58,610 nt of DNA from an uncultured Acidobacteriota bacterium. GTDB taxonomy: Bacteria; Acidobacteriota; Vicinamibacteria; Fen-336; JAGNNV01. Location of the stretch: positions 1-58,610 of the forward strand of contig CAZYEA010000001.1 of NCBI GenBank assembly GCA_964646485.1, given 5' to 3'. This document shows, piece by piece, positions 1 to 58,610 of the stretch. A model generated the notes under the pieces. The model did no database searches. It worked only from the letters and a program-made list of their open reading frames with translations, and had not been told where the DNA came from. The stretch's first letter is position 1; the number at the start of each line of letters is the position of its first letter. Both the position numbers and the translations under genes were made by a program.

Positions 1-474
1 ATGGCCAAGGGGGTTGCCGTTGGCCCTCACTCGGAACTCGATCCCTTCTACTGGATTCAGGCGATGGAGCACGAACGGAGCACCGACGCCGTGCTGAGCG
101 GCGCCGCGTCGAAAGTGCTCTCCTCGGCCAACGAGCTGTTCTCGTATACGTACGAGATCGGCGGCGATTCCGTCAGGACGAAGCCCCGCTTCGAATACAC
201 CAACCACACCGTGGATGGGACCTTCGTGCTCAAGACGCTCAGTTGGGTGAGCTTCGTCAACTCGAGAGGCGCCGCCCCGGGCGAAGGCTCTTATGACACC
301 GTCTCCTTCGCCGGCTTTGGCACCTGGAGCCGCGACCCGAGCCAGGGACTTCATCCGGTCTGTGCGCAGATCTGCGAGGCCAAGGCGCTGCCCTATGTGA
401 GCATCCAGATCGGGGGCGGGCGGATTTCGAACGTCAATACGAAACCCCCGAACCTCGACGACGTGCGGCCCTGA
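1..474 (+). CDS. hypothetical protein, probably a C-terminal fragment (frame is open at the window edge)
   Basis: Open frame from base 1 to TGA at 472-474 with G/C-rich third positions; no motif I recognise. Confidence 0.4.
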   Translation: MAKGVAVGPHSELDPFYWIQAMEHERSTDAVLSGAASKVLSSANELFSYTYEIGGDSVRTKPRFEYTNHTVDGTFVLKTLSWVSFVNSRGAAPGEGSYDTVSFAGFGTWSRDPSQGLHPVCAQICEAKALPYVSIQIGGGRISNVNTKPPNLDDVRP

Positions 475-493
475 TCGACCTCGTCGCGCCTGA

Positions 494-2179
494 ATGAAAC
501 GGGTTCTTCTCCTGGGAGGGCCAGGCGAGCTCACCCGCGTGGTGGCGGAGCGCCTGCGCGAAGGCAAAGACGTCGAATCGTGCCAGGTGGTCGACCTCCG
601 GGGTGAAGCCGAGCCGCAACTCCCCGACGCTTCAGGATTCGAGGTCGTCTACTTGGGCCCCGCCATCGGCGAGCGCGGCTCGCCTCCAAGTCCGGAGCGG
701 GCGGAAGCCCGGCTGCGCGCTCTGGCGGACGCGGGCGCGCGGTCGATCATCGTGGTTTCGAGCGCTGCCGTCTTTCCGCCACGGCATCCGCATCCCGGCA
801 TGGTGGATGAGGCTCGTCCGCCCCTGCGCGGCGCCAACGCGACCGCCGACCTTTGGGCCGCTCTCGAAAGCGCGGCCCGGCGCGTCTTCGACGCTCACCC
901 CTCCATCACGCACACCATCGTCCGACCCGCGGCGGTGCCCACCCACGACGGCGATGACTACGTCTCCCGCGTCCTGCGAGGCCGAATCGCGGCGACCTGC
1001 GTGGGGCATGACCCATCCATTCAGCTGCTCAGCGCCTCTGACCTGGGTCGGGCCCTTGCCGCCATCGTCGAATCCGGAAGCGCGGGACTCTTCCACGTGG
1101 TGCCTTCGGGCGTGGTCCCGGTGCACAAAGCCCTGGCCCTCGCTCGGACGCTGCGTGTGCCGCTGCCTTCCTGGCTGCAGCGTCTCGGGCGTTTTGCTCT
1201 GAGCGGGCTGGGTGTCGCACCCTGGGCCGAGGCTGAGCGCCTCCGGTATTCGTCGACCGTCTCGGGCCGGAAGATCGAAGAGTCCATCGGCTTCAGGCCC
1301 CAGATGTCCAGCGCGGAGGTGGCCGCGACATTCGGCGGGCGAGGGGCGGTTCCCGGAGGTTCCGTTCCCTCGTTCGACCCCTACGGCCAGGACAAACAGT
1401 ACATCGGCTGGCTGCATCGCACCATCATGGGCTTTCTGCACAACGTCTGGTGGCGGGTCGAGCTTTCGGGGATCGAGAACGTTCCGCAGCAGGGAGGCGC
1501 CGTGCTGACCGGCGTCCATCGGGGATTCATGCCCTTCGACGGCACCATGCTGCTCTACGACGTGGTCAAGCGGGTGGGTCGATACCCGCGCTTCCTGATC
1601 CACCCGAATCTGGTGAAAGAGGTCTTCCTCGCGGACTTCATCACCCGGCAGGGAGGGGTCATCGCCTGCCGGCAGAACGCCGACTGGGTCTTGCAGCGGG
1701 GCGACCTGCTCGGGTTTTTCCCGGAGGGCGTCGAAGGAGCGTTCAGCTACTACTGGGTCGCCCACCGCCTCTGCGCGGACTTCGGCCGGGACGAGTTCGT
1801 CAAGACCGCGCTCAGAAACCGCGTTCCCATCGTCCCCTTCGTCACCGTGGGGAATGTGGAGATGTTCCCGATGCTCGCGAAGTTCGACTGGGAGTGGTGG
1901 AAGCGGATGACCGGCTGGCCGTGCTTCCCGATCGCTCCTCCTTTTCCGTTGCTGCCCATACCACTCCCCACGAAGTGGCATACCATGATCCTCGAACCGC
2001 TCCACGTCGAGGAGGCTTACGGTCCCGAAGCGGCGAGCGACGAGCAGACGGTCGCGAAGATCGGGAACGAAGTGCGGACGCGCCTGCAGGCGGCCATAGA
2101 CGACATGCGCGCCCGGCGCCGATGGATCTTCTTCGGCTCGATCTTCAAGCCCGCGGCCTCGCCAGTTAAGTTAAGCTGA
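494..2179 (+). CDS. fusion protein: N-terminal NAD(P)-binding SDR/epimerase-like domain plus C-terminal PlsC/LPLAT-type acyltransferase domain
   Basis: 561 aa. N-terminus 'VLLLGGPGELTRVVAERL' is a Rossmann-type Gly-rich turn. C-terminal half has acyltransferase blocks 'GVHRGFMPFDG' (His...Asp) and 'GFFPEGVEG' (FPEG block). Confidence 0.7.
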   Translation: MKRVLLLGGPGELTRVVAERLREGKDVESCQVVDLRGEAEPQLPDASGFEVVYLGPAIGERGSPPSPERAEARLRALADAGARSIIVVSSAAVFPPRHPHPGMVDEARPPLRGANATADLWAALESAARRVFDAHPSITHTIVRPAAVPTHDGDDYVSRVLRGRIAATCVGHDPSIQLLSASDLGRALAAIVESGSAGLFHVVPSGVVPVHKALALARTLRVPLPSWLQRLGRFALSGLGVAPWAEAERLRYSSTVSGRKIEESIGFRPQMSSAEVAATFGGRGAVPGGSVPSFDPYGQDKQYIGWLHRTIMGFLHNVWWRVELSGIENVPQQGGAVLTGVHRGFMPFDGTMLLYDVVKRVGRYPRFLIHPNLVKEVFLADFITRQGGVIACRQNADWVLQRGDLLGFFPEGVEGAFSYYWVAHRLCADFGRDEFVKTALRNRVPIVPFVTVGNVEMFPMLAKFDWEWWKRMTGWPCFPIAPPFPLLPIPLPTKWHTMILEPLHVEEAYGPEAASDEQTVAKIGNEVRTRLQAAIDDMRARRRWIFFGSIFKPAASPVKLS

Positions 2180-2281
2180 TTTCGAGGTGCAGCGATTCGG
2201 TGTTCTCGATAGACGCAGGACCGCTTTGGCCGGCCTTCTGACTCAGACGTCCGGGCTTCGAATCCGCGGGGGAGTCGTGAG

Positions 2282-2509
2282 ATGCCGGTGAGCGTCGAAG
2301 CCATCCAGGAACTGGTGGGGCGGCAGCTCGGCCGGCGCGGCGTCAAGCCCGACGACCATCTGGTGGCCGATCTGGGCGTCGAGTCCATAGACATCCTGAA
2401 TCTGGTGAGGGCGGTCGAGGCGAAGTTCCAGGTCTCGATCAGCGACGATGAAATCGCCGGCCTTCAAACCGTGCGCGATCTCCACGCCGTCGTGCTGAAG
2501 AAGCAGTGA
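2282..2509 (+). CDS. acyl carrier protein (ACP-1)
   Basis: 75 aa with 'ADLGVESIDILNLV' phosphopantetheine-attachment block (Ser in GVES); GGGGGAG Shine-Dalgarno about 7 nt upstream of the ATG. Confidence 0.75.
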   Translation: MPVSVEAIQELVGRQLGRRGVKPDDHLVADLGVESIDILNLVRAVEAKFQVSISDDEIAGLQTVRDLHAVVLKKQ

Positions 2510-2521
2510 GGGCGCCGCAGC

Positions 2522-4108
2522 GTGAGTGAGATCGCGACCCTCGTCGAGATGCTCGAGCGCCGGGTCCAGGCGACGCCCGGAAAGCCCGCCTTTTCGTGGG
2601 AGCGCGAGGAGACAACCTACGAACAGCTGTGGGCCCGCGTCGAACGCTTTGTCGCCCACCTGAAGGGTCTGGGGGTCGCCCCCGGTGATCGCGTGCTGCT
2701 GGTGCTTCCGAACGGGCCCGAGTTCTTCTATGGCTTCTATGCGGTCCTCCTGCGCAGCGCCATCGTGGTGCCGGTGTTCCCGGGTTCCGGCCCCGAGCGC
2801 GTGCTCTCTCGCGCGCGCCACTGCGGAGCGCGGGTGGTGGTGGCCCCCTCGGATACCGAGCCCGGCAAGCTCGAGGAGCTCGGGACCGCCGTCCCTGGAA
2901 GCGAGATCCGGGTCACCACCTTCGCGGAGAGCGCGGCCGCGGCCCCGCACCTCGAGCGCCCCGCGATCGCTTCCGACGACGTGGCCATGCTTCAGTACAC
3001 CTCCGGAAGCACCGGCGATCCCAAGGGCGTTCAGCTCTCTCACCGCGGACTGATCACGAACGTCCGCCAGATGATCGCGGGGATGCGCATCACGGAGGAC
3101 GAGATCTTCGTGAGCTGGCTGCCCGTGTACCACGACATGGGCCTGATCCTCAAGACCATGGTGCCCTTCTATCTCGGGGCTCGCCTGATCCTGCTCCCGA
3201 CGAACCTCACCAACGTCCGCACCTGGCTTCAGGCCATCCAGGATCATCGCGGGACCTTCACCGCCGCCCCCGATTTCGCGTACCGGCTGTGCGTCCGCTC
3301 CATCAAGGATCCGGGCGCCTATGACTTGTCCAGCCTGCGGGTAGCCCTGAACGCGGCCGAACCGGTGCGCGAGTCGACCATCCTCGAGTTCGAGAAGGCG
3401 TTCCGTCTCGACCGGGTGATGGTTGGAGGCTACGGACTCGCCGAGGCCACGGTGGGGGTTTCGATGTGGCCCCCCGGATCGAGGCCGGCCGTTGATCCGC
3501 ACGGTCTTGTCTCGGTGGGCCCGCCCTTTCCCGAGATACAGCTCCAGATCGTGGACGAGGGCCGGCCGCTGCCGCCCCGGGAGATCGGGAGCATCCTGAT
3601 CAAGAGCCCGGCCAACACCCGCGGCTATTGGGAGAACCCCGAGGCGACGGCCGAGATCCGCCGACCCGATGGTTTCATCGACAGCGGAGACCTCGGCTGT
3701 CTCGACGAGGCCGGCAACCTCTACATCGCCGGCCGCAAGAAGAACATCATCATTACCGCGGGGCGAAACGTCGCCCCCCGGGAGCTCGAGGAGATCGCGG
3801 ATTCCTTCAAGGAGATTCGCGGCTCCGCCGCCATCGGGGTCGATCGCGGAAACCTCGAGGGCGAGCAGGCCTACCTCTTCGCCGAGATGCGCCGCCCCCT
3901 TTCGGAGCCGGAAGGAGCCGAGCTGTCGCTCGCCATCGTGGAGAGGATCCACCAGCAGCTGGGCCTGCGCCCAGGCCGCGTCTACATCGTCAAGCCCCGG
4001 ACCATCCCGCGCACCTACAACGGGAAGATCCAATACCCCTCGCTGAGGGCGCGCTACCTGAGCGGCGAGCTCCGTGCCGACGGACAGATCCTCTTCCCCG
4101 AGTATTGA
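2522..4108 (+). CDS. AMP-dependent ligase, fatty-acyl-AMP-ligase (FAAL)-like adenylase
   Basis: 528 aa; adenylation core 'LQYTSGSTGDPKGVQLSH', 'GYGLAEATV', 'SGDLG...GRKKNIIITAGRNV'; GTG start 13 nt after the ACP stop. Confidence 0.85.
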   Translation: MSEIATLVEMLERRVQATPGKPAFSWEREETTYEQLWARVERFVAHLKGLGVAPGDRVLLVLPNGPEFFYGFYAVLLRSAIVVPVFPGSGPERVLSRARHCGARVVVAPSDTEPGKLEELGTAVPGSEIRVTTFAESAAAAPHLERPAIASDDVAMLQYTSGSTGDPKGVQLSHRGLITNVRQMIAGMRITEDEIFVSWLPVYHDMGLILKTMVPFYLGARLILLPTNLTNVRTWLQAIQDHRGTFTAAPDFAYRLCVRSIKDPGAYDLSSLRVALNAAEPVRESTILEFEKAFRLDRVMVGGYGLAEATVGVSMWPPGSRPAVDPHGLVSVGPPFPEIQLQIVDEGRPLPPREIGSILIKSPANTRGYWENPEATAEIRRPDGFIDSGDLGCLDEAGNLYIAGRKKNIIITAGRNVAPRELEEIADSFKEIRGSAAIGVDRGNLEGEQAYLFAEMRRPLSEPEGAELSLAIVERIHQQLGLRPGRVYIVKPRTIPRTYNGKIQYPSLRARYLSGELRADGQILFPEY

Positions 4109-4157
4109 GTCCCCGGCCCGCCCCGGCCAGTCGGGTGACGCCCGAGGCAGTGCGCCG

Positions 4158-4775
4158 ATGAGCCGCGCCGAGATGCTTCGGGCCGTCCAGAACTACCAGA
4201 TCGCGCGGATGCGTTCGACCCACGAAGCGCTCTTCCGATCGCCGGCCTATCGACCACTCTGCGAGTTCTTCCTCGAGGATCTGTACGGTCCTCGGGAAAT
4301 CGGCACGTCCCGTGCGGGGGCCCTTCATTCCCTGGTCGCGGCCCTGCGCCCGGTGCTGCCGGCCTGGATCCACGACGGTGCCCTCGGGCTCATCGACCTT
4401 CACTCGCTCTCCGAGCGGCTCGACGAACGGCTGGCCCGCGTGCTTCTTTCGCGTGGGGCTCCAAGCCCGCTCGAGACCGCGGACTTCGAGTCCGCCTACG
4501 TCGGCTGCGACGACCGCGAGGAGCGTCTCCAGCAGATCGCCCTTTCGGCCGCGGCCACGCGTTTCGGCCATGCGCTCGCCACCCACCCCTCGTCGGCCCG
4601 GCTGCTGGATGGGGCGCGCCGGCTGCGCGGCCTGCCGCGTCTGGAGCCGCTGTTGGCCATGCTGGAGCGAGGTTCGCGCGGCTTCGTTCTGGCCGACGCC
4701 ATCGACCCTTTCGTCGAGGCCATGCGCGCGGGCGAGACCGCGTACCTGAACGGGGTTTACGAGAGAGCGCGATGA
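4158..4775 (+). CDS. conserved-looking hypothetical protein with 'CEFFLEDLYGP' motif
   Basis: ATG at 4158 inside ORF 4074..4775 (the upstream part overlaps the ligase 3' end); helical-looking, G/C-rich third positions. From memory it resembles the RefSeq name 'FFLEELY motif protein'; unverified. Confidence 0.5.
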   Translation: MSRAEMLRAVQNYQIARMRSTHEALFRSPAYRPLCEFFLEDLYGPREIGTSRAGALHSLVAALRPVLPAWIHDGALGLIDLHSLSERLDERLARVLLSRGAPSPLETADFESAYVGCDDREERLQQIALSAAATRFGHALATHPSSARLLDGARRLRGLPRLEPLLAMLERGSRGFVLADAIDPFVEAMRAGETAYLNGVYERAR

Positions 4776-4835
4776 TATTCTCCCCGTCCGCTTTAGCCGA
4801 CCTATTCCCCCTCAGCCTTTGGAGACCAATAGACC

Positions 4836-6620
4836 ATGAGCGAGCCGCAGCCTGACGTCGTGATCCTCGGAGGAGGACTCGCTGGCCAGACCCTGGCCCG
4901 GCATCTGTTGCTCGACACCGACAAGCGGATCCTGATGCTCGAGCGGCGGGACGAGATCCCGTGGTTCCACCAGAAGGTAGGGGAGTCGAGCGTTCAGCTC
5001 GCGGGCCACTACTTCGGCAAAGTCCTCGGGCTCGAGAGCTACCTGCTCCACGAGCATTTCCTGAAGTACAACCTGCGCTTCTACTTCCCGAGCCGGGGGA
5101 GGGACAACACCCGCTTCGAGGACTACGGCCACATCTCGATCCGGCCCTTCTCGAACGTTCCCAGCTACCAGCTCAACCGCAACACGATGGAAGCGGAAAT
5201 CTTCCGGCGGAACAAGGAATCGGACCGCTTCACTGTGGTGACGGGAGTCAAGGATCTCGACGTGGACATCGTCCCCGATGGCGATCACGTCGTCCGCTAC
5301 AAGACCGACGCGGGCTCGGTCACGGTCAACACCCGCTGGGTGGTCGACGCCTCCGGGCGCAACCGTTTCCTGGCCCGGAAATTGGGCCTGCGCCGGCCCA
5401 TGCCCATTCACAACGACACCTTCTTCTGGTGGGTGGAGGGCACGGTCGACATCGAGAAGCTGACCGATCGCTCCCGACAGGAGGTGCGCCTGAAGAAAGA
5501 GCGCGGCACCCTCGGCCATCTCCCGGTCTTCCTCGCCACCAACCACTTCTGCGTCGAAGGGCTGTGGTTCTGGGTGATTCCCCTTCAGGGCAAGACCAGT
5601 CTCGGCCTCGTCTACGACAGCAAAGTCCACAAGCACGAGGACATGAACTCGGTCGAGAAAGCGAACGCGTGGGTCTTCAAGCATTTCCCCCTGTTCGCTC
5701 GCGACCTGCCGAACCGGAAGGTCCTCGACTTCGGGACCATTCGCCAGTACTCCCACAGCTGTGAGCGGACCATCAGTCCGGATCGCTGGGCCATGACCGG
5801 CGAGGCCGGCCGTTTCACCGACCCTCTCTACAGCCCCGGCAGCGACCTGATCTCGACCTACAACACCATGATCGTCGCGGCCATCCAGATGGACGATCCG
5901 GAAGAGCGAACCCGGACCATCGAGACCTACGAGCAGATGATGCGGGCCCTGGCCAACGCCTACGTGCCCAGTTACGGTGTGAGCTACGACTGCCTCGGCG
6001 ACGAAGAGGCTTTCTCCATGAAGTATGCATGGGAGTTGTCCGTCTACTTCATCGCCTACGTCTACCCCTTCATCAACGACCTGTTCTCCGATCGCCGCTT
6101 CCTCATCGGCTTCATGCGCTTCTTCAGCAAGCTGGGTCCGATCAACAACTCCCTGCACAAACTGCTGAGCGATTTCTTCCATTGGAAGAAAGCGCAGAAC
6201 ATGCTGGCGCCGCAGGGCGATCCGATCTTCTTCGATCTCTACGACATCGGCACGCTCAAGGAAGCGGAGAAGTTCTTTTACAAGATCGGCACCGAGGCCG
6301 ACGAGGCCCGCGACGCCCTCTTCGCGCAGCTCGGGCCGCTCGAGGAACTGGCGCGCTTCATCGTGGCCCACATCACCTCCGTCGTGGTGGGCGACCCGCG
6401 CGTCATGGAGAACAAGGCCTTCATCGAGGGGATCGACCTGCGGGGGGAGGGCTTTTCGCTCGACGACCTGCGACGTCGCTGGCAGGAGGTCTCCTCCAAA
6501 GACAGCACCGATCGCTTCATGTGGTCCTTCGATCCCAAGGTGATGAATCGCTTCCGGCACATGCCCAAGGACATGCCTATGACCGCCGCCCCGGCCCAGG
6601 TTGGAGGAATGGCGGGCTGA
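4836..6620 (+). CDS. flavin-dependent halogenase
   Basis: 594 aa; 'VVILGGGLAGQTLA' FAD fold, 'KVGES' lysine block (Lys codon 4974-4976), 'WFWVIP' = WxWxIP signature (5565-5582), 'FTDPLYSPG' = FxxPxxSxG block. Confidence 0.8.
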   Translation: MSEPQPDVVILGGGLAGQTLARHLLLDTDKRILMLERRDEIPWFHQKVGESSVQLAGHYFGKVLGLESYLLHEHFLKYNLRFYFPSRGRDNTRFEDYGHISIRPFSNVPSYQLNRNTMEAEIFRRNKESDRFTVVTGVKDLDVDIVPDGDHVVRYKTDAGSVTVNTRWVVDASGRNRFLARKLGLRRPMPIHNDTFFWWVEGTVDIEKLTDRSRQEVRLKKERGTLGHLPVFLATNHFCVEGLWFWVIPLQGKTSLGLVYDSKVHKHEDMNSVEKANAWVFKHFPLFARDLPNRKVLDFGTIRQYSHSCERTISPDRWAMTGEAGRFTDPLYSPGSDLISTYNTMIVAAIQMDDPEERTRTIETYEQMMRALANAYVPSYGVSYDCLGDEEAFSMKYAWELSVYFIAYVYPFINDLFSDRRFLIGFMRFFSKLGPINNSLHKLLSDFFHWKKAQNMLAPQGDPIFFDLYDIGTLKEAEKFFYKIGTEADEARDALFAQLGPLEELARFIVAHITSVVVGDPRVMENKAFIEGIDLRGEGFSLDDLRRRWQEVSSKDSTDRFMWSFDPKVMNRFRHMPKDMPMTAAPAQVGGMAG

Positions 6621-8049
6621 TGGTCCGCCCTTGAACGAGAGCGAGTCGCTGGTCGAGAGGGCCTTCACCCTTCGCTTTTCCGAGCGAAGCTACGAGGTGC
6701 GGGACGTCGAGGGCAAGGTTCCGGAGTTCGTGCGAGGCACGTACTACAGCAACGGTCCGTCGCGCCACGCCATCGGCCCCCTGCGGTACCGGCACCTGCT
6801 CGACGGGGATGGCATGGTGCGGTCCCTGCGTTTCGAAGATGGCCGGATCCACTTCCAGAATCGCTTCGTGCGCTCGCGCAAGTTCCGCGAGGAAGAGCAG
6901 GCGGGCGCCGCCCTGTTTCGCACCTTCGGAACCCGCTTTCCCGGGGACCGGCTGAATCAGTACGGCGTGGGCATCGAGTCTCCGGTGAACGTGAGCGTCT
7001 GGCGCTTCGCCGGGCGGTTGCTGGCGTTTGGAGAGCAGGGATTGCCCTGGGAGCTCGATCCCTTGACCCTCGAGACCCGAGGCCTCTTCACCTTCGGTGG
7101 CTACCTGAACGAGATCAGTCCCTTCTCCGCGCACCCGAAGATCGACGCGGTGAGCGGCGACCTTTTCAATTTCGGCTTGTCCTTTTCGAACGAACGACCG
7201 GTGGTGAACCTCTATCGCTTCGACGAAAGCGGCCGACTCGTCTATCGACGCCGTGAGCCCGTGCCCGATCCCTGCTCGGTCCACGATTTCTGCCTGAGCC
7301 CGAGCTACGTGATCGTCTATCTCAACGGCTTCGTCCTCGACATCGCCGCGATCCGTGAGGGCGGCAGCACGATCCAGGAATCCCTCAGCTTCGAGCCGGA
7401 GCGAGGGTCCCGTCTGTTGATCGCGGATCGGGAGACCGGGCGCCGGGTGGCCGAGGTGCCGGTGGGCTCCTCTTACTCGCTGCATACGATCAACGCCTTC
7501 GAGGAGGCGGGGCGTCTCATCTACGACGTGATCGAACTCGACGAGCCGGTCTATGGCGACTACGAGGTGATTCCCGAGATCTTCACCGCGGTGAAGCCGG
7601 GTCGCCCCGTTCGCTATGTGATCGACACCGGAACCTGGCGGGTGATCGATCGAATCGCCCTCCCCTCCGCCACGTCATTGGACTTTCCCGCCATCGACCC
7701 GCGGCGCGCCACCCTTCCAAACGACGACTTCTGGATGCTGAATCTGTCGAAGACCGGGCAGCCGGGCCGCAAGTACTTCGACGAACTGGCTCACGGGAGC
7801 TTCGCGAGCCGGACCATCACCGACACCTTCCGTTTGCCGGAGCGGTTCTATTTCGGGAGCGAGCCGACCTTCCTGCCCGGGCCGGACCACGCTTCTTCGG
7901 GGCTGATCCTTTTGAAGCGCTTCGATGCCGAGCGCGAGCGGGACGCCTACCTGCTCTTCGATGCGCGCTCGGTGGCCGCGGGTCCCCTTGCCGTGCTGCA
8001 CTGCGAGGAAGCGACGCCTCCCTGCTTCCACGGTTCCTACTACCCGTAG
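6601..8049 (+). CDS. carotenoid oxygenase family (carotenoid/stilbene cleavage dioxygenase-like)
   Basis: 482 aa; 'GKVPEFVRGTYYSNGP' N-terminal block and four candidate iron-ligand His ('SAHPKID','VHDFCLS','LHTINAF','CFHGSYY'). Start uncertain: TTG 6601 overlaps the halogenase 3' end by 20 nt, and TTG 6631 is an alternative. Confidence 0.8.
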   Translation: MEEWRADGPPLNESESLVERAFTLRFSERSYEVRDVEGKVPEFVRGTYYSNGPSRHAIGPLRYRHLLDGDGMVRSLRFEDGRIHFQNRFVRSRKFREEEQAGAALFRTFGTRFPGDRLNQYGVGIESPVNVSVWRFAGRLLAFGEQGLPWELDPLTLETRGLFTFGGYLNEISPFSAHPKIDAVSGDLFNFGLSFSNERPVVNLYRFDESGRLVYRRREPVPDPCSVHDFCLSPSYVIVYLNGFVLDIAAIREGGSTIQESLSFEPERGSRLLIADRETGRRVAEVPVGSSYSLHTINAFEEAGRLIYDVIELDEPVYGDYEVIPEIFTAVKPGRPVRYVIDTGTWRVIDRIALPSATSLDFPAIDPRRATLPNDDFWMLNLSKTGQPGRKYFDELAHGSFASRTITDTFRLPERFYFGSEPTFLPGPDHASSGLILLKRFDAERERDAYLLFDARSVAAGPLAVLHCEEATPPCFHGSYYP

Positions 8050-8060
8050 CGCCCCCGGGC

Positions 8061-9680
8061 TTATCCCTTCCAGACCGCGCGAAGCAGACCGAGCCCCAGC
8101 GCGGCCAGGGTGATCGCCTGGGCTACGTCGGTAAAGCGCCCGAGTGCCGTCGGGAAGCGCAGAAACCAGATCAGCATAGTCGCGGCCAGGAGGAGCCCGA
8201 CGGCGAGGCCCGTCCAACCGTCGAAGCCGAGGCCGGGCCTCTGGCTTTCCGCGTTCAACGGATTCTCGCGTTCAAGACGTTGCGAGCGGCGGCTCCGCTC
8301 GAGGTTGCGCGGGAGCTCCATCAGCATCCGCACCGCGCTCTCAGCTCCCCTTGAGAGGAGCTTTGGGTCGAGCGACTTGAGCACCCGCTTCCTCCCTCGC
8401 GCGATCTGGACCACCTGCACCGCTTCCCGAAAGACGTGATGGGAGAGGCCGGGGCCGGCGAGATCGCGCAAGCTCACGAGTCCACGGTAGAACGCGACCA
8501 GGGCGGGGCTTGGCACGAGAGAGTGCCTCTCCAGCTGCAGCCAATGTGAGAGAAGAAACTCCGGGAAGCCCGGGGGCGTTTCGGCGAAGCGCCCGTCCCG
8601 GCGGGGCACCACATGGCCTAAGTGGTGGTGCAGGGCTTCCGCCTGCGCGTCGGTGGTGTCGGAAGTGAGGCGCTTGAGTGCGTGGAAGACCTCGCCTGGA
8701 TCCTCGTGCGCCGCGGCGGCGACGTAGGACCATAGAGCGTCCGCCTCGTTCGAGGAGATCGGGTGGAACAGGCCGCCCGAGATCTCGACGCCGCCTTGCC
8801 GGGTACTCCGGACCTCTCCGCGCGACCACGCCTCGGGAATCTGGAACTCGTCGAACACGAGCCGCATCCACAGGTCGGTCACAATCCGCGCCGCTCCCAA
8901 AGTCTCGACCCCGGTTGGCTCCGGAGCGGAAGAGGGTGGGAACAGGAGAGCCCCCCGCGGGGCCTCGATCGTCAACACTCGCGAACTCGAGAGGATGTCG
9001 ACCACGCGCGGGGCAAGGAGCCGGGGTTCTTCGGGCAGCGCGGCGAACCGACGGAGCGCTTCCGCCTCACGGCCGAGGTCCAGCCGCCGCGCCACGAAAT
9101 CCTCGAAGTCCTTGACCAGCCTGCGCGCCGAGGACAAGGTCCAGCCGAGGCTCGAGAGGTACAGGGGGAGGTGGGGAAGCACCGCGAGGTCCTTGCCCAG
9201 GGCAGCGCTGGTTCGCGCCACCTTCACCTGGACCCTCCGGCCATCGGTCAGGTATCCCCGGTGAGTCTGGGAAAGGGCGAGAGAGGAAATCGCGGCTCCG
9301 TCGAGTTGAGCGAAGGAGGCGGCCAAAGGCCCGCCCAACTCGGCGCGCAGCAAGCGACGAACTTCGTCTTCCGAAATCGGCTCGGCCTCTTCGGGAAGCA
9401 TGGCGAACTCACGAGCGTCCGCACCCTCCAGCAGGTCCAACCGCGAGCCGAGATAGCGTCCGAATTCGCGGAACAGGGGGCCGAGCGAGCGCAGCTGCGG
9501 GCGGAAGTTCGCAAGCCGGTTCTGCACTCTCGGCTCACGAAAGCGCGGGGTCCGGTCGAGCGACACGCGCCGCAATCCTGCATCCAGGAGACGTCGTTCG
9601 ATCGTCTCCTGATGGAGCCGTTGTTCCTCGCGTTCGCCGGCCCAGTGTTCGTGGGAGGCGCCTCCTGCGCCCGGCCTCAT
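8061..9680 (-). CDS. ABC1/UbiB-family kinase-like membrane protein (divergent)
   Basis: Trimmed to ATG 9680 (ATGA overlap with the upstream gene's stop). ABC1 N-terminal blocks 'LGPLFREFGRYLGSRLDLL' and 'SQTHRGYLTDGRRVQVKV'; two C-terminal hydrophobic helices. Confidence 0.6.
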   Translation of the reverse strand: MRPGAGGASHEHWAGEREEQRLHQETIERRLLDAGLRRVSLDRTPRFREPRVQNRLANFRPQLRSLGPLFREFGRYLGSRLDLLEGADAREFAMLPEEAEPISEDEVRRLLRAELGGPLAASFAQLDGAAISSLALSQTHRGYLTDGRRVQVKVARTSAALGKDLAVLPHLPLYLSSLGWTLSSARRLVKDFEDFVARRLDLGREAEALRRFAALPEEPRLLAPRVVDILSSSRVLTIEAPRGALLFPPSSAPEPTGVETLGAARIVTDLWMRLVFDEFQIPEAWSRGEVRSTRQGGVEISGGLFHPISSNEADALWSYVAAAAHEDPGEVFHALKRLTSDTTDAQAEALHHHLGHVVPRRDGRFAETPPGFPEFLLSHWLQLERHSLVPSPALVAFYRGLVSLRDLAGPGLSHHVFREAVQVVQIARGRKRVLKSLDPKLLSRGAESAVRMLMELPRNLERSRRSQRLERENPLNAESQRPGLGFDGWTGLAVGLLLAATMLIWFLRFPTALGRFTDVAQAITLAALGLGLLRAVWKG

Positions 9681-11251
9681 GGCTTCACGCCCTCGGCCGC
9701 GGCCCGACCTCGCGCCCGTCCCGAGCCGATCGCCGCGGGAGAGGCGGTGATCAACTCCGCCACCCGCATGGCCGAGACAATGACGGGGGTGATGCCCCCG
9801 CCCGGCCGTGTCCAGTGGCCTACGAAGTACAGGTTGTCCACGGGGCCCGTGACCTCGGGCCGCCCGCTTCCGAGCTGATCCGGCGACATCTCCCAACCCA
9901 GCATGGCGCCCTTGAGGTTGAGGGTGTAGCGGTATGAAGTCTGGGCCGAGGCGCTGCTCATCACCACGATCCTTCGGTCGAGGTCAGGGATCAGGGCCGC
10001 GAGGCGCGTGAGCGCATCGGCTTCGAGCGCGGCCTTGTGGGAAGGCCAGTCCACGACATTGTCGTAGTCCATCTCGCGAACCCTCTGGATGATGAGGACC
10101 TGCCCCCCTTCGGGGGCCATGCGAGGCTCGAATCGCGTCGGTGAAAAGATCTTGAAGCGCAGCGCGCTCTGACCGACCGCGTCACTATCCCAGGAGTCCC
10201 AGTGGTATCCGGAGATGTCGTCCAGCATTTCCCCGGAGATATCGCGCATGCCGATATGCGCGAGGAAGCAGGGCATGGAGGGGCGCAGCCGGCGCAATTC
10301 GGCCACGACGTCTGGGTCGGTCTCCCCCGGGTCGAGCATCTCGTCGTAGGTCCGCAAGAGATCGCCGTTCGAGATGATCCTGTCGGCGAGCACGGTGCGG
10401 CGGACGCGCCTCGACGGAAGCCCGGTTTCGATTTCGACCCCATAGGCGCGGCCGTTCTCGGTGAGGATCTTCCTCCCGAGGGCCCGTAAGCACAGGTGAC
10501 CCCCGAGCGCCTCGAAGCGGCGGGCGAGATCGTCGGCGAAGACCTGGGAACCGCCGACCGGATAGTAGTTCCCGAGGAAGTACGAAAGCCGCAGCATGGA
10601 ATCGAAGACGAACGAGGTCCGTTCGGGCGGCGACCCCCAGTGGGGGACGTCGGCCGCGAGCAGAAGCTTGAGCTTGGGATTCCGGAAATGCCGGTCGAGG
10701 GCCTGACGCAGGGTCTGGGCCCGATAGGGCTCGAGATGCTCCGACTCGCGCCATCGGACATAGTGGAGCAGACCGAGGTAGTAGACCCGCCGGACCTCGT
10801 TGAAGAACCCATCGAGCGCCCCCGCTTCTTCGGGAAACTCCGCCTTCAGCCTGGCCACGTAGGTGTCGAAATCGGCGGACACGGTGAAGCGTGATCCGTC
10901 GGGGAAGTGGAACTGATCGACCGGATCCATCTTGACCCAGCGGGTGGGAATGCCGAGGTCTTTGAGCAGGCGGCCGGTGATGGTCTCTTCGTTTCCGAGC
11001 AGCGGGTAGAAATGAGTCGCGGAGTCGAACACGTAGCCCTTGCGGCGGAAGGTGCTGCAGTAGCCTCCGGCCACGTAGTGCTGTTCGGCGATCAGCACCT
11101 TGAGCCCGGCCTTCGCGAGCAGGATGCCGACCACCAGGCCGCCGATTCCAGCACCGATCACCACCGCGTCGTAGCGCTCTTCGGGGGGGAGGCGCCGGCC
11201 CAGATAGGCGGGTTTTTGCGGGTGGTCGTCCGGAAGCTCGGACAGCTTCAT
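9677..11251 (-). CDS. CrtI/phytoene-desaturase-family (RetSat-like) FAD-dependent oxidoreductase
   Basis: Trimmed to ATG 11251 (ATGA overlap with the HMGR stop); 'YDAVVIGAGIGGLVVGILLAKAGLKVLIAEQHYVAGG' dinucleotide fold; C-terminal 'VGHWTRPGGG' block. Confidence 0.8.
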   Translation of the reverse strand: MKLSELPDDHPQKPAYLGRRLPPEERYDAVVIGAGIGGLVVGILLAKAGLKVLIAEQHYVAGGYCSTFRRKGYVFDSATHFYPLLGNEETITGRLLKDLGIPTRWVKMDPVDQFHFPDGSRFTVSADFDTYVARLKAEFPEEAGALDGFFNEVRRVYYLGLLHYVRWRESEHLEPYRAQTLRQALDRHFRNPKLKLLLAADVPHWGSPPERTSFVFDSMLRLSYFLGNYYPVGGSQVFADDLARRFEALGGHLCLRALGRKILTENGRAYGVEIETGLPSRRVRRTVLADRIISNGDLLRTYDEMLDPGETDPDVVAELRRLRPSMPCFLAHIGMRDISGEMLDDISGYHWDSWDSDAVGQSALRFKIFSPTRFEPRMAPEGGQVLIIQRVREMDYDNVVDWPSHKAALEADALTRLAALIPDLDRRIVVMSSASAQTSYRYTLNLKGAMLGWEMSPDQLGSGRPEVTGPVDNLYFVGHWTRPGGGITPVIVSAMRVAELITASPAAIGSGRARGRAAAEGVKP

Positions 11252-12477
11252 GAGCGCGGGCGGGGTTCGATTCCCGGGCGGTTGCGACCGTACAACTCGT
11301 GGGCGGCCACGAACTCGCCGCTCGCAATCGCCGCGCCGATCGACAACTCCCCGGCGAGCAGACTCGCGGCCATGATCTCGGCGAGCCGGGCGGCTCGTCC
11401 CGGTCCGAAGCAGTCCAGCATCTGCAGGCACTCGCGACTGGTTCCGAGTGCGGTCCCCCCGCCGATGGTGGCCACGGTCAGGGAAGGCAGGGTCACCGAG
11501 GCGTAGAAGTCCCCGTCCTCGAGCACCTCCATGCTGTTGACCCCCACTGCGGCGTTGGCGACGTTCGCCACATCCTGGCCGAGGGCGATGAACATGGCGG
11601 TGAGGCCGTTGGCGAAATGGCCGTTGTAGCCGATGGTGCCCGCATGAATCGAGCCGAGCACGGTGCGATGCCAGAGGTCCGCGAGTTGCGCCGGTTCGAC
11701 GTGAAGATGGGTGCGGAGCAGCGATGGCTTGATGCGAGCGCCCGCCACCACGCGCTTCCCCTTGCCGCCGCCCAGCAGATGGCCGGAGGACTTCTTCTCC
11801 GACTCGAAGCCGCTGAAGACGTAGAAGCGCCGGGCCTTGCTGTGCTGCAGGATCCAGGCGCAGGCCTTGTTGGCGGCCTTGACGATCATGTTCATGCCAT
11901 GAGCGTCCCCGGTGAAGAAGGCGAAATCGACGATCACTTCACGTCCGATGACCTGAGCTTCGAGGCGAAGCAAGCGTCCGTGCCGGGTCGTCGATTCGGC
12001 CTCCGCGCGGATCGCCTCGAAGTGAGAGGGCAGTTCGCGCGCGAAGTCATCGGCTTCGGCGACGCCGTCGAAGACGAAGGTCGGGCACACCCGGTTTTCG
12101 TCCCGGGTGACTCGGGTCGTGACCCCCCCGGCGCGGGAGAGGGTCACCATTCCGCGTTCATACGAGCGGACCAGCGCTCCCTCGGTGGTGGCGAGGGGCA
12201 CGTAGAAGGTGCCTTGGGCGTGCTGCCCGTGAATCAGCAGCGGGCCGGCCACCCCCAAAGGCATCTGCACGCTGCCGATCGGGTTTTCGATGTTGCCGCG
12301 CAGACTCTCCGCGTCCAGAGTGGTGGCGGCGACCTGGCGCAACTCGACGCCGCACTTCGCCTCGAGCCAGGCGCGGCGTTTGTCAACCTGCTGCCGGGTG
12401 TAACCCTGCCGGGTCATCCGGGGAACGAGTTCCAGAGACAGGTTCTCGTCGATTACCGGCGCGGCGTCGTCCGACAA
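11248..12477 (-). CDS. HMG-CoA reductase homologue (catalytic domain only)
   Basis: 409 aa; 'IENPIGSVQMPLGVAGPL', 'PLATTEGALV', 'GDAHGMNM', 'ATIGGGT', C-terminal 'AAHE' His. No membrane domain. Confidence 0.85.
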   Translation of the reverse strand: MSDDAAPVIDENLSLELVPRMTRQGYTRQQVDKRRAWLEAKCGVELRQVAATTLDAESLRGNIENPIGSVQMPLGVAGPLLIHGQHAQGTFYVPLATTEGALVRSYERGMVTLSRAGGVTTRVTRDENRVCPTFVFDGVAEADDFARELPSHFEAIRAEAESTTRHGRLLRLEAQVIGREVIVDFAFFTGDAHGMNMIVKAANKACAWILQHSKARRFYVFSGFESEKKSSGHLLGGGKGKRVVAGARIKPSLLRTHLHVEPAQLADLWHRTVLGSIHAGTIGYNGHFANGLTAMFIALGQDVANVANAAVGVNSMEVLEDGDFYASVTLPSLTVATIGGGTALGTSRECLQMLDCFGPGRAARLAEIMAASLLAGELSIGAAIASGEFVAAHELYGRNRPGIEPRPRS

Positions 12478-12493
12478 GCTCCCCAGGGCCTTC

Positions 12494-13720
12494 CTAGCTT
12501 TCGGTCGTTCGAGAGATCACGACCGCGCAGTGCTGTCCGTCCCAACCCATGGAGTAGAGCAAGAGGTTCTGGCCCATCACGGGCCGGGGCTCGGGTCCGG
12601 CGAGAGGGAAGGGGAAGGCCTGAGAAACCTCGCGCAGCCCGCGAATGCCAGGCTGCTGGCCCGTCCGCAGGGACTCGATCGCCACCACCGCCTGCAGCCC
12701 GCCATCCGCGCCGAGGGTCTCGCCCAAAGAAGCCTTGATCGCCGTGATCGGCAGCGCCTGGGCCCGCCCGCCAAGGGCGGCGCCGAGCCCCTTCGCCTCG
12801 AGTGCGTCGAGTGGCCCTCCACTCGCCGAGGCGCTCACCCCGCCGATCGAGTCGGGCCCGAGTCCCGCGGCCGAAAGCGCCCCGCCCACCGCGCAGGCCG
12901 TGGCGCGCACCGACTGCTCCTCGTTGTCTCCGCGGAACGGGTCGAAGGAGACGCCGCACCCCTTGACCTCAGCCAGAACGCGGGCGCCCCGGCGCGCGGC
13001 CAGGTCCGCGCTCTCCAGCATGAGCAGCCCGGCGCCTTCGCCGGGGAGGAAACCTCCGCGGTCTTTCCCGAAGGGAGCAGGGTCGGCGCCTTCGCCGGCC
13101 AGCCGAGCGGCCCGCTCCAGGCTGATGAAGGACTGAAAGCACAACTCTTCGGCGCCGCCCGCAAGCAGCACATCGCAACGACCCGACTCGATGAGTCCGG
13201 CGGCGTAGGCGAGCGCACGCAGTCCGGAGGTCTGGCTCGTCGCGATGGTCGAGTTGATTCCGCGAAGGCCGTGCCAGATCGCGGTCTGACCCGCGGCCGC
13301 GTTGATCACGGTGTTGGCGAAATCGAGAGGGCTCGCATAGCTCGGTCCTTCCACCATCGCGTGCCGATCGAATTCGGCGATGGTGCCGACGCTGCCGTAC
13401 ATGGTTCCGAGGACGAGCCCGATCTCCTGGCCGGCTCTCGCCTCCGCGGTCCAGCCGCTGTCCTCGAGGACGAGGTGGGCGGCGGTGGCGACGAGACGGG
13501 CGGTGCGGTCGAGCGGCCGCATGTTCTTCTTGCCGAGATAGCTCTTCGCATCGAAGCCGGCTATCTCTCCGCCTCTTCGCTGGGCAAGCCCAGCGGTGTC
13601 GAACAACTCGATGGCGCGCAGACCGCTCTTGCCCTCGCACAGGGCCTGGTGGACGAGGGTCGGATGGTCGCCGAGCGAGCAGAGCAGCCCCCGGCCCGTG
13701 ATCACCACCCGGGCCTTCAT
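12494..13720 (-). CDS. ketosynthase-like chain-length-factor (KS-beta/CLF) partner, active-site Cys replaced by Gln
   Basis: 408 aa, collinear with the upstream KS. Position 163 is Gln ('IATSQTSG', CAG at 13232-13234 on the minus strand). Both catalytic His positions are absent ('SFDPFRG','VSASASGG'). Confidence 0.8.
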   Translation of the reverse strand: MKARVVITGRGLLCSLGDHPTLVHQALCEGKSGLRAIELFDTAGLAQRRGGEIAGFDAKSYLGKKNMRPLDRTARLVATAAHLVLEDSGWTAEARAGQEIGLVLGTMYGSVGTIAEFDRHAMVEGPSYASPLDFANTVINAAAGQTAIWHGLRGINSTIATSQTSGLRALAYAAGLIESGRCDVLLAGGAEELCFQSFISLERAARLAGEGADPAPFGKDRGGFLPGEGAGLLMLESADLAARRGARVLAEVKGCGVSFDPFRGDNEEQSVRATACAVGGALSAAGLGPDSIGGVSASASGGPLDALEAKGLGAALGGRAQALPITAIKASLGETLGADGGLQAVVAIESLRTGQQPGIRGLREVSQAFPFPLAGPEPRPVMGQNLLLYSMGWDGQHCAVVISRTTES

Positions 13721-14943
13721 CGTCCTCCCTCGTAGCGTTTCAAGATGAGAGATGCGTTGTTGCCCCCGAACGCGTATGCGTTGTTCATGGCCACGTTCAC
13801 CCGGCGCTCGCGCGCGTGGTTCGGAACGTAGTCGAGGTCGCAGTCCGGGTCTTTGGTCTCGTAGTTGATCGTGGGTGGGACCCGGCTGCGCTCGATGGCG
13901 AGCGCGCAGATGGCGGTCTCGATGGCCGAGGCCGCGCCCATGGTGTGCCCGAGCATCGACTTGGCCGAACTGATGGGGATCCGCGGAGCGGCCTCGCCGA
14001 AGACGCGCTTGATGGAAATCGTCTCCAGGCGATCGTTGGTCGGTGTGCCCGTACCGTGGGCGCTGATGTAATCGACCTCCTCGGGGCGCACGCCCGCGTC
14101 GGCCAGGGCCGAGCGCATGGCGCGCGCGGCGCCCTCACCTTCGGGGTGAGAGGCGGTCATGTGGTGGGCGTCGCAGGAAAGGCCGTAGCCTACGAGTTCG
14201 GCGTAGATGCGCGCGCCGCGGCGCTCGGCGAGGTCCGCCGGTTCGAGCACCAGCACCGCGGCTCCCTCGCCGGGAACCATGCCGCGTCGGTTCAGATCGA
14301 AGGGCTGGCACCGTTCCGGCGCGATGGCGCCGAGCCGCGCGAATCCGGTGTAGGTGATTCTCGAAAACGAGTCCGATCCGCCCGCGAGCATCATGTCCGC
14401 GGCGCCCGAGCGCAGGTATTCCATGGCGTTGGCGGCCGCGTAGTTCCCGGCGGCGCACGCGGTCGGGATCATGGTGTTAGGGCCGGCGAAACCGAGGGCC
14501 GCGGCCATGCTCGCGGGAATGGAACCGCAGGGGTAGCGGGTGACGAGCTCGGGGCCTATGGCGCGAAGGTCGCCCTTGAGGAGGTTGTCGGTGTAGGTCT
14601 CCACCTCGCGAGGCTCGCCCGAGGTGGTGCCCATCGACACGCCGGCGCGCGTCGGATCGAAGCGTTCGGCGTCGATCCCCGCGTCTTTGAGGGCCCGGGT
14701 CGCGGCCACGATCGCGAACTGCGACGCCCGACCCACCGAAGCCAGGTCGAGACGGCTCTTCGTTCCTTCGGGCGTGAAGCCCGTCACCTCACCGCCGATG
14801 TGGACGCTGTAGTCCTTCGTGTCGAACGAAGCCACCGGCTTGATGCCGGAGCGCCCCTCCAGAAGTGCGTCCCAGAACGTTTCGACGTCGGAACCGATGG
14901 ATGTCACCAGCCCCAGGCCGGTCACCACGACCCGTCTGGTCAT
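13717..14943 (-). CDS. beta-ketoacyl-ACP synthase (KAS II / KS-alpha type)
   Basis: 408 aa; Cys163 in 'IPTACAAGNYA' (TGC at 14455-14457 on the minus strand), His in 'CDAHHMT' and 'ISAHGTGTP', 'KSMLGHTMGA', C-terminal 'NAYAFGGNNASL'. Confidence 0.9.
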   Translation of the reverse strand: MTRRVVVTGLGLVTSIGSDVETFWDALLEGRSGIKPVASFDTKDYSVHIGGEVTGFTPEGTKSRLDLASVGRASQFAIVAATRALKDAGIDAERFDPTRAGVSMGTTSGEPREVETYTDNLLKGDLRAIGPELVTRYPCGSIPASMAAALGFAGPNTMIPTACAAGNYAAANAMEYLRSGAADMMLAGGSDSFSRITYTGFARLGAIAPERCQPFDLNRRGMVPGEGAAVLVLEPADLAERRGARIYAELVGYGLSCDAHHMTASHPEGEGAARAMRSALADAGVRPEEVDYISAHGTGTPTNDRLETISIKRVFGEAAPRIPISSAKSMLGHTMGAASAIETAICALAIERSRVPPTINYETKDPDCDLDYVPNHARERRVNVAMNNAYAFGGNNASLILKRYEGGR

Positions 14944-15209
14944 GACCCCGAAACGATGGTGGCTTGCTCCGCCTGCTTCTTGATGACCATGTTCACGGCG
15001 TCCTCGACGCTGCCGAGGCTCCCCATCTCATCTTCGCTGAGGCGAAGCTTGTAGGCATGCTCCACATGCACCCCGATCTCGATCATGGCCAGCGAGTCGA
15101 GTTCGAGGTCCTCGCGAAAGGACGCGTTGTCCGCGATCTCCTCGGGAACGAGATCGCTCACTTTGCCGATCAGGCCCTTAACGACGCGTCGAATCTCCTC
15201 GCGATCCAT
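14940..15209 (-). CDS. acyl carrier protein (ACP-2)
   Basis: Trimmed to ATG 15209 with AGGAGA Shine-Dalgarno; 'DLELDSLAMIEI' DSL phosphopantetheine site; stop overlaps the KS start (ATGA). Confidence 0.85.
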   Translation of the reverse strand: MDREEIRRVVKGLIGKVSDLVPEEIADNASFREDLELDSLAMIEIGVHVEHAYKLRLSEDEMGSLGSVEDAVNMVIKKQAEQATIVSGS

Positions 15210-15283
15210 TCTTATCTCCTGGCTGAACGTTACCAAAGAAAACGACCAGCTCCACGACCTGCCGCCCAGGATTTGAGGGCGGT

Positions 15284-15589
15284 CTAGCGCAGGGCTTTGC
15301 CGAAGCCTTCAACCCACTCGCGGCCCACCCGGTAGACCCCGCGAAAGACTCCCCCAAACTGCTCCTCCACCACGTTCGCCACCACATCGAAAGGAGTCGT
15401 GGACAGGGGCTTGGGGTCGAGCCCGGGTTCCTCCGCCCTCCCGGGCCGGAATTCGAGGAGGTGTGCCGCCTGCTGGGCGCCGAGTGCGGTGAGGGCCCAG
15501 GAGACGCGGATCACCGAGGAGCCGAGCCTCGTCCAGACGCGGTCGCCCGATCGCGAGTCGACATCGCTGCGCATGGGCGTCAAAGGCAT
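15284..15589 (-). CDS. small hypothetical protein, first gene of the minus-strand operon
   Basis: 101 aa; GGGAGAG Shine-Dalgarno directly upstream of ATG 15589; G/C-rich third positions; no recognised motif. Confidence 0.45.
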   Translation of the reverse strand: MPLTPMRSDVDSRSGDRVWTRLGSSVIRVSWALTALGAQQAAHLLEFRPGRAEEPGLDPKPLSTTPFDVVANVVEEQFGGVFRGVYRVGREWVEGFGKALR

Positions 15590-15717
15590 CTCTCCCTAGT
15601 CCGGTCCACCATGGATCCGGTTCCTCGAAATTGTAACGCTCGCGTTCGAAAAAGCTGTGCGGAGACGAGCCGAAGCCCCTCCGGCCCGAGGTGTAAGCTG
15701 ATCCAATTACTGAGCGA

Positions 15718-15745
15718 CCTCGATCAGCTCGGCCGTTGATCGAGG
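15718..15745. promoter_or_regulatory. perfect 9-bp inverted repeat (CCTCGATCA-N10-TGATCGAGG) in the divergent intergenic region
   Basis: Read directly: arms at 15718-15726 and 15737-15745, about 22 nt upstream of ATG 15768 and just before the GGAGGAGAGGAGAG ribosome-binding stretch. Confidence 0.3.
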
Positions 15746-15767
15746 TTTCTGGAGGAGAGGAGAGTGT

Positions 15768-17453
15768 ATGGCGGGAAAGGAGTCAAAGGCCGAGGAGCTC
15801 CGAGAAGCCCTGCGCCTTGTGCGCAGCGAGCGACGAGCGACTCTCGACCTCGTGGCCGGCCTCGACGAGGCCCGGGCCCGGCGAGCCCCCGCGGATGGCG
15901 GGTGGTCCGTCGCCCAGGTGATGGATCACCTCATCAAGACCGATGGCGTCTACCGGCTTGAAATCGGCCGGCTCCTCGATTTGAGGGCCGCGGGGCGTCC
16001 GCCCGTGATCGAAGTGGGCCTTCGTGAACTCAATACCCGTCCTTTCTTCGTGCCCGCCGCCCTGCTTCCGCATATGGACGTACCCTTCAGGCTCGCGAAT
16101 CGCCTCATCCCGTCGGCGCTTCGGGAGTCTCTGGCCGGCACTGCGGTGATTCCGTTCCAGGCCCCGGACGAGGCCGCGCCGGCGGTGGACCGGCCGCTCG
16201 GCGATTTGCGCCTCGATGCGGCGGCCTCCACCCAGCAGATCGAGACCATGCTCGCCGGCCAGGATGTGTCCGACATGATTCTCGATCACCCCATGCTGGG
16301 GCGGCACACGGTTCCCTCACTGCTCAGAATCCTGGCCCGGCACGAAAACCGGCATCAGGCCCAGATCTCCAGGATCATCGCCTCGGACCCGACGACTGGC
16401 GCGGTCCCCGTCGCCGGTCTCACGCGCGGCGCCCGGCCGGCTTCGGAGTCGACGACGAGCGCCTCGGATCTCACGAGCGGGTTCGCTCACGACGCCGAGG
16501 AGGCCCTCAAGGCCGGGCGCCAGATCGTCTCGTGGTGGCGAGACAAGACGCTCAGGGAGGAGTTGAAGCTCTTTCCGCTCAAACCCGCTCATCGGCCCTA
16601 CTTCGAGATGCAGGGCTTCTTCGATTCGATCCACTTCATCGGCCAGATGAAGCCGACCTCCATGATGGGGTGCCTTCAGACTCATCGCTTCGCCAGGCGG
16701 CGGCCTCCCACCGAAGGCGCGACCGCCCATCTCGAGTCCTTCATCGACGAGCATTTTCTCGTCCGCTCTTACCAGGTCCGGCCCGATGGCTCGCCGGGCG
16801 GGTTTCGCTATCGGCCGATCTGCTACAAGGAGAAGGACGGCCGCCTGGTGGAGCCCGTGGATCGCGAATCGCTCGGGATGAATCTGACCGATCTTCGTAA
16901 GGGCCGCGAATGGGGAGTGCTGCGCGTCGACATTCTCGACTTCCTCCGGGTCAACCCCTCCCTGGCCCCCTACGACAAGACTCTCTCCCGCTTCATCCGG
17001 CAGTCCGCTTACGTCGTGGTCCACGAGGACATGGCGATTGAAACGGCGAGGGCGCCCAAGGACGTGATCGCGGAAAGGCGATTCGGCTACGCGTTCCTTC
17101 CCCGGTCCGTCGAACCCAACTTCTTCGGCTTCGGCCCCGGGAAATTCGGAGCCGCGATCAAGCAGTGGAGGTTTCTCCTCTACATAAACGGGGATGTCGA
17201 AGTGCAGGTCTCTTTCCTGGTCGCCCCCCGCAGCGAGCGCGTGATGGACTTCGGGGGCTTCGATCCCGTCTACGCCGGAATCAAGATGGCGAACGTGCTC
17301 TCCCTGGGAGCCTTTGGCCTGAATGAGAGCGGCCACGCCGCCCTCGATCACGTCTTTCTGGAGCACCACGGCACGGTTCACGCGGCCATCGTCCAGGGTA
17401 TGGCGGAGATTTGGGAGGGTCAACGCTGGATGCCGTCCTTCGGCGCCTGGTAG
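15768..17453 (+). CDS. DinB-superfamily N-terminal domain fused to a roughly 330-aa domain of unknown function
   Basis: 561 aa; N-terminal '[14 protein letters not shown] ... [15 protein letters not shown]' resembles DinB/DinB_2 His-containing helices. I cannot assign the C-terminal two thirds. Confidence 0.6.
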
Positions 17454-17457
17454 ATCC

Positions 17458-18906
17458 ATGACCCTCGAAAGCGCAGGCGTCTCCACCCGAGACGGCGTCT
17501 TCATCGGCGGGGCGTGGGTTGCTTCCACCGGAGTGGAGCGCATAGAGGTCATCAACCCGTCCACCGAGGCGTCCCTCGGTTCGGTTCCGAAGGGCACCCC
17601 TGAAGATGTCGACCGCGCGGTCGCGGCCGCGCGCGCGGCCTTCCCGGAATGGTCCGCGACCAGCCTGTCCCGCCGGATCGAGATCCTGAACGCGATCGCG
17701 AAGGGCCTCGCCGCGCGGCGAGTGGAGATCGGAGATCTGATCGCCTCGGAGATGGGCATGCCTCTCAAGTTGGCGAGGATGATCCAGGCCGGACTGCCCC
17801 CGACGCATTTCGAGAACAACGCGCGGCTCCTCGCCGCCTTCCCCTTCGTTCATGACGAAGGTTCCACCCGCATCGTGAGCGAGCCGGTGGGGGTCTGCGG
17901 GCTCATCACCCCCTGGAACTTCCCCCTTCACCAGATCGCGGGCAAAGTGGCGCCCGCCCTTGCCGCCGGCTGCACGCTGGTGCTCAAGCCGAGCGAAGTG
18001 GCCCCGCTCAACGCGATCGCGCTGGCCGAAGTGGTGGAGGCGTCGGGGCTGCCGGCAGGCGTCTTCAATCTGGTGCACGGATCCGGTCCGGTGGTGGGCG
18101 AGGCCATGGCCGCCCATCCCGGCATCGACATGATCTCGTTCACCGGATCAACCCGGGCCGGGATCTCCGTGTCGCGCGCCGCCGCGGGCTCGGTGAAGCG
18201 GGTGACCCTGGAGCTCGGCGGCAAGTCCGCGAACATCATCCTCGACCACCCTGACCTGCCCCGCGCGGTGCGGGCCGGCGTCAACGATTGCTTCGTCAAC
18301 AGCGGCCAGGCCTGCAATGCGCCCACCCGCATGCTGGTGCCCTCGTCGAGGTACCAGGAGGCGGTCGAGATCGCGAGGCGGGTCGCCCGCGAGGTGCGGG
18401 TGGGTGATCCTTTCGAAATCGGCGTCACCATGGGTCCCCTGGTGAGCGCCGCCCAGTTCGAGCGGGTGCAGGCATACATAAGGAACGGCATCGGGGAGGG
18501 AGCCGAACTCGTCGAAGGCGGCCTCGGACGTCCGGAGGGGATCTCCCGGGGCTTCTTCGCGCGGCCCACGGTTTTTGCCGGGGTCCGCAACGGCATGACG
18601 ATCGCTCGCGAGGAGATCTTCGGTCCCGTCCTGTGCCTCTTGCCCTTCGAGAACGAAGACGACGCGGTCCGAATCGCCAACGAAAGCGACTATGGCCTCG
18701 CCGCCTATGTGTCGGGCCCTCCGGAGATCGCGGGAGCGATCGCGGCCCGGCTGCGGGTGGGACAGGTCACCTTGAACCGGGCCCGCTTCGACGCCATGGC
18801 CCCCTTCGGCGGCTACAAGCAGTCGGGGAACGGTCGCGAGTTCGGTGAATGGGGGCTGCGCGAGTTCCTCGAGACCAAGGCCATCATCGGTTTCGGCAGC
18901 GCGTGA
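17458..18906 (+). CDS. NAD(P)+-dependent aldehyde dehydrogenase
   Basis: Trimmed to ATG 17458 (4 nt after the upstream stop); 'ITPWNFPL', '[10 protein letters not shown]', '[13 protein letters not shown]' (catalytic Cys), 'EEIFGPVL'. Confidence 0.9.
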
Positions 18907-19060
18907 GGCAGGAGAGCCATCAGGCATCCGAGGTAAAATTCGCATCCTCATGCCAGCGCCTCGTGCTCGATCGCATCGTGGAGGCTCCTGGGGTGGTCGG
19001 TGGCCCTGGCCCGCGCAGTTCGCGGTCAGGCGATCTGCGGAACGAACTTAAGGAGAGGTC

Positions 19061-21541
19061 ATGTCGATAGGGTCCAGTTCCACAGAACCGACCGGTGTGC
19101 GCGCCGGGGCGTCGCCCGCGGGCGCCAAAACCGCTCCGAGGCCCTGGTATCGCAAGTTTCGCTCCCTGGTCGTGGGCCTGCTGGCGGTGGTCGCCCTCAC
19201 CATGGTGGTGGCGAACCTGATCGATCGCATCGGTTGGAAGTTCTTCCACACCGGCGAAGGTCTGACCCTGACCCTCAAGGACCTCGCCTCACGCCTCGCG
19301 GCCCGCGACACTTCCGCCCTCGAAAAGTTCTATGCCGCCGACTATCGCGCCGCGCCGCTCGGGATCACCGGCCTGAGGGTGGCCGAGGAGAAGGACGGGG
19401 TGCGCACCTACCCGTTCCGCTCGACCGGTCCTGCCGTCGATCGTGCCGCCGCCGTGGCCGAGTGGCAGGACTACCTCGCGGGGTTCGACAACATCGAGGA
19501 GGCTCATCTTTATGTGCACCGCCTCGAGTCCTGGGGCAGTGCGACGGAGCTCGTGGCCAGCGTCCGCTTCGAGCTGATCGGCACGCCCAAAGGAGAAGCG
19601 CGTTCAGGCATCGATCGCGGCTTCTTCCGCTTCAAGCTTCGGGCTACGCCCACGGGCACCCAGATCACGTCGGCGCAGCTGATCGAGGGCAATCGCATCG
19701 TCGCCGCCGTGCCCCAGTTCACAGACGTCGCGGCGAAAGCCGGCGTCGACTTCATGAACCGCTACTACCCGGCGTACCTGCCGGAGAATCGCGACACCCC
19801 GCTTGCCTTCGGGATGCTCAAGTACGGCCCGGGAGGGATCACGGCGGTCGACTACGACAACGACGGGTTCTACGACATCTTCGTTCCCGACGGGGTGGAG
19901 GCGCGTCTGTTCCGCAACCGTCGCGACGGCACGTTTGAGGATGTGACCGCGAAGTCCGGGCTGGCCGGTCTCGACGGGGTGGGGGTCGGAGTCTTCGCCG
20001 ACTACGACAACGATGGCTACAAGGACGCCTTCATCAGCCGCACCTTCAAGCCCAACCAGATCTGGCACAACAACGGGGATGGCACCTTCAGCGATGTGAC
20101 CAAGAAGTCGGGGATCGGCGAGGACTGTTGCACCACCGTCGCCTCCTGGGGCGACATCGACAATGATGGCCTGCTCGACCTCTACGTCGGGCGGTACCTC
20201 GAGCCGCGCAAGAACATCCCCACCACGTTCTATGCGAGGAACGGCGAGCCGAACCAGTTGTACCGCAACAACGGAGACGGCACCTTCACGAACATCACGG
20301 AGAAGGCCGGGGTGGGGGAGATCGGGCTGTGCCTGGGCACGGTGTTCGGCGACTACAACGAGGACGGTTATGCCGACCTCTACGTGTCCAACGATTTCGG
20401 CCGCAAGACTCTCTATCGCAACAACCGCAACGGCACCTTCACCGATGTCACGGTCGAGACCGGCACCCTGGCCTACGGCGCCGGCATGAATGCCACCTTC
20501 GGCGACTACGACAACGACGGCCACCTGGACCTCTACGCCACCCAGATCCGTTCCGAAGAGGCGTGGTTCGCGGAGTGGCCCACCGTGGCTCGCTACATGG
20601 TGAACAGCTGGCGGCAGGGGGTGTGGATGAGCGACATGCCGCTCTACTTCCAGATCTTCCAGCAGTCGGGCTTTCAGTTCGTCAAGGTCTTCCAGGACAT
20701 GGCCTCGGGGAATACCCTGCTCCGCAACAAAGGCGATGGCACCTTCGAAGACGCGACCTGGGATGCGGCGGCGAACCCGCCCGGCTGGTTCTGGGGCGCG
20801 GGCCTCGCGGATTTCGACAACGACGGCTGGCAGGATATCTACGCCGCCAACGGCTGGGTCTACAACGACAAGGGAACCGAGATCGAGCTTCAGTTCCTCA
20901 ACAACGTGGTGACCAAGCAGAACGAGTACAAGACCGGCGCCTTCTTCAATCCCAAGAACTTCGGCGCCATGTCCTGGCACGGGTGGGAACGCAACCGACA
21001 CCTCCGGTCCACCGGCAAGGGAGCAGACGGCCGGATCCGCTTCGAGGAAATCGGGCACGCGGCCGGCTCCGATCTCCTCCTCAACTCCCGGGGCGTAGCC
21101 CTCGCGGACTTCTGGAATCGCGGCGCCCTCGACATCGCGGTGGCCGCGTCCACGGATCGACATGCGCTGCTGCGGAACGACGTGGGCCTGAAGCACAACT
21201 GGTTCGCGGTTGAGTTGACGGGTGCTGCGGGCAAGCTCCCCAAGGGCTCGAATCGCGACGCTGTGGGCGCCCGGGTGATCATCGTCCGCGGCGGCCAGCA
21301 GCAGATGAGGGAAGTGGTGCTCGGGGACGGATACGCCTCGCAGAATTCCCTGAGGCTCTACTTCGGGCTCGGCGGTGAGAAGGCGGAAGGTTCGGCGCCT
21401 CCGATCATCGACGAAGTGATCGTGAAATGGCCGCGCTCTGGTTCGGTCCAGCGCTTCAAGGCGGTCCCCTCCAACCAGATCATCGCTATCGAAGAAGGGC
21501 GCGATGCCTTCGAGACGAAGGCGTACGGGAGCAAGGAGTGA
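19061..21541 (+). CDS. membrane-anchored CRTAC1-family protein (FG-GAP/VCBS repeats plus ASPIC/UnbV C-terminal domain)
   Basis: 826 aa; N-terminal TM helix 'LVVGLLAVVALTMVVANLI'; at least 6 'D(Y/F)DNDG(x)xD(l)(y/f)' repeats; 'SNRDAVGARV...GDGYASQNS...FGLG' ASPIC block; AAGGAGAGG Shine-Dalgarno. Confidence 0.85.
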   Translation: MSIGSSSTEPTGVRAGASPAGAKTAPRPWYRKFRSLVVGLLAVVALTMVVANLIDRIGWKFFHTGEGLTLTLKDLASRLAARDTSALEKFYAADYRAAPLGITGLRVAEEKDGVRTYPFRSTGPAVDRAAAVAEWQDYLAGFDNIEEAHLYVHRLESWGSATELVASVRFELIGTPKGEARSGIDRGFFRFKLRATPTGTQITSAQLIEGNRIVAAVPQFTDVAAKAGVDFMNRYYPAYLPENRDTPLAFGMLKYGPGGITAVDYDNDGFYDIFVPDGVEARLFRNRRDGTFEDVTAKSGLAGLDGVGVGVFADYDNDGYKDAFISRTFKPNQIWHNNGDGTFSDVTKKSGIGEDCCTTVASWGDIDNDGLLDLYVGRYLEPRKNIPTTFYARNGEPNQLYRNNGDGTFTNITEKAGVGEIGLCLGTVFGDYNEDGYADLYVSNDFGRKTLYRNNRNGTFTDVTVETGTLAYGAGMNATFGDYDNDGHLDLYATQIRSEEAWFAEWPTVARYMVNSWRQGVWMSDMPLYFQIFQQSGFQFVKVFQDMASGNTLLRNKGDGTFEDATWDAAANPPGWFWGAGLADFDNDGWQDIYAANGWVYNDKGTEIELQFLNNVVTKQNEYKTGAFFNPKNFGAMSWHGWERNRHLRSTGKGADGRIRFEEIGHAAGSDLLLNSRGVALADFWNRGALDIAVAASTDRHALLRNDVGLKHNWFAVELTGAAGKLPKGSNRDAVGARVIIVRGGQQQMREVVLGDGYASQNSLRLYFGLGGEKAEGSAPPIIDEVIVKWPRSGSVQRFKAVPSNQIIAIEEGRDAFETKAYGSKE

Positions 21542-23370
21542 GGCGCGCCACCCTGCTGGCGGCTGCCCTGGCCGCGGCCTCGGGATCGGCGCCCGACTGG
21601 GCGCGGGCCCAGGAGCCGGCGGTCAAAGGCGCCAAGGACCCCGGGCCGGCCGCCTGGTTCGAGGACCGGACCGCGGCGGCGGGGGTGAGCCGTCCTCACG
21701 TCACCCGCGAGTTCAAGAACCCCTACGCCAAGGTGATGCAGGGCTACACCGCACTCGGGGCCGCGGCCGCCGTAGGCGACTTCGACAACGACGGCTTCGA
21801 TGACGTGTTCTTCACCGTATCGAACGATGGCGGGCAGAACCGGTTGTACCGCAACAATGGCGACTTCACCTTCACGGAGATGGCCGCCGAAGCCGGGGTT
21901 GCCTCCGGTAACGACGCCAACAACGCGTCCGCGGATGCGCTCTGGTTCGACTTCGACAACGACGGCGATCAGGACCTGCTGGTCGTGCGCTTCGGTCAGA
22001 ACCTGCTCTACCGGAACGACGGCCCCGATGCCAAGGGGGTGGTGCGTTTCGTCGACGTCACCGCCAAGGCGGGAATGCTCCGCTACTTGAACTGCATCAC
22101 GTCCATCGCTTTCGACTACGACCGTGACGGGGATCTCGACTTGTTCCTCGGCAATTACTTCGCGCCGGTGAGCCTGTTCAATCCGGACACCCCCCGCTTC
22201 TTTCCCGAGAGCTTCGAGACCGCGCGGAACGGGGGCGGACTCACGGTGTTCCGGAACAACGGCGACGGCACCTTCACTGACGTGACCGAAGCGGCCGGAA
22301 TCAAGAACACGGGCTGGTCGCTCGACCTCGGGCACGCGGACGCCGATCTCGATGGCGACGAGGATCTATATGTGGCCGCGGATTTCGGCACCGACGCCTT
22401 CTATCGCAACAACGGCGATGGAACCTTCACCGACATCAGCAAGGAGGCGATCGGGGTCGACACCAAGAAAGGCATGAACGTCGACTGGGGCGATTTCGAC
22501 AACGACGGCCTGTTCGACGTCTTTGTCACCAACATCACCGACGAATACATGAAGGAGGGCAACTTCCTGTGGAAGAACCTCGGCAACCTGCATTTCGCCG
22601 ACGTGGCCAGGGAGACCGGCACCTTCGCCACCGGCTGGGGCTGGGCCGGGAAGTTCTTCGACTACGACAACGACGGCTGGCTCGACCTCTACGTGGTGAA
22701 CGGCTGGGTGTCCCAGTCCGCTGACCCGAAGGACAACTACGTCCTCGACATCTTCAAGGTGATCGTCGATCCCAAGATCGACCTGGCCGACGCTCGCAAC
22801 TGGCCGCCCATGGGCAACAAGACTCTCTCGGGCTTCCAGCGCAAGAGCCTGTTCCACAACCTCGGCGGCACGTTCAAGGACGAGGCGAAACGCCACGGGG
22901 TGGACACCCTCGAGGATGCGCGGGGCATCGCGGTCGCGGATTTCGACAACGATGGGCGTCTGGACATGTTCGTGACCAATTCCGGCAAGTCGCCCTACCT
23001 GTGGCGCAACGTTCAACCCACCACGAACCACTGGCTGCAGATTCAGCTGACCGGGGCCAGGAGCAATCGCGACGCGATCGGCGCGCGTATTCAGGCCCGC
23101 GTCGGCGATCGCACCCTGATCACCTTCGTCAACGGCGGCAACGGATTCGCGAGCCAGTCCACCCACCGCCTGCACTTCGGCCTGGGCCAGGCGACCCGGG
23201 TCGACCATCTCGAAGTGACGTGGCCCTCGGGGCGAAAGCAGGCCTTCGATAACGTTGGGGTGGATCGCATTCTTCGGCTGAAGGAGGGCGAGCCGACCCT
23301 GCAGCCCTTCTCGGCTGTCCCGAAAGCGGGCGCTGCCAAACCCGTCCCTTCCCGCGCACCCGTCAAGTGA
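21538..23370 (+). CDS. secreted CRTAC1-family protein (FG-GAP/VCBS plus ASPIC/UnbV)
   Basis: GTG 21538 overlaps the upstream TGA (GTGA); signal peptide 'RRATLLAAALAAASG'; repeated 'FDNDGxxD' units; 'SNRDAIGARI...GGNGFASQS...FGLG'. Confidence 0.85.
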   Translation: MRRATLLAAALAAASGSAPDWARAQEPAVKGAKDPGPAAWFEDRTAAAGVSRPHVTREFKNPYAKVMQGYTALGAAAAVGDFDNDGFDDVFFTVSNDGGQNRLYRNNGDFTFTEMAAEAGVASGNDANNASADALWFDFDNDGDQDLLVVRFGQNLLYRNDGPDAKGVVRFVDVTAKAGMLRYLNCITSIAFDYDRDGDLDLFLGNYFAPVSLFNPDTPRFFPESFETARNGGGLTVFRNNGDGTFTDVTEAAGIKNTGWSLDLGHADADLDGDEDLYVAADFGTDAFYRNNGDGTFTDISKEAIGVDTKKGMNVDWGDFDNDGLFDVFVTNITDEYMKEGNFLWKNLGNLHFADVARETGTFATGWGWAGKFFDYDNDGWLDLYVVNGWVSQSADPKDNYVLDIFKVIVDPKIDLADARNWPPMGNKTLSGFQRKSLFHNLGGTFKDEAKRHGVDTLEDARGIAVADFDNDGRLDMFVTNSGKSPYLWRNVQPTTNHWLQIQLTGARSNRDAIGARIQARVGDRTLITFVNGGNGFASQSTHRLHFGLGQATRVDHLEVTWPSGRKQAFDNVGVDRILRLKEGEPTLQPFSAVPKAGAAKPVPSRAPVK

Positions 23371-24233
23371 GAATCATGCTCAAGACCCTGAAATTCCCGA
23401 AGCCGTTCCTTCCCTCCGGTGGGCGAAGCCCCTGGACTGCCGTCCTGGCGGTCGTAGCCGTCCTTGGCTGCTTCTCGCTCGAGGCCGCGGCCGCCGATGC
23501 CAAGGGGCTGTACGCCCAGGGGCTTCAGGCCCTGGCCGCCCGCGACTGGAAGGTTGCGGTCGACACTCTGGAGGCGGCCACCGCGGCCGCACCCGACGAC
23601 CTCGTGATCGGGGCGGACTATCGACAGGCGGTGATCGGCGCCGCCGCGGCGGAGAAGGGCCTCGAGCCCTACAACCGGTGCCTCGCCTTCTTCCAGAAGC
23701 TCGTCACCGATCACCCGCGTTCGGCCAATGCCTACTTGAACCTCGGCTTCGCCCACGTCGACAAGATTCCGGCGGAGGGCGCCATCACCCAGGTGCTGCT
23801 CGCCAACAGCGCCCTCGGCCATTTCGGCAAGGCCCTCGAACTGGAGGAGAGCTGGCTCGGCTACTACTCGCGGGGCCATGCCTACTTGTTCTGGCCCCCG
23901 ATCTTCGGGCGCGTGGCCTCGGGTATCGCCGACCTCGAGAAGGCGGTCGAGATCAGCCGCAAGAAAGGCGACCGTCAGCCGTACTACGGCCGCGCCTGGG
24001 CCGCCCTGGGTGACGGCTACTGGCGCCAGGACAATCTCGATCGGGCCCGCGAAATCTGGAAAGAGGGGCTCGCCGCGTTTCCGGATGACCAGGAGTTGAA
24101 GGCGCGCCTTTCCCGCACCGACCGGGCGGAGCTCGACGCCTTCTTGAACGTCCACTACGACACCACGGCGCGGGTGGCCACGAATCTGAACGAGGTCTTC
24201 GGTGACCGACTTGCTACTGTCCGGTCGAAGTGA
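23367..24233 (+). CDS. secreted TPR-like repeat protein
   Basis: GTG 23367 overlaps the upstream TGA (ATG 23376 is an alternative); hydrophobic signal segment, then helical Ala/Leu-rich repeats ('AKGLYAQGLQALAARDWKVAV','ANAYLNLGFAH','GRAWAALGDGYWRQDNLDRAREIW'). Confidence 0.6.
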   Translation: MRIMLKTLKFPKPFLPSGGRSPWTAVLAVVAVLGCFSLEAAAADAKGLYAQGLQALAARDWKVAVDTLEAATAAAPDDLVIGADYRQAVIGAAAAEKGLEPYNRCLAFFQKLVTDHPRSANAYLNLGFAHVDKIPAEGAITQVLLANSALGHFGKALELEESWLGYYSRGHAYLFWPPIFGRVASGIADLEKAVEISRKKGDRQPYYGRAWAALGDGYWRQDNLDRAREIWKEGLAAFPDDQELKARLSRTDRAELDAFLNVHYDTTARVATNLNEVFGDRLATVRSK

Positions 24234-24255
24234 CCGGTTTGAGCCCGACTCCGCC

Positions 24256-26163
24256 ATGCCCGAACTGAACCGAGGACCAAGGCGAGGCGCAGGCCGCCGC
24301 TGCCTTCTCTCCACCCTGCTCGTTTGCTCCCTGGCCGGGGCCGCGGCCGCCGTACCGCTTGCAGCCGCCAATTCCGGGACCCCTCAGGGCGCGCCTCAAA
24401 CCCCGACTCCTGCGACGGCCGCGCCCGTCATTCGCTTCCAGGAGATTGCCGAACGGGCGGGCGTGCGTTTCGTGCAGACCCCGAGGCGCTTCCACGATCG
24501 ACACAAGGCCCAGGTGCTCGAGATGTTCACCGACGGCGGCGCCGCGGTGGCGGTGGGGGATTATGACGGCGACGGCGATGACGACCTCTTCATGACGGAT
24601 TCCGACGAGGGAAAGACTCATCGACTGATGCGCAACGACGGGGTGCGGGACGGGATTCCGGTCTTCACGGACGTCACCGCGGCGGCGGGCGTGGGCGGCG
24701 GCAACGACGCGCGCTCGATCGTGGCCGACGCGCTCTGGCTCGACTACGACAACGATGGCCGTCTGGATCTGTACCTCGGCCGCTTTGGCACGCCGGTTCT
24801 CTTCCGAAACCTCGGTCCGGGGCCGAACGGCGACTGGCGTTTCGAGGACGTCTCCCAGCGCGCCGGGCTCACCGTCTTCGGGAACACCATCGGCAGCATC
24901 GCCTTCGACGCCGACAATGACGGTTTCCTGGACCTGATGCTCGCGAACTATTTCCAGCCGCTCAATCTGCTCGATCTCAAGACCACGAAGGTACTGCCCA
25001 ACAATCTCGACTATGCCACAAATGGCGGAGGCGTCACCTTCTATCGCAACGTCAAGCTTCAGGACGGCAGCCGGGGGTTCGTCGACGAGACCAAGCGGGC
25101 CGGGCTCAGCAGCCACACCGGCTGGTCGCTCGATATCGGGCACGCCGATCTCGACAACGACGGGGATCAGGACGTCTTCGTCGCAGGCGACTACGGCACC
25201 GACCGGCTGTTCCTGAATCAGGGAGTGGACGCGGAGGGCCGCGTCTCCTTCCGCGACGCCACCGAGTCGGCCATGGGGGGGCTCGACACCCGCAAGGGTA
25301 TGAATGTCGACATGGGTGACTTCGACCGCGACGGATGGCTCGACATCTACGTCACCAACATCACCGACGAATACATGAAGGAGGGCAACTTCCTCTGGCA
25401 CAACAACGGCGTCAACAAGAACGGCGTCCTCACCTTCAGCGACCTGTCGAAGGAGACCGGCACCTGTGACACCGATTGGGGTTGGGCGGCCAAGTTCGCC
25501 GACTTCGACAACGACGGCTGGGAGGACCTCTTCGTGGTCAACGGCCTGCGCTCGGGAGGCAAGATGAACTACATCCCGCTGCTCCTCGAGAACACCATCA
25601 TCAAGCCCGGCGTCGACTTCACCGACCTCGACAGCTATCCAGACATCGGCGACATGACCTGGAGCGGTTACCAGAAGAAGCGCCTCTTCCACAACCTGGG
25701 CGATGGCACCTTCAAGGAGATGGCCGAGGCCGCGGGGGTGGCGAACGACCGCGATGGTCGCGGGGTCGGGGTCGGCGACTTCAACAACGACGGCCGGCTC
25801 GACTTCTACGAAGGCAACGCCCGCCAGGCTTCGCAGCTCTACCTCAACGCCAGCGAGAACGTGGGTCATTGGGTGGAGTTGAAGCTGCAAGGAGTGAAAT
25901 CCAACCGCAACGCGATCGGGGCCCGGGTGTACGTCAGGGCGGCAGGCGAGAGCTGGCTGCGTGAAATCAACGGAGGCAACGGCTACTCCAGCCAGTCGAC
26001 CTTCCGTCTTCACTTCGGGCTCGGCGCCGTCTCCAGGATCGAAGAGGTGGAGATCCGCTGGCCCTCGGGGACCACCGAGATTCTCAAGATTCGAGACGGC
26101 AAGCCGCCCCTCCCGATCGACGCGATCAGCACGATTGTCGAGGGCAAGGGAGTGCAGCGGTGA
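24256..26163 (+). CDS. secreted CRTAC1-family protein (FG-GAP/VCBS plus ASPIC/UnbV)
   Basis: Trimmed to ATG 24256; signal peptide 'LLSTLLVCSLAGAAAA'; repeated 'DYDNDG/DFDNDG' units; 'SNRNAIGARV...GGNGYSSQS...FGLG'. Confidence 0.85.
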   Translation: MPELNRGPRRGAGRRCLLSTLLVCSLAGAAAAVPLAAANSGTPQGAPQTPTPATAAPVIRFQEIAERAGVRFVQTPRRFHDRHKAQVLEMFTDGGAAVAVGDYDGDGDDDLFMTDSDEGKTHRLMRNDGVRDGIPVFTDVTAAAGVGGGNDARSIVADALWLDYDNDGRLDLYLGRFGTPVLFRNLGPGPNGDWRFEDVSQRAGLTVFGNTIGSIAFDADNDGFLDLMLANYFQPLNLLDLKTTKVLPNNLDYATNGGGVTFYRNVKLQDGSRGFVDETKRAGLSSHTGWSLDIGHADLDNDGDQDVFVAGDYGTDRLFLNQGVDAEGRVSFRDATESAMGGLDTRKGMNVDMGDFDRDGWLDIYVTNITDEYMKEGNFLWHNNGVNKNGVLTFSDLSKETGTCDTDWGWAAKFADFDNDGWEDLFVVNGLRSGGKMNYIPLLLENTIIKPGVDFTDLDSYPDIGDMTWSGYQKKRLFHNLGDGTFKEMAEAAGVANDRDGRGVGVGDFNNDGRLDFYEGNARQASQLYLNASENVGHWVELKLQGVKSNRNAIGARVYVRAAGESWLREINGGNGYSSQSTFRLHFGLGAVSRIEEVEIRWPSGTTEILKIRDGKPPLPIDAISTIVEGKGVQR

Positions 26164-29100
26164 ACGGCCGCGAAAGAGCGCCTCATCCCCGCTTCCGGGC
26201 CAGGCCGAACTTGACCGGCGCCGTCTTCGCCCTCGTCGGAGCCCTTGTCGCCTCCGGGGCCCAGGGTCCGGCCACGGGCGAGCAGCTTCAGCAGCACCGC
26301 AACCTCGGCAAGGCCTTCTACGAGAACCCCGCGACCCAGTACGACGCGGTGGGGGAGCTCGAGAAGGCTCTGGCCCTCGCTCCGGATTCCGCCCGCGAAC
26401 GGGTCAACTATGGCCTGGCCCTGCTGCGCGCGGGCCAGGCGGAGAAGGGCATCGTCGAACTCGAGAAGGCGCAGAAGCAGGATCCGTCGATCCCGCACAC
26501 CTGGTTCAACCTCGGGATCGCCTACAAGCAGGCCTCGCAGTACGACAAAGCCACCGCCCAGCTCGAGAGGATGGTCCAGCTCGCTCCCGACGATCCCATC
26601 TCCCACTACAACCTCGGCGTGCTGTACAAACTGGCGGGACGCCTCGACGACGCCATTCGGGAGTGGCAGCGCGCCGCGGCCCTCGACGCCAAACTCGCCG
26701 GACCGCACTTCCAACTCGCCACCGCCTATCGTCAGACCAAACGCCCCGACGAGGCCAGCAGGGAGATGGCGACCTTCACCGAGATCAAGCAGCGCCAGCA
26801 GGGCGCCGCTTTTCCCGAAGACCTCGAGTGGAGCTATTACTCGGAACTGTACGACGTCATCGAGCCGCGCAGCTTCGGCAGTGAGCGACCGGCGGCTTCG
26901 CTCCGCTTCGAAGCCCGGGCGGTGGGCGCCGGACTGGACGCGCCGACCGCGGGGGCGGTGGTCCTCGACGTTTCGGGCGACGGAACACCCGACCTCCTGG
27001 CCTGGTCGAGCCGCGGGGTCGCCCTCTACACCGGCGGCGCCCGCAAGCGAACGGACAGCGGTCTTGAAGCGATTCGCGCGGCGGTCGAGGTGGTGCCCGG
27101 TGACTTCGACAACGATGGTCTCACCGACCTCGTGGTGCTGACCTCCGCGGGCGCCACCCTCTATCGACAGCAGGGCGGGCGGTTCCAGGCTCAAGCGGCA
27201 GCACTCCCGCAGGGCGTCTTCCAGAAGGCCCTGTGGATCGACTACGACCACGACTACGACCTCGACCTCCTGCTTCTCGGAACGAACTCGAAGCTCCTTC
27301 GCAACCAGGGCGAGAAAGGGTGGGTGGATCGCACCGCCGACTTTCCCTTCGTCGCCGGTGCGGCGGTGGGCGCCGCCGCGTTCCACGCTGTCGCCGACAC
27401 CCAGGGCATGGATCTGGTCGTGGCCTATGCCGGCCGGGCCGGCGTCCTCTACCGGGATCGCCTGGCCGGTCGCTACGAAGCCGTGCCCCTGCCTGGCCTG
27501 CCCGCGGGCAGTTCAAGCCTGGCCGCTCACGATCTCGACGCCGACGGCTGGACCGACCTCACCGCTGGCGATTCTCGCCGCACGGTTCTTCTCGTCAACG
27601 ACCGCAAGGGCGGGTTCGCCCCGCGCGCGCAGATCGCCGCGGGCGCGCCCGCGCTTTGGGCCGACTTCGACAATCGGGCGCTCAGCGATCTGGTGGCCTC
27701 GGGGCGGACTCACCGCAACCTTGGCCTCGGCAAGCTCGCTCAGGGCGCGGCGCCCGTCGGGTGGCCCGCGTCCATGGTGGCCGCCGCCGCCGCGGACTTC
27801 GATGGGGACGGGAGGCTCGACCTTTCCGTCATCGACGGGAAAGGCTCCGTGCAAGTCCTCTCGAACCGCACCGAATCGAAGAACCGCTGGCTCGGAGTAG
27901 TGCTCGAAGGCACCAAGAACCTGAAGCGCGCGGAGGGGGCCGAGGTCGAGGTGCGGGCCGGCACCAGCTACCAGAAGAAGATCTACACCGGCCGGATGCT
28001 GCTCTTCGGCCTCGCTGATCACGCCGAGGTCGACACCGTGCGCATCACCTGGCCGAACGGTCTGATCCAGAACGAATCCCGGCAGACGGCGGGTCGCCAC
28101 CAATACAAGGAAGCGCAGCGACTCTCGGGTTCCTGCCCGATGATCTACACCTGGAACGGATCGGAGTTCGAGTTCATCACCGATGTGCTCGGCGTGGCGC
28201 CGCTCGGGGCGAGCTCGGGTGAGGGCGAATATTTCCCCGTCGACCACGACGAGGTGATCCAGATTTCCGGCGATTCGCTCGTCCCCCATGAGGGGGCTTA
28301 CGAGATCCGGATCGTCGAGGAGCTGCGCGAAGTCGCGTTCCTCGACGGGATCCATCTCACCGCGGTCGACCGCCCCGCGGGCATCTCCATCTTCACCAAC
28401 GACAAGTTCAAGTCCCCGCCCTTTCCCGAGTTCCGACTCTTCGGGGTGGAACAGCGGATCCCGCCCGTCCGCGCGTACGACGACCGGGGCCGCGATGTGC
28501 GGGATCTCTTGTTGAAGGCGGATCGCCGTTATCCGGACGGGTTCGATCGAAACCTGGCCGGGGTTGCCCGGCTGCACCACCTCGACCTCGACTTTGGCGC
28601 CGCCGCCCCCGATGGTCGGGCGATTCTGGTCCTCTCCGGCTGGGTGGACTGGGCGGATGGTTCGACCTACCTTGGCAGCGCCCAGTCCAGCACATCCGGT
28701 CTGGTGATGCCGTCCGTCCAAGTGAAAGATGAGCGGGGAGAATGGCAGACGGTGATCGCGGACATGGGGATTCCGGCGGGAAAGCCCAAGTCCATCGTGG
28801 TGGATTTGAGCGGTAAATTCCTCTCGGCCTCGCGCGAAGTCCGCATCGTCACCAATCTGTGCGTCTACTGGGACGAGATCTTCCTTTCCCCGGACACCGC
28901 GGCGCCCCCGGCCCGGCTGACCGAGCTGAAGGCAGCGAGCGCCGACCTCCGCTTCCGAGGGTTCTCGGAAGTGGTCATCCACCCCGAGCGGCTTCAGCCG
29001 GAGCGCTTCATCTACGCGAACTCCCGCCCGACCACCATGTGGAATCCCACTCCCGGGCTTTATACCCGCTACGGCGACGTGCAGCCTCTGCTCGGCACCA

Positions 29101-29420
29101 TCGATGATCGCCTCGTGATCATGGGCTCCGGGGACGAGCTGCGCCTGCGCTTCGACGCTTCCACCCTACCCCCGCTGCGGGCAGGTTGGCGCCGCGATTT
29201 CCTACTGACGGTGGACGGATGGGCCAAGGACGGGGACGCCAACACCGCCTATTCGCAGAGCGTCGAGCCGTTGCCGTATCACGCCATGCCCCAGTACCCT
29301 TACCTTGCGCCCGACTCGTACCCGAGCGACGGCGAGCACACGATTTACCGGGAGCACTACAATACCCGGCCGGCTCTGCGCCTGGTTCGCCCGTTGACCG
29401 AGGGTCTGGACCGGCGTTGA
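26160..29420 (+). CDS. large TPR plus FG-GAP/ASPIC protein with an extra roughly 450-aa C-terminal domain
   Basis: 1086 aa; GTG 26160 overlaps the upstream TGA; N-terminal TPR units ('GKAFYENP','VNYGLALLRAGQAEKG','WFNLGIAYKQ','HYNLGVLYKLAGRLDDA'), 'GDFDNDGLTD'/'DFDGDGRLD' repeats, ASPIC-like block around 27880-28076, then unassigned sequence to 29417. Confidence 0.8.
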   Translation: MNGRERAPHPRFRARPNLTGAVFALVGALVASGAQGPATGEQLQQHRNLGKAFYENPATQYDAVGELEKALALAPDSARERVNYGLALLRAGQAEKGIVELEKAQKQDPSIPHTWFNLGIAYKQASQYDKATAQLERMVQLAPDDPISHYNLGVLYKLAGRLDDAIREWQRAAALDAKLAGPHFQLATAYRQTKRPDEASREMATFTEIKQRQQGAAFPEDLEWSYYSELYDVIEPRSFGSERPAASLRFEARAVGAGLDAPTAGAVVLDVSGDGTPDLLAWSSRGVALYTGGARKRTDSGLEAIRAAVEVVPGDFDNDGLTDLVVLTSAGATLYRQQGGRFQAQAAALPQGVFQKALWIDYDHDYDLDLLLLGTNSKLLRNQGEKGWVDRTADFPFVAGAAVGAAAFHAVADTQGMDLVVAYAGRAGVLYRDRLAGRYEAVPLPGLPAGSSSLAAHDLDADGWTDLTAGDSRRTVLLVNDRKGGFAPRAQIAAGAPALWADFDNRALSDLVASGRTHRNLGLGKLAQGAAPVGWPASMVAAAAADFDGDGRLDLSVIDGKGSVQVLSNRTESKNRWLGVVLEGTKNLKRAEGAEVEVRAGTSYQKKIYTGRMLLFGLADHAEVDTVRITWPNGLIQNESRQTAGRHQYKEAQRLSGSCPMIYTWNGSEFEFITDVLGVAPLGASSGEGEYFPVDHDEVIQISGDSLVPHEGAYEIRIVEELREVAFLDGIHLTAVDRPAGISIFTNDKFKSPPFPEFRLFGVEQRIPPVRAYDDRGRDVRDLLLKADRRYPDGFDRNLAGVARLHHLDLDFGAAAPDGRAILVLSGWVDWADGSTYLGSAQSSTSGLVMPSVQVKDERGEWQTVIADMGIPAGKPKSIVVDLSGKFLSASREVRIVTNLCVYWDEIFLSPDTAAPPARLTELKAASADLRFRGFSEVVIHPERLQPERFIYANSRPTTMWNPTPGLYTRYGDVQPLLGTIDDRLVIMGSGDELRLRFDASTLPPLRAGWRRDFLLTVDGWAKDGDANTAYSQSVEPLPYHAMPQYPYLAPDSYPSDGEHTIYREHYNTRPALRLVRPLTEGLDRR

Positions 29421-29454
29421 AGTCGAGCCTTCTCTAAAAGCGAGGACAGTCCAA

Positions 29455-32364
29455 GTGAGCCAGGAATTGCCCCCGAACTCCGTCGCACCACCGCCCCCGC
29501 CGCGACGCTACCGTCAGGCCGTGGGCCCGCGCCTCACCAAGGTGCTCGCCGCCGTCTTCGGCCTCTTTGCGCTGCTCTCCATCAATTCCGTCTACCTGGC
29601 CGGGGTGACGATTCTCGAATCGGCCACGGGGCGCACCTATCAGAACTGGTTCTACATGAACATGTTCCTGGTGCATCTCATTCTGGGATTGCTGCTCGTG
29701 GTTCCGACCGTGGTGTTCGGGTTCGTCCATATGAGCAACACCTACGACCGGCGGAATCGCCGGGCGGTCAAGGTCGGATACGCCCTGTTCGCGACCGCTC
29801 TGGCTCTGCTCGCGAGCGGCATCGTGCTGACGCGGCTCGAAGGCGTGATCGTGATCAAGGACCCGGCCGTGCGCTCGGTCGCCTACTGGGCTCATGTGAT
29901 CACCCCATTTCTCGCGGCCTGGCTGTTCGTTCTCCACCGGCTGGCCGGGAAGAAGATCCGCTGGGAAGTGGGCCGGCGGATCGGGGGCGTGGCCGTGGCC
30001 TTCGGCGTGGTCATGCTGGTGTGGCAGACCCAGGACCCGAGGCGGTGGAACGTGGCCGGGCCCGCTTCGGGCGAGAAATACTTCTTTCCTTCTCTGGCCC
30101 GTACCGCCACCGGAAACTTCATCCCCGAGCGGGTGTTGAACGACGATGCGTACTGCAAGGAATGTCACGCCGACACTCACGCGAGCTGGTCATCCAGCGC
30201 GCATCGCTTCTCTTCGTTCAACAACCCCCTCTACCTGTTCTCCGTTCGGGAGACCCGGAAGGTCGCCTTCGAACGCGACAAGGACATGCAGGCCTCGCGC
30301 TTTTGCGCCGGGTGTCACGATCCCGTGGTGTTCTTCTCCGGCAAGTTCGACGACCCCAAGTTCGATGATGTGAATGACCCCGCGGGCCAGGCAGGAATCA
30401 CCTGCACCGCCTGCCACGCCATCACCAACCTCAATTCACCTCGGGGCAACAGCGACTTCACCATCGAGGAACCGGTCCACTATCCCTTCACCTTCAGCGA
30501 AGCCCCTTCCCTGCGCTGGGTCAGCCGGCAGCTGGTCAAGGCGAAGCCCGAGTTCCACACGAAGACCTTCCTCAAGCCCCTGCACAAGACCGCGGAGTTC
30601 TGCGGGGCCTGCCACAAGGTGCACCTGCCCGAACAGCTCAACAAGTACAAGTGGCTGCGCGGCCAGAACCATTACGACTCCTTCCTGTTGAGCGGCGTTT
30701 CCGGCCACTTCGTGGCGAGCTTCTACTATCCGGCGAAAGCGGAGCCGAACTGCAGCACCTGCCACATGAAGCCGCAGCCCTCCACCCAGTTTGCGGCGCG
30801 GAGCCTCGATGATTCGGGCGAGCTCAAGATCCACGACCACATGTTCCCCTCCGCCAACACGGCGCTGCCTCATCTGCTGAAGCTCGACCCGAAGGTCAAC
30901 CAGAAACACCGCGATTTCAACGCCGGGGTCATGCGCGTGGACATCTTCGGGGTGAAGGAGGACGGCCGCATCGATGGCGGGCTCGTAGCTCCCCTGCGTC
31001 CAAACGTGCCGGTGCTGGTGCCGGGAAAGACCTATCTCCTCGAGACCGTGATACGCACGCTCAAGATGGGGCACCTCTTCACCGAGGGCACCGCCGACTC
31101 GAACGAAGCCTGGCTCGACATTCGGGTCACCACGAAGAACCCCGACGGAAGCGAGCGGGTCATCGGCCGCAGCGGCGGGCTCGGATCGGGCAACCAGGTC
31201 GACCCCTGGTCCCACTTCGTCAACAATTACGTGCTCGACCGGAACGGGAACCGTATCGACCGCCGCAACGCCCAGGACATTTTCGTGGCGCTCTACAACC
31301 ACCAGATCCCGCCCGGCGCCGCGGATTCCATTCACTACCAGCTCATCGTGCCCAAAGACGTCAAGACCCCGGTCACCGTGGAAGCGAGGCTCCAGTACCG
31401 CAAGTTCGACACCACCTACATGAAGTTCGTGTACGGCAAGGACAGCGTGAACGAACTGCCGATCATGACCTTGGCGAGCGACGTGGTCGTCTTCCCGGTG
31501 ACGCCGGGCGCCTCCGTGGAGAACGGCCCGCCTCCCACCCCCGAGTGGCAGCGCTGGAACGACTACGGCATCGGCCTGCTGCGGAAGGGCGGAAAAACCA
31601 AGGGCGAGTTGCGCCAGGCCGAGCAGGCCTTTTCGCAGGTCGAGGCTCTGGGCCGTCCCGATGGCCCGCTGAACCTCGCCCGGGTCTACTTCCTGCAGGG
31701 GACCGTCCAGGACCAGGCCATTGCCGCACTCAAGCGGGCCGCCGCCTTCAACCCTCCCGCTCCGCCCTGGACCGTCGCCTGGTTCACGGGTCAGGTCAAC
31801 AAGCAGAACGGCTACCTCGACGAGGCCATTGCCTCGTTCCGCAGCATCCTGGCCGCGGACAACACCGAGACCCGGGGCCGGGGCTTCGACTTCTCCAAGG
31901 CCTACCTGCTCATCAACGAGCTGGCGCAGACCCTCTTCGAACGGGCCAAGCAGGAGCGGGGGGAGTCGGGAAAGACGCTCCGCACCCAGCTGCTTCAGGA
32001 AGCGCGAGCCCAGTTTGAGCGCGTGCTCGAACTGGATCCCGAGAATGCCACCGCGCACTTCAACCTCGATCTGCTTTACCGGCAGCTGGGAGATAAGGAC
32101 AAGGCCCAGGCCCACGCCGCCCTCTATCAGAAGTACAGAGTCGATGACAATGCCCGAGACCACGCGGTGACGGTCGCCCGCACCAATGACCCCGCGGCCA
32201 ATCACGCCGCCGAGGCCATCGTCATCTACGACCTCAACCGGCGCGAGGCCTTCGAGACCGGTCCCGGGCCGCGCGCCGCGGCCCCGCTGGAACTCATCGT
32301 CCCCGTTCCTCCAGCGGCCAAACCTCCAGCCGAGGCGAAGGCTCCCGCGGGAGGGGTGCGATGA
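29455..32364 (+). CDS. membrane-anchored multihaem (5 x CXXCH) cytochrome c fused to C-terminal TPR repeats
   Basis: 969 aa; about 5 N-terminal hydrophobic helices; CKECH, CAGCH, CTACH, CGACH and CSTCH between 30154 and 30765; C-terminal TPR-like units ('AHFNLDLLYRQLGDKDKAQ'). Confidence 0.8.
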   Translation: MSQELPPNSVAPPPPPRRYRQAVGPRLTKVLAAVFGLFALLSINSVYLAGVTILESATGRTYQNWFYMNMFLVHLILGLLLVVPTVVFGFVHMSNTYDRRNRRAVKVGYALFATALALLASGIVLTRLEGVIVIKDPAVRSVAYWAHVITPFLAAWLFVLHRLAGKKIRWEVGRRIGGVAVAFGVVMLVWQTQDPRRWNVAGPASGEKYFFPSLARTATGNFIPERVLNDDAYCKECHADTHASWSSSAHRFSSFNNPLYLFSVRETRKVAFERDKDMQASRFCAGCHDPVVFFSGKFDDPKFDDVNDPAGQAGITCTACHAITNLNSPRGNSDFTIEEPVHYPFTFSEAPSLRWVSRQLVKAKPEFHTKTFLKPLHKTAEFCGACHKVHLPEQLNKYKWLRGQNHYDSFLLSGVSGHFVASFYYPAKAEPNCSTCHMKPQPSTQFAARSLDDSGELKIHDHMFPSANTALPHLLKLDPKVNQKHRDFNAGVMRVDIFGVKEDGRIDGGLVAPLRPNVPVLVPGKTYLLETVIRTLKMGHLFTEGTADSNEAWLDIRVTTKNPDGSERVIGRSGGLGSGNQVDPWSHFVNNYVLDRNGNRIDRRNAQDIFVALYNHQIPPGAADSIHYQLIVPKDVKTPVTVEARLQYRKFDTTYMKFVYGKDSVNELPIMTLASDVVVFPVTPGASVENGPPPTPEWQRWNDYGIGLLRKGGKTKGELRQAEQAFSQVEALGRPDGPLNLARVYFLQGTVQDQAIAALKRAAAFNPPAPPWTVAWFTGQVNKQNGYLDEAIASFRSILAADNTETRGRGFDFSKAYLLINELAQTLFERAKQERGESGKTLRTQLLQEARAQFERVLELDPENATAHFNLDLLYRQLGDKDKAQAHAALYQKYRVDDNARDHAVTVARTNDPAANHAAEAIVIYDLNRREAFETGPGPRAAAPLELIVPVPPAAKPPAEAKAPAGGVR
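30154..30765 (+). other. haem-c attachment region (five CXXCH motifs)
   Basis: First motif TGC..CAC at 30154-30168 (CKECH), last at 30751-30765 (CSTCH); read directly from the DNA and translation. Confidence 0.8.
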
Positions 32365-34274
32365 CCGACGAACAAGCGAAACCGCCCGCCGACCCCGAGG
32401 TGAAAGGGCCCTCCACGGACCCCACCCTCGAAGAGGACACGGGGGACGATTCGATCATTGGCATCGCCTTTCGCCGGTCGATGGTGGTGATCCTTCTCGT
32501 GGCCGCGATCGGGCTCCTCGGCTACTGGCTGATTCGCCGATCCGGTCCGGCCGCTCCCCAGAAGGCGATCGTGGCGGGAGGTCCCGAGGCGGTGGTCGCC
32601 CCGGCCGCGGTGGCGCCGCTCGTGCCCTTCACCGACGTCGCGGCCGAATCCGGGGTGAAATTCGTCCACACGAACGGCGCCTATGGGGACAAGCTGTTGC
32701 CTGAAACCATGGGGGGCGGCGTCGCCGTCTTCGACGTCGACGGTGACGGCGACATGGATCTTCTCTTCGTTGATTCCGGGGCGTGGCCGCATCACCGGAG
32801 CGGAAAGCCGTCGGGACCTCCCGTGGCCTTGTACCGCAACGACACGATCCCGGGCCAGCCCCTGCGTTTTACTGACGTCACGCACGCGTGGGGTCTCGAC
32901 ACCGCGCCTTCCGCCCCGCTCTACGGCATGGGCGTCGCGGTGGGGGACTATGACGGAGACGGCGATCGCGACATATTCCTGACCGGCAAGGGTCCGAACC
33001 GGCTGCTGCGCAACGACTCGGGTCACTTCACGGACGTCACCCGCACCGCGGGGGTCGGAGGCCTCGCGGAGGATTGGTCGACGAGCGCCGCCTTCTTCGA
33101 CTACGACAAAGACGGCGACCTGGACCTGTTCGTCTGTAACTATGTCCACTGGTCCAAGGAGATCGACTTCAAGCTCGACTTCCGGCTGACCGGAGTCGGC
33201 CGCGCCTTCGGCCCGCCCCAGAACTACGAGGGCAGCTTCCCCTACCTGTATCGCAATGACGGCAACGGCCGGTTCACCGACGTTTCCGAGAAGAGCGGGG
33301 TTCGGGTGAAGAACCCCGCGACCAAGCTCCCGATGGCCAAGTCCCTCGCGGTGGCGCCCGTGGACGTCGATGGCGATGGCCGGATCGACCTCCTGATTGC
33401 CAACGACACCGTTCGCAAGTTCTTCTTCCACAATCAGGGTCCGGGCCCTGACGGGATGGTGACGTTCAAGGAAGCGGGAGAGGAATTCGGCCTCGCTTAC
33501 GACCGCAACGGCAATGCCACCGGCGCCATGGGCGCCGATGCTGCTTACCACCGGAACGACAAGAACCTCGCCTTCGCCATCGGCAACTTCGCGAACGAGA
33601 TGACCTCGTTCTATGTGGCGCAGGATGACCCCGCCTTCTTCGTCGACGAGGCGATTGGCGAGGGAATCGGGGCGCCGAGCCGGCTGATGCTGACCTTTGG
33701 CCTGTTCTTCTTCGACGCCGACCTCGACGGTCGCCTCGATCTTTTGCAGGCGAACGGCCACGTGGAAGAGGAGATCGCCAAAGTCGATCCAAGCCAGGCC
33801 TACCGCCAGCCCGGCCAGCTCTTCTGGAATTCGGGCCGCGGCTTTCAGCTGCTACCGGACGCGAGCGTCTCCGACCTCGCGCGAAAGATCGTGGGACGCG
33901 GGGCGGTCTACGCCGACCTCGATGGCGACGGCGACCTCGATGTGGTGCTCACCCAGATCGCCGGTCCGCCTCTGGTCCTGCGCAATGATCAGAAGTCCGG
34001 TCACCACTGGCTGCGCGTGCGGCTCCAGCAGGACGGAAATAACCGCGATGCCCTGGGTGCGTCGGTCGAAGTACGCGCGGGCGGACTCACCCAGCGGCGG
34101 CAAGTGATGCCGGCGCGAAGCTATCTCTCCCAGGTCGAGCCAACCGTCACCTTCGGCCTCGGCTCCGTGGAGAGCATCGACAGTGTGGATGTGACCTGGC
34201 CGGATGGCGCCAGGGAAAATGTCACCCCGGTCGGCGTTGACCGAACGCTGAGCGTTGTGCGAAAGGTGAAGTAG
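32361..34274 (+). CDS. membrane-anchored CRTAC1-family protein (FG-GAP/VCBS plus ASPIC/UnbV)
   Basis: ATG 32361 overlaps the upstream TGA (ATGA); TM helix 'MVVILLVAAIGLLGYWLI'; 'DVDGDGDMD','DYDGDGDRD','DYDKDGDLD','DLDGDGDLD' repeats; 'NNRDALGASV...ARSYLSQV...FGLG'. Confidence 0.85.
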   Translation: MTDEQAKPPADPEVKGPSTDPTLEEDTGDDSIIGIAFRRSMVVILLVAAIGLLGYWLIRRSGPAAPQKAIVAGGPEAVVAPAAVAPLVPFTDVAAESGVKFVHTNGAYGDKLLPETMGGGVAVFDVDGDGDMDLLFVDSGAWPHHRSGKPSGPPVALYRNDTIPGQPLRFTDVTHAWGLDTAPSAPLYGMGVAVGDYDGDGDRDIFLTGKGPNRLLRNDSGHFTDVTRTAGVGGLAEDWSTSAAFFDYDKDGDLDLFVCNYVHWSKEIDFKLDFRLTGVGRAFGPPQNYEGSFPYLYRNDGNGRFTDVSEKSGVRVKNPATKLPMAKSLAVAPVDVDGDGRIDLLIANDTVRKFFFHNQGPGPDGMVTFKEAGEEFGLAYDRNGNATGAMGADAAYHRNDKNLAFAIGNFANEMTSFYVAQDDPAFFVDEAIGEGIGAPSRLMLTFGLFFFDADLDGRLDLLQANGHVEEEIAKVDPSQAYRQPGQLFWNSGRGFQLLPDASVSDLARKIVGRGAVYADLDGDGDLDVVLTQIAGPPLVLRNDQKSGHHWLRVRLQQDGNNRDALGASVEVRAGGLTQRRQVMPARSYLSQVEPTVTFGLGSVESIDSVDVTWPDGARENVTPVGVDRTLSVVRKVK

Positions 34275-34286
34275 TCCGCGGGGCGC

Positions 34287-34463
34287 CTACACCTCGTGGA
34301 CGAGCTGCGCGATCATTTCCGGCGAAGGCGGGTTCGCGGCCAGCTCTGGATGCGCCATCTTCGCGTGGATGCCGACGTGCTGCATCAGCTCTTCTTTGGA
34401 CTCCGCCACCACCTCAAACGGGCACTTCGATCCGGTTTCCGCACATACGAGTTTCAAAGCCAT
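34287..34463 (-). CDS. DUF1059-like small protein
   Basis: Trimmed to ATG 34463 with AGGAGG Shine-Dalgarno; 58 aa 'MALKLVCAETGSKCPFEV...EELMQHVGIHAKMAHPE' matches my memory of the DUF1059 pattern. Confidence 0.65.
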   Translation of the reverse strand: MALKLVCAETGSKCPFEVVAESKEELMQHVGIHAKMAHPELAANPPSPEMIAQLVHEV

Positions 34464-34521
34464 GAGAACCTCCTGAGGAAATTGAAGTAAGGGTTGTCTT
34501 CGTCTGAGTCGTCCTGAAATC

Positions 34522-35010
34522 TCACCCGCGAGCTGGCCGCGGGGCCGCGCGTCTGTGCTTTCGGGCCTCGGGGGCGTCCGCTCGCGCACGCTCCTTGAAA
34601 TAGGCGCCGAGAGGCTTCCAGTAGTAGTCGATCCACCCCTGCTCATAGGAGCCAGCCTGACTCGCGGGCACGTTCGAGTGCACCATCCGCAACTCCGTGC
34701 CCCTGGTCACCGGCTTGAAGGTCAACTCCAGGCGCGAGACCGGGGCGCCCGCGGGCCATTCCGTGGTGGACCAGTCCTGCACGATTCGCTTTCCGGGCAC
34801 GAGCTCGCGGTGGACGCTGTCGATGTAGCCGCCGCAGGCATGGAAGTGGCTTCCCACGCGACGGCTGCCTTTCGCGGGCGAGCCCGTGAATTTCGCGTGA
34901 ATCCCCGGATCGATGAAGGCCTCGTAAACGTCCGCGGGGGTCGCGGGGATGAGCACCTTTTGCCGGATGGTTTTCACCATCGAAGATGTCGAACCCGGAC
35001 CTTTCGGCAT
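34522..35010 (-). CDS. SRPBCC/AHSA1-like (START-fold) protein
   Basis: 162 aa; 'IRQKVLIPATPADVYEAFIDP...KF' N-terminal pattern and 'GWIDYYWKPLGAYF' C-terminal helix typical of the Aha1/SRPBCC family. ATG 34980 is an alternative start. Confidence 0.6.
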   Translation of the reverse strand: MPKGPGSTSSMVKTIRQKVLIPATPADVYEAFIDPGIHAKFTGSPAKGSRRVGSHFHACGGYIDSVHRELVPGKRIVQDWSTTEWPAGAPVSRLELTFKPVTRGTELRMVHSNVPASQAGSYEQGWIDYYWKPLGAYFKERARADAPEARKHRRAAPRPARG

Positions 35011-35042
35011 CTTGGGATGCTACGAAGCAGCGCGGCCCGTTG

Positions 35043-35984
35043 TCAACGAAGAGTGGCTCCAGGGGGAGGGGGAGCGGCTTCGGCCGTTTCGGGCCGATCC
35101 AGGCCTTTGAGGCCGTCCGCCAGGAACCGCTTCAGGAGATCGGTAACGGAGTCGGCTTCTTCGTGCTGGACCCAGTGGCTCGCGTTCTCGAACAGAACGA
35201 GACGCCCACGGTCGCACAGCTCCAGGCTTGGGGCCACCATCTCGCGACCGAGGGCCGGATCGCGCGCGCCCCAGATCACGAGCGTCTCCACGGGAACCCG
35301 CGTCTCTCCGAACGGGCGCGCGGCTCCGCGGATCGCGGCGCGATACCAGTTCACCATGGAACGCATCGCCCCGGGCTCAGCCCACGCCTCGCGGTAGCGA
35401 GTCAGGTCCTCGTCGGTGAAGGCGCCGGCGCGGCCCGTCGCCCGCAAGACGCGGGAGGCCACGCGTCCGCTCCGTATCGAGAACGCCGCCTCGGCGAGCC
35501 ACGGGACCTGACACAGGAAGATGTACCAGCTGCGCCCGATCTGGCGAGGGTTGGTCAGGAGGTGACGCCGCATTACGAAGGGGTGGGGTACGTTCAGGAT
35601 GGCCAGCCGTTCCAGCCGGCTGGGATGATGCGAGCCGAGCCACCAGGCCACGGCGGCGCCCCAGTCGTGCCCCACCACCGTCGCGCGATCCCGCCCCGCG
35701 TCGTCGATCAGGGCGAGCACGTCACCGGCCAGCCGCTCGATGCGGTAATCGGCAACGCGCCGCGGCTTGTCGCTCGTGTTGTAGCCGCGCTGATCGGGCA
35801 CCAGGACTCTGTAGCCTGCCGCGGCCAGGGGTGCGATCTGGCGGCGCCACCCGTACCAGAATTCCGGGAATCCATGGAGCAGGACCACCAACGGACCGTC
35901 CGCGGGGCCGGCCTCGACCACGTGAAGGGACACGCCGTCCGATCGGACAAAGCGGTCCCGCAGGCCTTCGGTGGAACTGAGCAT
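35043..35984 (-). CDS. alpha/beta hydrolase, epoxide-hydrolase-like
   Basis: Trimmed to ATG 35984; 'LLHGFPEFWYGWRRQI' oxyanion block, 'VVGHDWGAAVAW' nucleophile elbow (Asp type), C-terminal 'ASHWVQHE'. Confidence 0.85.
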   Translation of the reverse strand: MLSSTEGLRDRFVRSDGVSLHVVEAGPADGPLVVLLHGFPEFWYGWRRQIAPLAAAGYRVLVPDQRGYNTSDKPRRVADYRIERLAGDVLALIDDAGRDRATVVGHDWGAAVAWWLGSHHPSRLERLAILNVPHPFVMRRHLLTNPRQIGRSWYIFLCQVPWLAEAAFSIRSGRVASRVLRATGRAGAFTDEDLTRYREAWAEPGAMRSMVNWYRAAIRGAARPFGETRVPVETLVIWGARDPALGREMVAPSLELCDRGRLVLFENASHWVQHEEADSVTDLLKRFLADGLKGLDRPETAEAAPPPPGATLR

Positions 35985-36054
35985 CCGCGCGAACTCTACG
36001 TCCGACCGCCTCGGGCGCGCCGTCTCTTCCAGAGACCGCGCGGAGACCGCGCCA

Positions 36055-36642
36055 TCAGCTGGGCAAAAGTACGGAGTCGATGACGTGGATAACCCCGTTC
36101 GCACACAAGACGTCGGGTTTGACCACGCGCGCGTTCCCGACCTTGCCCTGGCTCAGGTCGAGGCTCAGGGTGCGGCCTTCGAGGGTGCGAAGCGAGGCCA
36201 CCGAGGCCAGATCCGCGCTGGTCAGGCGGCCACGCACCACGTGGAATTTGAGTACCTTGGCCAACTCGATGGGGTCTTTCAGGAGGCCTTGCAGGGACTC
36301 GGCTGGAACCCTGGCGAACGCGTCGTCGCCGGGGGCGAAGACGGTGAAGGGCCCGGCGCCCTCGAGCGCCGAGTCCAGCCCGGCCGCTCTCAGCGCACCC
36401 AGCAGGCTGGAGAAGACCCCGGCGGTTTGCGCGGTTTCGACCACGTTCCTGGCCCGGGGACGCGCCGCACCCGCTTCCGGAGCGCACGCCTGGGGGGCGG
36501 AGGGATCGGCCGTTTTGGACGGCAGGCCCATGAAGGCGCCGTGGCCCGACCAGGACCACGCCGCGCGGCCCATTCTCGCCATGGTCATGAACGGCATCAC
36601 CGGAACGGAAAGGCACATCCTGTTGCTTCTTCGCATGTCCAA
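36055..36642 (-). CDS. fasciclin (FAS1) domain protein, secreted
   Basis: 'FTVFAPGDDAF', 'LKFHVV', 'NGVIHVIDSVLLP' FAS1 blocks; exact start (36642 or downstream Met codons) uncertain. Confidence 0.8.
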   Translation of the reverse strand: MDMRRSNRMCLSVPVMPFMTMARMGRAAWSWSGHGAFMGLPSKTADPSAPQACAPEAGAARPRARNVVETAQTAGVFSSLLGALRAAGLDSALEGAGPFTVFAPGDDAFARVPAESLQGLLKDPIELAKVLKFHVVRGRLTSADLASVASLRTLEGRTLSLDLSQGKVGNARVVKPDVLCANGVIHVIDSVLLPS

Positions 36643-36690
36643 ATGTCTCCCTTGAGCAGTTGAGGTATCCGTGGTCAGTCTCGAGGCCGG

Positions 36691-36740
36691 AGATTACCCG
36701 GACTAGCAGATTCTGTCAAGTTTTTGAGTAGATATTGACA
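36691..36740. promoter_or_regulatory. candidate divergent promoter core: TGTCAA-N15-TTGACA inverted -35-like hexamers in the most AT-rich stretch of the window
   Basis: TGTCAA 36714-36719 and TTGACA 36735-36740. For the minus-strand gene a TAATCT -10-like hexamer (complement of 36691-36696) lies 17 nt from its -35. I found no good -10 for the plus strand. Confidence 0.25.
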
Positions 36741-36866
36741 AGATTCGGAACAGCGCTTGAGGGTGAGGCAGGTGCCATCGGGCTGGCTGTATGCTGCACA
36801 GAACCGGCCAAATGGCCGGGGCGGTCCGGCGCCGAAACGCCGCGGCAACAGAGAGGAAGGCGGACG

Positions 36867-37127
36867 ATGGGATGGAAGATCTGGGTCGGCACGATTCTCA
36901 ACTTCTTTCTACTGGGACCTGGCTATTTGCTCTTCACCCCGAGAAATGTGCTTGGGGCTTTCCTGACCATAGGCGCGCTCCTCGCCACCTGGGTCGAGCA
37001 GGTGCCCCTCAAGGCCCTTCCCGACCAGACCCCCTTTGGCGTCATGTTCGCGGCCTTCTTCTCGCTGGCTCTGGGCTGCGCCATCGACGGTTACCAGGAG
37101 ATCAAGAAGGCGCAAGCCTCCGCGTGA
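36867..37127 (+). CDS. small membrane protein (2-3 predicted TM helices)
   Basis: Trimmed to ATG 36867 with GAGAGGAAGG Shine-Dalgarno; hydrophobic 'IWVGTILNFFLLGPGYLLF','LGAFLTIGALLATWV','VMFAAFFSLALGCAI'. Confidence 0.5.
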   Translation: MGWKIWVGTILNFFLLGPGYLLFTPRNVLGAFLTIGALLATWVEQVPLKALPDQTPFGVMFAAFFSLALGCAIDGYQEIKKAQASA

Positions 37128-37149
37128 GGGCGGGGGGGAGGGCCTTTCG

Positions 37150-38145
37150 GTGATCCGTTACGCGGCGGCGGCCTGCCAGACCCAGCTGCCGAACCCGGTC
37201 GGGCGCCAGGAGATGCGGGGCAACACCGACCGGATGCTGTCGATGATCGACTCCGCGGTGGCGGGCGCCGCGCCCTTCCTGCCCGTAAGGCTCGTGGTGT
37301 TCCCCGAGTTCGCTCACGCGGCGCCCGTCTACGTGAGCCTCGCCGAGTTGCGCGAGAAGCTCGCGGTGCCGATTCCGAATGAACACACCGAGCGCCTTCA
37401 GGCCAAGGCGAAGGAGCTCGACATCTACATTCAGAGCGGCTCGATGCTCGAGACCGACCCGAAATACCCCGGGGTGGTGTTCAACACCACGTGTCTGATC
37501 GGGCCCACGGGCATTCTTTACAAGTACCGGAAGGTGAATCCGTGGATCCCCTACGAGGTCCACGCGAGTCCCCACGACCTGCTGCCCGACTACGAGGAGC
37601 CGCTCTTCCCGGTGGCCGATACTCCGATCGGCAAGCTCGGGTGCGCGATCTGCTACGACTGGATCTTCCCCGAGTCGATCCGCCAGCTTTCGGCCAATGG
37701 CGCCGAGGTGCTGATCCGGGTCTCGGCCTACATGGATCCCTGGGGGGCCACCGAACCGATGAACTGGTGGACGCTGGTCAACCGCTGTCGCGCCCTCGAG
37801 AACACGGCTTTCGTGGTGGCCGCGAACCAGGGCGCGTCGCTCCGTCATTACCCGCCCTACTCGTGGCCGGGCGGGAGCATGATCGTCGACTACGACGGGC
37901 GCCTGCTGGCCGAGGCGTCGCCCGGTCCGGGCGAGCGAATCGTGGTGGCCCCCATCGACATCTCTGCACTGCGCCACGAGCGCGAAACCCGTCGAGGCCA
38001 TCACATGCTCGCCCATTTGCGCACGGAGGCCTACCCGGTCTACCGGCGGCGACACTATCCGCCGCCGGGCGACTACGCGCCTGCCTCCGAGCTCAGCTAC
38101 GAGGGCAACAACGAACGGATCGACGCGGCGAAGCGACGCCTCTGA
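37150..38145 (+). CDS. carbon-nitrogen hydrolase (nitrilase superfamily amidase)
   Basis: GTG 37150 after GGGGGAGGG; Glu-Lys-Cys triad context 'LVVFPEF', 'YKYRKVNPW', 'KLGCAICYDWIFPE'. Confidence 0.85.
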   Translation: MIRYAAAACQTQLPNPVGRQEMRGNTDRMLSMIDSAVAGAAPFLPVRLVVFPEFAHAAPVYVSLAELREKLAVPIPNEHTERLQAKAKELDIYIQSGSMLETDPKYPGVVFNTTCLIGPTGILYKYRKVNPWIPYEVHASPHDLLPDYEEPLFPVADTPIGKLGCAICYDWIFPESIRQLSANGAEVLIRVSAYMDPWGATEPMNWWTLVNRCRALENTAFVVAANQGASLRHYPPYSWPGGSMIVDYDGRLLAEASPGPGERIVVAPIDISALRHERETRRGHHMLAHLRTEAYPVYRRRHYPPPGDYAPASELSYEGNNERIDAAKRRL

Positions 38146-38178
38146 CGTCAGGCCGCGTCCCTTGATCAACGGGCGAGA

Positions 38179-38652
38179 TCAGGCGCGGTTCGAGGGCTCG
38201 CGGCCGCCGGTGTCCTGCCAGTCCGCATCGCCCAGAAGGGGCATGCCGAGCGAACGCAGCAACCCGAACAGATCCCAGGCCACCCAGCCCTCGGCGATCC
38301 GGCCATCCCGGATGACGAAGTAGTCGATCCCGGTCGTGGCGACCGAGCGGCCAATGGCTTCGGGCAGGAAGAGCGCCCCGGTGTGCACCCCTTTGCCTTC
38401 CCAGCGGGCCGACACGCGGTCGTGTTCGGCGATGGTGTCCCGGATCTGCATACGGATTCCCGCGAAGGTCTCTCGATAGAGCAGGAGGAGTTGCTTCAGG
38501 GCCTCCGGACCGACGACAAAATCAGTCTGAAACGGCACCCGCGCCTCGATCCGGCAGTCCTTGGTCAGGATCTGATCGGCGATCTCGAGACGGCCGGTGT
38601 TCCACAGTTCCTCGCGAAAGAGGCGGGCGAGCTCGCGGTTCTCTTCGTGCAT
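38179..38652 (-). CDS. SnoaL-like / ester-cyclase-like (NTF2 fold) protein
   Basis: 157 aa; 'NRELARLFREELWNTGRLEIADQILTKDC', 'HDRVSARWEGKGVHTG', 'GIDYFVIRDGRIAEGW' pattern. Confidence 0.7.
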   Translation of the reverse strand: MHEENRELARLFREELWNTGRLEIADQILTKDCRIEARVPFQTDFVVGPEALKQLLLLYRETFAGIRMQIRDTIAEHDRVSARWEGKGVHTGALFLPEAIGRSVATTGIDYFVIRDGRIAEGWVAWDLFGLLRSLGMPLLGDADWQDTGGREPSNRA

Positions 38653-38694
38653 TTCTTGGGGGCGCTCCTCGCGGAATCGTAACAGGCCTCCACC

Positions 38695-39330
38695 TCACCC
38701 ACCCCTCGGATACTCCAATCGGAAGGCCTGCTTGGCGCCGGGCGGCGCCTCACTCAGCAGGCTCAGGCTCGTCTCGGCAGGCAGTTCGATCGCCTTCGCG
38801 ACGCTCTCGGTGATCAGAATTTCATGGGCTTTCGCGGTGTCCTCGCCGAGCTTGCACGCGGCATTGACTTCCGCGCCGAAGATCTCGCTCTCGGAAATGC
38901 GCAGGACGTCGCCGTAGCCGATGCCGATGCACAGCAAGACCTTGTCCTCGGGGGCCTGGGTGGCGCTGCGCCGCTGGCAGGCCCGCTGCATGGCGATCGC
39001 GCTGCGCACCGCGTCGTCCGGGTTCCGATAGATCACCATGAGGCTGTCCCCCTCGGTCTTCAGCAGAATGCCATTGCCGTACTGAATCACCGGGGCGAGG
39101 AGCCGATGCGATTCATAGATGGTCTGCAGGAAGTGGATGACCCCGAATTCGGCCACGCGGCGAGAGAATCCTGAAAGGTCGGTGTAGAGCACCGCCCACT
39201 TCTCGCCGAAGAGGTTCCAGATGCGACGGTCGATGCGCTCCTTGTTGGCGCCGTCTGAAAGTCTCTCCTCGATCAGCAACTCCAGCCGATCGACGGAGGC
39301 CCGCGAGATGATGGTGCGCGTGAAGGACAT
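38695..39330 (-). CDS. class III adenylate/guanylate cyclase catalytic domain protein (stand-alone)
   Basis: 211 aa; 'AVLYTDLSGFS' and 'KTEGDSLMV' metal-Asp blocks, 'IGIGYGDV', 'IFGAEVNAACKL'. Confidence 0.8.
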   Translation of the reverse strand: MSFTRTIISRASVDRLELLIEERLSDGANKERIDRRIWNLFGEKWAVLYTDLSGFSRRVAEFGVIHFLQTIYESHRLLAPVIQYGNGILLKTEGDSLMVIYRNPDDAVRSAIAMQRACQRRSATQAPEDKVLLCIGIGYGDVLRISESEIFGAEVNAACKLGEDTAKAHEILITESVAKAIELPAETSLSLLSEAPPGAKQAFRLEYPRGG

Positions 39331-39406
39331 TCTGGGTCTCCAAAACGCCGGCTTCGATTCGGTTCGGCGGGCCGGCAGCGAGTCTCGACCCTAGGTTAAC
39401 CCGCGG

Positions 39407-40036
39407 CTATGGCCGGGCCAGCCCGACGATCAGCAACCGGGTCACCATCCGAGTCAGGGTCTCCGCGTCGACCGTTCCCGCCGCCGCGAGCTCTCGGCGA
39501 TCGAGGAGACGCTCGATCAGAATTCCAGCGAGGCCGTGAGCGATCGACCAGCAGGCGAGGGCGAGCCCGAGCGGCTCTTCCTGCCGCAGCGCCCCGCTCG
39601 CCTGCCCCTTGAAGATCTCCGTGGCGAGTTCAGTGAAGGCGGCCATGGCGGTCTCCTCCGCGGTGGGGCTCGCGGGGGCCCTCGTCAACTCCCGGGAAAA
39701 CATGATCCGGAAGTGCGAGGGATGGGCGACCGCGAATCCGACGTACCCAACGCCTATGGCGGAAAGGCGCGACGAGGCGTCCGGGCCGGCTTCGCGCAGA
39801 CTGGCGAGGATCTGCTGGTGCATCGCGCGGAACCCCTCTTCCCCCACCGCCAGCAGAAGCTCGTTCTTGTCCGCGAAGTGCCTATAGGGTGCCGCCTGGC
39901 TCACCCCCGCGAGTCGGCCCGCCTCGCGCATAGTGAGGCCCGCGATCCCCTTCTCCGCGACGAGCTTGAGGGCGACGTCGATCAGGGCGCGACGAAGATC
40001 TCCGTGGTGGTACGGCCCGGTCTTCTTACCCTTCAC
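39407..40036 (-). CDS. TetR/AcrR family transcriptional regulator
   Basis: HTH 'LTMREAGRLAGVSQAAPYRHFADKNELL'. I prefer GTG 40036 (GAGG 6 nt upstream); the ORF-track start TTG 40075 is the alternative. Confidence 0.85.
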   Translation of the reverse strand: MKGKKTGPYHHGDLRRALIDVALKLVAEKGIAGLTMREAGRLAGVSQAAPYRHFADKNELLLAVGEEGFRAMHQQILASLREAGPDASSRLSAIGVGYVGFAVAHPSHFRIMFSRELTRAPASPTAEETAMAAFTELATEIFKGQASGALRQEEPLGLALACWSIAHGLAGILIERLLDRRELAAAGTVDAETLTRMVTRLLIVGLARP

Positions 40037-40141
40037 TATGAGCCTCAGGCTAGAAGTCTGCACGGGAGAAAGCAACAGAAACTACCTGGCTCAGAGGGCC
40101 CGAAGGGCTTAGTAAACCGACAGATGGAATCGAAATCCATG

Positions 40142-40172
40142 TTGACAGTCAAAACATTTGCCGGTATGTTTT
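40142..40172 (+). promoter_or_regulatory. sigma70-like promoter (TTGACA-17 nt-TATGTT) overlapped by a 7-bp inverted repeat (AAAACAT-N8-ATGTTTT), candidate TetR operator
   Basis: TTGACA 40142-40147, TATGTT 40165-40170, inverted-repeat arms 40151-40157 and 40166-40172. Sits between the divergent TetR gene and the OMP gene. Confidence 0.4.
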
Positions 40173-40223
40173 CCGCGTAAACAATGTTGTCCCCGTCAAC
40201 ACCAGACTGAGGAACCGACCAAC

Positions 40224-40313
40224 ATGAACCACCCTCTTCGCCGCCTGGCCGCCGCCGCGTTCCTCGGAACCGTGCTGCTGGCTCTCCCGCGCCACGCTTA
40301 CGCCCAAGGCTGA
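40224..40313 (+). other. 29-codon signal-peptide-only ORF ending at an in-frame TGA (40311-40313), directly continuous with the barrel ORF
   Basis: ATG 40224 encodes MNHPLRRLAAAAFLGTVLLALPRHAYAQG, then TGA, then GTG 40314 in the same frame (40314-40224=90). Confidence 0.6.
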
Positions 40314-41327
40314 GTGGCCGCACGATTGGGCACGCCCGTGTTAGGCGTGCAGGGCGGGGGCTATCCCGCGGCCGGTTCGTGGCAGGTGAGTTTCGGTTGG
40401 CGTAACCAGACGTCCGACAAGCATTTCGTCGGCTCGGAGTACCAGGAGGAGCGACTCGAGGATGGAACCGAGGTCGTCAACCACCTCAACCTCGGGGACG
40501 TCAGCGTGAGATACCAGGCGACCACCCACTCCGAGCTGTCGCTTGGGGTTCCGTACCTGATGGCCACGCGCTCGCAGGCGATTCGCAACACCAACACCCA
40601 GCAGATCGTCGAGCGCTACCAGACTCAGGCACGTGGAGTGAGCGACATGATCTTCGCGGCAAGGCGATGGATGCTCGATCCCGAGAAGCACGCGGGTGGG
40701 AACGTGATGCTGGGTCTCGGCGCGAAGCTTCCAACCGGAGACAACAACGTCGTGGATACGTTCAGAGTGTTCTCCGCCACTCCCGCGCCTGCCGGCACAA
40801 TCACGAATGCGGTGCGCACGGTCGATCAGTCGATTCAGCCGGGAGACGGCGGGTTCGGCATTCTGGCGGACGTGAGCGCGTTCAAGAGCCTGGCGAGCGG
40901 GAGAGTGTCGCTCTACGTGAGCGGCGCCTACCTGTCGAACCCGGGCGGGAAGAGCGGGGTTCAAACCTACCGCGGGGGACGGGGCGAGGAAGTGATGTCG
41001 ATCGCGGATCAGTACTCCGTCCGAGGCGGAGCCGCGGTGGCGTTCCCGGGGATCAGCAACCTGTCCTTCAGCGCCGGGGTTCGGTGGGAGGGCGTTCCCG
41101 TGCGCGACCTGATCGGGCCGAGCGATGGGTTCAGGCGTCCCGGCGAAGCGGTCAGCATCGAGCCCGCCCTGAGCTATGTGCGTGGGAAGAACTCGATCTC
41201 GCTCGGCGTTCCGTTCGCGATCTATCGAAACCGGCCTCAGAGCGTGCCGGACATCGCGAGGGGCGCCCACGGGGACGCTGCCTTCGCCGACTATCTCATC
41301 CTGGTCGGCTTCTCCCGACGCTTCTGA
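40314..41327 (+). CDS. outer-membrane beta-barrel protein (MetA-pathway/transporter-like); its own ORF lacks a signal peptide
   Basis: 337 aa; alternating hydrophobic strands, Gly/Tyr/Ser-rich, C-terminal 'LILVGFSRRF' ending in Phe (typical OMP terminus). Family assignment is tentative. Confidence 0.6.
   Translation: MAARLGTPVLGVQGGGYPAAGSWQVSFGWRNQTSDKHFVGSEYQEERLEDGTEVVNHLNLGDVSVRYQATTHSELSLGVPYLMATRSQAIRNTNTQQIVERYQTQARGVSDMIFAARRWMLDPEKHAGGNVMLGLGAKLPTGDNNVVDTFRVFSATPAPAGTITNAVRTVDQSIQPGDGGFGILADVSAFKSLASGRVSLYVSGAYLSNPGGKSGVQTYRGGRGEEVMSIADQYSVRGGAAVAFPGISNLSFSAGVRWEGVPVRDLIGPSDGFRRPGEAVSIEPALSYVRGKNSISLGVPFAIYRNRPQSVPDIARGAHGDAAFADYLILVGFSRRF
40330..40350 (+). other. 7-bp perfect stem-loop (GCACGCC-CGTGTTA-GGCGTGC) 16 nt downstream of the in-frame TGA
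   Basis: Read directly from the sequence; arms 40330-40336 and 40344-40350, 7-nt loop. Confidence 0.5.
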
Positions 41328-41347
41328 CCGGTCAATAGACGCCCCTC

Positions 41348-41926
41348 ATGCGCCACCTCGCCTGTGTCCTCTTCCTGATCGCGCTCGCTGCTCCGGCGAC
41401 CCGGTCGGCGGCCCAGGCGACGGATGACGCTCTCATTCCCCAGGAGAAGCGCGCCGCGGCGCGGAAGTTCGCGCTGCGTGATCTCGAGGGGAAGAAGCGA
41501 CAGCTCGCAGACCTGAAGGGCAAGGTCGTGGTGGTCAACTTCTGGGCGACCTGGTGCGGCCCGTGTCGCCAGGAGATGCCCGCCTTCACGAAGGTCTATG
41601 CCGAATACCGGGAACGCGGAGTCGAGATCGTGGGGGCAGCCAACGAGGAGCGATCGGCTCGGGCCAATGTCACCGCCTTCGTGACCACCCTCGGAATCCA
41701 GTTTCCCATATGGCTCGAGGCCTCCGCGGACCACATGGACGCGTTCGGAGTCGGGCCGGAGCTTCCCGCGACCGTGATCGTCGATCCGCAGGGACGCCTC
41801 GCCGCCCGCATAAAGGGCGTGACCGACGAGGCTCAACTGCGCTCTCTGATCGACCGTTTGTTGCCGCAGGCGGGAGAGGCCCCGCCGTCCGCTCCTCGAG
41901 CGGATCCCACGAAGCACCGCCCCTAG
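41348..41926 (+). CDS. TlpA/ResA-family periplasmic thiol:disulfide oxidoreductase
   Basis: Signal peptide 'LACVLFLIALAAPA'; 'VVVNFWATWCGPCRQEMP' thioredoxin CxxC site. Confidence 0.85.
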   Translation: MRHLACVLFLIALAAPATRSAAQATDDALIPQEKRAAARKFALRDLEGKKRQLADLKGKVVVVNFWATWCGPCRQEMPAFTKVYAEYRERGVEIVGAANEERSARANVTAFVTTLGIQFPIWLEASADHMDAFGVGPELPATVIVDPQGRLAARIKGVTDEAQLRSLIDRLLPQAGEAPPSAPRADPTKHRP

Positions 41927-41983
41927 CGCAGGAGTCGGCCCCCGCCGCCAGGTGCGGCGCGGCCGCCTATCCTTGGGGCGCCC

Positions 41984-44545
41984 TTGATCGGGCCCGGGAC
42001 CACCCTCGCGAGTCGCCCCGGGAAAGGCCCCTTGTCACCACCACGAAGTTCCGCCCTCCACGCACTCTTCTTTGTCTCGGGTGCTGTAGCACTCGGCTAT
42101 CAGGTCCTTTGGATGCGGCGCTTCGCCGTGCTGCTGGGCTCTGCGGCGCCCGCGGTGGCAGGCGCCCTCGTCGCCTGCTTCATCGGGCTCGGAGTCGGCA
42201 GCTACGCCTTCGGTCGCGTGGCCCCTCGTCTGGCCTCGCCTCTTCGGGCCTTCGGCTGGCTCGAGATCGCGACCGGAGTATCGGCCCTCGCCGTGGATCC
42301 TCTTCTCGAAGCTTTTCGGCCTGCCTACTCGTGGCTTTACGAAGCATCGAGCGGGCGTCCGACGGCGCGACTCGCGGCAGAGCTCTTTCTGGCGATCGCG
42401 GCGGTGCTCCTGCCCGCGACCTGCATGGGCGGGACGTTGCCGGTACTGGCCCAATTCGTAGCGGCCCGGGCGAGAGCACTCGGAGTTCGGGTGGGCGGGC
42501 TCTATTCGGTCAACACCATCGGAGCGGCCTGCGGCGCACTCGCCGTTCCCGCCTGCCTCCTTCCTTGGTTCGGCGCCCGAGGAGCACTCATCGCGTTGGT
42601 CGCGTCGAGTTTGAGTATCGGGGGAATGGCCCTGGCCCTCGCGGCACGGCCGATGTCTCCTGCCGCTGAGCCCGAGCCGCGGGCGGCCGGGGCGGATTCT
42701 CGGCGTATGGAATCAAGTCCACGCCTCAACCTCCTCGCCTTCGCGTTCGTTTCCGGTTTGATCACATTGGCGCTCGAGGCTCTGGCCACCCGCATGTTCG
42801 CGCAGGTGCATGAGAATTCCATTTACTCGTTCGCCACGGTTCTCGCGGTATTCCTGACCGGCCTCGCGGCGGGCGCTTCGCTTGCTCGAGTGGCGCTGAA
42901 GCGGGGTGCCGAGGCCCAGGATCTGGTCGTATTCGGCTGGGCGAGCGCCGGCCTTTGGCTGGTCATGCTCCCAGCGCTCTTCGTCAAGATGACGGGCCTC
43001 GACTACATCACCGCCGGGGATCTGCTGGCCCAGGAAGGGCAGCTCGCGATTCTGACCGTCTGCCTCCTCCTTGTTCCCACCGTCCTGCTTGGACTCGCCC
43101 TGCCGGCTCTTATGGAGCGAGCGGGGGAGACGGCGATCGCCGGAGGGCCGGCGGCGGGAGCGATGCTGGCCGCGAACACTGCGGGGGCCGCGTCCGGACC
43201 ACTCTTGGCCCTGTTCTTCCTCGCTCCGGCGCTCGGGCTTTGGACCGCGGTCAGTGTCACGGGGCTTACGGGCCTCGCCGCCGCGATCGCGGCGGCGCCA
43301 CGGACCGGGCGTGCCGCGAGAGGCGCCCTCGTCCTGGCCCTTCCATGCGCGCTGGTGGGCTGGCTGGCCTTTCCACCGGGTGCGCTTCCGCGGATGAGGG
43401 TCTCGGGCGCCGACCAGGTTCTCGAAGTCCGCGATGGCGCTTTCGGAACCGTCGGAGTTATTGAGCACGAGGGGCACCGTCGCCTCAAACTGAACAACTT
43501 CTACCTCCTCGGAGGCAGCGCCTCTTCGGGAGACGAGCGCCTGCAGGGGCACATCCCGCTGCTCCTTCACCAGCGGCCCGAGCGGGTCGCGTTCCTGGGG
43601 CTCGGCACCGGCATCTCGCTGAGCGCGGTGCGCTTCCATCCCTCCGTGCGGCAGGTGGAAGCGCTCGAGCTCGTGCCCGAGGTGATTGCGTCGGCCCGTG
43701 AGTGGTTCGGGGGGCCGAATCTCGACGTGCTCAAGGACCCCAGGGTTCACGTCCGCGCCGAGGACGCGCGCAGCTACCTCGGCGCCACCCGCGACCGTTT
43801 CGACGTCGTGGTGGGCGACCTCGTGGTCCCCTGGCGGCGCGGCGAGTCTTCTCTCTACACGCGCGAAAGCTTCGAGGCGGTGAAGGCGACCCTGGCTGAG
43901 GGCGGTCTGTATTGCCAGTGGGTGCCGCTCTACCAGCTTTCAGAGCCCGAGTTCGACAGCATCGCCGCTTCCTTTCTGGATGTCTTTCCGCACACCACCC
44001 TGTGGCGAGGCGACTTCAGCGCCGGGCAGCCAGGCGTGGCACTCGTCGGGCACACGGATGTGCGCGGGCTCGACGCCGGCGTGGCGGACGAGCGCATGCG
44101 ATCGCTCCTGGCCGCACCCGACCCGGCGAACCCCTACCTCTCCGATCCGGCTGGCCTCTGGCTCTATTTCGTGGCTCCGCTTGACCCTTTCGAGTCGCGC
44201 TTCCGACTGGCCCGCCGAAATCGGGACGAAAACCCCTGGATCGAACTCGCCGGCCCAAGGTTCCGGGCGGGGATCGGTTCGGGAGAGCCCGCCGCTCTCG
44301 TCGGCCGGTCGGCAGGGGAGAGGCTCAGCCAGTCCCTCGCCTTACCCCTCGAAGGCACGGTGGCCGGGACCCTCGATGAGGAGCACCGCCGGTGGCGAAG
44401 TCTTGGCGCCCAGCTCTTCGAGGCCTCCGTCCTCTCCTTCGAGGGCGATAACACGGCTGCGGACCGGCTCGGCTTCGGCGCCCTGGCCCTCTTGCCTCCG
44501 GCGGTGCAGAGGGCGGTGAGTGGAGGGGCGATTCCCAGGGAGTGA
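41984..44545 (+). CDS. fused polytopic membrane domain plus spermidine-synthase-like (class I methyltransferase fold) protein
   Basis: 853 aa; about 450 aa of repeated hydrophobic helices, then 'RVAFLGLGTGISLSA', 'FDVVVGDLVVPW', 'GGLYCQWVPLYQL' spermidine-synthase-like blocks. TTG start. Confidence 0.7.
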   Translation: MIGPGTTLASRPGKGPLSPPRSSALHALFFVSGAVALGYQVLWMRRFAVLLGSAAPAVAGALVACFIGLGVGSYAFGRVAPRLASPLRAFGWLEIATGVSALAVDPLLEAFRPAYSWLYEASSGRPTARLAAELFLAIAAVLLPATCMGGTLPVLAQFVAARARALGVRVGGLYSVNTIGAACGALAVPACLLPWFGARGALIALVASSLSIGGMALALAARPMSPAAEPEPRAAGADSRRMESSPRLNLLAFAFVSGLITLALEALATRMFAQVHENSIYSFATVLAVFLTGLAAGASLARVALKRGAEAQDLVVFGWASAGLWLVMLPALFVKMTGLDYITAGDLLAQEGQLAILTVCLLLVPTVLLGLALPALMERAGETAIAGGPAAGAMLAANTAGAASGPLLALFFLAPALGLWTAVSVTGLTGLAAAIAAAPRTGRAARGALVLALPCALVGWLAFPPGALPRMRVSGADQVLEVRDGAFGTVGVIEHEGHRRLKLNNFYLLGGSASSGDERLQGHIPLLLHQRPERVAFLGLGTGISLSAVRFHPSVRQVEALELVPEVIASAREWFGGPNLDVLKDPRVHVRAEDARSYLGATRDRFDVVVGDLVVPWRRGESSLYTRESFEAVKATLAEGGLYCQWVPLYQLSEPEFDSIAASFLDVFPHTTLWRGDFSAGQPGVALVGHTDVRGLDAGVADERMRSLLAAPDPANPYLSDPAGLWLYFVAPLDPFESRFRLARRNRDENPWIELAGPRFRAGIGSGEPAALVGRSAGERLSQSLALPLEGTVAGTLDEEHRRWRSLGAQLFEASVLSFEGDNTAADRLGFGALALLPPAVQRAVSGGAIPRE

Positions 44546-44684
44546 GGCAGAGCTCAGGCAGAAGTGGAGCGGATAGACGAACAGCCAGAGCTTGAGCTAG
44601 CATCCTAGCGAGTCGTCAGGAAGTCGAGCGCGCCGCGGGTACGCCGGCGGCAAAGGACCGAACCGCAGGAAGAGGAGCCACATC

Positions 44685-45392
44685 TTGAGAATGAGAATCA
44701 TCACATTGCTCGCGGCCACCTGTGTCCTTGCAGGTGTCACCTCGATCAGTCCGAAGGCGCAGAACGCCACGCCGACCCCTATCGGCGCCTGGTTCGGCAT
44801 CGCGCGGCCGTGCACGCCCGGCAGCCGCTTCCCGAACCCGCCGGGGACGGTCAGCCAGTCCGTGTGTCACGAAGCCTGCCAGGGCGGGCCCTGCCCGCCT
44901 TCCGATTTCCCGGTCGGCGAAGTGACCATGATCCCGACGCTTCTCGCCGATGGCACCGTGCTCGCCGATGACTTCGCCGAGCTGCTCGATCATCATTCGA
45001 CCGCCCAGGGGAAGTGGCAGTACGTGGGCAAGGCGGTGATCGATGGCAAGGAACTCGACAAGTATCAGGCGACCTTCATCTGGTTTCAGGCGCGCGACCC
45101 TACGGACGTCGATCCGAGAAATCCGCTGGGCATATTCCAGGGCGTAGTCCGGCCCCGGTTCGTCACGTTCTTCGATCCGGCCGAGCCCGACAGCATGCGC
45201 GGTTTCATCCAGCCTTACACCTACACCATGACCGACCGTTTCGGCCTCGTCAACCTGCAGCCCGGGTCACCCTTCCCGCTGGTCGACCCGGTGGCGCCGC
45301 TCCCGGCCGGGTGCAATCCGCAGGCGATCAACGACAATCCGCGCTGCCTGGGCACGCTGACGTTCGTCATTCGGCGCATCCAGCCGCGGTAA
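44685..45392 (+). CDS. secreted hypothetical protein
   Basis: Signal peptide 'IITLLAATCVLAGVTS'; GGAG 7 nt upstream of TTG 44685 (ATG 44691 is an alternative); Cys-rich 'CHEACQGGPCPP'. Confidence 0.5.
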   Translation: MRMRIITLLAATCVLAGVTSISPKAQNATPTPIGAWFGIARPCTPGSRFPNPPGTVSQSVCHEACQGGPCPPSDFPVGEVTMIPTLLADGTVLADDFAELLDHHSTAQGKWQYVGKAVIDGKELDKYQATFIWFQARDPTDVDPRNPLGIFQGVVRPRFVTFFDPAEPDSMRGFIQPYTYTMTDRFGLVNLQPGSPFPLVDPVAPLPAGCNPQAINDNPRCLGTLTFVIRRIQPR

Positions 45393-45598
45393 GACGCGAC
45401 CCTTTTAGGGGGGCTGGGTGGCTGCGAAAACTGCGGCGCCCGCAACGGGAGGGTCCGCGACCCAAGAAGCCTTCGCCAGCGGTGCCGCCCCGGGGTAGGG
45501 GGGCGCGGCTAGGTCAGAGTGCTGAAAGAGAGGAAGCTTCCTGCTGACGCCCCGTCGCCGACCGGCCCGAGGCGCGAAGTCCGAGGGGGCCGGCTATC

Positions 45599-46093
45599 CT
45601 AGCGCCGGCAGATCGACCCGGAGTAGGTGACGTCGAAGTAGGTCTTTCCCGGCCCGGCGTCGGGGCCGAAGAGGTTGTAGCCCGTGCCGGTCACGACGAT
45701 GGTTCCCGTCGCCCCTTCGAATTCACCGGTGCCGCTCGCAACCGTGAGCGTGAGGCGATCGGCAACCGTCCCGATCGGCTGTCCCGCGATCGGCGTGAAG
45801 GTTGCTCGACCGTTGAACAGAACCTGGTCTTGAGGGCTCATCACCCAGGTTTCGATGCTGGTCGCGTCGATGGCGCCGCTTGGGAGGAACGTGAGGTTGG
45901 TGACCATCGCGGTGATGGCGGCCTTCAGGGTGCCCGTTGCGGGCCCGAGAATCCGGCCGAACGGATCATTCGGCGCCGGAATCAGAATGAACGTCGCCTG
46001 ACCGGCGACGCTCTGACACTTATCCTGACCGGACGAGGCGGCCGGCGAGAACAAAGACGCCGCGACACAGATTCCAAGGAACGTCCGCTTCAT
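45599..46093 (-). CDS. small secreted protein, paralogue A (N- and C-terminal Cys pair)
   Basis: 164 aa; signal peptide 'FLGICVAASLFSPAAS'; shares 'TG.GYN.F......GK.YF...Y.G..C' C-terminus with 46163..46681. Confidence 0.55.
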   Translation of the reverse strand: MKRTFLGICVAASLFSPAASSGQDKCQSVAGQATFILIPAPNDPFGRILGPATGTLKAAITAMVTNLTFLPSGAIDATSIETWVMSPQDQVLFNGRATFTPIAGQPIGTVADRLTLTVASGTGEFEGATGTIVVTGTGYNLFGPDAGPGKTYFDVTYSGSICRR

Positions 46094-46162
46094 GATGACT
46101 CCTCCGACAAGATCGTTTGCCTCGCCCGGTGTCCAGCAGCTTCCTGGAGCGGACGGACCCGA

Positions 46163-46681
46163 CTAGGGCACGCAGACTTCCCCGGTGTAACGGAATGTGA
46201 AGTAGGACTTGCCGCCGACCGGACCCGGGGGGAGCGGAAAGAAATTGTAGCCTCGGCCCGTCGCCACGATCTGGCCCGCGGCGTTGAGGTATTTGCCACG
46301 ACCGCCTCTGATGGTGATGGTCACCACGTCGTTCACGTCGGGCGTATTCGGGATGGGGGTCAGCACCAGGGCGTCGGTCGCATAGATGTGATCCTTCGGG
46401 CTGAGCACGAAGACCCGGTCGGCGGTGCCTCCGAGGGTCCCGGGGGCCGAACCCGGGCCCACGGTTCTGAGCGTGGCGGTGCCGACGGACTGAAGGTCTC
46501 CGTCCGCGGTGCTCACCACCCTCCCCAGGGTATCGAACGGAGCCCCACGCGTGTCGACCACGACTTCGGTCAGATTGCCCTGGACCTTGGTACAGCTCCA
46601 GGACTTGAAGTCCTGAACCATGGCCGGGCGGGCGAGTCCAAGTGCTAGTGCTAGTGCCAGCGTCAGGCGAGTCATCGACAT
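46163..46681 (-). CDS. small secreted protein, paralogue B (N- and C-terminal Cys pair)
   Basis: 172 aa; signal peptide 'LTLALALALGLARPA'; C-terminus 'ATGRGYNFFPLPPGPVGGKSYFTFRYTGEVCVP' parallels paralogue A. Confidence 0.55.
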   Translation of the reverse strand: MSMTRLTLALALALGLARPAMVQDFKSWSCTKVQGNLTEVVVDTRGAPFDTLGRVVSTADGDLQSVGTATLRTVGPGSAPGTLGGTADRVFVLSPKDHIYATDALVLTPIPNTPDVNDVVTITIRGGRGKYLNAAGQIVATGRGYNFFPLPPGPVGGKSYFTFRYTGEVCVP

Positions 46682-46814
46682 ACCCCAAAACCTCCCGGCT
46701 GGAACGGAAATCCGGCCTGCGCGGTGAGACGAGACTGTTCGCTAGGCATTCAGAATCGTAGCGCCGCCCTAGTTCGCTGTCAACAACTCCTGGCTCCGGT
46801 CCGCGATGCCGGAA

Positions 46815-48116
46815 CTAGAACTTGAAGTTCAGTCCGATGAGGCCGCTGACCACGCGGTTCGACATGTCCACGCTGCCGAGGACCGCGTTTTTCAAGTCGC
46901 GGTACGGGCCGCTCACGTCCCCTCGCGGCGCGTAGGAAACACTCGTCTCCGCCTCGAGAAACGGGAACAGCTGGTACCCGAAACCGCCGTTGAAGCGATG
47001 CCGGGTCGCGATCGGCGCAATCACGCTCGACACCACGACGTCCGAGCGTACCGGGGTCTGGCTGAAGTTGTAGCCCGCGCGCACCGTGAGCTTGCCGGTC
47101 GCCTGGTGCTGCACGCCCGCCTTGAAGGTCCACACGTTGCCCCAGCCGAAGGGAAGCAACACTTCGTTGACGATGCCGCCCTGCCCTCCGAAGCCCGCGA
47201 CCCCCTTGTACTTCGTGAACATGCCGTCGATGGCGGCCTGAGTCTTCTTGCCCGGCTTGAAGCCCAGGCCCATGCTGACCACCATCGGCCCGTCCAGATC
47301 GTACGAGAGGGTTCGGTTGGTTCCGAAACCAGGCGAAGTCGGGTCCGCGTTGGTCGAATTCCATTCATAAGCCGAGAAGTTCTGGGGAGTCGTGATCGAC
47401 CCTCCCACGCTGACCTTCTCGGTGGCTTGATACAGGAAACCGAGCTGCACCGCGGCCGCGAACTTTTGGCTCGGCCGGCCGGCCTCGGGATATCAGCGCG
47501 GCGTGGGGGTTGGCCCCGCGTATCCCTTGTCGAAGTCCTCGCTCCAAAGGGGCGCCATGGCGAACTGTCCCACGTAGAGGTTGAACGAGGCTCCGAGCGA
47601 GAGCTTGGGCGTGGCCTGATACCCGATGGCCACGGGAATCTTCGTGACGCTGTAGGTGGAATAGACGCGACCCAGGCCGTCGGGACGCTGGGCGAAGAGA
47701 ACGCTGGAGGTGTCCTGGGCGTAGTCGGTGCTGAAACCCCCGAGGCCGATCAAACCGAAGCCAAGCGCCATCTTGGCGTCGGGCTTCCGCGACATCCAAC
47801 CGAATGCGGGGACGATGTTGATCTGGCTGGTGGAAAGGCCGCGGTGGGTACGCCCGCCCGCGGCGAGGGTCGTGTCGATGTGGATGCTGTCCTTCAAGAA
47901 CTCGGTGGTGAACGAGATCTGATTGCCCGGCGCCACCGAGATCAGCGCGGGGTTGAACATCAACGCGCCCAGAGACTCGTTCGGAAGTGCTGTACCCGCA
48001 CCTCCCATGGCGCCGTTTACGGGACCCGCGGCAGGCTGAGCCGCGCCTTGAGCCCAGGTCACCACCGGCAGCGCGAGCAGACCGAAGACCGCCAACCGTC
48101 GTGCGAAATGGTTCAT
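46815..48116 (-). pseudogene. FadL/OmpP1/TodX-type outer-membrane transporter paralogue interrupted by one in-frame TGA (47493-47495)
   Basis: ORFs 47493..48116 and 46815..47450 share a frame (48116-47450=666) and together are collinear with the intact paralogue at 48126..49412. The TGA aligns with its Trp codon. Confidence 0.7.
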
Positions 48117-48125
48117 AGCAAACCT

Positions 48126-49412
48126 CTAGAACTTGAAGTTGAATCCAACGAGGGCGCTCGTCAGCTTGTTGGACTCGTCGAGGGTTCCCTTGACCACGCC
48201 ATCGAGGTCGGGAAACGGTCCGATGAGGTGATCCCGCGGGACGTAGTAGAAGCTCGCGTTCATCTCCAGGAACGGAAAAACCTTGTACCCGAATCCGCCG
48301 CAGAAATGGTGCTGGAAGGTCGCGGGGGCCCCGGTGGCCGAGATGACGACCTCGGGCCGGAGCGGCATCTGGCTGTAGTTGTACCCGGCCCGCAGGGTCA
48401 GCTTCTCGCTGGCCGCGTGCTGCACGCCGGCCTTGACCGTCCAGACGTTGCGCCACCCGAACGGGTACACGATCCGATCGACGATGCCGCCCACGCTGCC
48501 GAAACCATTCACCCCTTTGTATTTCGTGAACATCCCGTCGAGGGCTACCTGGGTCTTCTTGCCGGGCGTCATGGCCACCCCGAAACTGACCACGAGCGGG
48601 CCATCGAGGTCATAGGAGAGCTTGCGGTCGAGCCCAAAGTTGGGAGACGACGGATCGGCGACCGACGAATTCCATTCGTAGGGCGAGAAGTTCTGCGGGG
48701 TCGTCACCGATCCTCCGAGGCTCAGCGACGGCGTGGCCTGGAAGTGGAACCCGAACTGCCCGGCCACCGCGAATTTCTGGCTCGCCTTCCCGGCTTCCGG
48801 ATACCAGCGATCGCGGTTTGGCTGCTCGTCGAAATCCTTGTGGGGAAGGGGCGCCACCGAGAACTGGCCGACGTAGGCGTTGATCGAAACGCCGAGCGAG
48901 AGCTTCGGCGTGACCTGGTAGGCGACCGCGAGGGGAACCTTGGTGACCGCCAGATTCGTCCAGATGCGACCGAACCCGTTGGGCGGCTGGGCGAAGAGGA
49001 TGCTGTCGTTGTCCTGGTTATAGTCGGTCCCGAAACCGGCGATGCCGATCAGACCGAATCCGATCGACATCTTGCTGTCGGGCTTGCGCGACATCCAGCC
49101 GAAGGCCGGAACCACGCTCAGGTGGCTCGCCGGGTCGATGTCGCCGGTCAGCAGGCCGGCCGTGGTGCGGATGTGGATGTCGTCCTTGAAGAACTCCGTG
49201 GAGAACGAAAGCTGGTTGCCCTTGACCCCGGAGATGAGCGCCGGGTTGAAGGCGAGCGCCCCGAGCGATTCATTCGGCAGCGCCGCCCCCGCACCTCCCA
49301 TCGCGCTGTTGATGGGACCGAACCCATGGAGCATGGCGCCCTGCGCCGATGCCCAGGCGGGTAGGAGAGCCAGACACCCGACGAACGCCAGCTTCTTGAA
49401 GTAGGCCATCAT
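48126..49412 (-). CDS. FadL/OmpP1/TodX-family outer-membrane transporter for hydrophobic compounds
   Basis: Trimmed to ATG 49412/49409 after GAGGAGA; signal peptide 'KKLAFVGCLALLPAWASA'; N-terminal 'GAGAALPNESLGALAFNPALI' and C-terminal 'LVGFNFKF' (terminal Phe). Family call from pattern memory. Confidence 0.65.
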   Translation of the reverse strand: MMAYFKKLAFVGCLALLPAWASAQGAMLHGFGPINSAMGGAGAALPNESLGALAFNPALISGVKGNQLSFSTEFFKDDIHIRTTAGLLTGDIDPASHLSVVPAFGWMSRKPDSKMSIGFGLIGIAGFGTDYNQDNDSILFAQPPNGFGRIWTNLAVTKVPLAVAYQVTPKLSLGVSINAYVGQFSVAPLPHKDFDEQPNRDRWYPEAGKASQKFAVAGQFGFHFQATPSLSLGGSVTTPQNFSPYEWNSSVADPSSPNFGLDRKLSYDLDGPLVVSFGVAMTPGKKTQVALDGMFTKYKGVNGFGSVGGIVDRIVYPFGWRNVWTVKAGVQHAASEKLTLRAGYNYSQMPLRPEVVISATGAPATFQHHFCGGFGYKVFPFLEMNASFYYVPRDHLIGPFPDLDGVVKGTLDESNKLTSALVGFNFKF

Positions 49413-49561
49413 TCTCCTCTGCACTTTCCGGCCGACCGCCCGGCCCTGCTGATCTTTCGGACTATACCCTTTCGCGATCGTGTGTTTCCCTGGCATGCCG
49501 CACGGCCTTGAAGGTCCCTGGTGTCGCCGCTCTCTCTCCCCTCGAAAGATCCGCTCGGCCC

Positions 49562-50836
49562 TCAAGTCGTGGACGGCGCGGCCTGTCCCGCTTCGAGGTT
49601 GAGCCGATTCATCATGGGACCGGCCAAGGCCGAGGTCACGAGGGCCATGACCACGAGGGCCACGAATACCCTCTGATCGATGAGCCCGCTCTCCAGGGCG
49701 ACCGAGGCCAGGATGATTTCCATTGCGCCCCGAGCGTTCAGGCCAAAGCCCACGGCCGCCGCTTGCCGCGGCGGCATCCCGCCGAGCCAGGCCCCGAGAC
49801 CTGCTCCGCCGATCTTTCCGAGACAGGCCACGAGGAGCACCAGCAGCACCAGGGGAAGGTCGAAGTCGCTTGCGAAGTTCGCGCGCAGGCCGATGGAGAC
49901 GAAGTACAGGGGAGCGAAAAAGCTGATGGCGAACTGGTAGATGACGTCATGCGCTTCCTTTCCCTCTCCGCTGTCGATGGCCTGCCCGAGGGCAATCCCC
50001 ACCACGTAGGCTCCGAAGACCGCGTGAATTCCGAGGGCTTCCGTGACCGCGGCGGCGACCAGGATCACCACCGTCGTGGCTCCGATGAAGGCCGTGGGCC
50101 ATGAAAGGTGTGCCCTCATCCAGCGCAGACCGGGCCGGCTGAGCCATCGACCGATGAGGAGCACTACCGCGACGAAGCCCACCAACAGCCCGAGGTTTTT
50201 CGCGACGGTCTCGAAACCGCCGGTCGAGGGAGACGCGAGGGCCGGTACGAGCACGTTCAACAGAATCGCGAAGAGGCTCCACCCGACCACATCGTTGAGG
50301 GCGGCCGCGGTCATCACCACGATCCCCAGATCGCGCTGGATGAGCCGCAGGTCCATCAGGATTCGAGCGATGACGGGGAGGGCGGAGATCGACAGCGCCG
50401 TGCCCACGAAAAGGCTGAAAGCCCAGCCTGCGCTTTCCGCCCCTCGCCCCCAGACTTCGGGGAACGCCCGCACCGAGGCAATGCCCAGGGCCATGGGAAC
50501 GAGCAGGCCCAGGATGGCGGTGAAGGCGACCTGCCTTTTCCGCTCTCGGACGTGCCGGAGCTTGACCTCCAACCCGGCCACGAAAAGGAAGAACAGCATT
50601 CCGACGCTGATGAGGGATTCGCGGGCCAGGGCGATCGACTTGTCCGCGGGGAACCACCGGGCGAAGGTTTCCGGGGCGAAATTGCCGAACATGGTCGGCC
50701 CAAGCAGGATCCCGCCGAGCAGTTCGCCGAGGACGGCCGGTTGATGGAAACGGCGCATGATCTGGCCGCACACCACCGCGGTCAGGAGCATGGCTCCTAA
50801 TTGAAGGAAGAGGAGGATCAACGCGTCGTGGTTCAA
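49562..50836 (-). CDS. cation:proton antiporter (CPA1/CPA2, Kef/NapA-like)
   Basis: Trimmed from ORF 49562..51688 to TTG 50836 (GGAGGG 6 nt upstream; ATG 50791 is an alternative); 'QPAVLGELLGGILLGP', 'LFFLFVAGLEV', 'AALNDVVGW' blocks; about 11-12 TM helices. Confidence 0.85.
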   Translation of the reverse strand: MNHDALILLFLQLGAMLLTAVVCGQIMRRFHQPAVLGELLGGILLGPTMFGNFAPETFARWFPADKSIALARESLISVGMLFFLFVAGLEVKLRHVRERKRQVAFTAILGLLVPMALGIASVRAFPEVWGRGAESAGWAFSLFVGTALSISALPVIARILMDLRLIQRDLGIVVMTAAALNDVVGWSLFAILLNVLVPALASPSTGGFETVAKNLGLLVGFVAVVLLIGRWLSRPGLRWMRAHLSWPTAFIGATTVVILVAAAVTEALGIHAVFGAYVVGIALGQAIDSGEGKEAHDVIYQFAISFFAPLYFVSIGLRANFASDFDLPLVLLVLLVACLGKIGGAGLGAWLGGMPPRQAAAVGFGLNARGAMEIILASVALESGLIDQRVFVALVVMALVTSALAGPMMNRLNLEAGQAAPSTT

Positions 50837-51013
50837 GGCGTTCCCTCCACGATGTGCTCGATTGACTCCGCCATGGACTCCGCCGCGACCCTCTCGGGAT
50901 AGATGTGGGCCCTGCAAGCGACGGGCTGAGGGTTTGGTCCTTTCACAGGGCGTGCACTTTACGAGACAAAGGCACTGGCTCAGATCGAAGGGAGCGGGCG
51001 TAAGATCCCGCCA

Positions 51014-51751
51014 ATGCGACGGGTGGCCGTAGCGATCTTCAAAGGCGGCACCGGCAAGTCCACGGTCGCGGTCAACGTCGCGGTGGGATTGGCCCGGTTG
51101 GGCCGCCGGGTTCTCGTCGTCGACCTCGACGCGCAGGCGAGCGCCTCGCACATGATGGGCGCGGTGGACGCCTCGCCCACGATCCGTGAGGTGCTGGTGG
51201 ACCGGCTGGCTCCGGAAACCGCGGTGCGCCCGGTTGAGGCCAACCTGCAGATCCTGCCCGCGGGCCGGAGCCTCGCTCCCATCGACGCGTGGCTTTCCAC
51301 CCAGGTGCGGCGCGAAGAGGTGTTGAAGCAGCGCCTCGCCCCCATCGAGGAGCGAGACCTCGTGATCCTGGACTGCGCTCCCGCCTGGTCGTTCCTGAAC
51401 GTCAACGCCCTGTTGTATGCGGACGAGATCTGGATCCCGGTTTCCATGGACTTCCTCGCCCTGGTCGGAGTCCGGCAGCTCGAGGACACTTTTGACATGA
51501 TCCGCGACGAGCTCGGCCACGAACTGCGCAAGCGCGTGATCCCGACCTTCTTCGACGCGCGGACGCGCAAGTCGGCCGAGGTGCTCTCGGCCCTGCAGGA
51601 GCGTTACGGCGACGACGTGATGCCTCCGCTGCGAACCTCGGTCCGGGTGTCGGAAGCGCCGAGCCACGGCCGCTCCGTCTTCGACCATGCTCCCGGTTCG
51701 GCCGCGACCGAAGATCTGGAGCGACTGGTCGAAGCCCTCGATAAGGCCTGA
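51014..51751 (+). CDS. ParA/MinD-family P-loop ATPase (orphan, no ParB nearby)
   Basis: Deviant Walker A 'KGGTGKST', 'VLVVDLDAQ', 'LVILDCAP'. Confidence 0.85.
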   Translation: MRRVAVAIFKGGTGKSTVAVNVAVGLARLGRRVLVVDLDAQASASHMMGAVDASPTIREVLVDRLAPETAVRPVEANLQILPAGRSLAPIDAWLSTQVRREEVLKQRLAPIEERDLVILDCAPAWSFLNVNALLYADEIWIPVSMDFLALVGVRQLEDTFDMIRDELGHELRKRVIPTFFDARTRKSAEVLSALQERYGDDVMPPLRTSVRVSEAPSHGRSVFDHAPGSAATEDLERLVEALDKA

Positions 51752-51756
51752 TCACC

Positions 51757-52893
51757 ATGTCTCCCCGAAAATCCCTCGGCTCGAACCCACTCTCGGCGAA
51801 GAAGGGCGACGCGGCTCTCCGCGAGATGCTCACCGGACCAGCAAAGCCGGAGATCGGATCGATCGCGCCGTCCTCGGCCCTGGTGTTATCCGGACGCGGC
51901 GCCGAGGCCGCCTTCGAGGTCGGAGTCGCCGCCGGGCTCGCTTCGGCGAACGGGTTCGAGGTCGAGGTGCTGAGCGGAGTGTCGGTGGGCGCCATGAACG
52001 CCGCGGTGCTCGCGGGTCACGCGTCCGACTTCGTCGGCGCGACCGCGCGACTTCGTCAGATCTGGCTCGACGAGCTCGCGGGCGAGAGCTGGACCGGGCG
52101 CAACGGTCTGTATCGCTCGCGGGGAGACGTGCGGGCGTTTCTCGATCCGGCTCGCCTCCCGGGCGCGATCGCCGACCTCGTCGGCGACAGTTCGCATTGG
52201 GTTCGCGACGCCCTCCGCCACGGAGCGCGGGTCGTCCGCTCCGGCGACGACCTGGCCCCGCGCCTCCTCTGGTTTGCCGACCTCGGCTCGATGCTCTCCC
52301 TCGACCCTTTCGAATCTCTGGTGTCGAGGGTCGTGGATCTCGAGGCGGTGCGAGCCTCCAGACGGGTGTTGCGAATCGCCACCGCCAACTGGGTGAGCGG
52401 CGTCCTCGACGTTCGTGACGGTGCGGGGCTCGACGGCGCCACGGGCCACAAGCGCATCGTGGCCGCGGCCGCGCGGCCCGGAATCTTCCCATGCATCGAG
52501 ATCGAAGGTGTCCCTCACGTCGAGGCCAGCGCCTTCGCGACCTCGGACCTCGCTCCCGCGATCGCCGCCGGGGCGACCCGGCTCCATGTGCCGGTTTTCG
52601 TGGCTGCCCGCGCCGAAGGCGATCGCCCGGCGAGCACGATCGACGCGCTCAATCACCAGATGGCTCACCTTCAGCGCGCCCGGCTGGAGCGCGAGCTGGC
52701 CGAGTTGAGCGCGCGCCGTTCCCAGGCGCTTACCGTCCATCTCTATCGAGGGACGCTGGGATCCGAAGGAAGCCACGGCTTCCTCGATCTTCGGAGGGAT
52801 CGGATCGCCGCCCTGATAGAACACGGGCGCGAGGTCGCCCTTCGCCACGATTGTCGGGCCGCGGGCTGCGTTCTTTCAACCCCGAACACCTGA
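51757..52893 (+). CDS. patatin-like phospholipase domain protein (divergent)
   Basis: 'LVLSGRGAEAAFEVGV' Gly-rich block and 'LSGVSVGAMNA' GxSxG nucleophile elbow; starts 5 nt after the parA-like stop. Confidence 0.65.
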   Translation: MSPRKSLGSNPLSAKKGDAALREMLTGPAKPEIGSIAPSSALVLSGRGAEAAFEVGVAAGLASANGFEVEVLSGVSVGAMNAAVLAGHASDFVGATARLRQIWLDELAGESWTGRNGLYRSRGDVRAFLDPARLPGAIADLVGDSSHWVRDALRHGARVVRSGDDLAPRLLWFADLGSMLSLDPFESLVSRVVDLEAVRASRRVLRIATANWVSGVLDVRDGAGLDGATGHKRIVAAAARPGIFPCIEIEGVPHVEASAFATSDLAPAIAAGATRLHVPVFVAARAEGDRPASTIDALNHQMAHLQRARLERELAELSARRSQALTVHLYRGTLGSEGSHGFLDLRRDRIAALIEHGREVALRHDCRAAGCVLSTPNT

Positions 52894-52974
52894 CCGCGAG
52901 CGGCACGACACTCCTCGAAACGATGCCCGCGCGGGACCCCCGGATGGGCGGGTGGCCCCGCAGGTTGAGATCCG

Positions 52975-54603
52975 CTATTCCGCGCCCAGGAAGGGGTAGC
53001 GCCAGTCGGTCGCGGGGGCGAAGGTTTCCTTGATCGTACGCGCCGAGACCCAGCGCATGAGGTTGAGCTTGGAGCCCGCCTTGTCGTTCGTGCCCGAGCC
53101 GCGCGCGCCGCCGAAGGGCTGCTGGCCGACCACCGCACCCGTGGGTTTGTCGTTGATGTAGAAGTTGCCCGCGGCCTGGCGGAGGGTGTGGGTGGCTTCG
53201 GCGACCGCCTTGCGATCGCGCGAGAAGACGGCGCCGGTGAGGGCGTAGGGCGAGGTCTGGTCGAGGACATCGAGGGTCTTCGTCCACTGGTCGTCTTGGT
53301 AGATGTAGTAGGTGACCACCGGCCCGAAGATCTCTTCGCACATCATGCGTTCGCCCGGATCCGCGGCCTCCACGAGGGTCGGCTCGATGAAGTAGCCGAC
53401 CTCCTTGTTGGCGCCGCCGCCGAAGATGATCTTGTTGTGCTTGCGCGCGTGGTCGAGGTAGCCGCTGATGCTGTTGAAGGAGGACTCCGAGATCACCGCG
53501 CCCATGAAGTTGCGGAAATCGGAGGTGTCGCCGACCTTGATTTCCTTCAGGATCGCCACCGTCCGTTCGATGACGTCCTTGGCCAGGGACTTGGGGAGGT
53601 AGACGCGCGAAGCGGCCGAGCACTTCTGGCCCTGATATTCGAAACCGCCGCGCGCGATCGCCACTGCGATCTCCTGCGGGTCGGCCGAGGGGTGCGCGAG
53701 GATGAAGTCTTTGCCCCCGGTTTCGCCGACCAGCCGCGGATAGGCCTTGTACTTGGCGATGTCATTGCCGACCCGCGCCCAGATCGACTGGAACACCGAG
53801 GTGCTGCCGGTGAAGTGGATGCCCGCCAGATCGGGCGACTTCAAGATGACGTCCGTGATCATGCGCGACTCGCCGGTGACGAGGTTCACCACCCCCGGCG
53901 GCATCCCGGCCTCTTCGAGGACGTTCATGATCACCCAGGCGCTGCGCATCGAGGTGTGCGCGGGCTTCCACAGGACCACGTTGCCCATCAGGGCGGGGGC
54001 GGTGACCAGGTTGCCGCCGATGGCCGTGAAGTTGAAAGGAGAGATCGCGTACACGAAGCCTTCGAGCGGGCGGTAGTCGGTCTGGTTCCACATCCCGTCG
54101 CTGGAGATCGGCTGTTCGCTGATGAGTTCCTGGGCGAAGGAGACGTTGAACCTGAAGAAGTCGGTGAGCTCGCAGGCTGCGTCGATCTCGGACTGGTGGA
54201 TGGTCTTCGATTGTCCGAGCATGGTGGCGGCGTTGACCTGGGCGCGGTACTTGCCGCTCAGGAGGTCGGCGGCGCGCAGGATGACCGCGGCGCGCTCCTC
54301 GAACGCCCACGAGCCCCACTCTTTCTGCGCCCGCTTGGAGGCATCGATCGCGGACTGGATGTGGGCGGGAGTCGCCTCATGGGAGTCGGCGAGGACGTGT
54401 CGGTGGTTGTGAGGGGAGACCACGGTCGCGGTCTTGCCGGTTGCGATCTTCTGTCCATCGATGACCATGGGGATGTCGATTCGCTCGGCGGCCATGGCCT
54501 TGAGGGCGCTCTTGACCTCAGCGCGCTCCGGACTTCCTGGGGCGTAGGTCTTGACCGGTTCGTTACGGGGGGCGGGGACTCGACGGATGGCGGTGACGCT
54601 CAT
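52975..54603 (-). CDS. pruA: L-glutamate gamma-semialdehyde (1-pyrroline-5-carboxylate) dehydrogenase, ALDH4 type
   Basis: Trimmed to ATG 54603; 'ATMLGQSKTIHQSEIDAACELTDFFRFN' (ALDH4A1-type block), 'ISPFNFTAIGGNL', 'ETGGKD', 'YQGQKCSAASR', 'EEIFGPV'. Confidence 0.9.
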   Translation of the reverse strand: MSVTAIRRVPAPRNEPVKTYAPGSPERAEVKSALKAMAAERIDIPMVIDGQKIATGKTATVVSPHNHRHVLADSHEATPAHIQSAIDASKRAQKEWGSWAFEERAAVILRAADLLSGKYRAQVNAATMLGQSKTIHQSEIDAACELTDFFRFNVSFAQELISEQPISSDGMWNQTDYRPLEGFVYAISPFNFTAIGGNLVTAPALMGNVVLWKPAHTSMRSAWVIMNVLEEAGMPPGVVNLVTGESRMITDVILKSPDLAGIHFTGSTSVFQSIWARVGNDIAKYKAYPRLVGETGGKDFILAHPSADPQEIAVAIARGGFEYQGQKCSAASRVYLPKSLAKDVIERTVAILKEIKVGDTSDFRNFMGAVISESSFNSISGYLDHARKHNKIIFGGGANKEVGYFIEPTLVEAADPGERMMCEEIFGPVVTYYIYQDDQWTKTLDVLDQTSPYALTGAVFSRDRKAVAEATHTLRQAAGNFYINDKPTGAVVGQQPFGGARGSGTNDKAGSKLNLMRWVSARTIKETFAPATDWRYPFLGAE

Positions 54604-54860
54604 GGGGTCTTTGCGGCTCCTTAGGTCCCTGGCGGTCCAGGGGGTCTCTTTTCGGGGTTCTGCGGAGAAATTCGAATCTTGCGGTGGGGCACTCAACGGG
54701 TGGGGCGGGAGTCCAGTCCTACCTCAACAGCGTGGGCGCCCCGTGACGCGGTTCCTTGACAGCCCGCCCAGAAGCACTCATTATCTCTCAGGATCTCATC
54801 CGGCGTTTCCGGCGGAGGGATCCGGTCGCTGCGTCCAGTCGATTGAATTCGGAGGTCTCC

Positions 54861-56291
54861 ATGAGTCTCACCGCTTCGGAACTCGGGCGAAAGACGGCAC
54901 TTCACGCCCTCAACCGGCTGGGTTTCGGCCCGCGCCCGGGAGATGTGGAGCGGCTGCTCGACCGGGGGATCGAGGACTACATCAACGAGCAGATCGATCC
55001 CCAGAAGGACACCGAACTCGAGTCCCGCCTGGCGCCTCTCGGCAACACTCTGAGACTCACCACCACCCAGGTCCTCGTGACCTATGCCGACTCCGGGAAC
55101 CAGAACGCCTCGATTCAGGCCTATATCGACAATCTCTACAACGCGAAGCTCATCCGTTCGGTCCATACGAAGAACCAGCTCGAAGAGGCCCTCGCCGACT
55201 TCTGGTTCAACCACTTCAACGTCAACATCAACGACAACTTCGTCCGCTACTCGATCCAGTCCTACGAGCGTGACGCTATCCGCCCGAACGCGATGGGGAA
55301 GTTCGAGACCCTGTTGAAGGCGACCGCCGAGCATCCGGCGATGCTGTACTACCTCGACAACTATCTCTCGCAGGTGGGTCGCACCGTCAACGGCGTGCTC
55401 GTCTCCGGCCTGAATGAGAACTACGGGCGCGAGATCCTCGAACTTCACACGGTGGGCGTCGACGCGGGCTACACGCAGTCGGATGTCTATGAGGCCGCGC
55501 GCGCGTTCACGGGCTGGGGCATCGACAACCTCGGTCGGGGCGGGAACTTCCTCTACTCCGCGGCTCGGCACGACACCGGCTCGAAGAGCATCTTCGGGCT
55601 CCCGCTTGCGGCCGGCGGCGGCAAGGATGACGGCGATCGCCTGATCAAGTACCTCGCCACCCATCCCAAGACTGCGCGCTTCATCTCGACCAAGCTCGCG
55701 CGCCGCTTCGTCTCCGATACGCCTCCCCCGAGCCTGATCGACCGGATGGCCGAGGCGTGGCTCTCGAGCGAGGGGGATATCAAGACGGTGATGAAGGCCA
55801 TGATCGGCTCATCCGAGTTCTGGGCCGAGGCCTTCAACGAAGCGGGAAAGCCCAAGACGCCTTTCGAATACGTGATCAGCTCCATCCGCGCCATCGGCGG
55901 CGAGGTGACCGCGGCCACCCGGGGAGTCACCGCCTATCTTTCCCAGATGGGCCAGCCGCTGTATCAGTGCATCCCGCCCACGGGATACTCGGACCTCGGG
56001 ACCGACTGGCTGAATCCCTCGTCCCAGATCTACCGCATGAACTTCGCCTTCGACCTCGCCCAGGGCCTGGTCAACGGGGTCACGGTGAATGTCCGCAACT
56101 TCGCGGTGGGCGCCGACCTGACGAATCCTTCCTCGGTGGCGAAGGCCGCGAACAACGCGGTCTTCGGGGGCGCGATCGGAAGCAGCACCATCGACGCGGC
56201 AACCAAAGTCGATACCCGGATCACCAACCCCTCCCCGGCGGTGCGCGTCTCGGCCCTCCTTCTCGCCGGCCCTGAGTCTCAGGTTCGGTAG
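54861..56291 (+). CDS. DUF1800 family protein
   Basis: Trimmed to ATG 54861 after GGAGG; 'HALNRLGFGPRPGD', 'FWFNHFNV', 'ILELHTVGVDAGYTQ' patterns. Confidence 0.8.
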   Translation: MSLTASELGRKTALHALNRLGFGPRPGDVERLLDRGIEDYINEQIDPQKDTELESRLAPLGNTLRLTTTQVLVTYADSGNQNASIQAYIDNLYNAKLIRSVHTKNQLEEALADFWFNHFNVNINDNFVRYSIQSYERDAIRPNAMGKFETLLKATAEHPAMLYYLDNYLSQVGRTVNGVLVSGLNENYGREILELHTVGVDAGYTQSDVYEAARAFTGWGIDNLGRGGNFLYSAARHDTGSKSIFGLPLAAGGGKDDGDRLIKYLATHPKTARFISTKLARRFVSDTPPPSLIDRMAEAWLSSEGDIKTVMKAMIGSSEFWAEAFNEAGKPKTPFEYVISSIRAIGGEVTAATRGVTAYLSQMGQPLYQCIPPTGYSDLGTDWLNPSSQIYRMNFAFDLAQGLVNGVTVNVRNFAVGADLTNPSSVAKAANNAVFGGAIGSSTIDAATKVDTRITNPSPAVRVSALLLAGPESQVR

Positions 56292-56301
56292 GAGAAAGAT
56301 C

Positions 56302-57537
56302 ATGAACCTCCCCTTCGACTCCTCCCGCCGGATCTTCCTCCGCGGCGCTTCGGCGGCGGCGGTGGGCATCGGCTTCGGCCCGTCCGCCCTGATGTCGCGC
56401 ACCGCCCAGGCCGCCACCGGCGCCAAGGTCTTCGTGCAGATCTTCGTGCGCGGCGGCCTCGACACCTTGAATGTGGTGGTGCCTTACGGCGACCCCACCT
56501 ACTACAACATCCGGGGCGGCATCGCGATCCCAAGGCCGGGCCAGGGCGGCGGCGCCCTGCGTCTCGACGACACGTTCGGCCTGCATCCGTCTCTCTCCGC
56601 CCTCATGCCCCTGTGGAACCAGGGCCGGCTCGCCATCGTGGACGCGGTGGGGAACTACGACCTGTCCCGTTCACACTTCGACGCCCAGGACTTCATGGAG
56701 ACCGGCACTCCGGCCAAGAAGGACACCTCTACGGGCTGGCTCGATCGCGCGATCAAGGCCATCCCGGGAAGCAACGTCTCCGAGGCGGTGGCCTTCCAGG
56801 CCCAGCTGCCCCGCTCCTTCATGGGTCCGGAGCCGGTCCTGGTGGCGAGCAACCTGACCACTTTCAACCTCAAGGTGGGTGCCAGCTGGCGCGCCGAGGC
56901 GGAGGCTGCTTTGCGCGGGATGTACGGATCCCGGCAGGACGCGATTGGGAAGGTGGGCCGCGAGACCTTCGAGGCCATCGACACCATCGTGCGGTCGCCC
57001 GTCCTCTCGGCCGCCCCCGCCAACGGCGCCGTGTATCCGAACGTGAGCATCGGGACGTCGTTGCGCCAGGCCGCCGCCATCATCAAGGCGGGCCTCGGCA
57101 CCCGAACCATCTTCATCAGTCTGGGTGGAGCCTTCGACACCCACTCCGGGCAACTCGCGGCCCACCAGACCGAACTGCCCCGCATCGGAGACTCCCTCGC
57201 GGCCTTCGCCCAGGACCTGGGCGGCCTGCTCGATGACGTGGTGGTGCTCATGGTGTCCGAGTTCGGCCGGACCGCGTATGTGAATGGTTCGGCGGGCACC
57301 GATCACGGTTCCGCGCATGCGGTGTTCGCGCTCGGGGGCTCGGTTCGCGGCGGGCGGCTTCTCGGGCGCTGGCCGGGACTCTCGTCCACTCAGCTGTACC
57401 AGAACCGCGACCTCGCGGCCACCACAGACTTCCGCGACGTGTACGCGGAGATCGCGCGCAAGCACCTGGGCCTCACCGACATGGCCACGCTCTTCCCGGG
57501 CTACAACGTGGGCGCGGGTGTGGGCCTTCTCGCCTGA
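56302..57537 (+). CDS. DUF1501 family (sulfatase-fold) protein with Tat-type signal
   Basis: 'SRRIFLRGASAAAVGIGF' twin-Arg leader; 'SHFDAQDFMETG', 'SEFGRT', 'GTDHG' blocks. Confidence 0.85.
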   Translation: MNLPFDSSRRIFLRGASAAAVGIGFGPSALMSRTAQAATGAKVFVQIFVRGGLDTLNVVVPYGDPTYYNIRGGIAIPRPGQGGGALRLDDTFGLHPSLSALMPLWNQGRLAIVDAVGNYDLSRSHFDAQDFMETGTPAKKDTSTGWLDRAIKAIPGSNVSEAVAFQAQLPRSFMGPEPVLVASNLTTFNLKVGASWRAEAEAALRGMYGSRQDAIGKVGRETFEAIDTIVRSPVLSAAPANGAVYPNVSIGTSLRQAAAIIKAGLGTRTIFISLGGAFDTHSGQLAAHQTELPRIGDSLAAFAQDLGGLLDDVVVLMVSEFGRTAYVNGSAGTDHGSAHAVFALGGSVRGGRLLGRWPGLSSTQLYQNRDLAATTDFRDVYAEIARKHLGLTDMATLFPGYNVGAGVGLLA

Positions 57538-57624
57538 TCACGCATCGCTCCCTTTCCGTCGCGGCCGAGCGGGGCTTAGACCCTCCGAACGAAACCCAAA
57601 AAGACAACTGAGGACCCAGAAATC

Positions 57625-58173
57625 ATGAAGATGAAGAGCCGTCTCTTGTCGCGCGCCGTCGCCACCGCACTCGGCGCGCTCACTCTCGTGGCCGCGCCGA
57701 CCCAGGCGCAGGACGCCAAGGTGGGGCTCTACGCGGGCTACACGTTTTTCCACACCGACGACGGCAGCCTCAGCGGCCTACGGCTGTCTCCGGAGTACCG
57801 CCTGAACCGGTTTGCCTCTTTGGTCGGTGACTTCTCGGCGGAGAAAGGGACGCTTTCCTCTGCGGACACCACCCTCGCCACGTTCCTCGGCGGCTTGAGG
57901 CTCAAGAAGGGGCTTGGCTCGGCCGCCGTCTTCGCGCACGCTCTGGCCGGAGGCGTCCGTAGTTCGTCCTCCATCACGCCGTTCAAGGGCGTCTCCATCT
58001 CCGTCTCCGACACCGGCCTCGCTCTCGACGGCGGCGGGGGCATCGAGTTCCACTTCCGCGGCTCTCTCAAGATGCGCGTGGGCGCCGACTACTTCCGGCG
58101 CAAGGTCGACATCGGCGGGGGCAGGACGGCGAACGAAAACGACGTCCGCGCGACCGTGGGGTTTGTCTTCTGA
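57625..58173 (+). CDS. small outer-membrane beta-barrel protein (OmpA-barrel/OmpW-like)
   Basis: 182 aa; signal peptide 'AVATALGALTLVAAPTQA', alternating strands, C-terminal 'RATVGFVF'. Confidence 0.7.
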   Translation: MKMKSRLLSRAVATALGALTLVAAPTQAQDAKVGLYAGYTFFHTDDGSLSGLRLSPEYRLNRFASLVGDFSAEKGTLSSADTTLATFLGGLRLKKGLGSAAVFAHALAGGVRSSSSITPFKGVSISVSDTGLALDGGGGIEFHFRGSLKMRVGADYFRRKVDIGGGRTANENDVRATVGFVF

Positions 58174-58180
58174 CCCTGGC

Positions 58181-58610
58181 CTAGTTGAGCGCCGCCACCT
58201 GATCCAGGAACTCCGAGTTGTTCTCGGTCTTCGACATGCGGTCCAGCATCAGCTCCATGGCGTCGGTCTGATGGAGGGTTGAAAGCACCTTTCGCAGCAC
58301 CCAGACCCGCATCAGCTCCTCCCGGCCGAGGAGAAGCTCCTCACGCCGGGTGCCGCTGCGGTTGATGTCGACGGCGGGCAGGATGCGCTTCTCCATCATG
58401 CGGCGGTCCAGAACGATCTCGGAGTTTCCCGTGCCCTTGAACTCTTCGAAGATGATGTCGTCCATGCGGGAGCCCGTGTCCACCAGGGCGGTAGCGATGA
58501 TGGTGAGCGAGCCCCCCTCTTCCATCGCGCGGGCCGCGCCGAAGAACTTCTTGGGCAGGAGCAGCGCGGTCTGGTCGAGCCCGCCCGACAGAGTCCGGCT
58601 CGAGTTCCCC
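58181..58610 (-). CDS. rho: transcription termination factor Rho, C-terminal part (continues beyond the window)
   Basis: '[38 protein letters not shown]', '[16 protein letters not shown]'. The frame stays open to base 58610. Confidence 0.9.

Follow-up and report, generated by a model that had tools for sequence, protein, structure and literature searches.

What is produced by a locus in which a KS/CLF pair is encoded together with a halogenase, a carotenoid-type oxygenase, a CrtI-family flavoenzyme and an HMGR homologue? This question was raised by a stretch of Acidobacteriota DNA of 58,610 nucleotides (the window). The gene content was checked by Pfam, NCBIfam, and PDB searches, and all 15 genes listed in an earlier note are present at the places given there; its description as a KS/CLF-based lipid cluster was borne out by the family placement, and the genuine-looking halogenase, the carotenoid/stilbene-type oxygenase, the CrtI-family flavoenzyme, and the HMGR homologue are all there. 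As read from the sequence, a plus-strand and a minus-strand operon converge tail-to-tail, with a junction of 11 nt (8050-8060). ATGA overlaps were seen directly at 14940, 13717, 11248, and 9677 in the minus-strand operon. Two gene starts in this operon were corrected relative to the longest open reading frames, to 11251 for the CrtI-like gene and to 9680 for the ABC1 gene, which is joined by an ATGA overlap to the stop of the CrtI-like gene. A DinB fusion gene (15768-17453, plus strand) and an aldehyde dehydrogenase gene (17458-18906, plus strand) form a divergent pair; the start of the latter was corrected to 17458, and therefore the two genes do not overlap.

The HMGR homologue (11248-12477, minus strand) matches PF00368 (HMG-CoA_red) with 361 bits, and scores 325 against NCBIfam TIGR00533, below the cut-off of 442. 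The catalytic residues E64, K228, D302, and H393 are retained. The equivalents of S684, L862, and K735 are F221, F389, and R271, respectively; two of the three HMG-pocket positions separating FcrA from HMGR are altered (S684 to Phe, L862 to Phe). The canonical S/K/L signature is absent in 146 of the 150 nearest cluster representatives, and present in four. Several of these representatives are A-ACP fusions, among them the adenylase-ACP-reductase proteins P0148, P0168, and P0193. The subfamily is tight, with 57-100% sequence identity within it and at most 49% to the other representatives. FcrA reduces fatty acyl-CoA to the alcohol and does not use HMG-CoA (Grossi 2025, ISME J, PMC11948995). It shares with the window protein the HMGR fold and the catalytic Glu/Lys/Asp/His, the loss of Ser684 with an aromatic residue at the Leu862 position, ACP-fused forms among the nearest relatives, a PlsC-like gene nearby, and the absence of mevalonate genes (here, within the window). 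However, the window protein has no N-terminal Lad or ACP domain, has Phe where FcrA has Glu at the Ser684 position, and is embedded in a KS/CLF operon; the characterised FcrA enzymes carry a small residue at the K735 position, whereas the window subfamily keeps a basic one (Arg, Lys, or His).

Sequence comparison thus places the HMGR homologue among the FcrA-like proteins, which are acyl thioester reductases derived from class I HMGR, and indicates that it is not a mevalonate enzyme. It most likely frees a dedicated fatty chain as an alcohol. The KS/CLF operon context suggests acyl-ACP as its substrate; the basic residue at the K735 position, together with Phe at the S684 position, means that this substrate could be something other than a simple fatty chain, with an anionic or polar group on it. 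The gene is not without precedent: it groups with FcrA-like relatives of fatty acyl thioester reductases described in 2025, and the "reduced" step proposed in the earlier note gains a reductive chain release from this placement. An isoprenoid or carotenoid cluster would read the same genes differently: HMGR would feed the mevalonate pathway, the CrtI-like enzyme and the oxygenase would act on carotenoids, and the FAS-like genes would give the acyl group of an ester. The HMGR, CrtI, and CCO families, all three characteristic of isoprenoid metabolism, and the UbiB-like proteins do occur together at the locus, and a basic residue still stands at the K735 position. Nevertheless, the two Phe replacements are of the kind by which FcrA differs from HMGR, the NCBIfam HMGR cut-off was not reached, and the 58.6 kb contain no further gene for the mevalonate pathway, a prenyltransferase, or phytoene synthase, which makes this reading very improbable.

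The synthase genes point to a different relative. The KS (13717-14943, minus strand) has the Cys/His/His residues and is amxFabF2-like; its best PDB match is 9s5h_B, the anammox amxFabF2 (495 bits), followed by the ishigamide KS and FabF at about 340-350 bits. It shares 54% sequence identity with amxFabF2 of L088, and its score of 450 bits against TIGR03150 (fabF) is under the cut-off of 494. The CLF (12494-13720, minus strand), a KS partner in which the active-site Cys is replaced by Gln (TSQTSG) and the His residues are also lost, has its best PDB match in 9s5h_C, the anammox amxFabFmut (242 bits), and 34% identity to the CLF of L088. The dedicated carrier protein ACP2 (14940-15236, minus strand; PF00550) has AcpM as its best family and PDB matches, and shares 30% identity with amxACP. 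The CrtI-family flavoenzyme (9677-11251, minus strand; PF01593/PF13450) shares 34% identity with the PDH of L088 (286 bits over 482 aa), as against 67-79 bits with true CrtI-type structures. By sequence, it belongs to the same subfamily as the "phytoene dehydrogenase homologue" of anammox Cluster I (kuste3607 type). In vivo, the anammox homologues kuste3336/3607 did not display phytoene desaturase activity (PMC4790861), which also argues against the isoprenoid reading.

Cluster I (Kuenenia kuste3603-3608) contains amxACP, amxFabZ, amxFabF2, amxFabFmut, the phytoene-dehydrogenase homologue, and a B12-radical SAM enzyme; its KS/CLF structure has been determined (9S5H/9S5I), and amxFabF2 and amxFabFmut decarboxylate malonyl-ACP, the reaction by which they prime the chain, only when paired in a heterodimer (bioRxiv 10.64898/2026.05.19.726425). 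The two clusters have a core and its order in common: ACP, KS, inactive KS partner, and CrtI-family flavoenzyme. An amxFabZ/ApeP-like dehydratase was also found in some relatives of the window cluster. On sequence grounds, this unit is homologous to Cluster I, which is a candidate ladderane cluster, the ladderane product itself being unproven. However, in the window an FcrA-type reductase sits between the CLF and the flavoenzyme, and there are additional LPLAT, ABC1, halogenase, and oxygenase genes. A ladderane-like cyclised lipid, as an automated "ladderane" BGC call would suggest, could draw on the homology of the ACP, KS, CLF, and flavoenzyme. Yet a homologue of the B12-radical SAM enzyme of Cluster I was not found in any of the 85 loci that were compared, the CLF has Gln in place of Val/Thr at the Cys position, and the cluster is hosted by Acidobacteriota and further phyla outside the anammox bacteria; such a product is hardly credible here.

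The earlier note had compared the cluster with the aryl-polyene, xanthomonadin, and flexirubin clusters. The KS/CLF lipid cluster, the enzyme set, and the unusual arrangement described there stand; the frame does not, and the core unit has in anammox Cluster I a relative that was not named. The best match of the KS is amxFabF2, while ApeO/ApeC (7F28, 6QSP) are absent from the best 60 PDB matches, and the polyketide-KS family PRK07103 (NCBIfam) gave 222 bits against a cut-off of 445. No KR, LolA-like, or MMPL genes were found within the window. These clusters and the window share a KS/CLF heterodimer, ACPs, an adenylase, an LPLAT-type acyltransferase, sometimes a halogenase, and probably a membrane-associated product. 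In an aryl-polyene-like pathway, an adenylated aromatic or other acid would be loaded on ACP, extended by KS/CLF to a polyene, halogenated, cleaved or reduced, and then joined by an ester bond to a lipid anchor, as happens in xanthomonadin and flexirubin; the adenylase with its ACP, the LPLAT, a carrier-protein-dependent type of halogenase, and the stilbene-type oxygenase would all fit, as would the ApeP/ApeI-like dehydratase in the nearest relative. However, the window differs in its reductive release and its CrtI-family enzyme, and the adenylase module is confined to its lineage; the genes for the adenylase, ACP1, and the FFLEELY protein, which had lent the cluster its aryl-polyene look, are limited to 3-4 of the 85 loci, and therefore lie outside the conserved logic. 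The family placement indicates that the cluster type is not aryl-polyene, and a pigment of this kind is unlikely.

Relatives of the HMGR homologue were found in at least 584 species genomes, with Acidobacteriota predominating. Co-occurrence was counted over 85 loci from several phyla; the loci listed by the genome scan are all MAGs (80/80). The HMGR homologue adjoins a CrtI-like gene in 76 of the 85 loci; KS and CLF are present in 64 and 66, the SDR-LPLAT fusion in 47, and ACP2 in 42. In about 30 loci, ABC1 genes come after the LPLAT gene. The order of the core, ACP-KS-CLF-HMGR-CrtI, is found again in Acidobacteriota, Nitrospinota, Poribacteria, Latescibacterota, Verrucomicrobiota, and others. 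These counts show that the adjacency is conserved beyond chance. The earlier note had asked whether the HMGR homologue recurs with KS/CLF, the CrtI-like gene, and ABC1; it does so across phyla, and no high-identity synteny to a BGC of known product was found. Several Thermoanaerobaculia loci have two tandem KS-CLF-HMGR sets, one followed by Hal-CCO and the other by CrtI-LPLAT-ABC1. Each duplicated KS-CLF set has its own reductase; the reductase must therefore be counted as part of the KS/CLF module and not among the housekeeping enzymes. The isoprenoid reading is weakened further, as the duplicated sets link the reductase to the synthase. In about one tenth of the loci, the HMGR-CrtI pair has no KS/CLF nearby, and therefore the chain need not always stem from a dedicated synthase.

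The SDR-fold/LPLAT fusion (494-2179, plus strand; PF01553) consists of an extended-SDR-fold domain (residues ~1-285) and an LPLAT/PlsC-type acyltransferase domain (~300-545), whose motifs HRGxxPxD and PEGxxGAF are invariant among relatives. These relatives bear PF01370/PF13460 and weak DAGAT matches. The AF2 model of the SDR-like domain (pLDDT 88.9) matched epimerases and R domains in Foldseek, including the myxalamid R domain. The domain is probably non-catalytic, because YxxxK (W121xxxE125 in its place) and a conserved Gly motif are missing. The ABC1/UbiB-like protein (8061-9680, minus strand; PF03109) has an atypical kinase fold and C-terminal transmembrane helices, and scored 89 bits against TIGR01982 (UbiB), below the cut-off. 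An ether-lipid or wax-ester pathway, like ElbD/ElbE or FcrA with WS/DGAT, might be considered, in which the PlsC-like fusion takes the fatty alcohol formed by the reductase and builds alkyl-glycerol or wax-ester lipids for the membrane or for storage. The parts correspond to the ElbD set (adenylase, ACP, thioester reductase, and PlsC-like acyltransferase, acting on fatty chains) with an epimerase-type SDR as in ElbE (PMC9131029), a likeness by domain description. PlsC-like genes were noted beside fcrA, for which ether-lipid roles were proposed (Grossi et al., PMC11948995), and the DAGAT matches point the same way. However, the myxobacterial reductase has an SDR/FAR fold rather than an HMGR-derived one and belongs to a single multidomain protein, where the window has separate genes, a degenerate SDR-like domain without its catalytic residues, a dedicated KS/CLF, and a flavoenzyme. 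An AGPS homologue was not found, and the CrtI-like linkage, the KS/CLF, and the halogenase/oxygenase pair would be left unexplained. This reading, possible but doubtful, is a special case of the explanation that we favour and not an exclusive alternative.

The flavin-dependent halogenase (4836-6620, plus strand) belongs to the PltA/CndH/Bmp2-like group and carries a conserved extension of about 220 aa at its C terminus. All of its top PDB matches are FADH2-dependent halogenases; the catalytic Lys, K77, aligns with K76 of CndH, and is invariant in 21 relatives together with WFWVIP and GxAxRFxDPLYSPG. The RPE65/CCO-type carotenoid/stilbene-cleavage dioxygenase (6601-8049, plus strand; PF03055, 313 bits) has conserved His178/228/294/476 and weak NCBIfam matches to lignostilbene dioxygenase families. 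The halogenase occurs in 25 of the 85 loci, always followed by the CCO gene, which occurs in 26; the pair would be an optional tailoring module, present in about 30% of the loci.

Other genes are rarer. ACP1 of the accessory module (2282-2509, plus strand; PF00550) is present in three loci, the FAAL-like acyl adenylase (2522-4108, plus strand; PF00501, 289 bits) in four, and the NAD(P)-dependent aldehyde dehydrogenase (PF00171, 509 bits; no equivalog cut-off reached) in three. The best PDB matches of the adenylase are the FAALs 7r7e, 3kxw, and 3pbk, in the N-domain only. The FFLEELY-motif protein (4074-4775, plus strand; NF047641/DUF8198, 128.6 bits against a cut-off of 55) has the motif as FFLEDLY, and its true start is probably near 4155; the homologue in L001, the closest relative, has 209 aa. 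The small conserved hypothetical protein (15284-15589, minus strand) had no match in family searches, shares 49% identity with its L001 counterpart, and is weakly similar to small proteins between ABC1 genes in L003, L038, and L074. In the DinB_2 fusion (PF12867), the C-terminal part is an uncharacterised domain of about 330 aa; both halves of the fusion are encoded separately, within or next to the cluster, in L010, L052, L062, L066, and L076. The earlier statement that KR and DH are missing is true of the window but not of the family: L001 has an ApeP/FabA-like dehydratase gene between the LPLAT and ACP genes, and a few loci have a FabG-like SDR or a FabA-like DH. Downstream, an array on the plus strand (19061-34274) encodes, by Pfam, five FG-GAP/UnbV_ASPIC proteins with TPR and multihaem-cytochrome/TPR proteins. 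Members of these families flank the cluster or are contained in it in 34 of the 85 loci, distant phyla included, and the array is possibly associated with it.

Taken together, we favour, with moderate confidence, the view that the region encodes a member of a widespread, modular lipid pathway, in which a chain made by a dedicated FAS-II-like KS/CLF on its own ACP is released by an FcrA-type reductase, tailored, and esterified. From the observed gene content, neighbourhood conservation, family placement, and active-site residues, we infer the catalytic steps, their order, and the nature of the product as follows. ACP2 would be served by the FabF-derived KS/CLF heterodimer. The Gln-bearing CLF would decarboxylate malonyl-ACP, and the chain could therefore start without FabH; the KS would elongate it, with reductions probably supplied by the housekeeping FAS-II enzymes. 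The FcrA-type enzyme would release the chain as a primary alcohol or aldehyde in an NAD(P)H-dependent manner, and the CrtI-family flavoenzyme, nearly always encoded by the next gene, may alter its unsaturation. The pseudo-SDR-LPLAT fusion may esterify the product, to a wax-ester-like lipid or onto a glycerolipid, and the ABC1/UbiB-like protein may deal with the hydrophobic product at the membrane. Where present, the halogenase and oxygenase would tailor it. The adenylase, the second ACP, the FFLEELY protein, and the aldehyde dehydrogenase would have been added in this lineage, plausibly for activating a second acid as acyl donor, possibly the oxidised oxygenase product. The view of the earlier note that the product class is not predictable from sequence still holds. 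The cluster is real and uncharacterised, and hundreds of bacterial species from soil and sea carry it.

The genes of the cluster (494-18906) were recovered by a six-frame ORF listing together with Pfam and NCBIfam searches, and all those named in the earlier note lie where it had placed them. The plus operon contains an acyltransferase (LPLAT) fusion (494-2179), an ACP (ACP1, 2282-2509), an AMP-binding enzyme that is closest, among solved structures, to fatty acyl-AMP ligases (2522-4108), the protein called 'FFLEELY motif protein' in NCBIfam (4074-4775), a flavin-dependent halogenase (4836-6620), and an RPE65-family oxygenase (6601-8049). The minus operon (8061-15589) encodes an ABC1/UbiB-like protein, a CrtI-family protein, an HMG-CoA-reductase-family protein (HMGR homologue, 11248-12477), an inactive ketosynthase partner (CLF), the ketosynthase (KS), a second ACP (ACP2, 14940-15236), and a 101-aa hypothetical protein. 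The two operons converge, with stops at 8047-8063, and ATGA overlaps were seen in the sequence at 14940, 13717, 11248, and 9677. These overlaps fix some of the true starts (CrtI-like, 11251; ABC1, 9680). A DinB_2 fusion (15768-17453) and an aldehyde dehydrogenase (ALDH), which starts at 17458 directly past the DinB stop, are transcribed divergently from the minus operon.

The HMGR homologue is class-I-like, and among solved structures an archaeal HMGR comes nearest to it (277 bits). The equivalents of the catalytic Glu559/Lys691/Asp767/His866 are E64, K228, D302, and H393, which are invariant in the subfamily. A true mevalonate-pathway HMG-CoA reductase was rejected on the pocket signature, which is Phe/Arg/Phe. 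The score against the NCBIfam HMGR model TIGR00533 is 325 bits, below the cut-off of 442, and no mevalonate genes were found by Pfam and NCBIfam within the 58.6-kb window. FcrA, an HMGR-derived enzyme described by Grossi et al. in 2025, converts fatty acyl thioesters to alcohols and has no activity on HMG-CoA (PMC11948995). It retains the catalytic Glu/Lys/Asp/His; Ser684 is replaced by Glu in N. pharaonis FcrA, Leu862 by a bulky residue, and 'Lys795', by which Lys735 is evidently meant, by small residues (PMC11948995). Some FcrA members are fused to ACP, and PlsC-like genes can adjoin (PMC11948995). In the window protein, the Ser684 position, which precedes the catalytic Lys by 7 residues, is occupied by Phe (F221, invariant) in a loop xS(G/N)FxSEKK of the type of the non-canonical relatives, not SGNxCxDKKP. 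The Leu862 position is an invariant F389, a bulky aromatic residue as in FcrA; the Lys735 position is R271, and R, K or H across the subfamily, instead of a small residue. Therefore, two of the three diagnostic positions are FcrA-like, and the retained Arg leaves room for a substrate with a polar or anionic group.

A search of 1.84 billion cluster representatives gave 3474 matches, and the best 150 were aligned (MAFFT --auto). Only 4 of these 150 have the canonical Ser/Lys/Leu signature; the remainder contain Glu, Asp, Arg, Gln or Phe at Ser684 and Phe, Tyr or Trp at Leu862. The nearest relatives outside the family share 43-49% identity and have N-terminal extensions. Among them are adenylase-ACP-reductase fusions of about 1000 aa (P0148, P0168, and P0193) and an ACP-reductase fusion (P0163). 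These fusions are direct architectural evidence for the fold as a putative carrier-protein-linked thioester reductase. We conclude that the HMGR homologue falls among the FcrA-like proteins, in a tight subfamily of its own. It is not without parallel: FcrA-like relatives are now published, and ACP-fused forms are among the nearest relatives. The substrate is likely to be acyl-ACP, because of the operon context.

HMGR-derived reductase domains were also found in unexpected fusions (P0123-P0127, P0133, P0138, P0141, P0128, P0160, P0166, P0170, P0173, and P0186). By eye, the N-terminal region of some looks PilZ-like (RxxxR ... DxSxxG) or like a response-regulator receiver; others have a C-terminal extension of about 400 aa, which looks like an aminoglycoside/choline-kinase-type phosphotransferase. 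One 1454-aa protein combines adenylase-ACP-reductase with the phosphotransferase-like extension. These architectures hint at c-di-GMP-regulated and alcohol-phosphorylating variants.

The KS has an intact Cys/His/His active site, and the CLF has Gln for Cys (TSQTSG). The best PDB match of the KS, by far, is chain B of 9S5H/9S5I (495 bits), and that of the CLF is chain C (242 bits); the next matches are the ishigamide KS (Iga11, 353 bits) and FabFs (about 340 bits). Chain C of 9S5H has Val at the active-site Cys position, and the homologues of chain B are all from Brocadiales. From these two features, 9S5H/9S5I are almost certainly the anammox amxFabF2/amxFabFmut heterodimer of Granatino et al.; no relevant paper naming the two PDB codes was found, and the Granatino preprint does not give them. 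The amxFabF2 and amxFabFmut proteins form a KS/CLF-like heterodimer, decarboxylate malonyl-ACP only when together, and prefer short chains in crosslinking assays (bioRxiv 10.64898/2026.05.19.726425).

In the anammox Cluster I locus (L088), the gene order is ACP, FabZ, KS, CLF, a phytoene-dehydrogenase homologue, and a B12-dependent radical SAM enzyme. The window KS shares 54% identity with amxFabF2, the CLF 34% with amxFabFmut, and the ACP 30% with amxACP. The CrtI-like protein shares 34% identity over 482 aa (286 bits) with the phytoene-dehydrogenase homologue (kuste3607 type) and scores only 67-79 bits against true CrtI-type structures. The anammox flavoenzymes do not act as phytoene desaturases in vivo (PMC4790861). 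Thus Cluster I and the window have in common a side-by-side KS and inactive partner, a dedicated ACP, and a phytoene-dehydrogenase homologue. They differ at the CLF active-site Cys position, which is Gln in the window and Val/Thr in Cluster I. No homologue of the radical-SAM enzyme was found in the window region or in any of 85 loci fetched for comparison, and an amxFabZ-like dehydratase is present in 4 of the 85. As the four-gene core is shared and the radical SAM is absent, the window has the candidate ladderane core without the presumed cyclisation enzyme. A ladderane pathway was rejected, as there is no radical-SAM gene. In the 'ladderane' BGC surveys, only unexplained ladderane-type calls in Verrucomicrobia were remarked on.

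Three other known systems were compared. The earlier note had set the cluster beside the aryl-polyene, xanthomonadin, and flexirubin pathways. The aryl-polyene-type synthase structures 7F28 and 6QSP are missing from the best 60 PDB matches of both KS and CLF, where FabF, Iga11, and amxFabF2 rank high, unlike the ApeO/ApeC structures. An APE-type synthase was rejected on these KS affinities. No dedicated KR, DH, LolA-like or MMPL export genes were found in the window. The type II aromatic PKSs resemble the cluster in that it also has the minimal set of KS, Gln-bearing CLF, and ACP. The act KS (1tqy_A) matches the window KS with 276 bits, below the FabFs and amxFabF2, and no cyclase family was found in the window by Pfam. 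The myxobacterial elb operon was rejected because elbA-E include no KS/CLF, HMGR, or CrtI-like genes; the likeness to this ether-lipid system is an analogy in domain content.

In a scan of one genome per species, at least 584 genomes encode the HMGR homologue, and close relatives (57-87% identity) occur in very many metagenomic proteins. The best 80 of these genomes are all MAGs. They belong to Acidobacteriota (Vicinamibacteria, Thermoanaerobaculia, Pyrinomonadaceae, Holophagales, and Acidobacteriaceae), Zixibacteria, Latescibacterota, Poribacteria, Nitrospinota, Verrucomicrobiota, and Planctomycetota. The gene neighbourhood, whose recurrence the earlier note had left to be checked, is strongly conserved across several phyla, as seen in gene maps and in tblastn searches of the 85 loci with the window proteins. 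By tblastn, the CrtI-like gene was found in 76 of the 85 loci, the CLF in 66, the KS in 64, the LPLAT fusion in 47, ACP2 in 42, FG-GAP/ASPIC genes in 34, the oxygenase in 26, and the halogenase in 25. The adenylase was found in 4, and ACP1, FFLEELY, and ALDH in 3 each. The gene maps derive partly from ORF clustering, which is subject to shadow ORFs in high-GC DNA, and weight was placed on the tblastn counts and called genes.

The order ACP-KS-CLF-HMGR-CrtI is invariant in the gene maps. The core is followed by LPLAT, ABC1, a small protein, and a second ABC1; by two FG-GAP/ASPIC genes, LPLAT, and ABC1; or by an optional LPLAT, halogenase, and oxygenase. A LuxR-type response regulator is often located upstream, and a few loci contain a FabG-like SDR, a FabA-like dehydratase, TetR, or an ECF sigma factor. 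The nearest relative of the window (L001, a Vicinamibacteria MAG) shares the complete arrangement and additionally encodes an ApeP/FabA-like dehydratase, whose gene is located between those for LPLAT and ACP. The absence of KR and DH pointed out earlier is therefore true of the window genome and is not a trait of the cluster family. Several Thermoanaerobaculia loci have two tandem sets, KS-CLF-HMGR-Hal-CCO and KS-CLF-HMGR-CrtI-LPLAT-ABC1 (Hal, halogenase; CCO, oxygenase). Therefore, the reductase belongs to each KS/CLF module, which can be followed by either of two downstream units, Hal-CCO or CrtI-LPLAT. The HMGR-CrtI pair has no KS/CLF nearby in about a tenth of the loci.

Several accessory genes were also observed. 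In many loci, a conserved block comes after the core, downstream of LPLAT (L003/L020, L005, L007, L011, L012/L087, and L074); it encodes two ABC1 proteins on either side of a small protein (126-154 aa), together with other uncharacterised proteins. This small protein could not be clearly told apart from a larger family of about 360 aa, for which neither Pfam nor NCBIfam gave a match. A patatin-like gene is next after this block in L003; in the window, one lies at 51757-52893, far from the cluster. In distant Acidobacteriota (L010, L052, L062, L066, and L076), the DinB_2 domain and the uncharacterised C-terminal domain of about 330 aa are encoded separately, within the cluster or next to it, so each half of the fusion appears to be an accessory that recurs with the system. 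The window also encodes a carbon-nitrogen hydrolase (37036-38145) and an 853-aa protein with a domain like spermidine synthase (41984-44545); both are apparently unrelated to the cluster.

The N-terminal domain of the LPLAT fusion had been labelled an SDR. This label has no Pfam support in the window protein itself; it is supported by epimerase-family matches in relatives and by an SDR-like model. No PDB entry is related in sequence to the LPLAT fusion, so the fold was taken from AlphaFold2 and Foldseek. The model (pLDDT 88.9) matches epimerases, SDR39U1, and the myxalamid reductase domain. The family has W121xxxE125 instead of YxxxK and no conserved glycine motif, from which we infer that the domain is a non-catalytic SDR fold. 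A role as alkyl-DHAP reductase was rejected, as the catalytic Tyr and Lys are absent. Relatives of the fusion also give weak DAGAT-family matches. The 4836-6620 protein carries the signature of a predicted flavin-dependent halogenase: 21 relatives share the motifs GGGLAG (GxGxxG) and WFWVIP (WxWxIP) as well as K77, the counterpart of CndH K76 in the alignment. The characterised members of the PltA/CndH/Bmp2-type halogenases use carrier-bound substrates. The oxygenase retains four His. The 101-aa ORF is weakly similar to the small proteins between the ABC1 genes of relatives.

Directly downstream of the cluster (19061-34274), the window contains five membrane-anchored FG-GAP/UnbV_ASPIC proteins, TPR proteins, and a multihaem cytochrome-TPR protein. 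In 34 of the 85 loci, from several phyla, these families lie beside the cluster or interrupt it, which suggests that the array is functionally or regulatorily linked to the cluster. In relatives, the FG-GAP/UnbV_ASPIC genes between the CrtI-like gene and LPLAT have an in-frame TGA at one conserved position, in the context ...ANGWI(T/S)xKxxDDL-TGA-LP(F/Y)xxSAVAH.... It was found in L086 (=L014; 14726 and 17254), L009, L021, L022, L031, L034, L036, L044, L049, L056, L057, and L082, and gene callers split these proteins in two. All 18 stop-bearing motif matches have TGA as the stop codon. A hairpin, G(C/U)GC-GGUC-GC(G/A)C, is located 16 nt 3' of the TGA. At synonymous wobble positions, the hairpin has changed in a compensatory manner (10 versus 6 sequences), and it is similar to the apical loop in the fdhF SECIS of E. 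coli. An Rfam scan identified no SECIS family at these sites. The window and L001 homologues have Glu (GAG) at this position, not Cys. The TGA-bearing family looks like a selenocysteine-containing one.

A mechanism may be proposed for the cluster, all steps of which are inferred. The Gln-bearing CLF would decarboxylate malonyl-ACP2, so that the chain is primed independently of FabH. The KS would elongate the chain, and the beta-carbon would probably be processed by housekeeping FAS-II enzymes, which are assumed since KR, DH, and ER are usually missing from the operon. The FcrA-type enzyme might release the chain reductively, with transfer of four (or two) electrons. The gene most regularly found beside the reductase encodes the CrtI-family enzyme, which would most likely alter the unsaturation of the released or bound chain. 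The LPLAT fusion might esterify the alcohol or move an acyl chain onto a glycerolipid, and the ABC1/UbiB-like and intervening small proteins might deal with the hydrophobic product at the membrane. The halogenase and the translationally coupled oxygenase would be an optional tailoring unit. In this lineage, ALDH, the adenylase, and ACP1 could supply LPLAT with an ACP-bound acyl donor made from an aldehyde that the oxygenase produces; this step is the most speculative. Weighed against this mechanism were an APE-like pigment, an ether lipid or wax ester, a true isoprenoid cluster, and a ladderane pathway.

Relatives of individual parts of the cluster have been published, namely FcrA (2025), the amxFabF heterodimer (2026 preprint), the flavin halogenases, and the CCOs. 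In the literature covered, which is incomplete, no description was found of the combination of KS/CLF-ACP, HMGR-derived reductase, and amxPDH-like flavoenzyme, taken together with the LPLAT/ABC1 and Hal/CCO modules and a broad non-anammox distribution. No paper was found that joins the HMGR-derived reductases (2025) with the anammox chain-length factor (2026), and no relevant one on FFLEELY. The searches also returned none on HMG-CoA reductase with ketosynthase and chain length factor in Acidobacteria, or with aryl polyene, and none on the six-gene combination of the cluster.

Tentatively, and with more doubt than confidence, the cluster family might be the sister, widespread outside anammox bacteria, of the candidate ladderane 'Cluster I': a shared ancient ACP-KS/CLF-flavoenzyme unit would make an unusual unsaturated chain, the HMGR-derived reductase would release it as an alcohol, and the product would be halogenated and cleaved in some lineages. 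If so, Acidobacteriota, Poribacteria, Verrucomicrobiota, and others would have a lipid class not reported from them before; the core would not be 'unique to anammox', and its chemistry could be studied in organisms or hosts easier to work with than anammox bacteria. This would also account for many of the 'ladderane' BGC calls made in metagenomes from soil and sponges. The scale is considerable: the reductase relatives are found in at least 584 species-level genomes, including abundant soil Acidobacteriota and sponge-symbiont Poribacteria, and the cluster recurs among the 85 loci. The operon context suggests that this reductase subfamily acts on a dedicated ACP-bound chain. These results caution against annotating such genes as 'HMG-CoA reductase', 'phytoene desaturase' or 'ladderane BGC'. 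The interest of the family lies in its abundance in uncultured soil and sponge bacteria, in the rereading of routine HMG-CoA reductase and phytoene desaturase annotations, and in the constraint on the 'ladderane' core: an ACP-KS-CLF-flavoenzyme core without the radical SAM in many non-anammox phyla narrows the role that this core may have in anammox bacteria.
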